DNA from: Klebsormidium nitens
Taxonomy: Eukaryota; Plantae; Klebsormidiophyceae
Direction of reading: 5' to 3'
Assembly (NCBI GenBank): GCA_000708835.1
Contig: DF237351.1
Coordinates: 20,813-84,812, forward strand
DNA length: 64,000 bases
Below are positions 1 through 64,000 of this stretch, one piece after another; position 1 is the stretch's first letter, and every line of letters starts with the position of its first letter. A program made the position numbers and the translations under genes. Below the pieces are notes generated by a model. The model saw only the letters and a list, made by a program, of their open reading frames with translations, was not told where the DNA came from and did no database searches.

Positions 1-154
1 TTCTCCGACCAGGCTTGCTTAAGTTTGCTTGCCGTGTTGTTGACGGCAAGCCCGGCAGGGACAAACCTGCAGATGAGTGGCAGAATACTTACCCTGGACT
101 TGGGATCCTGAACGAAGATAGGACTGTACTTCATATCCATCCTTTTCTAACCAG

Positions 155-1281
155 GCAGTTATGGGAAGGTTCTGACTGAAGCACAGTCAAGCGGGGTTTG
201 GGTGGACATACCAGAGAGCACTGTAGTGGTCAATGAAGCGGTGTACGTTCTGAGCGAACCAAAGCGCGCCCCTAGCGATGTGTATGCAAGGGTGCGAAGG
301 TTTCGCCTGAGGTCTTTTGACCTGAGCAGTCAAAAGGGGTGCTGGAAGGAGAAGAGCTCTCTGCAGTTCACAGAGGAAGAGGCCCCTTTATCACCCTCAG
401 CAGAGGGCTTTATCATGGGGGAACATGAATGCGCAGCGCAAACAAGCTTCTCCGTGGTCGCATCCCAGCGCTACATCTTTGTCATGCACTTCGCCATCCC
501 GCGGGTCGATTCCTCACATACGACTCGTCCCGGCTGGTACGCAATGATTGCATCTGCGCACGCAAATCTGTACGACACCCTGACAGATACGTGGAGGCCA
601 TTCAATTTCAACCTGCCTAACTTCTTATGGCCCCCATACTCTGATCCACCCCCATCCAGATTCTGGAGGATGGTTCGCTTTTATCGGGGAAGAAAACTGG
701 CGGACGTGCTCTGTGCTGCAACTGAAGATGCTGTAATCTTCATCCACGACCGGAAGGAAGTTTGGTTTCATTCCTTGGCGGAAGGGGAGCTTGACCAGCC
801 CTGGGAGTCAGCCTCTTTCATACCGACAGATGGGGAGCCACAGCCCCGGGAGAAAGTATATTATTCTGCTGTGACGGCCTCTTCTGGCGTTCCCAACGCA
901 ATCTGCATCTCTTCCTTGGCGTACACAGGCCCGGACTTCGCTCGTTGCATCAGGAAGATCGTCAGGACGAAACCTACTCCAAAAAGGCGAGGAGCGAACG
1001 AAGAAGAAAGTCTTTCATCAATGTCTTTCACAGCGATAGACGAGATAGATTGGGTGTGGCCGACTCAAAGCCGCTTTGAGGAGGGGAGCCAGCATCGCAA
1101 CGTCGATGATCTTCATGACGTGCACGGAGACGTTCTCATCCTGAGCGAGGGAGCAGGCATGTGGCAGGGGAGCAAGAAGCACGTGGAGTACAGAAAACCT
1201 TTCAAGGACGTCTTTGTTGAACCCGTGGGTGAGGTTCTATGGTCCCGCTTGTTGCCTACGGTATCTGGGGCATGTCCTTAG
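155..1281 (+). CDS. Orphan protein, 3' part; weak Kelch/beta-propeller-like character; 5' end not resolved in window
   Basis: Frame is open from 151 to TAG at 1281. The ORF-track start at 202 is GTG. Acceptor-like ccttttctaaccag ends at 154. Motif LYDTLTDTWRP resembles the Kelch YDPxTxxW strand. No family recognised. Confidence 0.6.
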
Positions 1282-1827
1282 GTCCTCTACTAATGAGGCT
1301 GTAAAGATATTCAGGTAACGTTGAGGGGATGAATGTTGACTGTGGGAAACGCTGAGGTAGAAGAAAAAGAGAGTTGATTGCGGACCCTTGAAGGCGATCT
1401 TACCGAGTCGGTGTCTTGAAAATTGGCAGATGCAAGCAGAGCGAAGGAAACAAGATTGACGAACCACAGGCTGTGGTCTGATGGTATCTGACTGTTCTGC
1501 CCTGAGTACGCTTTCCAGTACGTGCGTCAAGGCTTCGTTAAATTGTTGTATCTTTGACTGCCAAGTTGTCGTCACGATCATGAAGTACTGCCCTTGATTC
1601 GAAGAAGAGATTGTGTAGCCACGCCTGGCTTGCTTAGATCCGTTCCGACTTGAATGTCTGCATCGGTTACATCAGTACATAAACTAGTGCTCTGGCATGC
1701 TCATATCTGCTGAGTTGCATGAAACTTACGGGCCTAAGCGCCCACTCGGTCGTTTGATTTCCAGCCTGCATTCGATCTTTCCGGTCTGCAGAACATGCGT
1801 ACTTGTGTCCAATCTCGACGAAGTCAT
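1237..1827 (-). CDS. Hypothetical short-intron gene (about 138 aa), unverified
   Basis: Phase-consistent exons 1827-1730, 1657-1465, 1414-1404 (11 nt) and 1351-1237. Donors gtaagt/gttcgt/gtaaga; one strong acceptor tttttcttctacctcag. No homology recognised. Confidence 0.3.
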
Positions 1828-2140
1828 GATATTGAATGATCGGCGGCCCTCTCTGATTTGCTTTTGTCGGACATGGAGCTTAGGATACACATAACATTCC
1901 TATTCAATTCGTGCCATGCGCCATGGCTGTATACATGGTCTGCACAGCAGACCATGCATGGCAGAAATGGTTATCAATCTGGCTCGGATGATCCGCCGTC
2001 CTTGTGTGTTGTTCAAGCGCTCCAACCGTCGGGAAACTCGAAGCTTTGCATGGAAAAAACATCAGGCTGAATGTCAACAAATTGTTTCTGTGAATACGTA
2101 AATACGAGCTGCTGTGTGCTCGAATAAGGTAAAGATATCA

Positions 2141-2156
2141 GCGCGCGCGCGCGCGC
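2141..2156. repeat. (GC)8 alternating purine-pyrimidine tract
   Basis: gcgcgcgcgcgcgcgc read directly from the sequence. Confidence 0.9.
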
Positions 2157-2687
2157 CCCAGATAGATTTCATATATCGCCTGATGTGTACTCCTGCAGTA
2201 GCTTTGAAGGATCATCACCATTGGATTTGCATATCGTGTTGATCTACATCAGCAATCTGAAGGCATCTATGCGATCGTACAAGCGGCCATGCAGGTGCAC
2301 TCAGGTCTCGCGTGCCAGACTCATTATTCTAAGAAGCAGTCAATGCGCAGAGTTAAACGAAAAGTCGGCGGATCAGGTCAGAATCGAAGGACAGACCTAT
2401 GTAGGACTCCTATGCCAGTCAATCGAGATCGGGGCTTATAGTCGGTCATGAGCATACGCTGCATGATTGGACTTTCCTGTCTGTTGCCAACGCGACGAGT
2501 GGTGGTCGCAAGAACTGAGCCACACCGTGACGTGGCATCACAACATAATAATGCATGCATGTTTCCTCTTCCTGTCGAACGGAAATAACAAGTTTCGCAA
2601 GCTGATACTAGAGGAACCAAAGATTGATATCCGTACCTTGTACTCAAAACATGCGAGTCACCAAAGACGACTGTACATCAGCGAGCG

Positions 2688-5600
2688 TTAGTGGTCAGAT
2701 TGTTTGCTTGCATCCATTCGGGCAAGAACTTCTCTTTGCAGCGGCGTGTCTGAGAAGATGGCTCGTATCAGACGTTGCACCTGCACATGCATTGGTTTAG
2801 GTCAGTGAGCCTCAACCGAAAGGTTGACGCCGTACAAGCAGTGGCGAAGAGCAGCGTGCAGACCTCTGCACGCTGCTCTCAGGTCGCACGAAGGGGAAAA
2901 ATCTTGCATAGACGATCCAGCGTTTTCCCGCAAAGGAAAAAGCATTTAAGCGGGACGGTCAGCCTCGAAGTTTGATTGAGATTTGAGTACGCTGCAGTGT
3001 TCTTTGAGTAGGTGTACAGTAAACGCACTCGCAAACCTGGGACGACAAACATGAAGCAATTGCAATTTGTCGGGATTAGGTTGAGTTCATCTTGAAACTT
3101 TCGGCCTTCGGGTCATTTTCAGATTTGACCGGATGTCCCATAGATCTTTTCCGATGACAGACGCTCACCTCCGGTGCACGAAAGCCGCACGCCGGCAAGT
3201 TGCCGGACTCCCACGCTGCGTTGATGTCCCGCAACGACATGTCCAGGAAATCTGACAGCAGAAGGAAGAGCGCTTCAGAACAAACATGCGAGCGTGTTTG
3301 ACTTCGGTGTCGGAACGCTGACACCGAGGGAGCGAAGTAGGCAACTGCACGCTGAGCGACAGAAGAGAAAGCCTTCAAGAAAGAAGCAAGGCGACTTTGC
3401 CTCTGCACGCGGTAAAACACGCAAAACTTGAGGCATCGCCGTGTCAATCTCAGTAGGCAGCAGGAGCACAGCTTTGGACTTGTGCCTTCCCCGAAGAGCC
3501 TCCTCGCTTTGGCATCAATGCACGAGGAAAAGCAGACCACGTCTTTCAAGCATCATCGGCGGTTCACGAAGTCGCAACGGCGGCAGAAAGTCGAAACACG
3601 GGAACCGAAAATTTGCCGTCCCATGCGGTTTTGGACTTCATGCTGAGAGTCTAGTGGACAAACAGCGAAATCACAACAGAGTGTCTTTGCGCAAGAGCAA
3701 AATGTTGGACCCGGCGGCGAATGGAATTACTGTAACGCGACCTATTAGCAATTTGAAGACGCTATTTTGCTGAACAAGTGCAGATATCGCAGATCAAACA
3801 CCGGGTCCAGTTTACGTCGTGATCTCGGTCGGAAGATTCGCCTTCTTTTTAGCGTGAGCCGGACAAGAACCCGCAGGCCAAAGCTGGTGACTTACCGATC
3901 AGCCGCAGCAGCTTTGGCCCCGTTGGCACAAGCCGTGACGCCGTTTCCGCTCTTCCAATCGTTTCCGCTCCGGAACCAGCAGGCGGACTCGTGAGGACGT
4001 CCGGAAGGCCCTCCAGGAGCGTCCGAAGGAGGTGGCGCAACTGCGCAATGGCACGTTACTTGTCAGGCTTCTTTGAAAGCCTGCCTTTGAGGGAAGTCGT
4101 ATATCTTGCGGGAGACGCGACAGCGCTTCAGTGGGTTGCTTACTGAAGAACACAAGCGGAGACGTAGTCTGTACTCCCACGTTCGTAGCATGATCCGCCA
4201 ATCTCGTGCAAAGAATCTATGAACTACTTCTCTCGACCAAAGTAGAGGCTTCTTCTCTCTTGACCGCCCAAGGCGTTAGTCACGACCGGGCATCAAACGC
4301 CGGCGCATCGCACCGCCCTCCTCTTGTTCCCGAAGAAATATACCGGAAGAATGAAATCTCCGATACAGGCCGGAAGGCAACATACAGAATGGAAGCAACT
4401 TCCCAGACCCGCAGAAGTTGAAACCCCCCGCAACCTGATCAGTCAAGAGCACATTTCCTCACCTGTTTTGTCACACTCACAAGCTCGAGAGAAGGGGAGA
4501 GAACTGACAACGGCGGGACTGGTAGAAAGCGGGAATCGACGTCAATGAGTTACCCAATGAAACCGAGCAGCGGGCCGCACCTGGGTGGTCTCCTCGACGG
4601 CGATATCGTCCAGCTGGAGCACCTCCGAGGCGACACGTGCCACGCACGCCTCCGCCAGTGACGTCATCATGTCGTGGAAGATGCCGCGGCTGAGGACGGG
4701 GCGCCAGATGGTCGCCAAGTGTCCCAGAACATGCAGCACCTGCGGAAGCGAAATATCTTTGAGCATCCCCTCGTTTATGTCTATCTAAAAGAAAGAAAGT
4801 GGAAGCAAGGTAACAATAACTGATTATCAGACTGGGAACCCTTTAAAGAGATGTATAAGCGTTCGCGCAACCAAAAGGTAGATCTTGTGTCTCGGGCAGC
4901 TTATGAGTCCACCCCACTGACGACAATAGCCCGAGTAGTTCGGCCACATAAGAAAACACACGTAACAACTGCTCTGGCGTCGCCAAACACATGGTACAGC
5001 CTTTCTGGAGCATCAAAGAAAAGTCACAACGGAGACTGTGGGGCTCTCCGCAAGATAGAACGCTCAAGCTATACCCCGTCTTCAGCTCTCTGAAACCCTT
5101 GGCAGATATTGCCAACCGCTTGCCTTCGTGCTAAATCTTGTGTCACGAGTCCCTCCCGCGAGTCGGGCAATTTGGACGGCGCGGAAAACTTTCACACTGC
5201 CCGACCCAGAACGGCTTCGAGCGCTGGTTCCACGGCGTCTCAGCGACCCGTTACCTCCTCGACGGCTCAGACACTATGTTTAGAAACCCTACGAACTTGC
5301 CATCCATCCTACTCCCGAAAACCAACGGGTCAATTTACAGTTGTAAATAAGACAGAAGTTCCCCACCTTCTTGATTGCTCGCTCGGCCCCCTTGAAGTTG
5401 ACCTCCTCGTCCGTGAACCGGAAGCCCTTGCCCTCGTCCAGCGCCCGCATCAGCTCGTCCCGCTGCTGACGTACTTGGCCGGACCGGGTGACGTCAGCGA
5501 GTTGCTCGAAGGCGGGGGCGAGGTCCGCGAGGGTGGATAGATCCCGCAGGGAGGGGGGCAGGGCGTTCTTGTACTGCGAGGAGAAATGTGAATTGTCGAT

Positions 5601-8600
5601 TGGGAAATTAATCATTTGGAAACCGAGCGGCGCACGTGTGACGTTGACGGCGACCTTTGCGCACAATCCCATACAGCACTGCCGCTGCTCGATCCGCTGA
5701 GGTTGAAGGCGGCAGGCTGCTCGAAGAGTCGCATTCTTCGACGGATGAAACGATCAGACGCACTAGAATATTTAACTTTCAGCAACGGAAGGAGGCCGCA
5801 TCTGATGCTTCTAAAGTTAGTAGACATGGTGAAATAACTGCGCCTGATATGAGAGTATTATTGGGCTCAATAGCGCCAATTTCATCAAAGCCATTTTTCC
5901 ATAAAGCTGCATATTGGCAGCTGAGACTGCAGAACAGTCTGTCATGGCACTCTTCACAGAAGAGAACAGGAGAGATGAACAATTGTCTTGGAGCCCTTTC
6001 CCTTGTGTGGATTGTTTACAAAACTCAAGCGGAAGGACAAGTTCGCCCAAATTCTCTACCAACTCTGGGCTCGCTAACGCAGGGACAAGATGTTGCAGCG
6101 CAGGTCTTCAATGCTTGCAGTGTGCAGCTTTGGGGACTCGACGGCAAGCTTGATTGTCAACGATTCCGAATAGATAGAACACTTAGTCGAAAAGGTCGGT
6201 CATCCCTGCGTTCAAAAGACCAGGAGAATGGCTCACCTGGATTCCGAGCATCAGTGCATGGTGCGCTATGTACAGGCAGTCATTGTGGAACACCATGGCC
6301 AGTTGCGGAACGCTTTCCAGCTGATGCTGTCGTTGCACGGGAACGATTGCCCGATACAACTGGAGGACGTCTCGAGCAGTGCGGTGCAGTTGCAGAGCGG
6401 TTCGGGCGGAGGATTGCGTGGCCTCCCGAAGGGCCTCGTGCGCGAGCTCGGCGAGCTGCTGGACTGCGGTGGAGACCTGGGGAAAGAGACGGACGAGCTT
6501 AATACAGGGCCTTTTTGAGGGCGACGATTAGAAAGAAGCGTTTTGAAAGGAATGGATACAAGAAACCAGGCTAGAAAGCTTGAGGAGCCTTTGAAACATG
6601 GTCAGTCTCAAGACGAAATTGGCAAAAATAAATGAAAGAAGTGTCCGTAGAGCAAACTGACAATGTTTAGGGAAGGGACTGCGGCAATAAGCGTGTCATA
6701 AAGAAGCAGCAGCTAAGCGGGTGCGGAAATTGCGAAGTGAAGCGTCAGTAGCGCAACCCCGCGAAGAAGGTCGCGTTGGTTGCACCTCGCTACCAGATTC
6801 GCCTCGATAAAAATACCTGCAATTGGTTCACGTTCACGACAGGGTCTCCGTCAGATTCTTTGCAGCAACTAGACAGGAGGACCAATCGTACCTGACAAGT
6901 CGGCAGGTAAAAGAACGGCCCCTGCTCGTCTGCTTCCTCCCCACCTCCCCCTTGCCTTCCAGAAGTCCCTGGCATGTCACCTGACGGCTCTCCTCGACTG
7001 GCATCAGCATGCCCCCCCTCTTTCACCAGAGTTCCGACCCCCCCTTTCCGTCCCAACGGTCTCGCCTTTTTGCCCCTGGGCTCGGTTTTGTCAGCAACTT
7101 CCGGAAGAGGTTCGATCCCTGGAGGCTTTCTGTCGATCCCTGAACCGACTGTGACGGTATTCAAGCACAAGTCTGGCAGTGTGACCAAACCCCGCGCCCT
7201 GGCCAGCAGGCTCGTCCTCTTCTTTGTAGCAAAGTGCACATCGATGTCGGCGGCGAACGCGCTGAGCTCGTGCCCCTTCTCTAGTTTCGAAATGAGCCCT
7301 TCCGCTTCCAGAGCCTTCTCAAACTCCGCTGAGGCCTTGGCAAGCGGCTCAAACTCCGGCAGTCTGCTGGCCTCGCTTGGGACCGCTGACGTCAGCGGGC
7401 CGTTGATTAGCGTCTTGGCGATTTTCGGCCACAGAATCTGTCCCAATCGGAGGGTCTTGCTTCGATCCCCATGCATGACGTGCCGGTGGATGAACTGGAC
7501 GACCGTGACCAATGACGAGTATGTTTCCACAAGCGTTGCTGGACCGCCCTCGCTGCTGACACCTGCAAACCGCAGCTTTGCAAACTCCTCTTCTTCATCC
7601 GTGGTCAAGACTTGAAGATCAACCTTCTTCAAGCTTAAGGCCACTGGCCCCTCTGAAAGTTGTGCCGCCAGCTTCTCTAGCTTTCTATCTAGCAAGTCTA
7701 GGGTGTCGAGCGCCTCCCACGAAGTTTCCAACCCCTTTTTGCCCCCTCCGTCAGGCACATTCTCTGCGCGCACTTCCCCTCGGCCCAAATCCACAACAAC
7801 CGCCCCCTCGAACTCTTCGTCCAAGTCTGCTTCCACCCGACTCCTCCTAGCCGCTACTTCTTCCCTAAGGAGACCGAAAACGAGGGGACCCTGGGACTGC
7901 TTGTCAGGCAAGCCAGTGATGCGCTGCTCTAGGGAGAGAATCCACTTGGCTGCCTGAGGGAGATGCCCCTGCCTGATCTGCTTGTCAAGTGACTGCAGGC
8001 CTTGATTTAGAGAGGCGACGAGCGAGACTGCCTCTAGAGCTCGTTGTTTTGCTGCAATCTCAATTTGAAGCTCGCGGTGTTCGGCGGCAGAGGCGATTAT
8101 GTCAGCGCCCAAACCTGCAGGGGGAAGGTGATGTCAGCCCCCCAGCAGGCACGCAACTGCATTGGTGTTGGATGTCTTTCGCAAACATAGGTTTGAATTC
8201 TTGAGTCGGGATCAAAAACAGGGCATGTGCCAAAGTAGCCAGCCCTGTGAGGGCAATTGCAGTGCAATGTGTGGAACCCTCAATTTCCATTAGGGCTGTT
8301 GTTACTCGAGCAGTTCAAGTCTGGTCAATCGATTTGATAACTCGAAAGTGTCTGCTAGTGCATATAAGGAGCATTGATGTCTATATTGCTTGTAATGATC
8401 ATAAATCACACATGTGAGACGGGTGGGGCTAATTTAGGGAGTTCTGGGTGGGCATCGGTGCGAAGCGTGTAAGTGTTTGAGCTTTAGTTTTGAGTATTAG
8501 CCTCAACTTCTTCATAATTGATCTTATTTTGAACTATTCTAGGAATCCGCATGAGGAGCTTGCTCTGGCAACTTACCACCACCATATGCAAAGCAATTAC

Positions 8601-9027
8601 TTCTTTCCGCTTGGCTTTTCATAAGGATGTGTGGTCATTCACCGGTCACAGATCAATAAAGCAATCAATGCACTGGGCACGATCAACGAGGTGAATCGCC
8701 ACAGGTCTCACCATCCTCATTATCCTCACTTCCAAGCACTGTAAGAGCAGAGGCAAAGTCCCGCCCGATGTCGTCAACATGATTACTACTCCGCTCGGCT
8801 GTGCTCGCCAGCCGCAGCAAGTCCTTGTGATGGTTTGTCAGCGTCAAGTAAACTTGCTCTTTCAATTCCTTAGAGCGGATTTTTATGCGGTCCAAAGCAG
8901 CCTGCAAATCAGCCGCAGAGACAAGCGTTCCAAGGTCAGCTGGAGTCTCTCCATCTCCACAGATGAGGTGAAGGTTTCCGAAGGTGGAAGGCTGGTTGGA
9001 AGGAAGGGGGCCCTGGGGGACGCCCAT
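2688..9027 (-). CDS. ZW10: Centromere/kinetochore protein ZW10 homolog (RZZ / Dsl1-NRZ complex), about 821 aa, 8 exons
   Basis: Exons 9027-8712, 8114-6892, 6476-6237, 5573-5367, 4739-4581, 4040-3896, 3251-3169 and 2780-2688 sum to 2466 nt, all GT-AG and in phase. Segments AMVFHNDCLYIAH, IWRPVLSRGIFHDMM...LQLDDIAVEET, FLDMSLRDINAAWESG and VQRLIRAIFSDTP match plant ZW10 as I recall it. Confidence 0.93.
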
Positions 9028-9372
9028 CGTGCTGATCTAGATTCTTATGTGCATTCAGATGAACAGATTTCTTGGAAGGCAGGCTGGGCAGTCCGACCGT
9101 CAGGCAAAAGCATTGAAGATTGACCTGGACTCAGCAGAGCATCTGGGCCGTCGAGTATTATCCGACAGCCCAAACTCAGGTTATAGCCCCAAAGTTGCTG
9201 GCCCCCTCCTTTCAGACTCGCATCTCTAGTTGGAATCTGCTTATACACTGCATTGTGCAGATACTTACCTGTAAATTTATTACTTGGCAGCTCTAGATCT
9301 TCATGCAGTAGAGCAGCTTTGACAGTTGGACTTGTAGCGCCAGGGAAAGGAAGCAAGGCGTGGAGTCGAATA
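9028..9372. promoter_or_regulatory. Compact divergent ZW10/IGPS promoter region with a probable ZW10 5'-UTR intron (about 9268-9037, minus strand)
   Basis: ATGs are 345 bp apart head-to-head. Perfect minus-strand donor CAG|GTAAGTAT (plus atacttacctg 9261-9271). Candidate acceptor tag ends at 9037, 10 nt before the ZW10 ATG. Confidence 0.55.
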
Positions 9373-12300
9373 ATGGCGTCTTCCTGTTACATGTGCAGTC
9401 AGTTACAGACAAGTTTGGCTCGTTCAAGCATCCAGGCTCGGCAAGAACAGACAGGCGCTTCCGTTGCTTCGTTGTCACCTTGCAGATTGAGCCCTTTCTT
9501 GGATCTTCCCTCTTCAAACTCAACTCAATCTTCCTTCCGTTCTCCTGCTAGAAGAAGTGCAAGGCCAGTCTGCCAAGCGGAAGAGGTAAGTCTCTACACA
9601 GAGCGCGCGTTTATTTGCTACTCTGTGGTGGTATGAAATGTGTGCTGGAAGGAAGAGATGTGGGAATCGATTTTTCAGATATGACTGGGCCCCATTTCAC
9701 CACAAGGTCTTCCTTCTGTGTACAATTATCAACGCCGTCGATTCTTCATCATGGTGACGAGGATTTTAGGACTTGATGGAAGGTCTGAAGCATTGTACTC
9801 TTGAATGAGTATCCATGGAGTGCCAAAAGCAAAAACTTTCTCTATTATGAAGGTGGGGCTACCGATATTCACGTTCTGGGCTTCCTAGGGAGCCAGGGAA
9901 ACCCTAATTGTCAGGAATGTGGGGGGCCATGTTTACTCTGCACTGCAAACGGCTGCCACTTGACAGTATATTCCATTACTTGTTCCTCTTACTTAATGTT
10001 GCTTTGCCGTAGAGGCATCACCAGACAATTCTTTTATGTTCGCAACTTGAGCGAGGGAACTAGCTTGAGAAACTCAATCTGAGTTGCGCCCATCAGATTC
10101 CGCTCCCACAAGGCACATATTTAGGCCACCTTCTCCGATGCAGCCCAATCAGGGAGCGCCAGCTGTCGACGCCCGCGCCCCCACCAGCATTTTGAGTCCC
10201 GCCACGCCGCTGCCAAGCGCCGCAACAACAGAGGCCGTCCCGGCTCCAGGCACCGAATGGATCAACTTTAACCTAGACAAGCGCTCCCCAATCACGCCTC
10301 CAGAGTGGGAAGACAAGGTGAAGAAACAGAAGGAGGAGAAAGCGGCCAAGATGCAGACGAGCATAAGGAGACGGCCCCCGACGGGGCCCCCGACGCACGC
10401 GGTGGGGCCGTTTGAGTTTAAGATCGAGAACGAGGACAACTTGCCGAGGAACATATTGGAGGAGATTGTGTGGAACAAGGATGTGGAGGTGCAAAAGGTG
10501 GGCCTTTTGGGTGGCCTTTTGTGTCTCTTCCCCCTTTCTCATTCTTTTCCGTACTGGCTACAACTGGCAAGTTCTTTCAGGCGTTTTCCACACTACAAAT
10601 GATAGAAGCTGACGACACCCTCAGCTCTGGCTTCTGAGATCGCAGTTGCAAGGGGAAGTCATTGAGAGATGGAGGACGTTCTGAAACATACATTAAAGGT
10701 GGCAAGAAGAGGGATAGCATTCACCTGCAACCTACAGTATGTTTTGGTATGGTTGTCCTTCCGGCCAGCAGATGTGCAGAATAATCAAGCGTGCTGGGAC
10801 ACATCCGTTCGCCCCTGAAGCCTAACCAGCGCTACACAACAGACTGAAGCCTAAGCTTTTCCTTTTAATAGGCGAAAGAGAAGACGCCTCTCGGTGCTTT
10901 GAAGAGGAGCGGGAACCCCGCACCCCCTCTCAACTTCGTGGAGGCCCTGCGGGAGCGGGCGGCAGAGACGGGAGTCCCGGGGCTGATTGCAGAAGTCAAG
11001 AAGGCGTCGCCGAGCAAAGGCCTTATCCAGCCCAACTTTAACCCTGTGAGTGGTCCGGCTTCGATTTCTAAGAATGGGCCTTTCGCAAGTTGGGAGGCTG
11101 CTGCAAATGCTGGAAGCTTGTGCTCTTGCGGTGCTCTTGTGTTCATGAAGCTCTGCAATACGTGTCCCTACACTGAAGGCGACCGTGCTTGGAAGAGAAA
11201 TAGGCCGGTGTCATGTGTAGGTCGTTTTCCACCGAAGAAAAAATCCCAATCAAGAAGGTGGGCTTACAATGACATTGTAAGAGTTGCACTATCCTGCCAT
11301 TGGCGGGGTTGTGATGAAGCTAAGCTGATAGCCTCGTTCTTTCAACACAGGTGTTGATTGCACGCGCATACGAGGCTGGCGGCGCGGCCTGCTTGAGCGT
11401 TCTGACCGACGAAAAGTACTTCCAGGTGAGGATTCGGTCCCATTCACGCTGGAAGGCCTGCCGTGCTATTGATATAGTATCGGTTCTGCAGCATCTGTGC
11501 GGCCGCGCGCAGTTTGCCGTAGTCGGTAAAAGTTGCTCCTCCTGCGCTTCTTCCCATGGGAGATCTTTTTCTTTGATTGACACTGCACTAACAGACGTTC
11601 TTGTTTCCTGCAGGGGAGCTTCGACAATATTGTGAAAATCAGGGCATCTGGCAGTCGGGTAAGTTTGCTCTTTCTCCTTCTTATCGACTCAGGTGCACAG
11701 AGTCGTTCTGAGCACTTGATGGCTGCTCTTAACGCCAAATTGGACATTCTCATGCCAACGGCTGCGCCCCTTAGGAATGGCGCTTGGTTGATTGCTCCTA
11801 TGCCTCTGCATGCCAGCCGCAAAAGTCAACTTATCATGGGAGTTTTTGATGCTTAACCTTATTTCCATTGTGATTGCATGTCCCTTGGATGCTTCCGTTG
11901 ATACCCGCCCCTCACTTTATGCTTTGGATACACCGAGTAGCGGATGAGACGACGTACTACCTATCTGCTGAACTTTAAACGAGCAGTTCCCCATCAGGAT
12001 GGTCGGCTTTGGTGCAAGCACAAGAGAAGACTCAACATTACATGACGGTCTTACATCTCGACTGACGAGCCTCAAGAACGAGCTCGAATAGTCATCGAAC
12101 TCGTATTGAGGGGTGACCTTGAATTGGGAGGCAAGCTCGGTCTTGACTGTGGGGCTGAACTCTGGAGCTGTAAACCTCGTTCTTCGGCACGTTCCTGCCC
12201 CAAGCCGTGCATCCCAAGCACCGGCTCCATCTTCAAAAACGGTTTGATATCATCTGCTTTTCAATCATGCTCTTATAGCTTACCCTCTTCTGCAGCTGCC

Positions 12301-15070
12301 GATCTTGTGCAAAGAGTTCATCATCGACGCGTATCAGATCTTCAAGGCGCGCATGGTGGGCGCGGACGCGGTGCTCCTCATCGCGGCGGTCCTTCCTGAT
12401 GTGGACCTCATCTACATGTCCAAGATCGCAAAGTCCCTCGGAATGCAAGCCCTTTTAGAGGTCAGCTTCCCTGTCGCTTCTCTCCTTGTTCACGAGCGTC
12501 TGAAGGTGGGACCTTATAGCATGTTTGCATGTAAACAATGCGTCAGATAGTGATTTTCGCCCTTCCGAGTAAGCCAATTGCCGGTCGGTCCAGCATTTCA
12601 ACGTATGGCCGCGCATACTTCGACGAGGCTGGTCACTCCTTTGCGCTGATATTTGGAGGAAAGATTGGGAAGTCGGAAGGAAGTCTTTGCCGCACCCTGC
12701 AGCCGCTAATGGTGTTTTGCATCGTTTCTGGCAACAACTTATCTCGTGGCATTGGCGCTGTAATTTCACCTTGCTTTATCGCCTGTGACACTTTCAGTTA
12801 GATTTCTAGCTGTATTTTAAATAAATCTGATCAGGTCACGTATGTCTATCTTCGGGGGAACTCTCCACTTCGCTTCAGGCACTACGGGTTCGAGTAGTTG
12901 GTCACTTTGAAGTCTTCCCGCACTCCGTCCACCGTTGCTGCTGCATCCCAAAAGTCTGGCGAGTACAAGAAAAGGGCCTAACGTTTGGATAACATTGGGA
13001 ATGTGGCAGTCGCTTAAGGTGGTCTGTCGTTCGACCTCTTTGCATGACGGTATCGCGAGAGGGACAAAAGTGAAGCAAGATGGAGCGAAACGGAACCCAC
13101 TCAAGCGGATTCGGAACTAGATGGAGATTCGGATTGCAAGCATACACGCTTCGCCACGCTCTTGCTTCAAAATTACACGCTGGAAGGAAGTGGGCCACGT
13201 GTTCGGATCTACGGCGTGCCCATGATTGAAACGGGAAAGGATAGAGCAGAACGAAACAGAAATAAGCGGACTTGGAACAAAACGAGACCCTGTGAGAAAC
13301 TAACGCTCCGCTTCGCTTTTGCTCCAGGTTCACACGCTGGAAGAGATGGACCGGGTACTCGGAATCGACGGCGTGCAGATGATTGGGATCAACAACCGGG
13401 ATCTGAGTGAGCATTCAAGCCGCGCTTGTCCTCAATGTCCTGCCCTCTTGGAGAGGCAGGGTTTCCGAGTTACGTAGGTAGGGCGCAGGAGAAGACCTGA
13501 AATGATACCATTGGCAACTCCTCGGTGTAACAAACAAGTATCTCCATTTCCAAGTGCTTGAAAACGCGCTTCCATCGTCGACGTGCCGATTGGATTGATG
13601 AGTGCCTATTTACGTCCTTGAGCTTGTTGGCCAGTTCCAGTAAGGTTGTCAAGATGAGCGGATGCAAGAGCGCAATCTGTTCCGTCTGAAACCGAACCAA
13701 CGAGCGATCTAGCCGGTCTCATTGAGCCGGTCTGGTTTGATGGTCTTCACCAGCAATTGAAATGGGAGGTCAGGAATCCTTCCAACTTGTCGATCTTGCT
13801 GACGTCATGGGTGGTGCTGCGCCTATCTTCGCTGACGTCACCGGTTCGTCATTTCAAGGTACGTTCAAGACGGACATCCACAACACAGCGCGGCTGCTCG
13901 AGGGCGGCCGCGGCGAGCAGATCCGGGAGCGGAACATCCTAGTGAGTCCCGTTTCGCGCTGTAAAACATACTTCTGATGGGCTTTCCGAGTCGCGGTGTG
14001 AAAAGGCCCTGCTAGCTGCCCATCTCACGGTGTTGCTCTTTACACTTGAGCGAGTATGGGCTTGATGGGCTCTTGTATTGAGACGGGACACGTACCAGCG
14101 AGCCGCCACGTCGCATTTTCATACTTGGAGCAAACGCGGGCGTGATGGGTTGGGTGGGGACGGTGTGCAAGACTCGCCTGAGGGTTTGAGAAACCGAACA
14201 CGAAGGTCGCCGTTTATTAATGACCTGTTTGCCGGATTTACCTGGGAGCACTCAAAACGATAGCGACCTAGCTTGACCTTGAGACGCGCAAGCTGAATCT
14301 TCAATCAAAATAACGAACGAATTGAACAACTCAATTTTACTGAAGAATCACGACAAGAATTTGGGGCCAGATTGTTCCGGGAAGAATGAATCCTAGAGAG
14401 CCCCACTTCTTAGAGGGAGAAACCGGTGCCGGAGCAGCTCCGAACGCGCTCTGACAGCCAAGGAGTGCTTCAAGAGCTCTTGAGGAAGCTTGTCAAGAAA
14501 GTGGTTTTGCTCTTATTGCAGTTGGTGGGCGAGTCGGCGCTCGCAACTCCGGAGGACATCGCCATCGTCCAAAAGGCGGGAGTCGGAGCTGTGAGAGTTT
14601 TTACGCAGTCCCCGCACATCACGTTTGCCAGACTTGGCTGCCGTGTGTTGGCGGGGGGCCCTCAGAAGTTGTTCTTTGCGCGTGCTGGACATTAGGGGGC
14701 TGAGAAAAGGGCAGTCGGAGACAGACGCTTGTGAATTGTCTGCTTTCTGAAGAAGCGATGGTGTAGGGCCTTCGGTCGTATTGTTTCTGCCTTGCTTCGT
14801 ATCTCTTTTTTCACCCGGAGAAGTCCCGCAGTATGGTAGCCGTATCTGGATTCGGAGCGTTGCTAATTTCCAGCGTCTGATTCTTGGTGGAACTGGGCAG
14901 TGCTGAAGTACTTTCGTTTTGGTGAGGGAGTTGTGGACGAATCGCAATGACGGGGCTTTCTTTTCATGCAGGTCCTGGTTGGAGAGTCGTTGGTAAAACA
15001 AGCGAACCCTACGGAAGCCATTGCGGGATTGTTCGGAAAGGATATCTCTCGGAAACAAGTTGAGCAGTGA
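9373..15070 (+). CDS. IGPS (trpC): Indole-3-glycerol phosphate synthase, plastid-targeted, about 448 aa, 10 exons
   Basis: Exons 9373-9585, 10153-10497, 10872-11045, 11351-11425, 11614-11658, 12296-12460, 13328-13406, 13859-13941, 14522-14590 and 14972-15070 (1347 nt). Motifs [58 protein letters not shown] and VLVGESLVK. Ser-rich transit-peptide-like N-terminus. Confidence 0.95.
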
Positions 15071-16010
15071 GTGTATCGTCGAACTTGCTGTTGGTTCTCG
15101 AGGGACACGGAAACGGATACATGTAATGCCTTCATTTGCTACAGGCTTTTAAATAGAAGCTTTTGCTCTTCGAAGTTCTGCAGTCGACCTTCTACTTACC
15201 CGCGGTGGCATCGACTGCTTTCATGCAGATGTTGCATGAACTGTCTTCTGAGCTTCAATATGACCTCGTGGTTTCGGTGCATCAGATTCCGGAACTCAGC
15301 ACACTCCTTGCTTCATGATACGCGCGGCCAACAATTGACACGTCAGCATCACTTCTGCACATCTTGGTGCACTCGTAAATTGCCACATCGAAGCCTGATC
15401 AGAAATTGACTGTGGATGCATTCAAGGTTGGAAACTCTCCTCGAAGCAACTGCACTTATTGATCGTCAAATAATCGTTATTTGAAGGCTAACGTTTGCAT
15501 GATGCTAGATAACACATGGCGGAGCTCGACTTTCGTCATGGCATGTTTATATACATGGACATTCATGATCCGGCCAGCTTTATGGCGCCGCTGGTTGACC
15601 CGACTCGATCACTTGTTATAAGCATATAAATGGGCGCGAAGCTCTAATCTTCGACTCACATTGGCGCGTCGGCCGTCGTATTGAGCGACTAGGTACTCGA
15701 AGGAGGTGATTTTGGTACGTAGCATTTCGTGTCAGAGTCATGAGCCTAGCGCAGGCCGGATATAGCTTCCGCATCCTCGGATCGTATTCTTCTCGTATCA
15801 GTGTGACTAAAGAATTTGGACCGTCTTAGCTAATAGTGAAAGGCAAGCCTCCATATAATCAAAGATCTACTCATCACCTTGCTGATTCTTGTAAGGGTCG
15901 GACAGAGTCTTGATTCGTATCCCAGTCGTTTCGGAGAACACTTTCTCACAAGAGCAGCGGACTGAGTCAATTCGATCACGGAAGAATTCAAATCGGGATA
16001 TACTGGAGAG

Positions 16011-16136
16011 ATGGCTCGATGGATCAAACTCGGGAAGCGGGTTCTCGAGCTACTCCGCACTTTGTTTGAGGCTGCTGGAAAGATCGCAGTATGGATGATC
16101 ACCACCTACTACCAGGGTTCTTCCTCCGTCACATGA
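16011..16136 (+). CDS. Small ORF, 41 aa, cationic amphipathic peptide candidate
   Basis: ATG 16011 to TGA 16134-16136 encodes MARWIKLGKRVLELLRTLFEAAGKIAVWMITTYYQGSSSVT. No expression evidence. Confidence 0.25.
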   Translation: MARWIKLGKRVLELLRTLFEAAGKIAVWMITTYYQGSSSVT

Positions 16137-16542
16137 GCTCATGAATACATTGATTAGTTGCCATACTGTTTGCAGAACGCGCCCGGCAGCGAAGCGAGTT
16201 GTCACAGGTAAGAATGACTGACAACCAAACTCTGGCTCTACTCACAGGTATCCACTTTATACAGCAACTTACAGGCAGGGTCCTAACAGAATCTCACAAT
16301 TGACACATTTAGTGCTTTTTTTAAGCAAATAATCATTGTTCCATACTATACCATACTATACATGATACATTTACCCTATGCTTTTCAATCTTGTACTTAA
16401 CATCTCGCTATTGTTGTGTCCCGCATGCGCGGTTCTGATCCTCAGTTTTCGGTCACCTATACATAGAGCAGAGCACCACAAGCCGCACCTGGGAATTCTT
16501 TTTTGTTCGCGGTAGATTCTTCGTTATCTGTTTGAGTCGAGC

Positions 16543-16884
16543 GCGGCGGTGAATTTTCGAATTACCGCCGCCGAGTCGTACGGCGGTTTTCGATTCAGTG
16601 TAAAAATTCGGGACTTAGCCGTTTTCGGAGGTCAAAATCGCCCGTACACGGGGCAAAAGTCAAAATCTGGCCGAAAAGCTGCCATAAGTCGGTCGAAAAA
16701 ATTATTTGGACCAACCCCTCCGGTCAATCTCTTGTATACGCCCTCCCCATGAACTCCAAACATTTTACATCGTCCAATTTGACCCACATATGATACCGAC
16801 CATGTCAAATATGATCTTAAATATCAAAAAATGGCAATTCTGCGGGTAAAAATCGCCGTGAGTACAGGCATACGCGACTCGGCG
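16543..16884. mobile_element. MITE-like / non-autonomous DNA element candidate with nested inverted repeats
   Basis: cgccgagtcg (16569-78) and cgactcggcg (16875-84) form a perfect 10-bp IR. cggcggtttt (16581-90) and aaaatcgccg (16849-58) form an inner IR (9/10). A 12-bp hairpin lies at 16543-16571. No target-site duplication found. Confidence 0.35.
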
Positions 16885-17032
16885 CGAAACTCCCTATTGC
16901 GCACGGATTTTTCAACTTTTTGCCTCTAGACTCGCAGGTTCAGGTTGCTTGTGACGTAAAGACGACCATCGATCTGCCCGTCCCTTTCTTCCTTCTCCTC
17001 CACCGATCTGCCTCGCCCTTCTCTTTGCCACC

Positions 17033-18001
17033 CTAGTTCTGCCCCGGCCCCCACGGCGCCCGCTGCATCAGACTCTGCCTAAAACCCCCCTTGAGCTGCA
17101 TTTCCGTCTCCCCCTTTGCACGGTCCGCCTCTTGCTTCGCCCCACAGCCTTTGTTCACTGCCGTCTCAAATTCGCTGTAGAGCCCCGCGTACTTATCCCG
17201 CAGTTCCCAATGGCGCCCGGAAACTACGAACGAACCGGTCCACTCGGGATGGGTTAGCATACTCCTTTCCGGCGACAGACTGTACCCCTTGACGAGGTGA
17301 TACAAGAAGTTCTGCGCGCGTAGGATGGTCTTCACGTGGAGGTTCTGCACTTGGGCGGTACGGACCTTGTCTGAGAACGCCCGAAAGACGGTTGGTACCA
17401 GCTGATCCCCGCAGCGCCCTCCCACTGTGACCGTCGTCGAGAGTCCAAACTCCTTCCCGCCCAGAAACTCCTCAAGAAAGAGCTCAATCTCTGGCACATC
17501 TTTCGGGGGAATAGCGTCAGCAGGAAGATACCCGGCGACTGCCCCCCAGGTTTGTTCACAAAAAACGTCTTTGAAGCTCTCCCCCCCCTCGTGAAGCCAA
17601 GACTGTAGAAGCGCCTCCGCAAAGGCGGGGTACTGGGTCGTGCGCATCGTGACGCGCTGCTGTCTGTTCTCTTCCGGCATGCTTTGGAACAGACCCAAAA
17701 TGCTTATGTCCCTCTTGTATGATAGTACGAGCCGGCCCTCTAACGCGGCAACCTCCTTGAAGATCCAGGGAATGACGACGCTAGGTTTCGGCGTTTGGTT
17801 TTGTTCATCATAACCCGGATTTCGGTTTGGTTCACCTCCGTAGTAGTCAATTGCCATTGGCTCTGGTCCATCGATCTCCTGAATGGCGCCCTCATGTTCG
17901 TCGATCTGCGGTGCTTGCTGAGCTGCCACGTCATCGTGTTTGTTCAGATCCCCGCCGGGAGCGGGGAGCGCGAGTCGGTGGCTCTTAGGCCTCCAGCGCA
18001 T
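17033..18001 (-). CDS. Orphan protein, 322-aa open frame; possibly the last exon of a larger gene
   Basis: 969-nt uninterrupted ORF with GC-rich third positions and a globular-looking middle region (IPWIFKEVAALEGRLVLSY...RHWELRDKYAGLYSEFE). No family recognised. Confidence 0.6.
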   Translation of the reverse strand: MRWRPKSHRLALPAPGGDLNKHDDVAAQQAPQIDEHEGAIQEIDGPEPMAIDYYGGEPNRNPGYDEQNQTPKPSVVIPWIFKEVAALEGRLVLSYKRDISILGLFQSMPEENRQQRVTMRTTQYPAFAEALLQSWLHEGGESFKDVFCEQTWGAVAGYLPADAIPPKDVPEIELFLEEFLGGKEFGLSTTVTVGGRCGDQLVPTVFRAFSDKVRTAQVQNLHVKTILRAQNFLYHLVKGYSLSPERSMLTHPEWTGSFVVSGRHWELRDKYAGLYSEFETAVNKGCGAKQEADRAKGETEMQLKGGFRQSLMQRAPWGPGQN

Positions 18002-19762
18002 ACTCTGCCGCCGGGGCTTGCGACTGGACGGCGCCGGGTGTTACCCCGACGCGATCCTTCCCTACTTCTTCGTGCACCCACTTGATGGAAACAAGCTTCT
18101 GAGCTGCCCTGGCCTGAGCGCCTTTTCAAGAAGATGCGGTGCAAAAAAGCATTATCTTCGGATCAACTGAGAAACTGAGTAATTGTTCAGCTCGATGAAC
18201 GGCGGGCCTTTTCTGATGATTGGTCTGAGGGTTGTATTTCTTTAGTCACCTGCGGTCTTCTGTAGTCTGCCTTCATTGTGCAGTGCGCTGCATGACGGCG
18301 GGCGGCGGCCGCCTTGATCCGCTCCGAGGGTTCGGTCACGTCACGGTTGCGTCTCGAGAATCCCAAGCACTTACTTCCGACCGCCACGTGCCGCCTTCGC
18401 AGGAGTTTAGCGCCCATGAAGTGAATCTGACGTCATGCTCTAGTTGCTGGTGTGGGAGGAATCGTCAGCTTCTTATACGTGGCGAGCAGCGAAGCGGAAT
18501 GCAATGTGGGGAAAGAGGAGGAAGAAGGAAGAACTTCATGATCGAGAATTGGAAGGGGGGAGATCTTGATTCCCCCTGTACATATCTCAGCTAAAGGAAT
18601 CCAATCAATGCTAGCGATAAGAAGGAAGCACGGCGGCCTTTCTTGCGGGCGGCACTTGGAGTAGAGAACCTCGAAGCAGGGCGGCAAGTTCAGTTCACCT
18701 TCATGGGAGCAAAAGATCAGAACCCTTGCACAAGGAGGACTTGCACAAAAGCATTAAAGGCTGTCTGACTTGGGTGCGCTGGTCGCTGACGTCAGCCGCT
18801 AGATGACGTCTTGACTCCAACCAGGTTCAAACCAGTCTGCGCCAGCGCCTGTTTACAAAGAAGCGCTAGCTGCTTCTCGGAACCACAAGTTTCTTTCATC
18901 CAATTGGTCTCAACCACAGCCGCATTCAGCCTTGCTTAGCTAAAACCCACCGAGGGCTTAGCTACAGAACAAACGGGGCTAACCATACGTCTGAATCAAT
19001 GGGGTTGTTCCCGCACTCAGAGTTGCGCCCAATTGGGCTCCCCTCGTTTCTCTACTCGACAAGCCCTGGGGTGTTGCAGGCATTGGACTCAGCATCCAAT
19101 GCTGCCCGGTTGGATCAGCCCCCACCAAATGTTGGACCGTCCGAGCCGCATGCAACCTCACAGAGCACTAGATCTGCGATTGGCCAGGTGAAAGCAACTC
19201 ATAAACACGCCGTAAAGATAGGCGCAGATTGGTGTTTGGACCCAAAGAGGACATTCGGCTGACTTCTTGAAGGGTCCACCCTCGCATGGAAAAGCAATGC
19301 TGCCAACTAGCCTGTAGCTCACGATGATTCTGCACCCCATTCTGATCATGTTCTTGGCATCCTGCTAAGCTCGGTGGAAGGGCAAGACTGTTATGTTTAA
19401 GGCACATTCGTGAGGTTTCGGAAGTGCATTTGGCATTTGTTTAGGAGCTGACTTGAAAGAGAGGAGATGTCCTTTTCTTTCGATTGTCTTGATTGAAGAC
19501 TGCAAAGTCAGATTCTTGTTCCATTGTCCTGTTTGGCTGTGCCACGAACAGGTTCTCTCAACGAGAGCAATGCAAGTGAAGTGAGGTCAGATCTCACTGC
19601 ATACTAAGCTTCATTGCCACCAAGATACCACTGCAACCCCCACTGATGCCACTACATCATTAGCTTCGAATAAGCATCGACCGCAAAGGGTGAGCGCAAA
19701 AGTCAAATCGTTTAACAAGCAAGCTGATGTCAGCTCAATTCTTGTTGCAGTCGTCAAAGTTC

Positions 19763-22700
19763 ATGATTCCGCAAATGGCGGAGGCTCAGGTACCCAAGAA
19801 GAAGCTGGAACTTTATTCCACTGGGTACTACGCCGCTGCGTTCGCCGGGGGGGCGCTCGCCTGTGGGCCCACGCACTGGGGAGTCACCCCCCTGTAAGTT
19901 GAACTATCCACAATTGGTTGGTCCTACTTTGTACCCTCAATAGCTTTCAATGAGGTTTTCCATTCGAGGGCTTGGAATACATGTAGCAGGCTATTGAAAA
20001 AGCCTTCACTCAGGGCACTTGTCACACTCGATACATCGATTAAATGCTGACCCTGGAACCCTAGGTTCTCCTTGCGGCCCTCAGATCTCATGTTCGGTTA
20101 CTGCAGAGCCATTCGTCAATCGGTGGAATGAAGGTCAGCGGCTGACATTGACAAAGCTCGCAGAATCTATCTTTGTCAGGGAATTTCACCTTGGCAGCTA
20201 TGGAAGACTGCATTTCTAAGACCCTTACAATGTCAGCAATACATGCAATTGGGTGTAAAATGAACCACATATGTACCGGTTGTGGCAATAGAGCTTGCTT
20301 TCTAACCTAATGCCAGGGCGTCAAGGTAGTGTCCGATTACTGGTCCAAGAAGACGGAAGCGCAACAAAAAGCGGACAATGTGTTCCAAGCTAACCAAACC
20401 CTGTACCCTACTAAGAATCATTCAATTGACTCCAAGAAACTCTGCAGCAACCCGCATCGAGGGGACACAAACACTAGAATCCTCCATTCAAAACCTAGAC
20501 CTCGTTGATGCTTTCCTTTCAGGGACGTGGTAAAGTGCAACATGCAGATTGACCCCAAAAAGTACCGAACCATTCCATCGAGCTTTGCAATCACGTGGCG
20601 CGAGGAGGGCATGCGAGGCTTCCTCAAAGGCCACTTCCCCACCTTCATCGGCTACTCCTTTCAGGTATGATCTTGGCAGGCACGACGATGCATTTCAATC
20701 CATTTTCCAGGGTTAAGCGTCAGGAAACGTATTGTCCAATCTCTAAAGAAGGGTGGGGTTAGCTAGAGGGTCTGGTGTGAACGGGTGCGGAGCACTCAAG
20801 CTCTGGGTTTAGCTTTCAAACTGGTCGTTGTTGCCCTTTGTGGCGCTGGTTTTCATCCAATTTGAGAGGTACTCCTTAATCCTTATGCACTCGAGGTTTC
20901 GGGTCTCCATTCGAAGATTCATGTTCTGGGGCTATACTAAGGGCACTGGAGGCTGTGATTTTGTCAGTGGTCACTTCTCTTAGTCACGGGCTACTGTTTT
21001 CAAGGTGTTCCGTTGTTTTCTTGGGGGCTTAGCTCCTTCATTGTGTCTCTACGGTCCCAATGGTCATGAGTTCCTCGCCAGCCTTCATCTTGTGGAGTCC
21101 TTTTGTGTGCTGAAGGTCTAAATATCCAGGACAGAGAATCCAAGTTAAGACTTCTAACATGGGCGACTTGATCTGGTTCAGTGCACGATGCCGTAACACC
21201 TGAAAGGCGTCAAGAAAGGCCGAGCCAATCGTCTGAAGGGCTGAAGTGCTTCGATTGCCAGTGTTTGTGGAGTTGTGTACTAAAATGGAAACTTTGACGG
21301 CGGAGGCTACTCAGCTATTCGGCTCGACAACCCGACTCTGCAGACGGGGCGATATCTCGTGGATACTTTCTACGCGTGCCCTTTACTCTTGAAGCAAGTG
21401 TGAGCTCCAGCCGGGTTTTCCCGGCCTCGGCTTTCCTGCTTTCAAAGATCCGCAGCGACTTGCTTTTGGTGGAGGCTCCATTCGTTTTCATTGGTCTCTC
21501 TAAATTACTCGCCCCCCGGGTTGACGTTTGGCCTTCATTGGTACGAAATCAGTCAATCTGCCGCGCTGAGATTCCAAGTCAGTGATCATGTTCTTCCTCT
21601 TCTCACCCTGACCTAGTCACTGTAACCGCACCCGGTTTCTTCAAAGAAGCAGGGACTGCGCTTTTTGAAGTCTGAAGGAAGGATTGGGTTGAACTGAGTT
21701 CGGGCCTCCGTTACGGGGCTGCAAACGGGGGCTGCAAACGTTGAGGCCTTGTTTGGGCGCAGGGCGCGTTCAAGTACGGTGGCTACGAGGTGTTCAAGAA
21801 GTACTACTCCGACCTGGCGGGGCCTGAAAACGCGGTCAAGTACCAGCAGCTCATTTTCGCCCTTGGCAGGTGAGCGCTCCCGCGAACCCGTCTTGGCTGA
21901 CGTGGCTGCTTACATCAGCATCCATGTCAGAACTTTGTTAGGGCTTGTCGTGGTGAGACTTCCAGTCGAGGCGGTCGGAGAAGGCGAAGCAAGAGTTGAA
22001 CGAGCGTCTGTGAGCGGATCTTTACAATGCGACAGGCCGTCAAAATCATTGGCCTAGTCTCTTGGCTGAGACAATCTAGAGCAATTTGATAGGACCAGAA
22101 CCGACCATCGGACGTCGTACCAGCTAGCTCGTGGTGCAGTACGTATTGAGTTCATATCAGATGGTCGACCATGGTGCAAAGTGCAGCGGTTTGCTCGTAC
22201 TCGAGCGCCCCAGCATTGGCAGATTACAAGCTTCTGCGACAGACGATATTAGTAATGTCCCAGCAGTTGAAGGGAGCTTTGATTGGATCGACAGTGACAT
22301 CTGTACGAGTCGTCAGAGCCCCTTTCTTTCTCAGTACGTGCATTCTGATTGGAGGCTTGGAAATGTGACGTCAGTTGAATCGAATGCATAGCAGTTGACG
22401 TCATTCTCCGTCCATACAGTGCATCTGCGGAGGTTTTTGCGGACATCGCGTTGTGTCCGTTCGAGGCGGTCAAAGTGCGCGTGCAGACGCAGCCGGGTTA
22501 CGGCTTCGGGTTAGTGGACGGGTTACCAAAGTACGTGGCGGAAGATGGTTGGGCGGGGCTGTATAAGGGGATTGTGCCCTTGTGGGGCCGGCAGATCCCT
22601 TACACGGGTGAGCGTCCCTGGCTTTGCTGACGTAGGCTGACGCGATGCATGACAAAAAGGATCAACGGTCCCGAAGACTACACGACAGAGTCACCTAGTA

Positions 22701-24087
22701 AGACTGCGACCGTTGAGATCGTGACGCAGTTGTCGTTGGTGGCTGACTTCAACCACAACCCGACGCCCAAGTTGGAAGTAACAAAGTTCTAGACGAACTG
22801 GACTTGGCGCGCCGCCACCCGTCCTCAGATCAAACTCGGCCAAAGCTTCTCTTATGCTGTGTTTTCCACTCAAGCGGTCGTCTTCCAAAGAAGCTGATGG
22901 GGGTGTTACGTGCAATCTGCTCCCGATCGTTGCGATGTTGAAGGTGCCTTTATGTGATCTATCAAAACCCGCCTTTTACACAAATCCGATTCGTTTGAAC
23001 CCACTCTCGAGGCTGCCGAATGCGTCCTGCAGGCAGTGATGATGACTCTGTTTCGTTACCCACCGGCACCTCCCCTGTCGTAGCCTTCGAAAGCAATCTG
23101 CAGACCGTAAAACTCGCTCGTTTTACCTGCGCCGGACAGTCAGCCAAGCCTGTTTTCTCTCCCCGCAGTCATGAAGTTTGTGTCCTTCGAAAACATCGTC
23201 GCGGCTCTGTACCGCAACGTGGTGCCCATTCCCAAGAACGAGTGCTCCAAGAACACGCAGCTCGGGGTCAGCTTTGCCGGAGGATACCTCGCGGGAATCC
23301 TTTGCGCGGCAATCTCCCAGGTATGCGTCCCCTCCTTAACGCAACAGTTTCAACTTTTGCTCTTTCTTTTGAAGTCACTTCGTATTGCCCTTCTAGGACT
23401 ACAGCATGGAACACCGTTGATTGCAATCGCTCGCGCGTGTAGTCAATTCTTACGGTGGCAGAGGCGTCATCGGCAGTCCCCGCCACCTGGGTCCGCTACG
23501 GAACAAAGTTTTCACTCGGATTCATTCTCGAAGTTTTTACATGTTCGCTCCCCTCGTCAGCCCAACAACACCGTCTCTTTTTGGAACAACGTGTCTCGCG
23601 CGACCTTTGAAACTTTGGCCTCATGACGCTTTCTCACAGACAACGTGCTTGCCTCAACTAAAGCAAGCTGCCAAGTGTGCTCATCTCCTGCGTATCTTTG
23701 CCAGCCCGCCGAGAACACATAGGGCGCTTGGAACGTGCGGACCCAATTTTGCAACGAATGATTTACCCTTTGGCCTGCTACCAACTGTGATTCTTATCGT
23801 TGTACTTTTGATCAAGACTTTGGTGCGAAGAAATTGAAAACCAAAGGGGAAAGCAACAACAAAATCTTTGTTTTCCGTTCCAGCCCGCCGACAACATCGT
23901 CTCGTTCATGAACAACAAGAAGGGCGCCGCGTTCGGGCAAGCCGTCAAGGAGATTGGCATGACGCAGCTCTTCGTCCGCGGGCTGCCGCTACGGATCGTC
24001 CAGATTGGAACACTGACGGGCCTCCAGTGGGCTATCTACGACTCGGTCAAGGTGTGGTTTGGATTCCCCACAACGGGAGGGCACTGA
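19763..24087 (+). CDS. MPT (PHT3): Mitochondrial phosphate carrier (SLC25A3/PHT3 family), about 303-307 aa, 6 exons
   Basis: Exons 19763/19775-19893, 20523-20664, 21763-21869, 22420-22607, 23169-23320 and 23884-24087. Carrier signatures [17 protein letters not shown] and PADNIVS, plus [23 protein letters not shown] and [13 protein letters not shown]. Confidence 0.95.
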
Positions 24088-24799
24088 CATTCATTAGCTA
24101 GTAAGGTTTGTGGAGCTTGAAAGCGCCTTGGTTTTGCGCGGGGCGTGAATGTTGTTCGAGTTGCGGCTTTTGTATTGTACGCATATTATAGCGGGCGGAC
24201 GGCCAAGCATGAAGGTTCTAGTCGGCTCGTTTTGTCAGATGTCTCAAGAAGCCAAAAGCTAGAGGGCGATGTACAGTGTTGTAGGACGAATCATACAGTA
24301 GCTTCCAGATTCTGCCCCCCAAGTTGGTTTCAGTTAAGTGTACATGTTCCTCCTTGTAATAGATACATCTCACACTTATCGCGCTTCATGAAGCCCTTAT
24401 TACAGGTCTAAGGGTCCGACTCACAGTCGATGCATGAAGCCGGCGGGACGTCGGTCTTGTTTCAACTGCCACGCCCAGGATCATCATTGAACACTTAAGT
24501 TGCACATGAGTCGGAACACGGCATGTCGGGCCGATTTGAGGGTCTCCTTAGCTTTTCCATTCAATTGCGAGGCATCAATAACTCCGTCGGAGTAACAAGG
24601 AAGCACGCAATAGGCCCAGTCGATGACTTGTGCTCAACGATGGCGTAGAACTTTCTCGCCATTTACTGGTCGGATCAGTGCCCATCAGCCTTCTGGTTTT
24701 ATATGTATGCCCCTCAATGCCGAAAAGCGGCTCATCTAGCTTAGAAAGCCTTGCAGGCCCCTGTCTTAAGAAGGTTCGAGATATGCAAGAGCTCACTTT

Positions 24800-25274
24800 T
24801 TAGAGTTGCCATCTACCATACCCAGTAACCACGTGCGCCTCCATGGTCGTAGCTTGTAGCCCGGTTAGCAACGTCCTCAATTCCTCATCTTCCACTCAAA
24901 GATAATAAGGCTCTCCCATCCCAATCAGAGCCCATCATGCGAAAGACATGGTGAAAACGACTGAGCTAAGGAGTCTGCGCCCCAGGAAAGTTTGCAACTC
25001 CTTTACGCAACATTCGCGCTCGAAGAACCCCCACGAGAGGAGGACGACCCCATACCTCGCTGTTGCCACCGCTCCCAGCATGACGTCAGCAGCCACATCC
25101 GTCCGAGAAGGTCCTCACCCCCGAGCGCTCTAGCTCGTTCTTGGGGAACACTGCAAAGTGGCGCTTGCAGTCCCGCCTGCAGTGGCTGACGAAGACATCA
25201 CATGCGCAGCTAGACTGAGTGACGCAGACATGGTGAACGGAGGAGCAAAACTCAATGCGGCATAGCTTCTGCAA
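24800..25274 (-). pseudogene. Decayed TIR-domain gene
   Basis: DVFVSHCRRDCKRHFAVFPKNELERSGVRTFSD (from 25199), a frameshift near 25095, then AADVMLGAVATARYGVVLLSWGFFERECCVKELQTFLGR. In-frame stops at 24937 and 24898. This matches the TIR bA-aA-bB and aB-bC-aC pattern including the conserved xCxxEL glutamate. Confidence 0.75.
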
Positions 25275-25749
25275 CTAGGACGATAGGTAAATTTGTGAGA
25301 CACTGGGCACCCCTCATGTAATACGCCAAATTGCAGCAAAGTGAATGGTCAAATGGACCGCAAGGATGCAACATAATTTGCCAACACGATGCAGGCTGGA
25401 GGAGGGCTCAGGGGGGAGGGAGTTCCCTGCTGTGGTGCCACAACGAGCAACCGGGGCTCTGTCCCAGGCACGGGGACGGCTAAGTTTAGGCCGGTACACT
25501 CCCGCCCGGGCGTTTTAGGCCGGCCGGTACCTTTTACAATTTACACCATGTCACATGTGCAGGGTTTTGCATGACAATAATACCTTCAGAGCTATGCAGC
25601 TATAGAGGTGACGAGTGGTGGTGGCCATCAAATGCATGCTTGAGCCTTGAGGACATGCGGTACTGTAGCCTGTACGTGTAGATACGTTGCTCTCTCTTTC
25701 TTTGTTCCACCTAGCTCTCGTGTACAGGCATTTGGAAAATTTGCGAGGC

Positions 25750-28700
25750 ATGGCGGCACCAGAAGACTGGCTGCGGCAGCAGCTTCTTGCTCTGTCCAAG
25801 CAGGGAGGCACTGCGCTGGATGAGGAGATGGTGCATGGCCTTGTGGACTACTGTGCAAGGGCCAACGAGGAGGATGCAGCAGAATATATCACGGTAATAT
25901 GTTCTCAAATTATGTGCAATCATAGGGATCGAATTTGCGCTTGAGCTTGAAAAATAACCGAGAACTGAGTTGGTGGTCAAAGTACCAGGGGGTGAATAAG
26001 CGCTGGAATATGCTTCTCTGCTTCAAAAGAGAATTCTGTATGCGCACACATCCTTGTCTTTCTAGAAAGCAGGTATCTGCTAGGATTAGCTGGCTTCCCG
26101 AATCAATTCTCAAGCAACTCTTGGTTCGCAAATGCTGACAATAATTGGATGTCACCTGATTATTAGGAGAGGTTTCCTTTGGTGGCATTTTGTGAGAAGT
26201 GTTATGGTTGTGTGCCGGGGTGGAGGTCTCAAACATAGCATTGGCGTGATCCATGTAGCAAACATCTGAACTCTTCTCAGCATTCAGTTGTTGAATGCAC
26301 GATCCACAATCGCCATTTCATGGGGGTTTCTGCATGCAAGACAGCCCTTCTTCTGCTGAATTGAGGGATGCTGCTGTTTTCTAATCACACCACCATCAAA
26401 AGACTCTCCATCATAGAGGCGCTTCAGCCAACTGACAAAGGACATACCTTATCAAGTTACTTCATCGCATAAGTGGTGGCCTTTGGTACATTCTGATGAT
26501 GGACGTTCTGATGGTGGTCATTTTGCAGAGATTCTTGGTTGGTGTAATCATCAGGTTGCCTGCCTGAGTTTGATGCATACGAGAACTGTTGTTCATCAGA
26601 CCTGTGATTTTTTTCTTCCGACTAAATCTGCAACTCCGGTTGTGCAGAACATAGTTGGGGAGCAGGCGCAAGGCATCGTCGACATCTACCGGGCCAAGCG
26701 AAGGTCAGCCGGCGGACCCTCTTCCTCTTTGGGGGGGCCAACCGCAGCAGCCATTGGAGGGGGGGGTTCAGACCAATCGCAGTCTGGCAGCAATCTGCAA
26801 GCTTACATCAAGCCATCTTTGGAGTCAGGCGGGGTGAAAAAGGCGGGAAAGACTGTGAAAAAAGGACGGGGAACGGAGGAGTCCAATGTAAGTAGTGGCG
26901 ATGCGGAAAGTGGGCCTCGGTTGGAAGCCCCGGGCGCGAGTGAGGGGCTGACGTCGCTAGGGAAGGTCGCCCGGAAGAAGAAAAACAAGGGGGGGCACGT
27001 GCGCGTAGAGGACGTGGCGGCCGGGCGGCTATTGGTGGCAAACCGTAAGCTATGCGACTGCCAGGCGCGGCGGCACCGGCTTATTACCAATTGCTTATCG
27101 TGCGGGCGGATCATTTGCGAACAGGAGGGGGAGGGGCCGTGCATGTTTTGCGGTACAATGGTTTCGCTTCAGGGGGGTGATTCGCCTCTGCTGCTACCCC
27201 CTCGGATCGGAGAAACGGACGAGCAGCTGGCGAAGAAACTAGAAGCGGAGGAGAAAGCGCGCGCGTTCAAGGACCGGCTGGTGGAGTATGATAGGTCGTC
27301 GGCGCAGCGGACGGCGGTAATCGATGATCAGAGCGACTTTTTCCACATGGATATTGATGGGGATTCGTGGATGTCGGAAGAGGTGAGGTTGTGAGCGAGC
27401 TGGTCCAGAGTCTGTGCATGAGCTGACAGGAGGTCGGAGTTTTTGCTGTTGGCCCAAGCTAAGCTAACACTGCGCCAAGAAATCAGGAATGTTTGACTTT
27501 CTGTTCTAGAGGTCAAGGACAAGGCTGTCTCAGATCCACTTGGTAGAGGCATCTGACCATGTCACTTAGATCCACTTTGTGTGACCTCTTCGAACGTTTT
27601 TGGAACCCGTGTCTCGAAAGTTTGCCTCATTTGGTACGATGGAGAGCATATTCCTCAGGAGTATCGAACCAATCAAACTCTTGCTGTCTCGGGGTGTGAT
27701 ATCAGGATGGACAACCATCCTCTTCTTATTGTGCTTCGAGTCGTGGATTGCTCTGATTCGTTACGTCAATAAAAATTTATGCGCTGAAGACAGAAGGGCG
27801 AGAATATCTTGAACCGGTTTAAATCGATCTTGCAGAGCAGGTTGACCAAGAGAATCCAGGGTGACTTGCGTTGACTTCGCTGTTCAGTCTGCAATGATAG
27901 GTCTTAGTACTCTACAAGTCATCGTCACGAAAGTAGAATCTCAGAGCGGCGAAGGGAATCTGCCTCCAATTTCCTCTTCCTGCTACGTGGGCGACCGCCT
28001 GTAAGTGATGATTCATCAGAAAGTTTCATCTGCTAATGTAGTAAGCGCGCTTGTTCTCTTGCAGGAGAAGACAAAGTTGCGGGCCCAAAAGGCGCTGGCC
28101 GCTCATGCAGAGAGGGAGAAGCGGAGCCGAGTGCAGGTCACGTTTGATCTCGTGGGACGAAAGGTGGGGAGAGGAACGGTTTGAGGAAAGGGCATAAAGA
28201 GGGCCTTGGCTTTCTGCTGATTGTCACATGCATCGTGTGCTTGAACATCTTCGAAGTTTCCGACCAGGATGTAAGGTGACCTTTGAGCGTGTTCTTGTGT
28301 TCCCGCTTTGCGGCTTTCTGAAGAGAAGCTGGTCGGCCGGCTTTCCAAATCTTCAATTGGAGACTCCGGTTCTGAGAGTTTGCAAAGCGTCGGCATTGGA
28401 CGCAGGCTTTTCGTGCTTCGTACATGAAGTGCGGGAGGACGGCCTCCACTGGAAACTTGGGAGCTTTAAAGAGGGCGTCAGATTTTAAAGCGCACTAGTG
28501 GCATCTGAGTCCTTAGGGAAACCCTCATCGGACGGACAAAATTGCATCTTGGAATCTGTCCCGAGCGACCATAATGCCCCATTTCTGCGGTACATGGTCG
28601 CCGAGGCGTGACGGGTCACGGGACGCCCTCTTTGAGGGCAGAAAAGTTTAGCCTCAGGAGTAGAATGGTAGTGCGGCTTGGAGGCTTCTTTCTTCGACTT

Positions 28701-29362
28701 GCTGCCGTCCTACTGTCAAATTCGTGGCAGAGTCACTTCATAGAAAGCTGCTTCTTAGTGTCACCTTTGAGTCCTGCGTCTACCCAACTCTTTGTGATGA
28801 ACTACAGGTGATACTGGCCGGGGATGACGTGGATGAGGCCGGTCCGGCCGCAAACGGTGCAAGCACCCCCCCGGAAAGTTCCGAAAGCGCAGGCCCCAAC
28901 CCCTTGTCCCGTATCATGCCGAACCCCATGCTCAAGGGACCCCCTCCAATTTTTGTCAACTCTGCCGTTCAAAGCGGAAAGGGCTCGGGAAGCAAGCCCG
29001 GAGCAGATCCTTCTTCGGGGGGGTCGAGGGGGGGTACTCCAGGGGCTGCGGGCCGCGCAGTGATACACCCCCCCGGAGAGAAGGGATCCCTTCTGGGCGT
29101 CAAGAAGGGCAGCGGCGGGATCGAAAGAGTGCAGCACGATAGTTCGTATTTCGGGGCCATCGAGCCGCAGCTTTTGGGGGGCTTGGCGGCGGACGGCGAA
29201 GGGGGCGAAAATTCGGACGCCGGCGTCAGGGCCGAGCAAGAGATGTCCGAGACAGTACGGCTGTCCGGACGGGACATCGACGTCGAAGAGTTCGGTAGTG
29301 AGCCTGCGTGCGGCTCCAGTATACAGCAGTTTGGGGCCCCGGTTGGGAAGTCGGTCCTATAG
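25750..29362 (+). CDS. TRIP4 (ASC-1)-like: Activating signal cointegrator 1 / RQT4-like protein with zf-C2HC5, about 510 aa, 4 exons
   Basis: Exons 25750-25893, 26648-27382, 28065-28163 and 28808-29362 (1533 nt). Motifs CDCQARRHRLITNCLSCGRIICEQEGEGPCMFCG, KDRLVEYDRSSAQRTAVIDDQSDFF and VTFDLVGRKV. Confidence 0.9.
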
Positions 29363-30555
29363 GTTATGCCAGTGGCGGACCGTGACAGCAGGACCCGGAG
29401 GAGCGCAAAGCGGCTCATCTTAACACGCACTCACACATGGGCTGCAACGAATTCTGCATTGATCACATGGACATGACTACACTGGACCACGTGCATCGCG
29501 CCTCAAGAGCTTCCGACTTCGCAACTCTTACCATTGACTGCTTACTCATAGAAGTTGGAGCTGGATGCCTGAGAACGCGCGAGGCGGCCAACCACTGGGC
29601 ACTCATTCTGCTAGCAATGTCTGATGGACTCGGACTCATCGATATTATCCTGAGACCGTTGAAAGACTGGGTAAAGAGCTCAGCATTTTTACCGGGTTCC
29701 AAGGATGGGCGTGGTTGCCATGTATCTCCTGATATACCTATTAAAGAGCTATACATGTTCGATAAGATGACTTGACTGCACTGTGTTTGCGATCGATGAT
29801 CGGTCGAGAATGCGACCAACTAGACCTGCAAATGGCCCGCCCCTTAAATTGGATATTATGGGACTACGTGTACAATCGAGTTGGCGCCCAAACATGATCT
29901 GTATATGTGATCCCTCATGTATCCGATCATGATCGTGCACAATGAGAGCTTTGAGTGCATGTGCTTCCGGGACCGGATTGGAGCTAGCTAGATTGGATCG
30001 ACTGCTCGATCAAGCGCGCGCCAATTGCACAACAACGATCACGCTCAGTCTCTAGAACTCATGTTCTGAGCTATCACTCAGGCAGCTGTTTTTCAGCTGT
30101 TTAGTATCGTTGCAAATTAAAAAAAAAACATGATCGATGACGATATATGTATACCCCTTGATCATTTATGCACTGTTTCATGTGTTCAAAGCATCAAGCC
30201 AGCTTTATGTGGATAAGTACAATTGCAAGCGTCTTATTATGTTTGTCAATCATTGGAGGACCTGCTTTGCTGGCTGGCAATCTGCTCAATGTAGAACGCT
30301 CTGATCTTGCCGGGCTGCCCTCTGAACGCAAGCCTATCCTCTCTAAGCTCACCGCATGCGCCGCCAACCCAAGTATGATCCCCGGCTGTACACCTAGGAG
30401 GCTACTGGAAGTAACTCTAATATGACCTACTTTCCATCTTCTTCTGATAGCTTGTCGCTATTACCAATCGTTAAAATCAACTGCCCGTTCAAGAACACCG
30501 TAGTCGTACAAGAGCTATTAATAATATAATGACACTAGAATGCACTAGGGGTTGC

Positions 30556-33500
30556 TCAAGAAGCGGGCTCCACTGCCACTGGCCCCGCCTCGCTTGCCGC
30601 CTCAATCACCCCCGCGAGTTTCTCCCAATTTATTGGTTTGGTCAAGTACCCGTCCAATTGGTGCTCTTCTATCGCCTCCCCCGCCCCCACCAACACGTCT
30701 GCCGTCAGCGCAAAGATCGGAAGCGCTCCCGGCGGGCCCAGTGCGCGGATCGCCTTCGTTGCGCCGAGCCCATCTAGCACCGGCATTTGAAGGTCCATGA
30801 GAATCAGCGTGTAGTGGAACGGCTTGGCCCTGATCTCGTCGACTGCCAGCTGTCCGTTCCCGACAATTTGTGGTTCATGTCCGTAATGGGTTAGCATCTT
30901 ACGGATCAGCATTTGGTTGATAGGGTTATCCTCTGCCACCAAAACCCGGCACCCCCGGCTTGCCTTTGTCACCTTTTCCAGGGGGGGTGTGCTCGGCCTG
31001 CCTCCCCGAGCTTGCCCCTCTAGCGCCAAAACCGCCTCAGCATCCTTTGCCATCCTTAACCCGACCGTAAACGCGAAAGTGCTCCCCACGCCCACCTCAC
31101 TCGTGATCCAAATCTCGCCCCCCATCGCGTTGACCAGCCGTTTGCAAATCGCTAACCCTAACCCTGTTCCCCCAAACCGCCTCGTCGTGGTCGCATCCGC
31201 CTGAATGAACGCCGAGAACAGCTTCGCCTGCTGCTCTTTCGTCAACCCAATCCCGGTATCCGTAACTCTGATCTCTAACCAAACCCGCTTCTCGTGATCC
31301 TGGAGCGTCGTCGCCGAGGCGCGCCGGCTGATCCCCGGATCCCCCCAGGACGCAGCGTTTCGCCGCGGCCCCGTCCCCCCCGGAACGACCAGATCCTCTC
31401 TCGCGGCCCCTGGATCCCGCGCCTTATCCACTGGCCTAAGACCACTTCCCCGTTCAAGAAACCCTTCGCTTGACCCCTCAGTACCTTCCGGTGCAGACAC
31501 CCCTGCCTCCGGTTCGTCTGTTTTCGCTAATGCGGCCGACTCGCCAACCACCTCACCCCCCGCTTCTGAAGCCACTCCGGGCCCCCCGTTCGCGGCCCTG
31601 CCCAACTCTGAGCAACTAGGACCGGGTGCTTTCCTGGCACCAGGATCCGAAAAGCTCCGCCGGTCGGTCTCCGGTTGGCTCATTCTCGAAAGGCGCGACT
31701 TCTCCCGCAACACACTCCTGGCATGCCCCGCTGCGCTCCCCTCCAACCGGGGGGGCCCGCTTCCGCTCGCCGCGCGCTCCTCCTCTGGCGTAACAAACCC
31801 ATCCCGGCCGTCCGATCTGCCCGTCGGCCCATCCTGCCCGTCCGGATTCGACGTTGTTTCTGACGTGGAATCTTCCAGTTTCTCGATCGTGAGCCCCGAG
31901 ATTCGGCGGCCCAGAACGTGGGCACGTGGCAACTTCGCTCTTTGGCTGATGTCACTGCCCCCGTCTCCTGCACGATCGCCACCCAACAAGGTTTCGCACT
32001 CCGGGGGCGGGGGCGTCCGCCGGAGAGACTTGCCTGAGCAGTCGGTAGAAGTTGATTGTTCTCTTTGGGGGAGTGCTGCGTGGCTGGTGGAAGGGGGGGT
32101 GGGTACGCGGTCTGGGATGTCGGAGGGAGGGGGCCGGCGGGAAAGAGAAGTGCGGGGAGTGCACAGATGCGAGCCTGCAGGGGACAACGCAACCATTCTT
32201 ATTACTGATATGTACTCGAATTCAGAGGTATTTGACTGGCTCTGACCACGCATGCTATGGATGTGGGTGCAGTAGAGACAATCCACATACCAAAATAGAG
32301 GCCAATAGCGTTGACAGACAAACTTACATAGTAAAGAACAGGAATAGGAATACCTGGGACATTCGCATGCTTCGCACAGGCTTCATCCAGCCCTTCTCCT
32401 CAAAACAAATTATATCCGAGTTGAAGACTGACGTCATAAAACGTTCCTTCTCGCAGTTCAGGAGGTTCCTCCACCTTGAAGACGGTCTTCTTTGAAGAAT
32501 GACTTCGTGACGGAGTCGGACTAAGAATCTCCGCGGTCTGAAAGGTTCAGAACAAATGTTGAACGGCAAGGCGGAACTAGGCAACGCGGGACAAATGTGC
32601 TGACGTCCACCAAAGAGTCAAACAGGTCGTCTTCATAGTAAGGGTGACAGAAAGACATGTTTGACCCAGAGTGTGTGTATGTGGGTGCTCTAATTGGCGC
32701 ACTGTGACGGACTCGACCCTCAAATCCATCTGAAAAAGCTTTCCGGTGAACAAATCCAGTTTGAGTGCACGAAATCCTCACCGGTAGGGCTCGGCGTGCC
32801 GCTCCGCGAGACCCCCGCACGGTCCCGCTTGACGCCGCGGCTGCCCTTTGCGTTGCCCACCCGCTGGATCGAGACGCTGATTCCCCCCACTTCGGTGAAC
32901 TTGATCGCGTTGGACACCAGGTTTGCGAACACCTGGCGCAATCTGACTGGGTCTCCACTGACGGGCAGCTCCTCCCAGGGGGGGAGGTCCAGGGTAAGCT
33001 TCAGGGTCTTTTCCTGGAGGGAGAACCGGGATAGTGAGTCAGAGCTCAATAAAGAGGGGCAGCTCGACGTAGTCTGACATATTCCTGAAAGTGGGCTTTC
33101 AAAACTCTGGCGGACAGCAGAAGATTGAGGAAGATTCGAATACTCTCGGGCCCCTTAAACCCAAGGTCAACATGTTGCCAGTTCCCCTGCTATTGAACCA
33201 CCGCAATCTTCGATTTGGAGGTACTGCGTCTGACGGTATTTTTTGAACGAAGAACCAGTCATTAAATAAAGGGAAAATGCCCGGCCCGCTGCTTATGTAA
33301 ACAATCTGGAGGCTCCATGCAGCTTTTCAGCTCGCACTTGGACCTTCAGACCTGAGCTGAGGCTGCTTTGTACCCGGATGCACAGTTTCAGTGCTTGCCA
33401 AAGGGAGATGGTACGGTACATGAACGCAGCTGCACACTTGCTCGTCACAGCTGAAGAGTTTTTGGAATTCTTGGGGTTGTTCGATAGCACAAACTCGCGG

Positions 33501-36500
33501 CATCGAAAGCAACATCTTGACCCCGGGTTTAAAGGGCCCGAGACTTGGGCTGGCAGAATCCTGACAGTGGGGCCCGATCGGAGAAAAGGGAAGGAGAGGG
33601 GCGGGGAGGACCACAAATGCTGTGGAGCCGCCAGCGGATGATCCAAAGTGCACTGACTAGAGCGCACCATTTCGACCCCAGCATTCGACAGAAAACGTGC
33701 TCTCGCAAGAGCGAGATTATTCGGAAGACAGTCTTAGAAAAGTCAAATTCTAGTGTTCCTATTCCACCAACCAAACCATGATTGACCCAACTCCGCCTTT
33801 TCACCTCAGGGAAGATGAAAAGGTGCGATTCCCACGCCCATTTGCAGCCGTGAAAATCAGAGCAGACACGCCCACAGCTTTCATTTCAGAGCAGTTGGTA
33901 GCTGTGCAACGCATCAAGAAAGAGAGCAGGGAGGAAGAAAGAAACAAGGGCGCAATCTGGCACCAAGGCCGGTCAGAGAGGGACAGAGGAGAATGTAGAC
34001 GAATGGAGGAAACGACCGGAGCTTGGCTTTGAGCTCTCTCAAATAGGACGATCACAGCACACGGGTAATTGGTGAGCCCGGACCACAGCAAAAGGGCGCA
34101 CCTCTAGTTTTCCTTGGAAGAGCGCAGCCACCTGTTCCACGAGGACCCCCAGGTGGAAGTCGATCTGCTCTAGCGTCAGGTGCCCCGCCTCAATCTTGCT
34201 GAAGTCCTGAAGAAACGAGCAGAGCGAAAGCGGAGTCAAAAAGGGCTTCTTTAGGTACTGGAGATTGAGGAGGACGTCTACTTTAGGGACTGGAGCAAAC
34301 ACAGTGGGTGATAGAAGGACGTGACAGCTAGAGGCCGGCGGCGTTCGGCAGTAAGTGCACAGGGGAGCTTCAACAAGTGACTAGTTAGATTTCCTGCGCA
34401 GCTTTTGAAGAGATCTAGGAGCAAAGGACAATCAGCAAGCCGAGCGACAACCTGAAAGCGTCGTATGTTCTTCTGGTTTGAATACCATAGGACAGGCACT
34501 AAAGCGTTTCCAGGGGTTCAACTCGAGCCCAAACGCTTTTTGTATAAATACTATAGACGGCTTCAAAGCTGGCGTTCCCAGGGTTGCAACTGGAGCCCAG
34601 AGGAATTTTGTAAAACTAATCGAGCGAGCTTGAAAGATGGTCTTACCAAGATGTCATTTATGATTGTTAGCAGGGACTCCGCGCTGCCCTGCATCGCGCG
34701 GACGTACCGGCCCTGCTCTGACGACAGCGGGGTCAGCCGCAGCAGGTCCAGCATCCCAAGCACACCTGGGGAGGAAGAGCGTAGACATTTGCGAAGAGCC
34801 TCGAACTCGTGTAGCAGAGCAACCGAAGGACAGACGTAAGGACGAGGAGGGCAAAAGCTTAGCGTTTCAGTCTTGGGACCTCGTAAGTAGCGTCTTTTCA
34901 GTTGCTTGAGCAATTTGCAAGGTGGCTCGTAGTCGCAAGCTATGTCAGGAAAGTTGGTCAGTCAAAAGCTGTGCAGAGCTTGAACTAGACCGAAAACCAG
35001 CGCTTTCTTTTCTTGACTGCAGACTTAAGGGGCGAACGTGAGATGCATGTGGTGCAAACGACTTTGTAGTGAAACGGAGGCCTTCTCCTCGCTCCGGCTG
35101 TGGCGACCAAAGCGGACTCGATTCCCAGAACTCGACGGTTCCCGGCAAGCCCACCAGGCTGGATCTATACCACATGCATCCACGTGGCAGCGACAACAAT
35201 ATTTGACCGGACTCTTTGGCTTTTATGCTGGGTACATGATCTCTTTAGAAATCTCCTCAGGACTTTCAGCACGTCTTGGACGCTTCTCGCTTTCAATCTA
35301 TCGTGGTCTGATGTCGGGAAACGCAAACACGAGTATAGAGTCAGCTGCGACTTCGATCCACTGAGCGGCCTCCGGAGCTCATGTTCGACAGCTGCGACCT
35401 GAAGCGCTTTTCTGGAACTCAAAGATCCACCCCTCGCAACTTTAACAACTTCGGGAGATGCGGAATATAACGACTGCGCACACTCAAGAAGGGATGAGCC
35501 ACTCAGGTATATTCACCTGTGAGTGGCGTCCTGAGCTCGTGGCTCATCATCGCCAGGAACTGCGACTTGGCGCGGTCCGCCGCCTCGATCGCGTCCCTCG
35601 CGTCCCGCTCCGCCGTGACGTCATCGAACAGCCACACGCGGCCGTGCGTCATGCGCTGCTTCTCGGGGACAAGGCTCTCGATGCCGAGTGACATCAGCTG
35701 GTTGGACGCGCCTCCCACCGGGTATGACCGGACTCGTAACACTTGGCGCGGGTTTTTAAGGACCCAATCGGACTCGATGATTTCGTTCGGGTTCCTGCAT
35801 AAGGCATTAGCAAGTCAGGACGTTACGAAGAGCACATGTCCCTACACTTTGCGTGGGTGCCTGAAGAGTGGGTGCCTGAAGAAGCTGATGAATCTCACCG
35901 GGTTCGCACCCTTCAAGAACAGAGAGTCAGATTCTTCTGAGGACCAGGACACCTCCCTCCCATTCATCATTTCATCGACGAAAATTCGATCTTAAAGAAC
36001 CTATTCGGTGTGCTGAAGCAAGCAAGAGTTTTGTGAAACGCAGCAGTGCTGTTGTAAGTATTCGGTTGCGATGAAAGCGGTCAGGTGCTTTCCACTGAAA
36101 GGCAGAAGCTAGCATAAATCCACTCGGGTAGTGTTCTCTCCGGGTTGATAATGCGAGCCCAAGACTTGGAAATAGATTACGAACTTCACGCAGCAAGGTT
36201 CTCACGCAACTAGAAAGCAAGCAAGCAAGCAAGCAAGCAAGGAAGGAGGTTGCACGAACGACACATACCCAGCAACCGCGTTGAACCAACGGTAGACCTC
36301 CGCTCTCATGTCGCTCCTCGCCGCCAGCTCATGCATTGTCGCCGCCACTTTCACCGGATCCAGCTCCCCAAAGGTGGGCAAGTTAAGCAGCTCCGCCGCA
36401 GCCGGGTTAACCAAACACGGCCCTAACCCGTCGTCGATGAACACCACACCCTGCGGCATCCGCTTCAGGATCGCGTCGAACCGCCGGCTCAGCCGTTCCG

Positions 36501-38915
36501 TGCTCATCGCTTGCACCCTACTAGTCAGGAACGCGGGCAACGCCTGCACTGTGTCTGCCATTATGCTCGCCGCGTTTCCGGGAACCGAGTCCGCGCGAAC
36601 CCACATCGCGTAGCACAGCCCCTCGCATCCGGTTGCGGCAAATTGCAGCGCGAGGAGCTTCTGGGGCCGGGCCCCGAGCGCGGCCGTGAGCATGCTTGGC
36701 AGCAGGAGCTTCTCGGTGTCGACGACTTCGCCGGTGGCCGCGTCTAAAACGCCCTTGCTCAGGCGAACCGGGACGGTTACCAAGCCCTCGGGGACGCAGA
36801 GAACTGTCTCGGCAAGGCGGGTGGGCCGCTGCAGAGGGAAGGCGGGGAAAGAGGCGGTGAGTTTGAGTGGGATATTCGCGTTTTCTGTCTTAGGGTAAGA
36901 GGAACGTATGACTCCTGTAGGGTGAACTCTGCATTTAGCTGCTGCACGGTATCAAAGATGCACTTGATCAGAATGTCAAAGGTTACGGGATCTGCTGCAG
37001 TGAGCAAGGAAGGAAAGAGCAGTGGTCAAGACGTCAGTTCCGATTCCTAGCACGCTTACTTTGCAGATCCTTGGCAACGCTAAAACCTTGGTCTACATCC
37101 TTGTTCTGCTCGGATTGTTGTTGCAATGTCCTACCCAAACGCCTTGAACCTGCTGCCCACTCAAAGGAAAACCAGGTCACAGGGACCTTGAGCACAACAG
37201 CCGAGACCGTTTCTGAACAACTCGAGAAACCGAACCTACCTGCAGAATCGCTGCAATTGTGAGGTCCGCTTGCAGCGCCCGTGCCACGATCTTGAGCACC
37301 GACTGAGGCACGTGCATCTGGTTGTCGCTACTCTCGCCTGCGTCCAGCGCCGCACGTCGCCCGGTTGGCGTCCCCCCTACACTTCCCCCCCTGCCAGAGT
37401 TTCCTTCCCAAGCGCCCGGGGGGAGCGCACCGGGCGCGAGCGTAGTGCGCGCAAACTCCTGACTTAGCGGGGCGCTTGATGTGGAGGGGGTCGAGCTTCC
37501 ACTGACGCTGACCCCCCTGGGCGTTGAGTTGAAGCTTGTCGAGGGGGGGGAGGGGTTCTCTCGAAATGTCCAGGGGGGTGTGGCTCGGCTGGAGGGGGGT
37601 GCGGGAATCAAGGACGGAGGAAAAGCAGCCGGTTTAAAGATGGGGACCTCCCACTTTTCCAGCCGCCCCAGTCCGGAATGGGGGGGTGCGGCAGCATTTG
37701 GGTCGCCAGCCCCCTGGCGGCGGGACAGCATCTGCTCGCCCCACGGTTTGAACCCCCAGGAGGGGTCGGCAGGTTCGGGTTTACCGCTTGGGGGGCTGGG
37801 AGCAAGGAAGGGGGGTAAAGCAGCCTGGGGGCCAAACGGTTGTGGTGGCGACAGACCGCTCTGGAGGCTGGACGTTGGGAGCAGGTACGCAGGCATCGGG
37901 GGGGTGCTGCTGGCTGGTAAAACCAACCCCTGGACCGGACTGAAAGCGCCGGCGAACCCATTCCCTGGGATCGACCTCTGCGGTTGCAGGGCTTGGGGGA
38001 TGACTGCATCAGGCCTCCGTTCTAGCAGGCTCCCCCCCTTTAAATTCTTCGCTCCGCCGATATTTTGTTGGTCCGTCTCTGATGCTTCTCGGTTCCCCCC
38101 GCTCAGCAGGTCCGCATTCTCCGCTCCCCGAAGCCCAGCCTCTAGCGCACCTTCTGGCACTCCCGCACTTGCATCGACAGCGAGCATGATCTGCCAGACC
38201 CCCCGGCACTCTTGTTGCAGCTCGGCTGTTCTTGACGAGGGGCCCGGCGAAACCATCCCCAAACAGCCCCCCTGACGTCACCAGCGGTGCAGCGTATTAG
38301 CGCCTTGCTTGTTCGCGCTGGATGCCTGAACCAAGAATGTCTCACGTTGATCTCGTCAATTGGGAACAAGGTTGTAGCCAGCTCACGTTCCTGCACATAG
38401 CAGGTCCGAATCTGTGTGGACGCCTCAACAAGGTAATCTGGTGATGGATGCGCAAGCGTCCAAATGCTCGTGCCAGTTTGTTTGTCTAAGGCATGACCAC
38501 TTAAGCTGTGCATGACCACCTCGCAGTATGTTGTACAGCCACTGGATGCTGTTCACTGTCTCTTCAAGGACTACTTGAGCTTCAACGTGGCAGCAAGCCA
38601 ATGCATCTGTTCAATTCTTGCTTGCTCCTAAAAGTAAGCAAAACATACTCATGGCAGTACCCGCCATCATGTTTAGATGGTCCGGGGTTTCAAAGGACAG
38701 CCGCTTTCAGAAACTTCACTTGAAAAGAATGCCGACTAGCCGTCTTCAAATTCATTGAATCGTTGAAACTAACCTGGCAACGTCACTATGATGCAGCAAG
38801 CAAATGACCAGGACTTTACGAGCCGCTCAGAGGCCATGAACTCCATGGATCGGCTCTCTTTTCCAGAAGCAGAAGGTTCATTCATGCTTACTAGAGGTTC
38901 CCAGCTTTGCTTCAT
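30556..38915 (-). CDS. Soluble hybrid sensor histidine kinase (GAF-like / PAS / HisKA / HATPase_c / REC), about 1300-1430 aa; 5' exons tentative
   Basis: Firm exons: 38271-37240, 36828-36269, 35794-35517, 34765-34647, 34206-34102, 33013-32782 and 32174-30556. Tentative in-phase upstream exons: 38548-38346 and 38915-38774. H-box [16 protein letters not shown]-box [17 protein letters not shown]1 VTDTGIG, G2 [10 protein letters not shown]. Receiver VLVAEDN / LMDLQMP / YLTKP. Confidence 0.9.
36215..36241. repeat. (AAGC)6 microsatellite in the kinase intron
   Basis: aagcaagcaagcaagcaagcaagcaag read directly from the sequence. Confidence 0.9.
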
Positions 38916-39566
38916 CTCTCGATGCCTCAACTTATGAAATTTGCAATCCCACCCACTCTCCGGTTCCGCAGGGGTTCTGCCTCTCCTAGAAGGCCTTGCT
39001 CTGGCAATGGGTTACAACAGAATTATCCTCAAAAGTTTTCATTCACCAAAAGTGGCAAAACCTAATTCTGCTCGCCGAGGTGTTCTCTATTCTCAGTCAG
39101 CTGCAGAAGATTGAGCATCTGAGATCACACTTTACTTTTGTTCTGAACATGCTATGGCCAAAGTTAACAGTTTGCCTTTTTGCTCTAAACCAACTGAATG
39201 AACACCCTCACGGTCCGCAACTTCCAAGTCACCAGATCGATACTGAGGTTTGAAGCCATGGGACCTCCACGAGAAAGGTCCAAGAGGTGCTCTCAGTCAA
39301 TTCAGAATCAAGGCCACGACAGCTAGATGCACTAACAGGCAACAACTTGAAGGCCCCTCATGAAGGTAGAAAGGGGAACACAAGACGGTTGCTTGCATTG
39401 GACAGGGGCGCTGGTGTTGAACTTGCAGCGATATACCTAGGAATGTCACTGAAGTCTGACACTGTCTGAGTGTCAGAGAGAACACCGTGACGGTCAGGAA
39501 CATCTCATGCAAAGCGCGGCCATGGCTCCCGACCGTGCGGGCGGCCATAACACTCGATATTAAGAC

Positions 39567-39678
39567 TCGATTTTATGTGGAGTTAGGTGTATGTTGAGTT
39601 AGATCGATTCACCGTAAACCCCCAAACCAACCCGGGCATGATCTAAATCAACATAGCCGAAACTCGACATAAAATTGA
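39567..39678. other. Imperfect 39-bp inverted repeat (hairpin) with a 34-nt spacer
   Basis: Arm 39567-39605 versus arm 39640-39678: 32/39 complementary, plus one G-U pair on the plus strand. Confidence 0.8.
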
Positions 39679-40348
39679 GACTATTATGCGGCCCCAGGCC
39701 GCTCGGACTCTTCTCTGAGTTCCAACAATCAACGCGCCAGTGCGAACTCCGAGTTCAAGATCAGTGCCACGACAACATACACGGTACCTGAGCCGTCAAG
39801 AGTCTTATCTAGTTTACATCGGACGGCTCGGATCAGATACTTTACGTTCGGTTTCCGTCATGAGCAATCCATTCAATGATATGCATGCCATCAACTGCAC
39901 CAGAAGTGAGAACTCTATCTAGTTGCCAGCTCTGGCGCTGGAGGGTTGCTTAATTGGCTCCAGCAGCACAACAACGACGCAGGACTGCTATCTCTGTGCG
40001 GAAGAGTGGCGGGAGGCGTCGGCTGCAAAGACAGAACAGCACTTTTTAGGGCCCTGGGCCTGAGGTCAAAATTTGGGTCTGATACTGGCACTGTTGCTGG
40101 GAGGTTGCTGGTTGCTGAAAACTGAACAATGCATGGCAGCCTCGATTGGCGGCCTCCAAGGTTGCACAGCAAGACACTAAGAGATACTGTAAAGCGAAGG
40201 TATCAGTGAAACATCACAGTGTGGTTTGATGTTTTCCCAATGCGCGAGCTTTCAGCTTCGCTGATGGAGCACAGGGGAGCAAATTATGAGAAGGATCTAG
40301 AAGCTGAGGAAGCCAAATTGAGGCAGAGCTGGTAACACCATAAGCATC

Positions 40349-42694
40349 TTGGGCAGCATTGCAAACCTAAAGCAGGGTGCTGCTGCCGTTCTCTGCGATG
40401 CAAGACAGAGGAGTACTGGCCTTGTCACTGCCGACAACCGCTCAAAAGAGACTGCGCAGTTGGCTTGTGCTACCTTGGGGTCTACTGTCGTTAGTCAAGA
40501 TACTGGTATAGGCTTCTATTCTCTTGAAGGTAGTCAAATGGCAAGTGCGGCTCATGATGCAGCACAGCTTTACAAAACTGCCTCGCGGCATGACTTGCAG
40601 GAGAACTCTGAGCACCGAAAGAAGGAGGTTCGGACGGCGGCAGACGTGTTTGCGGACAGAGCCCCGTCCGTAATTGACATGGACCTGCTCTGGAAGCTGC
40701 AGGCAGACCACTACAAGGAGTTTGCAAGCCGCTTGCACGATGGGGATGCGGACAACCCTCAGGCGACTGTCCAGAATGCGCCTGACCAGCTGTATGGCGG
40801 TCAGGATGCATTGAATTTGGGGGCGAGGTCAGGGGAGCAAGCTAGAGTAGGACGAGAACTGAATGGCGGAACTGGTGGGAGCATCAGCACGTTTGGGAAA
40901 GAGGAGGGAACAGAGCGAGCAGGGCCCTCAAGGAAGAGCGTTCGGAGGGCCAAGAAGCGAATGTTAGAATCAGGACTCTTGAGCAGAGAGTTGCCTGCGG
41001 ACCCAGGGTCTTGTGAGCCATCACTAGGGGAAAGTCTAGGAGCAGCAGGGGACTCTGTAAGGTCCAAAATTGAGAGGAGAAGAGACGCCGAGCTTGAGCC
41101 CTCCCCAAAATCAATCCAAAAGCAGGCAGAAGGACCAGGACCCCCGCAGAAGCAGGGTGGTGTTAAATTGGTTGCGTCTGAAACAAGGAGAAATGCACCA
41201 GCTGAAGTTGCACAGAACCAGCGGAGGCGGGAGGAAGTCTCAGGAGAAGGAGAGGGCCCCGGTGTTGCCAAGTCCCCCGGACAGCCATCAAAGGCAAGTC
41301 CTTATCCTGGAGATTTGATTTTATGTTTCTTAAAGGTGGAAGGCAGGCTGCCCGCTGAAGGCCTGCAAATGACTCGCCTTTGTTGTCGCAAATGGCGCAC
41401 CTTTCTTGTCGCGGGGTGCTTTTGGAAGCAGGCAAACTTGTTTCGGATCCTGTTAGCCTGATCAACGATGGGCGGAGCCTTGAAGGTATCCAAAAACTGC
41501 AGAAACGAAGAGCTACCCGTTCCCACTACATTCTTTGATGGTTTCCAAGCTTAATGTTTGCATCTCGCATTTGAACGAAAGTTGCGATCGCAGATCAAAA
41601 GTCAGTAGAAGCAACCTTGCCTTGCCCAACGATTCCATACCCGTGTTAAAAGTTTCAACTTGGCTTCACTCGAGTGTCGGGGCTTCATGACCTCAAAAAG
41701 CACTGGCCTCGCATTCCGTGGGTTAGTAGAGCTGCGGGTTCATCAAAGACTAACTCTATGTAACCTTCCCAGTTAGATTGATTACTCGAGATGACTCCAT
41801 TCTGGCAGGTACTTTACGTCAAGAATTTGGACAGAAGTGTGATCAAGGGCGACCTACTAGCGCTTTTCCTCCCTTTCCAAAGAACCGGCGCTCCCTCCGT
41901 TTCGATTCGTCTGATGCAAAGGGGCCGGATGAAAGGGCAAGCGTTCATCACGTTCCCAGGTAAAACACACTGGAGCACGCCAATCCTACGTTCAAAAGTG
42001 TTTACAGATATTGGGAGCTTCTCATGAACGGGGCTTGCTTATTCAGGCCATTCGGCATCCCGGTCTCATACCACATGCTTTCTCCTCTCTCAAATGTAAC
42101 TGACGGTTCCCCCAGATCCTAATTTGACCGCAGGGATCCGTGCTCTGGATTAGCAACAGATTTCTGATTCAAAGTCTCGGTTCATCGACGTGCTTCTCAT
42201 TTCGGTTTGCCTTCTCATTTCTTGTAACTTGGCTGGGATCCCTACCTTAGAAAGTCGGAGGGCCAGGCTTTTTGGAAGTCCGATACCCCTGATTAAACGT
42301 CCGTCAACAGCAAGCTGTTGCTTAGAGTTGTTCGGTCAAATTATGTTCAGACTAGCTTTTATCTGGACGTCTTGAACGTCCGCCGCATGTTCTCTTATTG
42401 GACCCTGCACTTCTGACCCTCGGGGTCAGGCTGGAACCGTACGGCTTTTACTATTTCATTCACTTTATTTGTCTGAGTCCAGGGAGGAACGAACATTCTT
42501 GTCAAAATTGATGGGCAATCCTGCTGCCTTTGCAATATCGGTGGAGATATTAGCTGGTTACTGTGCAGAACACGAACTCCATCCGTCTCATCGTTGCAGA
42601 CCTCCCGACAGCCCGCGAAGCTCTGGAGGCTACCAACGGCCTCGTGATCATAGGAAGACCCCTTATCGTCGAATTTGGTCGCAATCCAGGCTAG
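40349..42694 (+). CDS. RBM41-like: RBM41 / U11-U12-65K (RNPC3)-type single-RRM protein; 5' end unresolved
   Basis: Long low-complexity exon to 41293, then exons 41809-41959 and 42600-42694. These give PGQPSK|VLYVKNLD...FLPFQ...IRLMQRGRMKGQAFITFP|D...ALEATNGLVIIGRPLIVEFGRN, the characteristic U12/U6atac-binding RRM of the 65K/RBM41 family. Confidence 0.8.
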
Positions 42695-43408
42695 GCGTTG
42701 ACGGGAAGGTCCTCCGCGTAATCAGGTTGCTGCAGACCCGCATCAGTGGCGCCGTGAATGCTCCCATGCTCCTTTCAAGGGAGCGGTCTTTGACCAGCCG
42801 ACGGATCTCTATGGAAGGCCAGACGGCCATGCCCGTAGTGCTTTGGTTCACTGTGTGTTTGGAAATAAGCAGATACTTATCTCAATATCGTGTATCATGT
42901 ATGATGGGTTGTGCATGCTGCCTACCGTACCTAGGCGGCAGCGTCTCGCTCACTCAAACCCACATGAGGCCGGCCCAATTTGCAGTGCCTTGACGCCTGG
43001 TCAATGCTGGCTACCGCGATATATTAGTTAAACAAAATATCAGGCCGCGCTCAACATATTACTGCTGCGTAGCATGCACAGCTGGCGGCTAGCTCTGGCT
43101 GCTATACGCCATGATTCACTCAACCGTACGTGATTCATGATTCAACCGTCCCAGGGCCACGCCGCCGGTTATCGTATAAGTCGACCAGCGGGCCATGCAA
43201 AAACATTCATAAAATTATCACCAAAGTAAACTAGAATTAGCGCATGTACAAATTGCGGCGCCCATGTATCATTTGCGGAGCTACGTATAGTATGCTGCCC
43301 CAGAATGCTCTCCGTGACGGTCAGCTCTTCCATCGATCGCCGCGTCTACAACTCGAAGTGACTTATTGCCACAACGGTGCAGACAGAATACAACTCAGTA
43401 ATTCCTGA

Positions 43409-45179
43409 TCAGTTGCAATGCCAGTCAGGCCACTGAACTCGCAGTACGCCAAGTAGCCGCTGCCAAGTGGTGCGGGGGACTTCAATCATGGCACATATGA
43501 AGGCATATGCCAGTGAATTGATTTCCACGCCGGTATGTGTGGCAGTATACATGCTCGGAGAATTGCACACCGAGAAAATATCCAGTCGGCTGTCTCGGAG
43601 CTTGAACGAACAAGCTTTGGATCTCTTTATCGAAGTCACTCGCACTGCTTTCCGAAGTTCGGAATCGGGATGACAGCCCAATCTTGAAAGGTGGTATTGC
43701 TCCACGCGTATGAGCTGCTCCCTTACGTTTGCAGACTCCTCCGGGTGAACACATTATTCTTGCATACCCAACGAGCCCTTAGATGCCCGGCATCCTGTGC
43801 TAAGATCTCGTACCCTGCTGTTGACGGCACACTAAAGGATACATCGAGATGAACCAACTGCTTCAACTTTTCGAGCAAGCTGCGCACTACCGACGCAGAT
43901 TTGAGGCCTGGGATCCACGTTGCATAAAGCTTTTTCAAGCCAGCTGGAAGATTGAGGAAGACTCTGACCTCTAGTGCGTGGCAGCCATTGATGTGAAGCT
44001 CTTGTAGCACTGGTGCGGCCTGAACAATGCTTAGCAAAGTAATTGAGGTGAGACCTGCGTTCCAACTCAAGTCCAGATGTCGAAGGCCCCTGAAATGGCA
44101 GGACCATGTGCCAAGTTCCGCGAAGTGTTTGGCCGACAGGGTCTTGCAAGCTTTGATGCAGAGAACCTGCAGTAGTACATCACCAACAGAGATCAGCTGA
44201 CGCTCTTAAAGCAAGGCAGGTGGCTTTCATGAAAAGCATCCTGTACCTCACTATGTGGTCCAACATGTACCGTTAAGGAGGAAGAAAGTTAGCTTCAGGA
44301 TTTCTGGACACATATGCAAAGGATAGGATAGAAGAGCCCGCTTTCAGCAACATGCAAACTGGAACCTCTCCCTTCAAAACTTAAGCAAGCTGACGAGGCA
44401 GATGCCCCAATCTGACGTTTTCTTACCTCCAGGTGCTTCTTGTTGCTGCTGATTTCAAAGATCCTCCTTTCAAAGTCTATGTCCAAGCCGTCCCCCGTCA
44501 CATCAAAGGTGCACTCGAAAAGAACCACTTTTTTTGCTTGGCTGAGCTGTGGCAGCAGTTTCTTCCACGCAACTCCTTCACATCGTTCCAGTACGACCGC
44601 TCCCCAATCACGAAAACTCGAAGATGGAGAATAGAAGAATGCTCCTGAGCAGTCAGCGCAATCTGAAACAGAAATACTTCTTTCAACGCTGTACATCATA
44701 GAGCCAAGGCTGAGAAGGGCGCCGTCAGTAACACCGCTGCAGTTTGAAAGGGAGACCTGTCGCCATATCCTGCCTCCAGCTCCTCTGAAGCAATTGAAGC
44801 CGCTTTTTGTCTGCTCTCCTCTGAGCTGCAGAACTCGCAAGCCCCCTGGGAACATTGAGGACTGCAGGAGCCTCACAGTCAGCCCGAGCTTGTTTATCAT
44901 TGGCGGTCTTTTGTCCAAAATGGTCTGCCGTTTGCTACACCAGCGAAGCTCCTGACCACAAGGGGAATAATGTTCAGTAGAAACTGGAGAGTATCGGCAT
45001 GTTTGTGGTCCATTCTGTTGGTCAGCCTCCAAAGACAGGAACCGCTTGCTGCTAGCAGCGAGAGCAATTGCTGCTAGGCAATCAAGTCGTGATGTAATCT
45101 GTTTCAGCAAATCAAGAGGCAACTCAATCAACGCACATGGATCTACCAAACAACACGCTTCTGCATTGCAACTCTCCAT
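43409..45179 (-). CDS. F-box/LRR-repeat protein, about 485 aa, 3 exons (last exon less certain)
   Basis: Exons 45179-44427, 44166-43768 and 43714-43409. N-terminal F-box LIELPLDLLKQITSRLDCLAAIALAASSKRF. LRR-like units LRHLDLSWNAGLT, LQELHINGCHAL and LVHLDVSF. Confidence 0.75.
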
Positions 45180-45412
45180 GCTTGCGCGCAATGAGAGAGA
45201 TCGCTGCGTTCATTGTTCAGCTGCTACATAGTTGACAACACCACCTCCGAGATTCCGAAAATCCTGAGTAGCATTTCAGGAAGCCCCTCACAGATCCCGA
45301 GCGAAGAAATCAGCTGCGCATCTTTGCTCCCGAACAGCTCGTCGTCGACTCTGCCAAGGGAAAGAATTCCTGAATTGTATCTTTACTGCTTATGGGCGAC
45401 CGCCTTGTCACA

Positions 45413-45509
45413 CCGTTATCACGGCGCTTGACAACGGCTCAAGAAAGCGTCAATATACCGTGCTAAGTTGCGACTACCGTTAATGAAACGGCCAATTTCT
45501 GGCCGTTTC
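45413..45509. promoter_or_regulatory. Cluster of five AACGG (MSA-core / 3R-MYB-type) motifs including a 10-bp inverted repeat
   Basis: AACGG on either strand at 45413, 45433, 45477, 45487 and 45503. gaaacggcca-atttc-tggccgtttc at 45485-45509. Lies in the divergent F-box/DUF3598 promoter. Confidence 0.45.
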
Positions 45510-45756
45510 TGAATGACAACCCCTCCACGGTCCACCTGTGTCGCTAAAGTGGATCGCCCTGTCGTCGCCATATACTACTGGTAATAGGGCTACATATGGA
45601 CGTGCACTCTGGCCGGCGCCAATGGCAATTGGCAGCATTGCCATTGTACATACCGGTAGGTGTGGACATGCAACCCACTGGCGTCCCTTGATCAGCTCCT
45701 TTTGCTGACAAGAACGTATTCAATTGCAAAAGTTTTCAGCGCTTCAGCAGATCCCA

Positions 45757-48700
45757 ATGGGTGTCCTCTCAGTCAGCAGAGCTGGGCCGCATGGCTGCCT
45801 CAGCGCCACTCCCAATTATGTAATTGAAAGCCAGTCAGCTGGGAGGCGGCCACGACAGCCAGTAGCCAATAAGTATTCTGCAGGTCTGTGCTTTCCCTGC
45901 TCTTTCCTTGGCAGCATTTCCTGCATTCAGCAATCACATAAAACTCATAATAAAATCTCGAGTCATGATTTCAAAGTATGCGCTGAGAGGCGAGGGGGTG
46001 GCTCACAGGGGCCTAGGAAAGACTCCGGCGGGGGGCGGCCTGGTGGAAGTCAAGGGGGGAGGGGCGGGGGGAGAGGTTCCTCCTCGGAAAGGTCCGGTCA
46101 GGCAGGGGGGAGGAGAAGTGGGGGTTCAGGAAGGGGGGGTGAGAGAAGTGGCGATGGGAGGGGTGGTAAGGGCAGGGGCAAGGGGAGGACGGAAGGGGAG
46201 GCCAAGACGGTGGCGCCAAAGGAGGGGGGCCTCAGGATCAAGTCCGAGAGCGTGATTCAGGAAGAGGTAAGGAGCATAGTACGCCGACTTTGAGGGACTA
46301 AGTCCGATCATGTTTAGTGTTCTATGCTCCACATTGGCGCATCTTTGAACTTCTGCATGCGACTGTATTCTTCAAGCTGGTGGCTTTGCTATTTGCTATT
46401 TTCAAGCAATGGAAGGGTGGTGTACTGGTTAAAAGGTCCGATGTTTTAGCGCAAGAAGCACCAATGAGAAAGGCTGTTATCTGCCACCAATTTGGAGTGG
46501 CTTATGTTTCTGTGGTGATTGAGATTCTCCCCCCGAGAGCTTCTCCTTTCGAAAGAAATGAGCAAATTCTTGCCAATCTCTAGAATCGCTGGTTTCATAA
46601 AGTAAGGACTTGAGAAACCAAATAGCAATTTCTCCAATAGTTGGCCGTGACATTGTTTTTTGCTCAGATTACGAGGCACATCAGGCTGACGGTCATAAGC
46701 ATCACACTATGGGGCTTTTGTTCAGACATCCTTTTGGAGTACTTGTTAAAAAGCAGTATCGATGATGGCTCATTTACAAAGTCTAATTGTGTACACAGTG
46801 TTCAGAAGTCTCAAGGAAAGCCGTTTTGCCACCAACGTCCTTTCAGTGAAGTAGGCGTAGAGTCCGACGACATTGTGTGTACCAGGTCTTAGCTTTTATG
46901 TACAGTACGTTGAACTGAGCACACTGTTCAGATTGTTTCCAGAGACTAGAAGTCATTGCAGAAGCTCTAACATCTCTGGGACAACTTGACTGTTGCCTTC
47001 AGGAGGCGGCTGGTCTGCTACGCATCAGTCAGTTGGAAAAAGTTCACTACTTCTCGCTCTGGTGCTTATGTTAGACATGGTGTTGCGGGTTCGTTTGGGA
47101 ATGTTTGCTCAGGACTCACAGGAAGAGTGAACAAGTCTATTTACCAGAGGCACTTTCCATTCTCAAGGAAAAGTAAAACGTGTCCAACTTAGTGCTACAG
47201 TGCATGGTTGAAAGGGCACAGCTTTCAGTTGTACCCTTCTGCAGGAACCGGCAGGCACCCCCCAGTGGGACACGTTTGTGAGCAGCCTGTCCGGCGTTTG
47301 GGAGGGCATGGCCGGCGCGTTCTCTCCAATCACCGGCAAAATGGAGCCCCTCGCTCTAGACGAGGAAAACAGCTACCTCTTCGACGCGCTCTCGCACTGC
47401 TTCGTCGAGGGGGGGGTCAGCGTCCCAGCCAAAACAGGGGGGGAGACTGCAAACGGCGTGCGGCGGCAGGTGTTCTGGACGGTCGGCAATGCGGCGGAAA
47501 AGAACGAGGGGCAGTACCAGGACGACGTCGTCGATGACGTGGATGTTGACGTGGAGGATGACGTCAGCGGGCTGGCGGGGGAGCGAGCGAAGCTGGAGCG
47601 GGCGCTGGCGGCCTCGGAGGGGGCGAGCGGTGAGGTGCGAAAGGAGGGGGGCGAAACGAAAGAGGGGGGCGATCTGGAGGAGGGGGACGAACTAGACTGG
47701 GAGGAATTTGAGGAGGGCGACTTCGAGGAGGGGGACGAGTTTGAGGAGGACGATGATGACGACATGGAGGAGTCGCAGGTGGAGGATGACGTCATGGGGC
47801 GCGAGCCGGGGCTGATCTTCTTCGAGGTGAGGGTGGCAGTGAGCCCGCACCGCGTGTGTCTTATGTTGTTTTTGCACGTTACTGTTTCGAACACTCCTTA
47901 GGAATCGCTGACATTTCCGTTCATGCTTGGTTGGAAAAGCCGAGTCCGACACTTCAGCCGGCTTCTAATTGGCAGCTGCAAACGACGGAGGTATGGCGAC
48001 AGCCGAAGATTGACACGAATCGTTCAAAAAGCGCACGCTGTTTGGACGTTTGTCAGAGTGATCACCAGAATGGGTTGGGGTCGCACCGGCAGAACATTGG
48101 CGAATCTTTCTAAGAAGAAAGCCCGGTACCGAAACGGCTTTTGTCAGTAGAAACGAAAAAGAAAGGAAACGTTTGTCTATGCAACACTCGACTTCGGGAG
48201 GCCGGACTTGACAGTTTCAACAAACTCGAAGTTTTGGTCCTTTCAGCAGCGAAAATCGTTCAGACAGCTGGACGGGGCACAGTCTTATGAGGTAGAGAGG
48301 CGAGAGCAGTGCGGATCGCAATCACCAGGGAGAAGCAGCCTTCCCATTTTTGCCTGCAGGGCGGATGGCATGCACAGGTGCTTCGATGTTTTCTGGCAAA
48401 GTTCGTCAGAACGTAACACAACACTTCTTGCCATCAGAAAGCTGTATCTGGTACTTGAAGTCGAGGGCGCTTGTTGCATTACTCTTGGAGGACAATTCAC
48501 ATCTACGGGAACCAATTGATTGTCATATAAGCACCCTGCAACACCGGTGCCGTGGAAGGAAAAGGCCGTTAGGCGGAAGTAAGTGCTTATATTTCGCTTT
48601 GCGCCTGCAGGACGGCTCATACTCGCGGGGGCCGCTGGACCTGCTGAACAACGTGCAAGTAGATGACGTGGATCCAGATTCCGTGGCGGATGACGACCCC

Positions 48701-50318
48701 CAGCGACGGAAGTACAACTTCAACCCGGCGTCGGTCATTGAGCAGGTAAGGCGTTTTACCCGCCACTTCTGCGGATAAGTTAGAAACCCTCGCTCCTTGG
48801 CTACCTCGCTTCTGTTGACTCCCGTGTTGAGGTCGAGACACTCTTGAAGTTTCGTCTCCGATTAATGCGGTCAATCTCAACCCCCCCCGAGGTTGTCGTC
48901 ATCCACAGTGCCTTATGCGGGGAGGCCATCGGCGGCTACATAGTGCATACCGTGGCACTCTTAACCTATTAGTAAACTCGCAATAATCTTACTACCCCAA
49001 TTTAAGCGAGCGAAACACGGATCAACACGGTCACTTAGATATAAGCCCCCGCTTCAATCTCTTCTGCAGTGCGTTGTGCGGGGAGGTCATCGGCGGCTGC
49101 GCCTGGTACATACCGTAGGCGTCGAGGGGGGCGGACTGAACCTGATGCGCCTAGCGGTGACGGAGGAGGAGTGGATGGGCCCGCTCGAGATGGAAGATAT
49201 CAGGTACGCTTTCCCGACCAGAAAGCGCGCACCTGAAGCAACTTGTACACCAGTACGGAGGGCAGGATCATCGTCGTTCGATGCGCACGGTTTGAACGTT
49301 TGTGCGCGATGGGTCCATAAATCAATGGCCGAAGAGCCCATCAGCTTTCGCAGACACACGTAACTACATGCCTTGGAGTTTGGACCCGCGACTCTGTCTC
49401 GGAACTGTTTCCAGGGTGTGTCTCATTTTTGCTGGGTGCTAGCGCTCCTCAGACTCAAGGGACTCCGACGAAGTCCACTTAGAAAGCTAAGGACTTTGGC
49501 TAGGGTCCCGCAGTTTCTCAGAGTCCCGTCCGTATTGTCCAACATTTTGCCATCAAGTGGATCAGAGGACGCCTCAGCGCACCTCAATCTTCGTTCTGAA
49601 GACTCACGGGTTTTTAAGAGTACATTGGCTCTGAGAGTCGACGCTGTTTGGTCTTCTGCCTCCAATGCAATTCGTAAGTGAGGGTATCCGACTTGCTCCA
49701 ACCGGGTTTTGGGGAGTAAGCGTGACGCTCAGATTCGTAAATTATCCACTGACCGACTTGTTAAAATCGCGCGAACGTATTGCCTTTCTTTCCCTTTCAA
49801 CTCTTCGAGCCTCATTCGTTTGCCTCTCTCTCTCCATTTGCAGTGCAAGCAAAGAGTCTCCCGTTGTCCCCTACTCTCTCCGCGAGTCAACCTCAAGCTC
49901 CGAACTCGAGGGGCAATGGAAGGTGTTCGAGCGCATTGCCACTGTGTTGCACGGGTCAGAGGCCGAGGACGCCGCCGGCCCGTCAGCGGTAACGGTAGGC
50001 GGCCCTCGGGGCGACACAGTAACGGTATGCTATTCTACAAGGGAAGTGTTGCGGGAACGGTTTGACGAAACGCAGGGCAAGGCCAAGGGGCTGAAAATCA
50101 AGGGTAGGGACGAGGATGAAGACGTGATTCTTTTGCCTGGGGGGGTGACGTCAACAATATCGGTGAAGCCCGAGGGGGGCTTGACGTTCGGGGTCGGGTG
50201 GCTGGACGAGGACGGGACGAGGGCGTTTATGGAGAGGAGTTACCAAGCGAACGGTCGCCTGGACGAGGTGCGGTCGGGGCAGGAAGTAAAAGGGGGCTGG
50301 GTGGGCGGCAGCATGTAA
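45757..50318 (+). CDS. DUF3598 (BFA1-family beta-barrel) protein, likely plastid-targeted, about 580 aa, 6 exons
   Basis: Exons 45757-45883, 45977-46266, 47245-47826, 48611-48745, 49070-49203 and 49844-50318 (1743 nt). Segments SGVWEGMAGAFSPITGKMEPL, EPGLIFFEDGSYSRGP, CVVRGGHRRLRLVHT, LEGQWKVFE and LPGGV...FGVGWLDEDG..FMERSY match the plant At2g44760-type DUF3598 protein as I recall it. Confidence 0.8.
48909..48956 (+). pseudogene. Decayed tandem duplicate of the 5' part of DUF3598 exon 5, inside intron 4
   Basis: cacag|tgccttatgcggggaggccatcggcggctacatagtgcataccgtgg versus tgcag|tgcgttgtgcggggaggtcatcggcggctgcgcctggtacataccgtag: 26/29 identical, then a 2-nt deletion. Confidence 0.8.
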
Positions 50319-51495
50319 CGCATCTGTCTTGTGCCTGGCTTTTTGAAGGAACGGCTCAATACAGCTGCACGACTAGTGGTGCCGGCTTAATTGCTGCAGT
50401 GCTTGCCAAGATTTTGCAAGCCATTATAAGGCGCGAGGGATAGGCTGGAGTAAGATCCGCAGTCGATCACTGTCAAATTGATCGAATGTGCTGCTCACAC
50501 ATTGAGCGCGAGTTGCAAAGGCTTCAAGTGCCGACATATAGGTTGTGATAAACAACGAACCAAACGCACGGACAGTTCTCGCGAACAAACTCGAGGGCCA
50601 ATGAGGTTGACAACATACATACTCTATTTATACAACAGGCAATCATTTTCTTCCTGCAATATGGATTGATGGTCGTCGGTGAATGGCGCCATTGGTTGCA
50701 GGCTCTTCTTCTTGCTTGACGTCTGAGCCCAATTCACGGCTTGACCAAAGAGGCACAGTCGCGGTTCAACAGTTTTGCTTAATTCTACAACCACTGGTGC
50801 ATGCCTCGTTTTAGCCAGCTTACAATAGTTGGAAACATCGGAATCTCTTGATGCTCGCGAGTAGCCTATGCCAGATTATGGAGGCATCCATTACGGTCAC
50901 TTGACTTCCCCTTCTCATGGTATTAGGGCACCTCGATCTGATGTGCCGCTTGATGTTCGAAAATTCTTGGGTTGCGTCACGGCCATTGCTAGTATTGCTC
51001 TATATGTTCTTTATTGCCCAAATCTATATGTCATGACCCATGGGTATATACAAAACCTGGCGCGACGTACTAGCCCTTCCAGACTATGGGTCTATAGTCC
51101 CTGATGGACGCCGCGCGGATTTGCAATGTGTACGTAGACCATCCTCCGTATTTCATTGAACCGTCTGAGCCTCTGAAGAGAATTGCATTTGTACGCATGA
51201 GTCTTTCCCGGGAATTCTTCTAAGCTCGAGCCGCTGTCGCCCCTGGCCGCAACCGTTGACGGTTGAACCGTAGAACATGAGGATCATCGTTTGACGAGGG
51301 CGCTGAAATTCGTTCATTCGTGCATGAAGAAAGGCAATATAGATGTCAGGCTATGACCATTGACTGCGCCGGCAGCGCGGATCTGCGGCTGGCTCTGACC
51401 GGACGCGACCTGCCGCGCCCGCGGCCGCGGCCGCCGGGTGTGCGCGCCGCGGTCGGCCCGTGCACTTGAAGGTTTGCTTGAAGCAACATGATAGA

Positions 51496-51773
51496 CCGCC
51501 CAGAATTAGCCTGGGCGGCGGGGCTTGCCTCTTTGTGGAGAGACTTGGCGAAATTTTTAGCTCGGTTTACTGACAAAGTCAGTATTACGAGCTGTCGCAA
51601 TCGACCCCGGGGCTTCGAAAAAGGGGGAAGTGGCGATGCAGACTGGTTCACTCTATTAAGCCTGCTTCGGCCCGTCGAAAGGTAGTTTTAGCGAATCAGG
51701 ACCTGAAATGGCAGACTCCCGTTTTCGACGGGTTTTGAGGTTCGATGCCCCGAAAAACGTTTTTTTTGGGCAT
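51496..51773. repeat. Block of short inverted repeats in GC-rich intergenic DNA (possible non-autonomous element)
   Basis: ccgcccag/ctgggcgg (51496-51518), cccgtcgaaa/tttcgacggg (51671-51732) and atgccc...gggcat (51745-51773). Confidence 0.4.
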
Positions 51774-52783
51774 AAACCCTGAACCTCTGCACGTGCCCGG
51801 GGCCTGCCCGCCCGAGGTTGCGGCCCTGTGCATCGCGGCCGGCAGGACGGCCGCCGGCAAGTTGCCACTTCAACAAGGTCGAGTCAAGCGGGCCCTATGT
51901 GCTCGGCCCCGGTACATTAATACTAATAATTTGAGACCTAAAATGTTATGCACTCAATATCGACTTTTTCCGCTCATATCTCTACTGAAAGTCAGAAACT
52001 TCGACCATGAGCTGGGGCTAGGCTTGCGAACTTTACTCCAAATATTCTTGAATATTTCGCCTTATTGTAAACCGAGCAATTGCAGCATTTTGCTGCCTAC
52101 ATTTTTGAGTGCATTTTTTGGCGTTTTCCTTTTTCCCAGTTTTCCACTAGTTGGCTTTGCAAACGGAAGCTGGCGCGCGAGCGCGCACCAATCACATATT
52201 AGTCCGTACACCCTAGTGTTGCTTGCACCGTTTCGTCACGGTGGAGTACGCACCATGTTAACGGACTGCCTCTCCTCCGGGCATTTGGATCCGTTCGTGC
52301 AAATTTTTGGTGGCAATTCTAAGGGAGTCGATTGCAGATAAGGTGTATTGATTTTAATTTGTTGCGCTCAGTGACCGGGACATGCCACAGTGTCGGGCCT
52401 TCTGCAGAGGTACCAACCGTAACTTGGCAGCCTTCCAGACCCCAATTTGCAACGTGGCAGCTTTAGAGCAGGCCTGTTCGGAGAAATCGAGGCCAAACGT
52501 TACATGGTTAGGTCCTAAAGCTTGCTATTTTACTTCGTAAAAAAGAGGCAAGCCAATATGGGGCCTTGGCCGGGTTTACAGTGAACAGGTTACGGCGTTA
52601 CGCGTACAGGCGCGCGTCGAGTTTCAACCATGAGGGAGGGATTCATCCAGGTCCTAAACTCGAACTTCAAAGCCTTGAAGGACCACTTTCTGATCACTTT
52701 GATTCAGCAGGGCGCCGGGTGTCAGGGCGCTCAAGGACGCTTAGGAGCCTTGGATCATTCTGGACCGTGTTTGCAGAGGAGCG

Positions 52784-54303
52784 ATGGGTGCAGGGCAGGT
52801 TGCCAAGGGTGTTTCGTTTTCCCGCCAGCTCCTACGAACGCTGGACCTCGTTCAGCAATCTGCCGCCCGTGCATCTGCAGCCGCTCGGCAGCTTGATATT
52901 CAGCTGGCCCCGTTTTCCACCGCACCAAGGAGTGGCGAGTCACCTTCTCAAACCAATGTTGAAAGACCGGCAAGTCTATATCATGCAGACTCTGACAGTC
53001 CAAAGCCGTCCATTACCAATTCCTTTGCTTCAAGAATTTCAGATTCTTTGAAACCTGGAACTGGCCTCAGGGGTTTCGCAACACAGTCAACGGCTGAGGC
53101 AAAGGCCCCCGTCGAAAGTCGCCAGGCGTACGATAAGCGTGTGCGGGAGGTGCGGAAGAAGTACATTGAGGAGCTGGCGGAAAAGCGGAGGCGAGAGGCG
53201 GCATTCGAGCAGAAGAAGCGGGAGATCTATGCTGCGAGAAGGCAGGATGTGAAGGAGGCGAAGCTGGCGGCGTTGAGGGAGGATGCCCAGGAGAAGGAAA
53301 GGCTGCTTGAGGAACAGCGGCAGCGGAAGGTAAGCTATACATGCTCAACTTCTTGGGTCGATCTGCTGAGAAAACCCTGAAATTTAGGAGTTGCTTCTGG
53401 CAAAGATGGGGTCGGCAGCGGTGATTACAGAAAAGTGGTGGCGGTATTTTGAAACTTTCTGTTCGAGCAACAATCTGGCCATAGTTCTTTGCACCACTTA
53501 GACAGGATGGTGCATGTGTATGATGGTTTGCAATACATCCACTCTCACACTGTTTGGGAAGCAAGTTGCTTCTTCATCATCGCAAGAGGTTGACAGCAGA
53601 AGGTTTGGTTCTCAATTGGCACAACAAGCATGGGTTGTTCCGAAGCTTGGATTGTTTTAGTACTCATGCCAAAAAACTCAGGAAAAGCAACGCTTATCCT
53701 TGACTCAAACAAAGCACTGAGTTTCGCCGGACTTCAGAGAACGCTCCCCACTTTGAGACAACCATGGACACATTCACATTCGTCTTGGCATGATCGCATT
53801 GAAAGACTGCAGAGTGATAGAGGCGGCAGATAAGTACTACAGCCAGATCTTTCGCCTTTGATCTGGCGAACTCAGAATGAGGTACAAATATTGATCCCCA
53901 AGTGTTGAGCAAAGAAGACAACGCTGCAGTTTTGTCAACCTGGGCCATAAAGTCCCCAATGCTCGAGAGTCCTTTGAATTCACCGACACTAGGGCAGATT
54001 CCAATATCTGCAAGCATGTTCAAAAACTCTCCATTCTCACCCCTGTGGATTCGCTCGGGCAAGTTTCCTCATCTGCGAAACAAACTATGTTCAAATACTG
54101 TCCATCCTCACCGCTGTGGATTGCAAATGCAGGAGCTCCGTCGCCAAGAAGGGCAACAGCGCTTGCTGCAAGTCAAAGCAGCACTCCAAGCGCAGCGGGA
54201 TGGAGAAAGAGCGCTCATTGTAGCATCTAGCCAAACGTGGGTAAAGGAAGGGGAGCTCGAAGCAAGGATTGAGTTGGCGCTGGACAATCCCTTCGCACTC
54301 TGA
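52784..54303 (+). CDS. mS26 (MRPS26)-like: Mitochondrial small-subunit ribosomal protein mS26-like, about 238 aa, 2 exons
   Basis: Exons 52784-53329 and 54133-54303. Presequence-like N-terminus, charged helix YDKRVREVRKKYIEEL, and C-terminal SSQTWVKEGELEARIELALDNP resembling plant mS26. Confidence 0.7.
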
Positions 54304-55347
54304 TACTCGTGTACTTTTTGCGGAAGTGAAACCATGACGACAGAAGCTTCAAAAGGGGACTCGACGTTTTACGAATTGAATGTTATGATCAAGTTGGCTT
54401 GGATCTCAGCGCTCATCCAGTGTTCTGTCCTCGGTTCTGTACGACCCTGCATTGTTGGCGTGCTGATTAGTTCTTGAACGATGCTGGCTGCTTTGTCAGC
54501 TAGAAAGAGATACGATGTTATCAAAAACATTGTCTTGTTGATTTCAGTTACGTTGAGGCCATTCTGAGCAGTCCCAAACGTATCTGAATCAACAATCTGG
54601 AGCTGGCCTGACCTGCGCAGTGCTGATAATCACCAATCACAGTACTGCCGCGATATACGGGCATGCATAAATCCAGGCTTCATACGAATTGTTCTCACAT
54701 GGTCCGCTCGATATCTCAGCGACGTACTCCTGCTTGTTCCACGCGCAAACCCGCAAACTTGCGCGGTCATAGTTCATGCAGCGGCCGCGGCCATCAAAAT
54801 TGATTTGCAAATTAGGACCCGCCGCCAGGCAGGCACACGTTTCGAAATACGCTGGCAATGGTCACATGTTCTCATAAACCCTGGGCCACGTGCTAGCAAT
54901 CCAATCACGAAAATTGTATGCCATGCGAATCCTACTATGGCCACACTGGTTATGGCGTGTGAAAAGAGACCATCGACGTACCATGCAGTTACAGAACAGG
55001 CGGCCAGCAAGTTTCTATACGAACGGACGATGATGCATACATCGAGCCTTATGTGCTTGAGAATCGAAGGACAGAACGGAGACTGAAAGCTTATTTGATT
55101 GATCTGATGAATTTCGCATCGTGCATTCCAATATGTTTAGTTGTCGAACGAACCACATGGGACCATTTGCAGTTGACTATCACGTCTCCAGCTTGCCGGC
55201 ATCCCTGATTGTTTGACAACAACTCGTGCATAGACAAGGCTCTAGCTCGGCATCAATCCTTTGGAATGAAGCTTGACGATCGATCGCAGTCGAAGCTTGA
55301 AACTGTGCACTTTCTGGTGCGTCAGTAAACGTAGCCACGTGTCAGCT

Positions 55348-58300
55348 TTATACCAGGCCACCAACAGGACCCGCACCAATCTTCGCTGGTTCCCACCGCT
55401 GCCTTGCGTAAGCCCGGTCTATCGTCCAAGCTTCTTCCGCCATGTCTAGTTCGTCAACCTCGAAGTCCCACTCGCTTTTCTCCACCGCTGTGTCGAACTG
55501 AGCGGGACTGCTGCCTAATAGCCGCCGCAAAGAAAGTTTCTTGTCGTGTTCGTGCGTAATTTGGTGGCGAACCGCAATCCTGTTTGGCAGACTGCACACG
55601 GGAAAGAGTGTCGTCAGACTCGAAAGCAAGGTCCTTTCTCAACAGTCGAAAGAGGAGCGATCTGACGACTGCACACAAGCTTGTTCAAGAGGATGTGCAT
55701 CTTTTCAAGTACGTCGAATCTATGTGGGCGACAATGTAAAAGCGACATTTGCAGCAATAATCCTACCCAGATGCGCCTTGACACCCTAGCCAAAAGTGCC
55801 TCCAGTTGTATTCAAACCTTTGTAGCGTTCCGACTTTGTCTCTGCAGGAGTACCAAGGAGAAGGGTATGAACAGAGATACGGCGGACGGGATCCTGGAGC
55901 ACTCACCTATAACAAAGGAAGTTCGGGAACTCCAAGAGCTCATTCACACTCCTCTCCATGTCCACTTTCAGGAACTCAAGCTTTGGTGTGAACGCGGCCT
56001 CCAGGTCGACCCCCAGCCAATCCGGATCCGCCACGACCATTCCCCGTATCTCGTCCGTTGACAAACCCTCTCTCCTCAGCGCCTGGATCTTTTCCGCGAT
56101 CTCTCCCGGCTCTAGTTCTAATAGCGCCGGGTATTCCGCCAGGACCGTCCGGAGTTCGTCAGGGCCCATCTCCAACTCATTTCCAAGCAAACCCAGGGTT
56201 TTGTCCAGGGTTTGCTTAACTCCTGCGTCGTGCAACCTGTGCCCAAAGAGCGCGACTATTCGGTTAACGTCAACCTGCACGCCCTTCTGTCCGCTACAGC
56301 CAGCTTCGTCCCCCTCTTCTACCCGGTCCTCTCCCTCCAAACCCGCTTCTACCACCGAAGTGGATTCCGTCAACCCACCTTCTATTAAACCGCCTGCGAT
56401 AACCCCAGTGTCTTCCCGTATGTCATCGTCGCTCCGTTCGCTTGACGACACACTCTCACTCACTTCAGCGCTCTCGTCCTCCTCCCCGGGCAAACTCTGC
56501 GCAACAAGCGCCTCCTCCTCACCCCCTGCTTCTTCCGACGTGCTCTCAATAATCCCAACTTCCGGAACCAAACCCCGCCGCGCAAGCTCCGTTCTTAACT
56601 CGTCCCTCAAACCGCCCAAGTCTTCGATCAGCAGCAGTTCCGGGGTTTGCAACAGCGCCCGCCGCGCCTCCTCTTCTGGAAGTGCCAGATGACTCGCGAT
56701 GCCTTCGAAGCGCGGCTTCAGGAACTGCAGATGGCAAACAATCATTAGCGAAGAACTTCACACAAGTCTGAGTCGGTGTAGAAACAAAGAACAGCTTGTC
56801 GCATATATTGGCCCTTGCTTACGACAGCACCAACCAGCTTGGATTCAGGTAAAAGCTGGAGTCCTGTGTTCGACGAAAGCCGGCACTCCACTCTGTTGCC
56901 CTTCGGAAATGCTCGACTGGTTTTGTGGAACGGCAAACAAGTATCGAAAAAGAGGCTGCTGCTTCATTGTGCCACCAGATGCCTTTGCAGAGACCAAGAA
57001 CAATTCTGGTCCATAACGTGCAAGCCTCTCAGCACGAGTCCCAATCGTAAAGAACGCCAGAGACAACCTTTCCAAACTCCAGGACGTACGTCTCGGATAA
57101 AGGTCCCCTCCCTGTCGTGTATCCGTTCCTTTTATTTCTCGGAAGGCGCCTACCCAAAACCTGATAAACTCAGACTTCAATCAGTTCTTCATCAAACACT
57201 GAAGCGGAGACGTCCATCGTCTCCCTCGCCCTAAACTTTCAACGCCCATGCTTGTATCTCACCTCGTTAACTTTCTGCACAAGGATCTCCGGGCACCCGT
57301 ACGCAACCTTCCACATGTCCGCCATTTCGACCCCTATCGCGCCCAAATAGGCCATCGACGTGCTCGGGGAGCGCTCGATGCGCGTGTCAAAGAAGGACGG
57401 GACGCGCAGGAAAACGTCCTGGGACTGCGAGCGGGTGAGGCCGACACCGCGCAGGAAGAGCACGCGCGGCTGGAGCGTGAGTTCAAAACTGTGGTAGAGG
57501 ATCTGCAAACAGAGAAGGATTAGCAGGAGGGTTAGCATGAACAGATCCGAGAGCTTCTTGGGCAACCGCTTGTTTGAGGCTGGATAAGCCCAATGGCGGA
57601 AGCGTCTGAGTTCCGAACCCGTCAAGCTGACCACATGAACGATGCTGATGAATAAGACAGGGAACCGGAACCAGAGCCCGTTTTCTGGTTTCAAGGACTC
57701 AGGCCAAGGTCGACATGAAAATGTTGTCGGGTACCCATCTTCTTCCAGCTAACACGGTCTCCCAAGTGCTTATTCTCTTCACTCTATTTGGGAATCCAGC
57801 CACCTTTGAAGAACTACGAATGAAATCTTTCAAAGATGTTTAAGATTTTTGACAAAGACAGTGGGCACAGCTTGCTTCCAGAGCTTTCTACTCACTTGCG
57901 GATACTTGCCCAGGAGCTCGACAATCTGTTCCGGCCGGAAAGCAATCCAGGCGCACTCGAGATACTTGATGACCGGAATGATATTTTTGCGCAGGCTCAG
58001 CCGGAGCAGCTGCGGCCACCGCCCGATGATGTCAGCGACGGTCTCCTGCGCGAGGCCCAGGCTCACTAGGTAGTCCACCTTCTCTTCTTGCTCCTCGCCC
58101 GTGCCTGAAGATTGGCGTTTAAACATTGAGACATTCTTGATGTGTGCGAGGCCAACAGGAAAGCAGCTCGTTGGAAAGCATGTCACAAGTTAGCATGCGG
58201 CCAGGAGACTCTCTGGTTCACTGACTCCATAAGGAAGTGAGGCTCTCAGCCTGGCCCGGCTGTTTTACCGGCCGGATCCATTGTAATTTGCAAATGCAGG

Positions 58301-59490
58301 ATTGAGTACATTTCACCTCACGATGCAATTGCGATGTCTATCTTGAAGCAGCCATTCTTGCCAAGAAACCACCAACAACTCAGAGCGAAACCTGCGCAGC
58401 AACTGTATGCTGCTTTACGATCGCAACAACTTTTGATGGCGGCACGATGCCAAAGCTGGTAATGGTGAAACAACTTTGAAACAACGTCAGCGAAGGATGA
58501 AAAAGCCACTTTCAAACCCTCAGGTTGACGTCACCCCTCACCCGGCACTGTGCTGAGGTCAATTGCGTCCACGTCCACCCCGATGCTCTCAAGATACCAC
58601 ACCATCCTCTGCTGCACCTCTAGGGGGTCCTCAAAAAGCGCCGACCCTTTCTCCAGCATCTCCGGCACAAACTGCTCACTATAGCCTGCCACCCCGGCCG
58701 CCAGCGCCGTCTTCGTCCCCGGTCTCGCCGCCACTAGTTGCGCCAGATCAGCAGTGTCGATGATGGTCCGCTTCGATGCCCGGAGGTCCCTCGCAAACTG
58801 CCCGCCGTACGTGCCCCCGCCCCTAGTTACGTCCTCCCGATGCTGGCCGCGCATGGCGGCGACGTTCCGTTTGTCATCTTCCCAGTAATCCAGCCCGTAG
58901 CCCTGCTCCTCCACATTGTCGCCGTAATTGATGCGCATCCTCTTCTCCCACGGCGCTATCCCGTTGTGGTCCCCGTCCATCTCGCTCTTCTTCTTCCCCT
59001 CGTTCCCTGCGCCTTTTGCCTTTTTCGGCTTCCCCCAGGGGGTGCTCCGCCCATTGCGATCGTACCCCCGGTCCCGAAGCTGCTCCATCTCCTTCAACAG
59101 CCGCTTTGCCTTCAGGTTCTTATACTTGTCCTCCATCTTCAGAGACTGGCACACAATCCTGTTACCCCTTGCTCTCTTTTCTTGCACCAACTCGCGACCA
59201 CTTACCATGAAGCTGCTCGAAACGGGCAAATTCACCAGCCTCATAGCAAAGCTCTTCAGTGCTCCATCAGCACTACACGTGACTGATCGCAATGCTCGGT
59301 GCTGTGCTCTGAAAGGCTTTCCGGTTCCGACCAATCTCCGTTCTGCAACATTCGCCGTTTGAGCAGGAAGCAGGCGCACACCCATGAAGCTTGATGCTGG
59401 CATCTTTTCCAACAACTTTGGGGCTTGCCTACGGATGGAGCATACCCCAGAGGGCCGGACCAAGAGCCCTTGGCGGCTTAGCGCCTCCAT
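55348..59490 (-). CDS. mTERF: mTERF-family organellar protein, about 819 aa, 5 exons
   Basis: Exons 59490-58542, 58104-57896, 57502-57263, 56724-55907 and 55591-55348 (2460 nt). Repeats KVDYLVSLGL, RWPQLLRLSLRKNIIPVIKYL, YPQILYHSFELTLQPRVLFL, PKLEFL and FPNFLCYSLPNRIAVRH. Confidence 0.92.
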
Positions 59491-59603
59491 CTTTGCAGAT
59501 TGCAGGCGCCAGGACTGAGTGAAGGCTAAGGTGGACTCTGGAGTCCTTCCTCTATTCTAGGCTACAGGATAGCCTTTTGGTGTGTTTGTGCGCGCGCAAA
59601 ACC

Positions 59604-59611
59604 TAGGGTTT
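59604..59611 (-). promoter_or_regulatory. Telo-box-like AAACCCTA upstream of mTERF
   Basis: Plus-strand tagggttt, 114 bp upstream of the mTERF ATG. Single short motif. Confidence 0.3.
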
Positions 59612-60260
59612 CGCGACATGACATAAGTTGGGAGTTTGAGGTTGAACCCTGCACGAAGGTTATCTTGTAACTTCACTGCGGCTCACCGGCCGATCGGGCG
59701 GCATTTCCAGAACCGGCATTTATCGTGGGTTGGCTCCGCCGCGAAGTTTCGAGAGCTTCCCGGGAACTTGAGAACCGGCACGGAACCTAGAAATTAAACC
59801 CGGAGTACAGAATTCGAGAACGCCTTCGGTTTCAAGCAGTCGTCATCGGCGCGCTCTTCGGAGTCTGAGCTGGCGTCAGCCCTGCACTGGATTCTTCAAG
59901 TTCCAAGTTCGAAGTACGAGAAACTCAGAAAGGTGTGGAAGTTAAAACTTGAAGGGACGTTGAAGCAATGCAGGGGCAAATGCCATGTGCAGCGGCGGCC
60001 TGTTCCAGCTCCAAGCTTCAGCCATTGAACCTGCCCAAAATGGCTGTCGACCAGTGCAAGAAGGCTTCAGCACCAAGGCTCGTCCTACAGATTAAGTTGC
60101 CCTACTTTAAGCCAAACTTCAGTTGGCTCACAGCATTCCAAAAGTGCCTCGTCTTTCAAAGGTACGACACATTCCTTATTCAAGCTTCCAGTTCTCACCA
60201 GCTTTTACTATTAGCTCAATCAAACGCTTCCCCTACTCACCGATCAGCTCGGACCTCAAG

Positions 60261-62720
60261 ATGTCTCCCGTTAACGTCCTCGTCATCGGTGCCACTGGCT
60301 ACATTGGGCGGCACATTGCTCTGGCAGCCGCAGCGGCGCCTGAGGTTGGGGCATATGCCCTCATCAGCAAGGCGACAGCTGGCAAGCCCGAGAGGAAGGA
60401 GGTGCTGGAGCAGCTGCGCAGCGCCGGCGTCCAGTTTCTGGAGGTGAGCAAAGAACTCTCGCTTCAATCATGTGAGCTCTATATCTCTGCAGCAATCTCC
60501 TCTGGCAAGGATTGCTCTGGAGAAGCCATGGTTTTCCGGAAGTAGCTTTCCTTTGTAGCTAAGCAATGCTATCACTTACCTCTAACCTCAAGATGCAGTC
60601 ATACTTCTAATGCACCAGATTTATCTGAAGGTTTCCCAGTCTAATTTAAGGTTGGCCCTTTGCCAAATGGCACTTTCTGAGGAATAAAGCAGAGGGAATG
60701 TAGAACTTCAAAGTTGCAATAAGACTCACTACTAGCACTAAATTGTGTGTCCTGGTTTCTCCGCAGGGAGACTTGTACGACCACGCCAGTCTAGTTGCTG
60801 CTCTGAAGCAGGTGTCCATAGTCATCTCCACCGTCAGCTTTGCTCAGCTGGCGGACCAGACCAAGATTATTGATGCCGCCAAGGAGGCCGGGACCATCAC
60901 GCGGTTCCTACCGTCCGAGTTTGGGCTTAACCCCAGGTGAGAGCTCGCACCACTAGGTGCTCAAGATCCTCCTTAAAGTTAACTTAGTAATTGCTCACAG
61001 GAGTGTGGTTAGGAAGGCCTTCAAGTTCTAAACACTTACTTGGTGATAAGATCGGAATTCGGGTTGGGTGCAGAGTGGCTCCTCAAACAAGAGGCTCCAG
61101 CAGGGCGTGTTCTCTACCTCAAATTCTTATCTAGCGCTTCAGATACACATGCTTGCAATTAACAGTTCTAAGGTCAAGACTCTTTTGACCCGTTCCCCTC
61201 ACACTCACGCCATCCATTCTTTGTCAACAAGTCAGATGACATCAGCTGCTAACTCGAGAGTTATGCAAGTCTTTCCCTTCCTTGCTGTGTGCTCCCAATT
61301 GATCCTGCCTACCTGCCGCATATGCAGTGAGAAGACAATCGAAGCATTTGGGGAGCTCGCTACGCTCTGGGCAATCAAGAAGAATCTGCTTCCTGTGCTG
61401 GTCGAGTCAGGGATCCCTTACACACTCGTCTGGTCCAACGGCTTTGCGGGCTACTCTTTGCCGGGTCTCGGCGCGTTGGGGCCCCCGGTGACGGACGAAG
61501 TCACGGTGTTTGGCTCTGGGGACGTTAAGAGTGAGCGTTTGCAGACACTGCTAAAGATGATCGTATTAGGGTCGGCGGAACCAGATTCTGGTGCATCTGA
61601 ACCCCAATTCTTACTTGTGCATTGGGATGTTGCTGTCAATCTGATTTCCATACAAACCACAAAAAGTTTGACCTATCCTCTGCATTTGGCCGTATCGTCG
61701 TCTGGATAAGGCTCTAGTATTTCATACACAATCGCCCTTGTCATTGAGCGTTCCAAGCTTTGGCGTGTCCTGTCAGGAGGTGAAAGCTTTTAGTTTCGGC
61801 AAAAGAATTTCTGATCATCAGACATCGGTAGAGCTTTTGCGTTGTCCTTCCTGCAAGCATGACGTTAACTAATCAGAATTTGGAATTTCTCCGTCCAACC
61901 CCGACTTGACCTAGCAAAACCCTTAACCCCGTGCTAACCCGCTTGCAGGCGTCAATGTCGACGAGGGTGACATCGGGACGTACACAATTAAAGCAGCGCT
62001 CGACCCGCGGGCCGCCAACAAGACAGTTCACCTGGAGCCTCCGCAAAATTTTCTCACCCAAAACGAGCTGATTGCACTCGCGGAGAAGGCCCGGGGAAAG
62101 ACGTACAAGCGCAAGACGGTGTCGGCCGAGGAGCTTCTTCAGCAGTACAAAAGTGAGCAGCGGAACCAACAACGTGACTCTCACCAGCTTTCAGAACGAC
62201 TCCGATGAAATACTCAATACTTAGTAGGACTGAACTCGTTTCATCGTTTTTGTCAAAATGGGCCATGCGGCTTTCGTTGCTTCGCCAACGAGTGCTTCGA
62301 GACGTGTTGCAGAATCGGGCTGAGTATAGGCAGCACACGAACGTGAAAAGGCCATGCAATGCTTCGCCGAAGCGGCCACCTTTTGCTGTCTGCAACGCGC
62401 TTTTGCGAAGTGACTGCTTGCCGCAACCTTGTATGCTCTTGTCGCTTATAAAGGGGCGTCTCTCATCTGCCTAAGGAAAACCTGTTCTAGGGTGGCGCGA
62501 GCGTCAGGAAGCAGGAGATCGCGATCAAAGCGGACACAATGTCAGACTGTGCTTTTAATTTCTTTTGGCAGCTTTTGACCCGTCCATCAAGTTCCTGCCC
62601 TACCTCCACTACTCCATCTGGATCGCCGGTGACATGCTCCAGCCTCTGCCTGAAGGCCACGTGTCATCCGTCGACCTCTACCCGGACGTGGAGTATAAGA
62701 CGCTTGCTCAGCTTCTCTAG
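60261..62720 (+). CDS. IFR-like: Isoflavone reductase / PCBER-like NmrA-family reductase, about 302 aa, 5 exons
   Basis: Exons 60261-60443, 60767-60936, 61328-61530, 61949-62152 and 62572-62720 (909 nt). Motifs GATGYIG, GDLYDHASLVAALKQV, RFLPSEFG, conserved Lys in WAIK...GIPYTLVWSNGFAGY, DIGTYTIKAALDPR and LYPDVEY. Confidence 0.93.
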
Positions 62721-64000
62721 AAGTAGGTTTAGCTTTGGTGCCGTTGGATAATAATACGTCTAAATAGTAGCGGTGCGTTTGTATTCCAATCGATCCTTGA
62801 CAATGTGTACAGCCTTACTTGGTACTAATACCTTCCAAGAAAGCCTGGTCCGAGGAGTCGAGCTCGGGGCTTAGTTCAGCCGGTCTCGAAAAACTTATAA
62901 CTTAGTTGCACTGGTCGAGTCGTTCGTGGACTCGCGATAGTTACTAGGATTAAGTCGATGGTGGTTTCAAAAAATACTGCTATTACCAGGTTCTTGTGAG
63001 CGTCGGAGCTGTTGCTGTAAGATAGTATTGATACTGTAGTGGGCTGAGACACTTGTGTTGTAAAAGTAGCTCGATCGTGACAGTCAATTGTAAGCAATTG
63101 GAAAACATTTTCGTGAAATTTCGTATCTGTACAAGAAACCGCAGTGATATATACGATTGCCTTGGCACTTCTCTCAACACGCTCTCATATGTTCTTGGAC
63201 TTGGTTTCTTGCAACATCCGCATATGAGCACACCCGTTTGCATTTGCAATCCATGCATATCGCTTATTGTTCGCGGCCGGCGCAATGATGCAATAGACTC
63301 GACCTTGGACATCCATTCAATATCGTGTCAATCGGACCTTGGGCGCCGTCCTACTACGAGAAATTAGCGAAATTAGCGAATGTTTCTGATGCGAGCGCTC
63401 GTGTGTGCATTAAATGGCATGTCGGCCTAGCTTCACTGACTACTATGCAATGTACGTTTCCGGACAGCCGGACCCAAAATGACTTGAGGATCCGAGGACC
63501 CAGCAAAAACTGCCTTTGATATGAGAATTCCCATTCATGATCGTTATAAATGATGCTGCCTCTGAGTCGAGAGGAGAAAGATATCTAACATAGGTAGTAC
63601 TAGTACCGGTATTATGAAATTGCAGCGTGCTTGTGAGTGATGTCCGAAAATCGAGGGCTGTAGAGCCGCGCTGCTCACGCTGCTCCCCAGCTAGCCGGGA
63701 TCCCTTCGAAGCCGGCCATTCATTGAACGGCACCGGCGCGCGTCCGCGCTAATTAATGACTCCGCGGCCGCCGCAATAACTTGAAGGTACGCACCGTAGG
63801 CGGACGGTACTGACGTCCAACATATACGACCTGCCATATGCATAAGTTATAAACTTACAGTATACGCGATTGGGACCCCTTCGAGAAGGCTTTCGAGACA
63901 CCAGTCGTCATGCCACACGCGCGTGCACTTTGGGCTGGCGTCAGCCCTGCTGGAGATTCCAAATTCACACGCATACAACACATACAACAGAACGAGTCTC

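Follow-up and report, generated by a model that had tools for sequence, protein, structure and literature searches.

Over-representation and conservation of the palindrome TGACGTCA in and around genes of the alga Klebsormidium nitens

The palindrome TGACGTCA is the CRE or plant C-box, the site of ATF/CREB and TGA-type bZIP dimers. Within a 64-kb stretch of the Klebsormidium nitens genome (the window), 17 exact copies of this word are present where about 1 is expected, a density of approximately 1 per 3.8 kb. Why should a word of this kind be repeated through exons, introns and intergenic DNA, and what might maintain it there? A preliminary description of this DNA had counted at least 17 copies; the number is exactly 17, and each is found at the position claimed for it. 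The copies, together with one variant, are given below, with strand where assigned and with sequences from relatives designated L.

4659..4666, exonic copy in a minus-strand ZW10-type gene, register ATG-ACG-TCA (M-T-S); exon block conserved, 8-mer exact in L001, L002 and L003
5489..5496, exonic copy in the ZW10-type gene, GAC-GTC (D-V); exact in L001 and L003, lost in distant L002
7383..7398, 16-bp perfect palindrome CCGCTGACGTCAGCGG in the Zw10_middle exon (Pfam match), register CTG-ACG-TCA (L-T-S)
13800..13807, distal copy in intron 13407-13858 of a plus-strand gene (RNA joints and loose ends), with the acceptor 51 nt further on; exact in L001
13833..13840, proximal copy in the same intron, its end 18 nt short of the acceptor; GCTGAC puts an A at -23, the branch-point position; exon start 13859 from RNA contigs
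18428..18435, intergenic/promoter copy with divergent genes on either side; the transcript of the carrier gene starts about 90-220 bp downstream of it
18785..18811, 12-bp palindrome GCTGACGTCAGC with near-copy TGACGTCT 17 nt downstream, in the 5' UTR (exon 1)
19725..19732, plus strand, variant TGATGTCA within GCTGATGTCAGC; its end lies 18 nt short of the acceptor of intron 19188-19750 (joint supported by an RNA loose end)
22366..22373, distal copy in an intron whose acceptor, at 22419, follows 46 nt later; a Mito_carr domain begins at 22421
22396..22403, proximal copy in the same intron, its end 16 nt short of the acceptor, a branch-point position
25081..25088, copy of ambiguous class; short open frames on both strands, no domain match
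32429..32436, probably intronic copy between two HATPase_c-encoding exons of a minus-strand histidine-kinase gene (Pfam)
35616..35623, exonic copy shortly upstream of the H-box in the histidine-kinase gene, reading GAT-GAC-GTC-ACG (D-D-V-T); HisKA match in the same open frame
38273..38280, copy in 5' UTR, intron or promoter, just upstream of minus-strand ORF 37177-38262; the copy's TGA is in frame with the ORF
47535..47566, exonic cluster TGACGTGG-N4-TGACGTGG-N4-TGACGTCA with a 12-nt period, which codes for D-V repeats and includes the exact copy at 47559
47787..47794, exonic copy in the same coding exon as 47559, GAT-GAC-GTC-ATG (D-D-V-M); exact in L004 and L006
50146..50153, exonic copy, GTG-ACG-TCA (V-T-S); exact in L006, changed in L004
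58526..58533, copy that provides ORF 58531-59490 with its stop codon, TGA on the minus strand

Among all 8-mers of the window, TGACGTCA ranks first in over-representation by a wide margin. Dinucleotide shuffles of the window contained a mean of 0.83 copies and a maximum of 4, and Markov models of orders 0 to 6, with the copies masked, predicted 0.75-1.7 copies against the 17 observed, so that enrichment persists under fifth- and sixth-order nulls. An unmasked order-6 model expects 24.7 copies against 34 observed, both strands being counted; this apparent vanishing of the enrichment under unmasked order-5 or order-6 models is a circular result, nearly every TGACGTC 7-mer being part of TGACGTCA itself. 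In coding sequence, shuffles that preserved protein and codon usage led us to expect 0.57 copies where 6 are present (0 of 5000 shuffles reached 6), and shuffles that additionally preserved every dinucleotide led us to expect 0.66 where 7 are present (0 of 2000). The earlier contention that codon bias alone fails to explain the word is thus borne out.

The enrichment is specific to the exact word. TGACGTCA is the sole outlier among the 256 palindromic 8-mers, its one-mismatch variants are hardly enriched (about 1.7-fold), and a putative partner motif, TGTCCAAG, with one mismatch allowed, showed no enrichment in the window (59 sites versus 61 expected). A general palindrome-generating process was considered and rejected: the other 255 palindromic 8-mers sum to 271 occurrences versus 234 expected. 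No enrichment was found in the unrelated DNA that was scanned. This negative control comprised 593 kb of bacterial DNA from a metagenome scan, namely loci of kinases that match the histidine-kinase exon at 35-45% identity and are not orthologues, and contained 1 copy versus 6.7 expected; an olive and a fungus-like contig held 0 copies, but fewer than 0.2 were expected there. The excess amounts to 10-20 times across this alga and two relatives, and is approximately 13-fold in the two related algae. TGACGTCA is a real signal.

At least seven of the copies lie in coding exons, four in introns, one in a promoter (18428) and one in a 5' UTR (18787). The seven coding copies occupy two registers, as had been claimed: D-V (GAC-GTC) at 5489, 35616, 47559 and 47787, and T-S (ACG-TCA) at 4659, 7387 and 50146. 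Nearly all copies fall in transcribed DNA. Only those at 18428 and 18787 lie near a transcript start, which supports the earlier argument that promoter clustering, with 1-2 of 17 copies so placed, does not explain the distribution. No RNA contig covers 18101-18518 and transcripts start at 18519-18651, placing the 18428 copy in untranscribed DNA; exon 1 of the carrier gene reaches 19187, and every frame is closed ahead of the ATG. Domain searches, which were run exon by exon, found no TIR domain around any copy, and the earlier placing of one copy in a TIR pseudogene was not confirmed. Searches for known RNA families and tRNAs returned none in the window.

Furthermore, the positions of the copies are conserved. 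At orthologous positions the whole site is retained in 7 of 9 cases in a close relative, R1 (p = 0.003-0.011 versus control 8-mers), and in 4 of 6 in a distant relative, R2 (p = 0.009-0.015). The check proposed earlier, conservation of synonymous sites, gave a positive result: third-codon positions inside copies are 94% conserved in R1 versus 73% elsewhere (p = 0.025), and in R2 the values are 78% and 60%. At the 7383-7398 site, GGCCCGCTGACGTCAGC is identical in all four genomes across five synonymous third positions, in an exon with 63% nucleotide identity to L002. The promoter copy at 18428 is kept in L007 inside a 75%-identical block, and the copy at 47559 is exact in distant L004 and lost in close L006. 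The best explanation is that TGACGTCA is a short element which selection maintains and which algae of the Klebsormidium type have in common; composition, codon usage and repeats do not account for it. The enrichment is confined neither to this window nor to branch points, since DNA of the relatives is enriched and most copies lie elsewhere.

The sequences immediately surrounding the copies are also biased. The extended consensus is G-[C/A]-TGACGTCA-[G/T]-C, with C at position +/-2 in 21 of 34 half-sites (p = 1e-5) and the same pattern in relatives; the flank bias noted previously, GCTGACGTCA at 9 of 34 half-sites, was reproduced, as were the 16-bp palindrome at 7383-7398 and the 12-bp palindrome at 18785-18796. 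Upstream and downstream flank C (12 of 14 versus 7 of 14) do not differ significantly. Such symmetric flanks are compatible with a reader of two-fold symmetry. Around the copies, to a distance of 30 nt, TGACG half-sites show a 4-fold enrichment, and paired copies recur 30-33 bp apart. Beyond +/-2 the flanks are unrelated: no TIRs, TSDs or similarity outside the core were found. A repeat or transposon origin was rejected, as no repeat family in the window carries copies. The suggestion that copies are relics of insertion targets is not supported either, given the same lack of flank similarity and the conservation of exonic copies in frame. All six CpG-transition variants described earlier are present, each with a GC flank on at least one side. 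Their interpretation as methylated, decaying copies was not supported: there are just 6 such variants versus 2.1 expected, the 8129 variant (the sole one with an outgroup) is identical in a relative, and the 19725 variant is a presumably working one at a branch-point position.

Intronic copies are concentrated at the 3' ends of introns. Five of seven are found no more than 60 nt from the 3' end of introns that measure about 500 nt (p = 4e-4), and a proximal copy ends 13-18 nt ahead of the acceptor of two K. nitens introns and of the R1 orthologue of the 22419 intron. The L007 orthologue of this intron is otherwise unalignable, and in it GCTGACGTCA ends 13 nt before the acceptor, where conservation resumes. 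Matches to yUnAy whose A stands 18-40 nt ahead of an acceptor in use occur at 13833, 22396, the 19725 variant and L007 4168. The branch-point sequence is CURAY, for example CTGAC, and GCTGAC is an optimal CURAY site; in the proximal copies the adenosine of TGAC precedes the acceptor by 18-23 nt, and the flank C gives CTGAC. These proximal copies occupy candidate branch-point positions, with the TGAC half at branch-point distance. Of the copies proposed previously as branch points, 13833 and 22396 are supported by lying 18 and 16 nt before an RNA- or domain-supported acceptor, and 38273 is ambiguous in class. The GTCA half, by contrast, falls outside any known branch-site requirement, most copies are non-intronic, and most introns use other CURAY variants, with TGAC used at only about 6 of 26 inferred acceptors.

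Comparison with relatives showed that the counterpart of 13833 in L001 is GCTGACGCCA, in which the branch-point half is retained and the palindrome broken, and that the counterpart of the 19725 variant carries GCTGAC-TTTG at the same place. Where relatives differ, the TGAC half of intronic copies is always retained. The 22366/22396 pair folds into a 13-bp stem that is lengthened by G-U pairs available to the sense strand only, and the degenerate partner in L007, GTGACGTT, still pairs. Folding z-scores of paired copies are -1.3 to -2.2, and wobble-compatible variants (4 versus 7) have no sense-strand bias; on these grounds, and because the change at 13833 in L001 is uncompensated, an RNA hairpin joining paired copies was rejected.

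Bisulfite contigs cover a part of these sites. In the piece 13588-13816 all 49 C's were converted, including both C's of the copy at 13800, which is consequently not 5mC-methylated on the top strand; every CpG in the stretch around this copy is unmethylated. The unmethylated copy, although a single one read from one bisulfite contig, argues against a motif-specific cytosine methyltransferase, one form of the sequence-specific methyltransferase that had been put forward. In the piece 18783-19373, 26 of 28 CpGs are methylated, as counted for the piece as a whole. The intron 3'-end clustering and the unmethylated copy at 13800 are new observations here.

What, then, keeps TGACGTCA in place? The reading that we favour, tentatively and at somewhat less than even confidence, is that a dimeric protein of bZIP type would recognise the word in duplex DNA, and that weak selection would keep it in and around genes. 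Such a reader is proposed because TGACGTCA is the CRE/C-box palindrome; both the protein and what its binding achieves are things that we infer. It may be a chromatin-organising bZIP, as the preliminary description suggested, or one acting within genes in some other way. A minority of copies, such as 18428, may be ordinary promoter elements, and the majority, within transcription units, could be many individually weak sites that form a density-type signal. Retention would be highest where a part of the word is under a constraint of its own: in exons by the D-V and T-S codon pairs, and in introns by the branch point, the TGAC half presumably doubling as the CURAY branch site. A bZIP reader is favoured by the palindromic core with its ACGT centre, the symmetric flanks, the half-site clusters and the conserved, untranscribed promoter copy, as well as by the enrichment under every null, the conservation of whole sites and of their third-codon positions, and the lack of sense-strand bias among wobble variants. 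Against it stand the paucity of copies near transcript starts, unlike ordinary bZIP cis-elements, and the near-restriction of the excess to the exact word, sites of transcription factors being typically more degenerate. The fixed distance from acceptors is an RNA-processing coordinate, and location in transcribed DNA is predicted equally by an RNA-level function. CG methylation usually blocks CRE binding. That gene-body CG methylation is present in this alga (PMC5890265) is thus a further point against a bZIP reader.

The RNA-level function itself, which we regard as unlikely, would have self-complementary copies pair within one pre-mRNA, or be bound as RNA, to influence splicing and, at intron ends, present or sequester the branch point. 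The predominance of copies in transcribed DNA, the placement of intronic copies near acceptors, in R1 also, and the stem at 22366/22396 with its L007 partner are what it predicts, but the promoter copy is conserved though untranscribed, folding is weak, the 13833 change in L001 is uncompensated, many exonic copies have no nearby partner, and neither the wobble variants nor the flanks show significant strand asymmetry. It is less probable again that a HIP1-like mutational or repair drive, in which sequence-specific modification with mismatch-repair bias, or biased gene conversion, regenerates the exact word, accounts for sites that are singly functionless. The sharpness of the 8-mer over its neighbours, its presence in every compartment and its lineage-wide enrichment with gain and loss (L001 9428, L004 6196) suit such a drive. 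However, the same positions outlast control words over deep divergence, including in the distant relative, the copy at 13800 lacks 5mC, other palindromes are not enriched, and transition neighbours are not depleted (6 versus 2.1), as a T:G repair drive predicts them to be.

A methylation-linked gene-body reader appears decidedly doubtful. It would be either a bZIP protein preferring methylated CRE or a bound factor keeping its site unmethylated, and would link the CG methylation of gene bodies with transcription or with protection against silencing. Such methylation exists in this alga (PMC5890265), TGACGTCA is enriched where CpGs are methylated although it holds a CpG at its centre, and the at most 2 unmethylated CpGs in 18783-19373 could be the motif and its neighbouring near-copy; against this, the sole readable copy (13800) is unmethylated within a wholly unmethylated stretch, and the case is otherwise purely inferential. 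Finally, it is very improbable that branch-point signal (CTGAC) with codon or amino-acid bias, or relics of repeats or transposon targets, explain everything. Three intron ends do use the word or its variant as a CURAY site, and GACGTC does arise from D-V-rich exons, but TGAC serves a minority of acceptors, the exonic, promoter and UTR copies are left over, the coding shuffles expect only 0.6-0.7 of the 6-7 copies seen, and no repeat family or flank similarity is found.

A bZIP-read element may be set beside several known systems. With CRE/C-box sites it shares the 8-bp core, two-fold symmetric flanks, clusters with TGACG half-sites and one conserved promoter-proximal copy (18428); it differs in that the algal copies lie mostly deep in genes, including coding exons, at high density and with a sharper exact-word preference. 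The S. pombe M26/CRE meiotic recombination hotspot, ATGACGT, is a DNA site that is active inside coding sequence and is bound by a bZIP heterodimer, Atf1-Pcr1. Its core word is the same, but hotspot motifs tend to vanish by conversion, whereas the algal copies are conserved and enriched. Chi (GCTGGTGG) and DUS/USS resemble the algal word in density (one per few kb), in being tolerated inside genes and in being density-type signals under weak selection; they are bacterial, Chi is non-palindromic and the others are tied to transformation, and no recombination or uptake role is indicated for the algal word.

We know of no cognate methyltransferase for TGACGTCA in the alga. Its closest statistical counterpart is HIP1 (GCGATCGC), the highly iterated palindrome of cyanobacteria (PMC4390886, PMC13756078). 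Both are exact 8-bp palindromes with a central CG-containing core, over-represented within coding regions whatever the gene and conserved between related genomes, and the function of HIP1 has long been unclear. The analogy drawn in the preliminary description therefore stands as regards statistical behaviour: the algal word is iterated through exons, introns, UTR and promoter, overrides codon choice and is conserved. It differs in lying in a eukaryotic nuclear genome with spliceosomal introns (RNA joints), in its lower fold enrichment, in having one copy without 5mC and in the coincidence of some copies with candidate branch points. We found no paper describing the TGACGTCA excess in this alga; codon-overriding iterated exact palindromes are known from cyanobacteria, and our literature search found none for a eukaryotic nuclear genome. 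Here the best-known bZIP site occurs in gene bodies that are methylated, in an alga that stands near the land plants, and its excess is old enough to be common to a relative whose synonymous sites approach saturation. Should a reader protein exist, the word would represent a new layer of gene-body information and a DNA-level constraint on synonymous sites and branch-point choice, with bearing, in streptophyte algae, on codon models, the discovery of motifs and the design of genes. As a speculation that we rate as somewhat unlikely, TGACGTCA may be a eukaryotic counterpart of HIP1- and Chi-type genome words: a palindrome at roughly 1-2 copies per gene across an algal lineage, serving as a gene-body mark that is read by a dimeric, possibly methylation-sensitive factor and wired into pre-mRNA processing as a branch site at intron ends.

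The 8-bp palindrome TGACGTCA, a CRE/C-box bZIP site, is present in 17 copies in the 64-kb window, all where the preliminary description placed them, and ranks first among all 8-mers by excess, with a wide margin (z ~20 under a second-order model); the runners-up are extensions of TGACGTCA itself. One hundred dinucleotide-preserving shuffles yielded a mean of 0.83 copies and a maximum of 4; these and all other figures derive from one window and ~80 kb of relatives' DNA, and their power is modest. The preliminary description had allowed that the enrichment might disappear under a high-order Markov or a dicodon-preserving null, and it persists under masked Markov models and under two coding shuffles. 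With the 17 copies masked, every Markov order from 0 to 6 predicts only 0.75-1.7 copies. Across ~5,000 confidently coding codons, comprising Pfam-supported ORFs and synteny blocks with a third-position substitution peak, synonymous-codon shuffling within each segment gave 0.57 copies expected versus 6 observed (none of 5000 replicates reached 6), and a stricter shuffle that also kept all dinucleotides gave 0.66 versus 7 (0 of 2000). An unmasked order-6 model expects 24.7 occurrences versus 34 observed, both strands counted; its apparent absorption of the excess was rejected as circular, since 34 of the 41 TGACGTC 7-mers are the motif's own.

The hexamer GACGTC occurs 34 times, half of them between T and A, indicating that the unit is the 8-mer. 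Beyond it, 21 of the 34 half-sites carry C at position +/-2 (p = 1e-5) and 23 carry G or T at position +1, and no similarity among the copies was detected past +/-2. Also recovered, as described earlier, were the extended half-site GCTGACGTCA (9 of 34 half-sites), two longer palindromes of 16 bp (7383-7398) and 12 bp (18785-18796), and the six transition variants. No repeat family in the window carries copies. Enrichment does not extend to palindromic 8-mers as a class: the remaining 255 total 271 observed versus 234 expected, and the G-box and other palindromes with an ACGT core stay at background level in the window. Two GC-rich palindromes, GCGGCCGC (7 versus 1.2) and GCCGCGGC (6 versus 1.2), are likewise over-represented across the window, which may be an Ala/Gly codon effect.

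Gene structure at 13400-19399 was defined by aligning RNA contigs and placing their loose ends in the window, and coding copies were assigned by Pfam and synteny. Copies, named by their first base, are located as follows.

4659, 7387 and 50146: coding exons, T-S register (4659 and 7387 in the minus-strand ZW10-type gene)
5489, 35616, 47559 and 47787: coding exons, D-V register (5489 in the ZW10-type gene, 35616 in the minus-strand histidine-kinase gene)
13407-13858, plus strand: intron, from RNA contigs, containing copies 13800 and 13833
18101-18518: RNA-free gap separating the phosphate-carrier gene from a divergent minus-strand gene; copy 18428, being uncovered by RNA contigs, is promoter or intergenic
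18519-18651: transcript starts of the mitochondrial phosphate-carrier gene, from RNA contigs, with a 5' UTR exon to 19187, which places copy 18787 in the 5' UTR, and an intron to 19750
22366 and 22396: intronic, in an intron ending at 22419
32429: probably intronic, in the hybrid histidine-kinase gene
58526: stop codon of a minus-strand ORF
25081 and 38273: further exact copies

The seven copies assigned to coding exons stand in two codon registers, D-V and T-S, the only two that escape a TGA stop; no TIR domain was found around any copy, nor the TIR pseudogene in which one copy had earlier been placed. Copy density is 0.46/kb in coding DNA versus 0.20/kb elsewhere in the window. The hybrid histidine-kinase gene (30556-38262, minus strand) encodes PAS, HisKA, HATPase_c and receiver domains, with HisKA and HATPase_c both divided between exons and ~333 open-frame codons without a domain match ahead of the second HATPase_c part. 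At 47535-47775 lies an acidic coding stretch rich in D/E/G, with imperfect direct repeats of 15-33 nt, in which TGACGTGG, TGACGTGG and TGACGTCA follow in 12-nt steps and encode D-V repeats; in the distant relative, the counterpart of this stretch carries a pair of exact copies spaced 30 bp.

Syntenic DNA of three relatives was obtained by exon-by-exon protein searches and contig look-ups: a close relative from one Logan assembly (R1; exon identity ~81-86%), a second close relative (L003), and a distant relative from JGI metagenome contigs (R2; the ZW10 exon is 63% identical at the nucleotide level, and third-position identity is 0.60). TGACGTCA is enriched 13-fold in both R1 (11 versus 0.86) and R2 (7 versus 0.52), and a 593-kb set of unrelated metagenome DNA shows no enrichment (1 versus 6.7 expected). 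Where orthologous positions align, R1 has kept the exact 8-mer at 7 of 9 (p = 0.003-0.011) and R2 at 4 of 6 (p = 0.009-0.015), compared with 28-35% and 17-19% survival, respectively, of random 8-mers in the same aligned blocks. Within copies, third-codon positions show 94% conservation in R1, versus 73% elsewhere (p = 0.025), and 78% versus 60% in R2 (p = 0.09). At site 7387 all four genomes share the same seventeen bases, five synonymous third positions among them. Turnover also occurs: certain copies exist solely in a relative, one of them amounting to a Gly to Asp change. Extra copies without a window counterpart lie at 3925 and 4490 of L007 (close relative) and at 138 and 16033 of L004 (distant relative); one is mid-intron with an AG 10 nt later, another falls 57 nt inside the next intron, and one sits within a Ty3/gypsy-like retroelement with protease/RT genes (L004 1-2600). 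The promoter block 18357-18536, between divergent genes, is 75% identical to L007 20-210 and contains GCGCCCATGAA, a TGACGTCA copy and, downstream, ACGTCAGCTT; neighbouring intergenic DNA is unalignable.

Intronic copies are non-randomly placed: 5 of 7 lie within the final 60 nt of ~500-nt introns (p = 4e-4), and 2 of 16 gaps between copies are <=35 bp (p = 0.009). Both window introns with exact copies have two, spaced 30-33 bp, the proximal copy ending 16-18 nt upstream of the acceptor. The A of its (C/T)TGAC, at 21-23 nt, occupies what is by sequence the textbook branch-point position, in agreement with the earlier suggestion for 13833 and 22396. A third intron has the variant GCTGATGTCAGC and a fourth has ATGACG at the same offset. 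The R1 orthologue of the intron ending at 22419 is unalignable, yet GCTGACGTCA ends 13 nt ahead of its acceptor; the other two introns in R1 retain GCTGAC, not the full palindrome. Branch points generally are ordinary CURAY, and only ~6 of 26 inferred acceptors make use of TGAC; the branch site therefore accounts for the placement of intronic copies, not for the GTCA half or the exonic majority.

Run X21 differs from the window almost solely by C>T (406) and G>A (438) changes, which identifies it as a bisulfite library; it dates from 2018 and fits the K. nitens methylome paper, and methylation was read per piece from the difference count relative to C or G content. In piece 13588-13816 all 49 C's are converted, including both in copy 13800, which lacks 5mC as do all surrounding CpGs; a methyltransferase that always places 5mC on TGACGTCA, one form of the sequence-specific enzyme proposed earlier, is therefore unlikely. 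Pieces 15709-16508 (34 of 35 CpGs methylated) and 18783-19373, spanning the 5' UTR copy 18787 (26 of 28), agree with published gene-body CG methylation in K. nitens (PMC5890265). Neighbouring expressed genes contrast sharply (13400-14600 versus 18783-19373): CpGs are essentially unmethylated in the strongly expressed gene at 13.4-15.1 kb, and the carrier gene is ~93% CG-methylated from inside its 5' UTR exon on. The region 15200-17000, which holds no TGACGTCA copies, resembles a repeat or transposon fragment carrying methylation, RNA-silent at 15.2-16.4 kb (including piece 15709-16508) and, at 16.4-17.0 kb, with 3-5 times higher bisulfite depth and one RNA contig with loose ends on both sides.

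We tentatively favour the reading of TGACGTCA as a putative bZIP-type DNA site under weak, density-type selection. The symmetric flanks, the clustering of copies with half-sites, the conserved copy 18428 in untranscribed promoter DNA and the absence of sense-strand bias among wobble-compatible variants (4 versus 7) all point to a dimer reading duplex DNA. An RNA pairing or splicing element would suit the transcription of almost every copy, the fixed distance of intronic copies to acceptors and the 13-bp stem of one copy pair, lengthened by G-U pairs that only the sense strand allows, but folding z-scores are weak and the sole informative substitution is uncompensated, and we consider it unlikely. 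Less likely still is a HIP1-like mutational drive that itself generates the palindrome, and less likely again a reader linked to gene-body methylation, a special case of the bZIP-type site. Under the favoured bZIP-type reading, copies would persist where overlapping constraint slows their decay, which in exons would be codon pairs and in introns the branch site.

Full-text literature searches found no paper connecting TGACGTCA with Klebsormidium, no description of intragenic CRE palindromes of this kind and no iterated palindrome described for a eukaryote. The signal itself is real, robust and lineage-wide, is apparently undescribed so far, and has its earlier proposed analogue in HIP1, the highly iterated palindrome of cyanobacteria.
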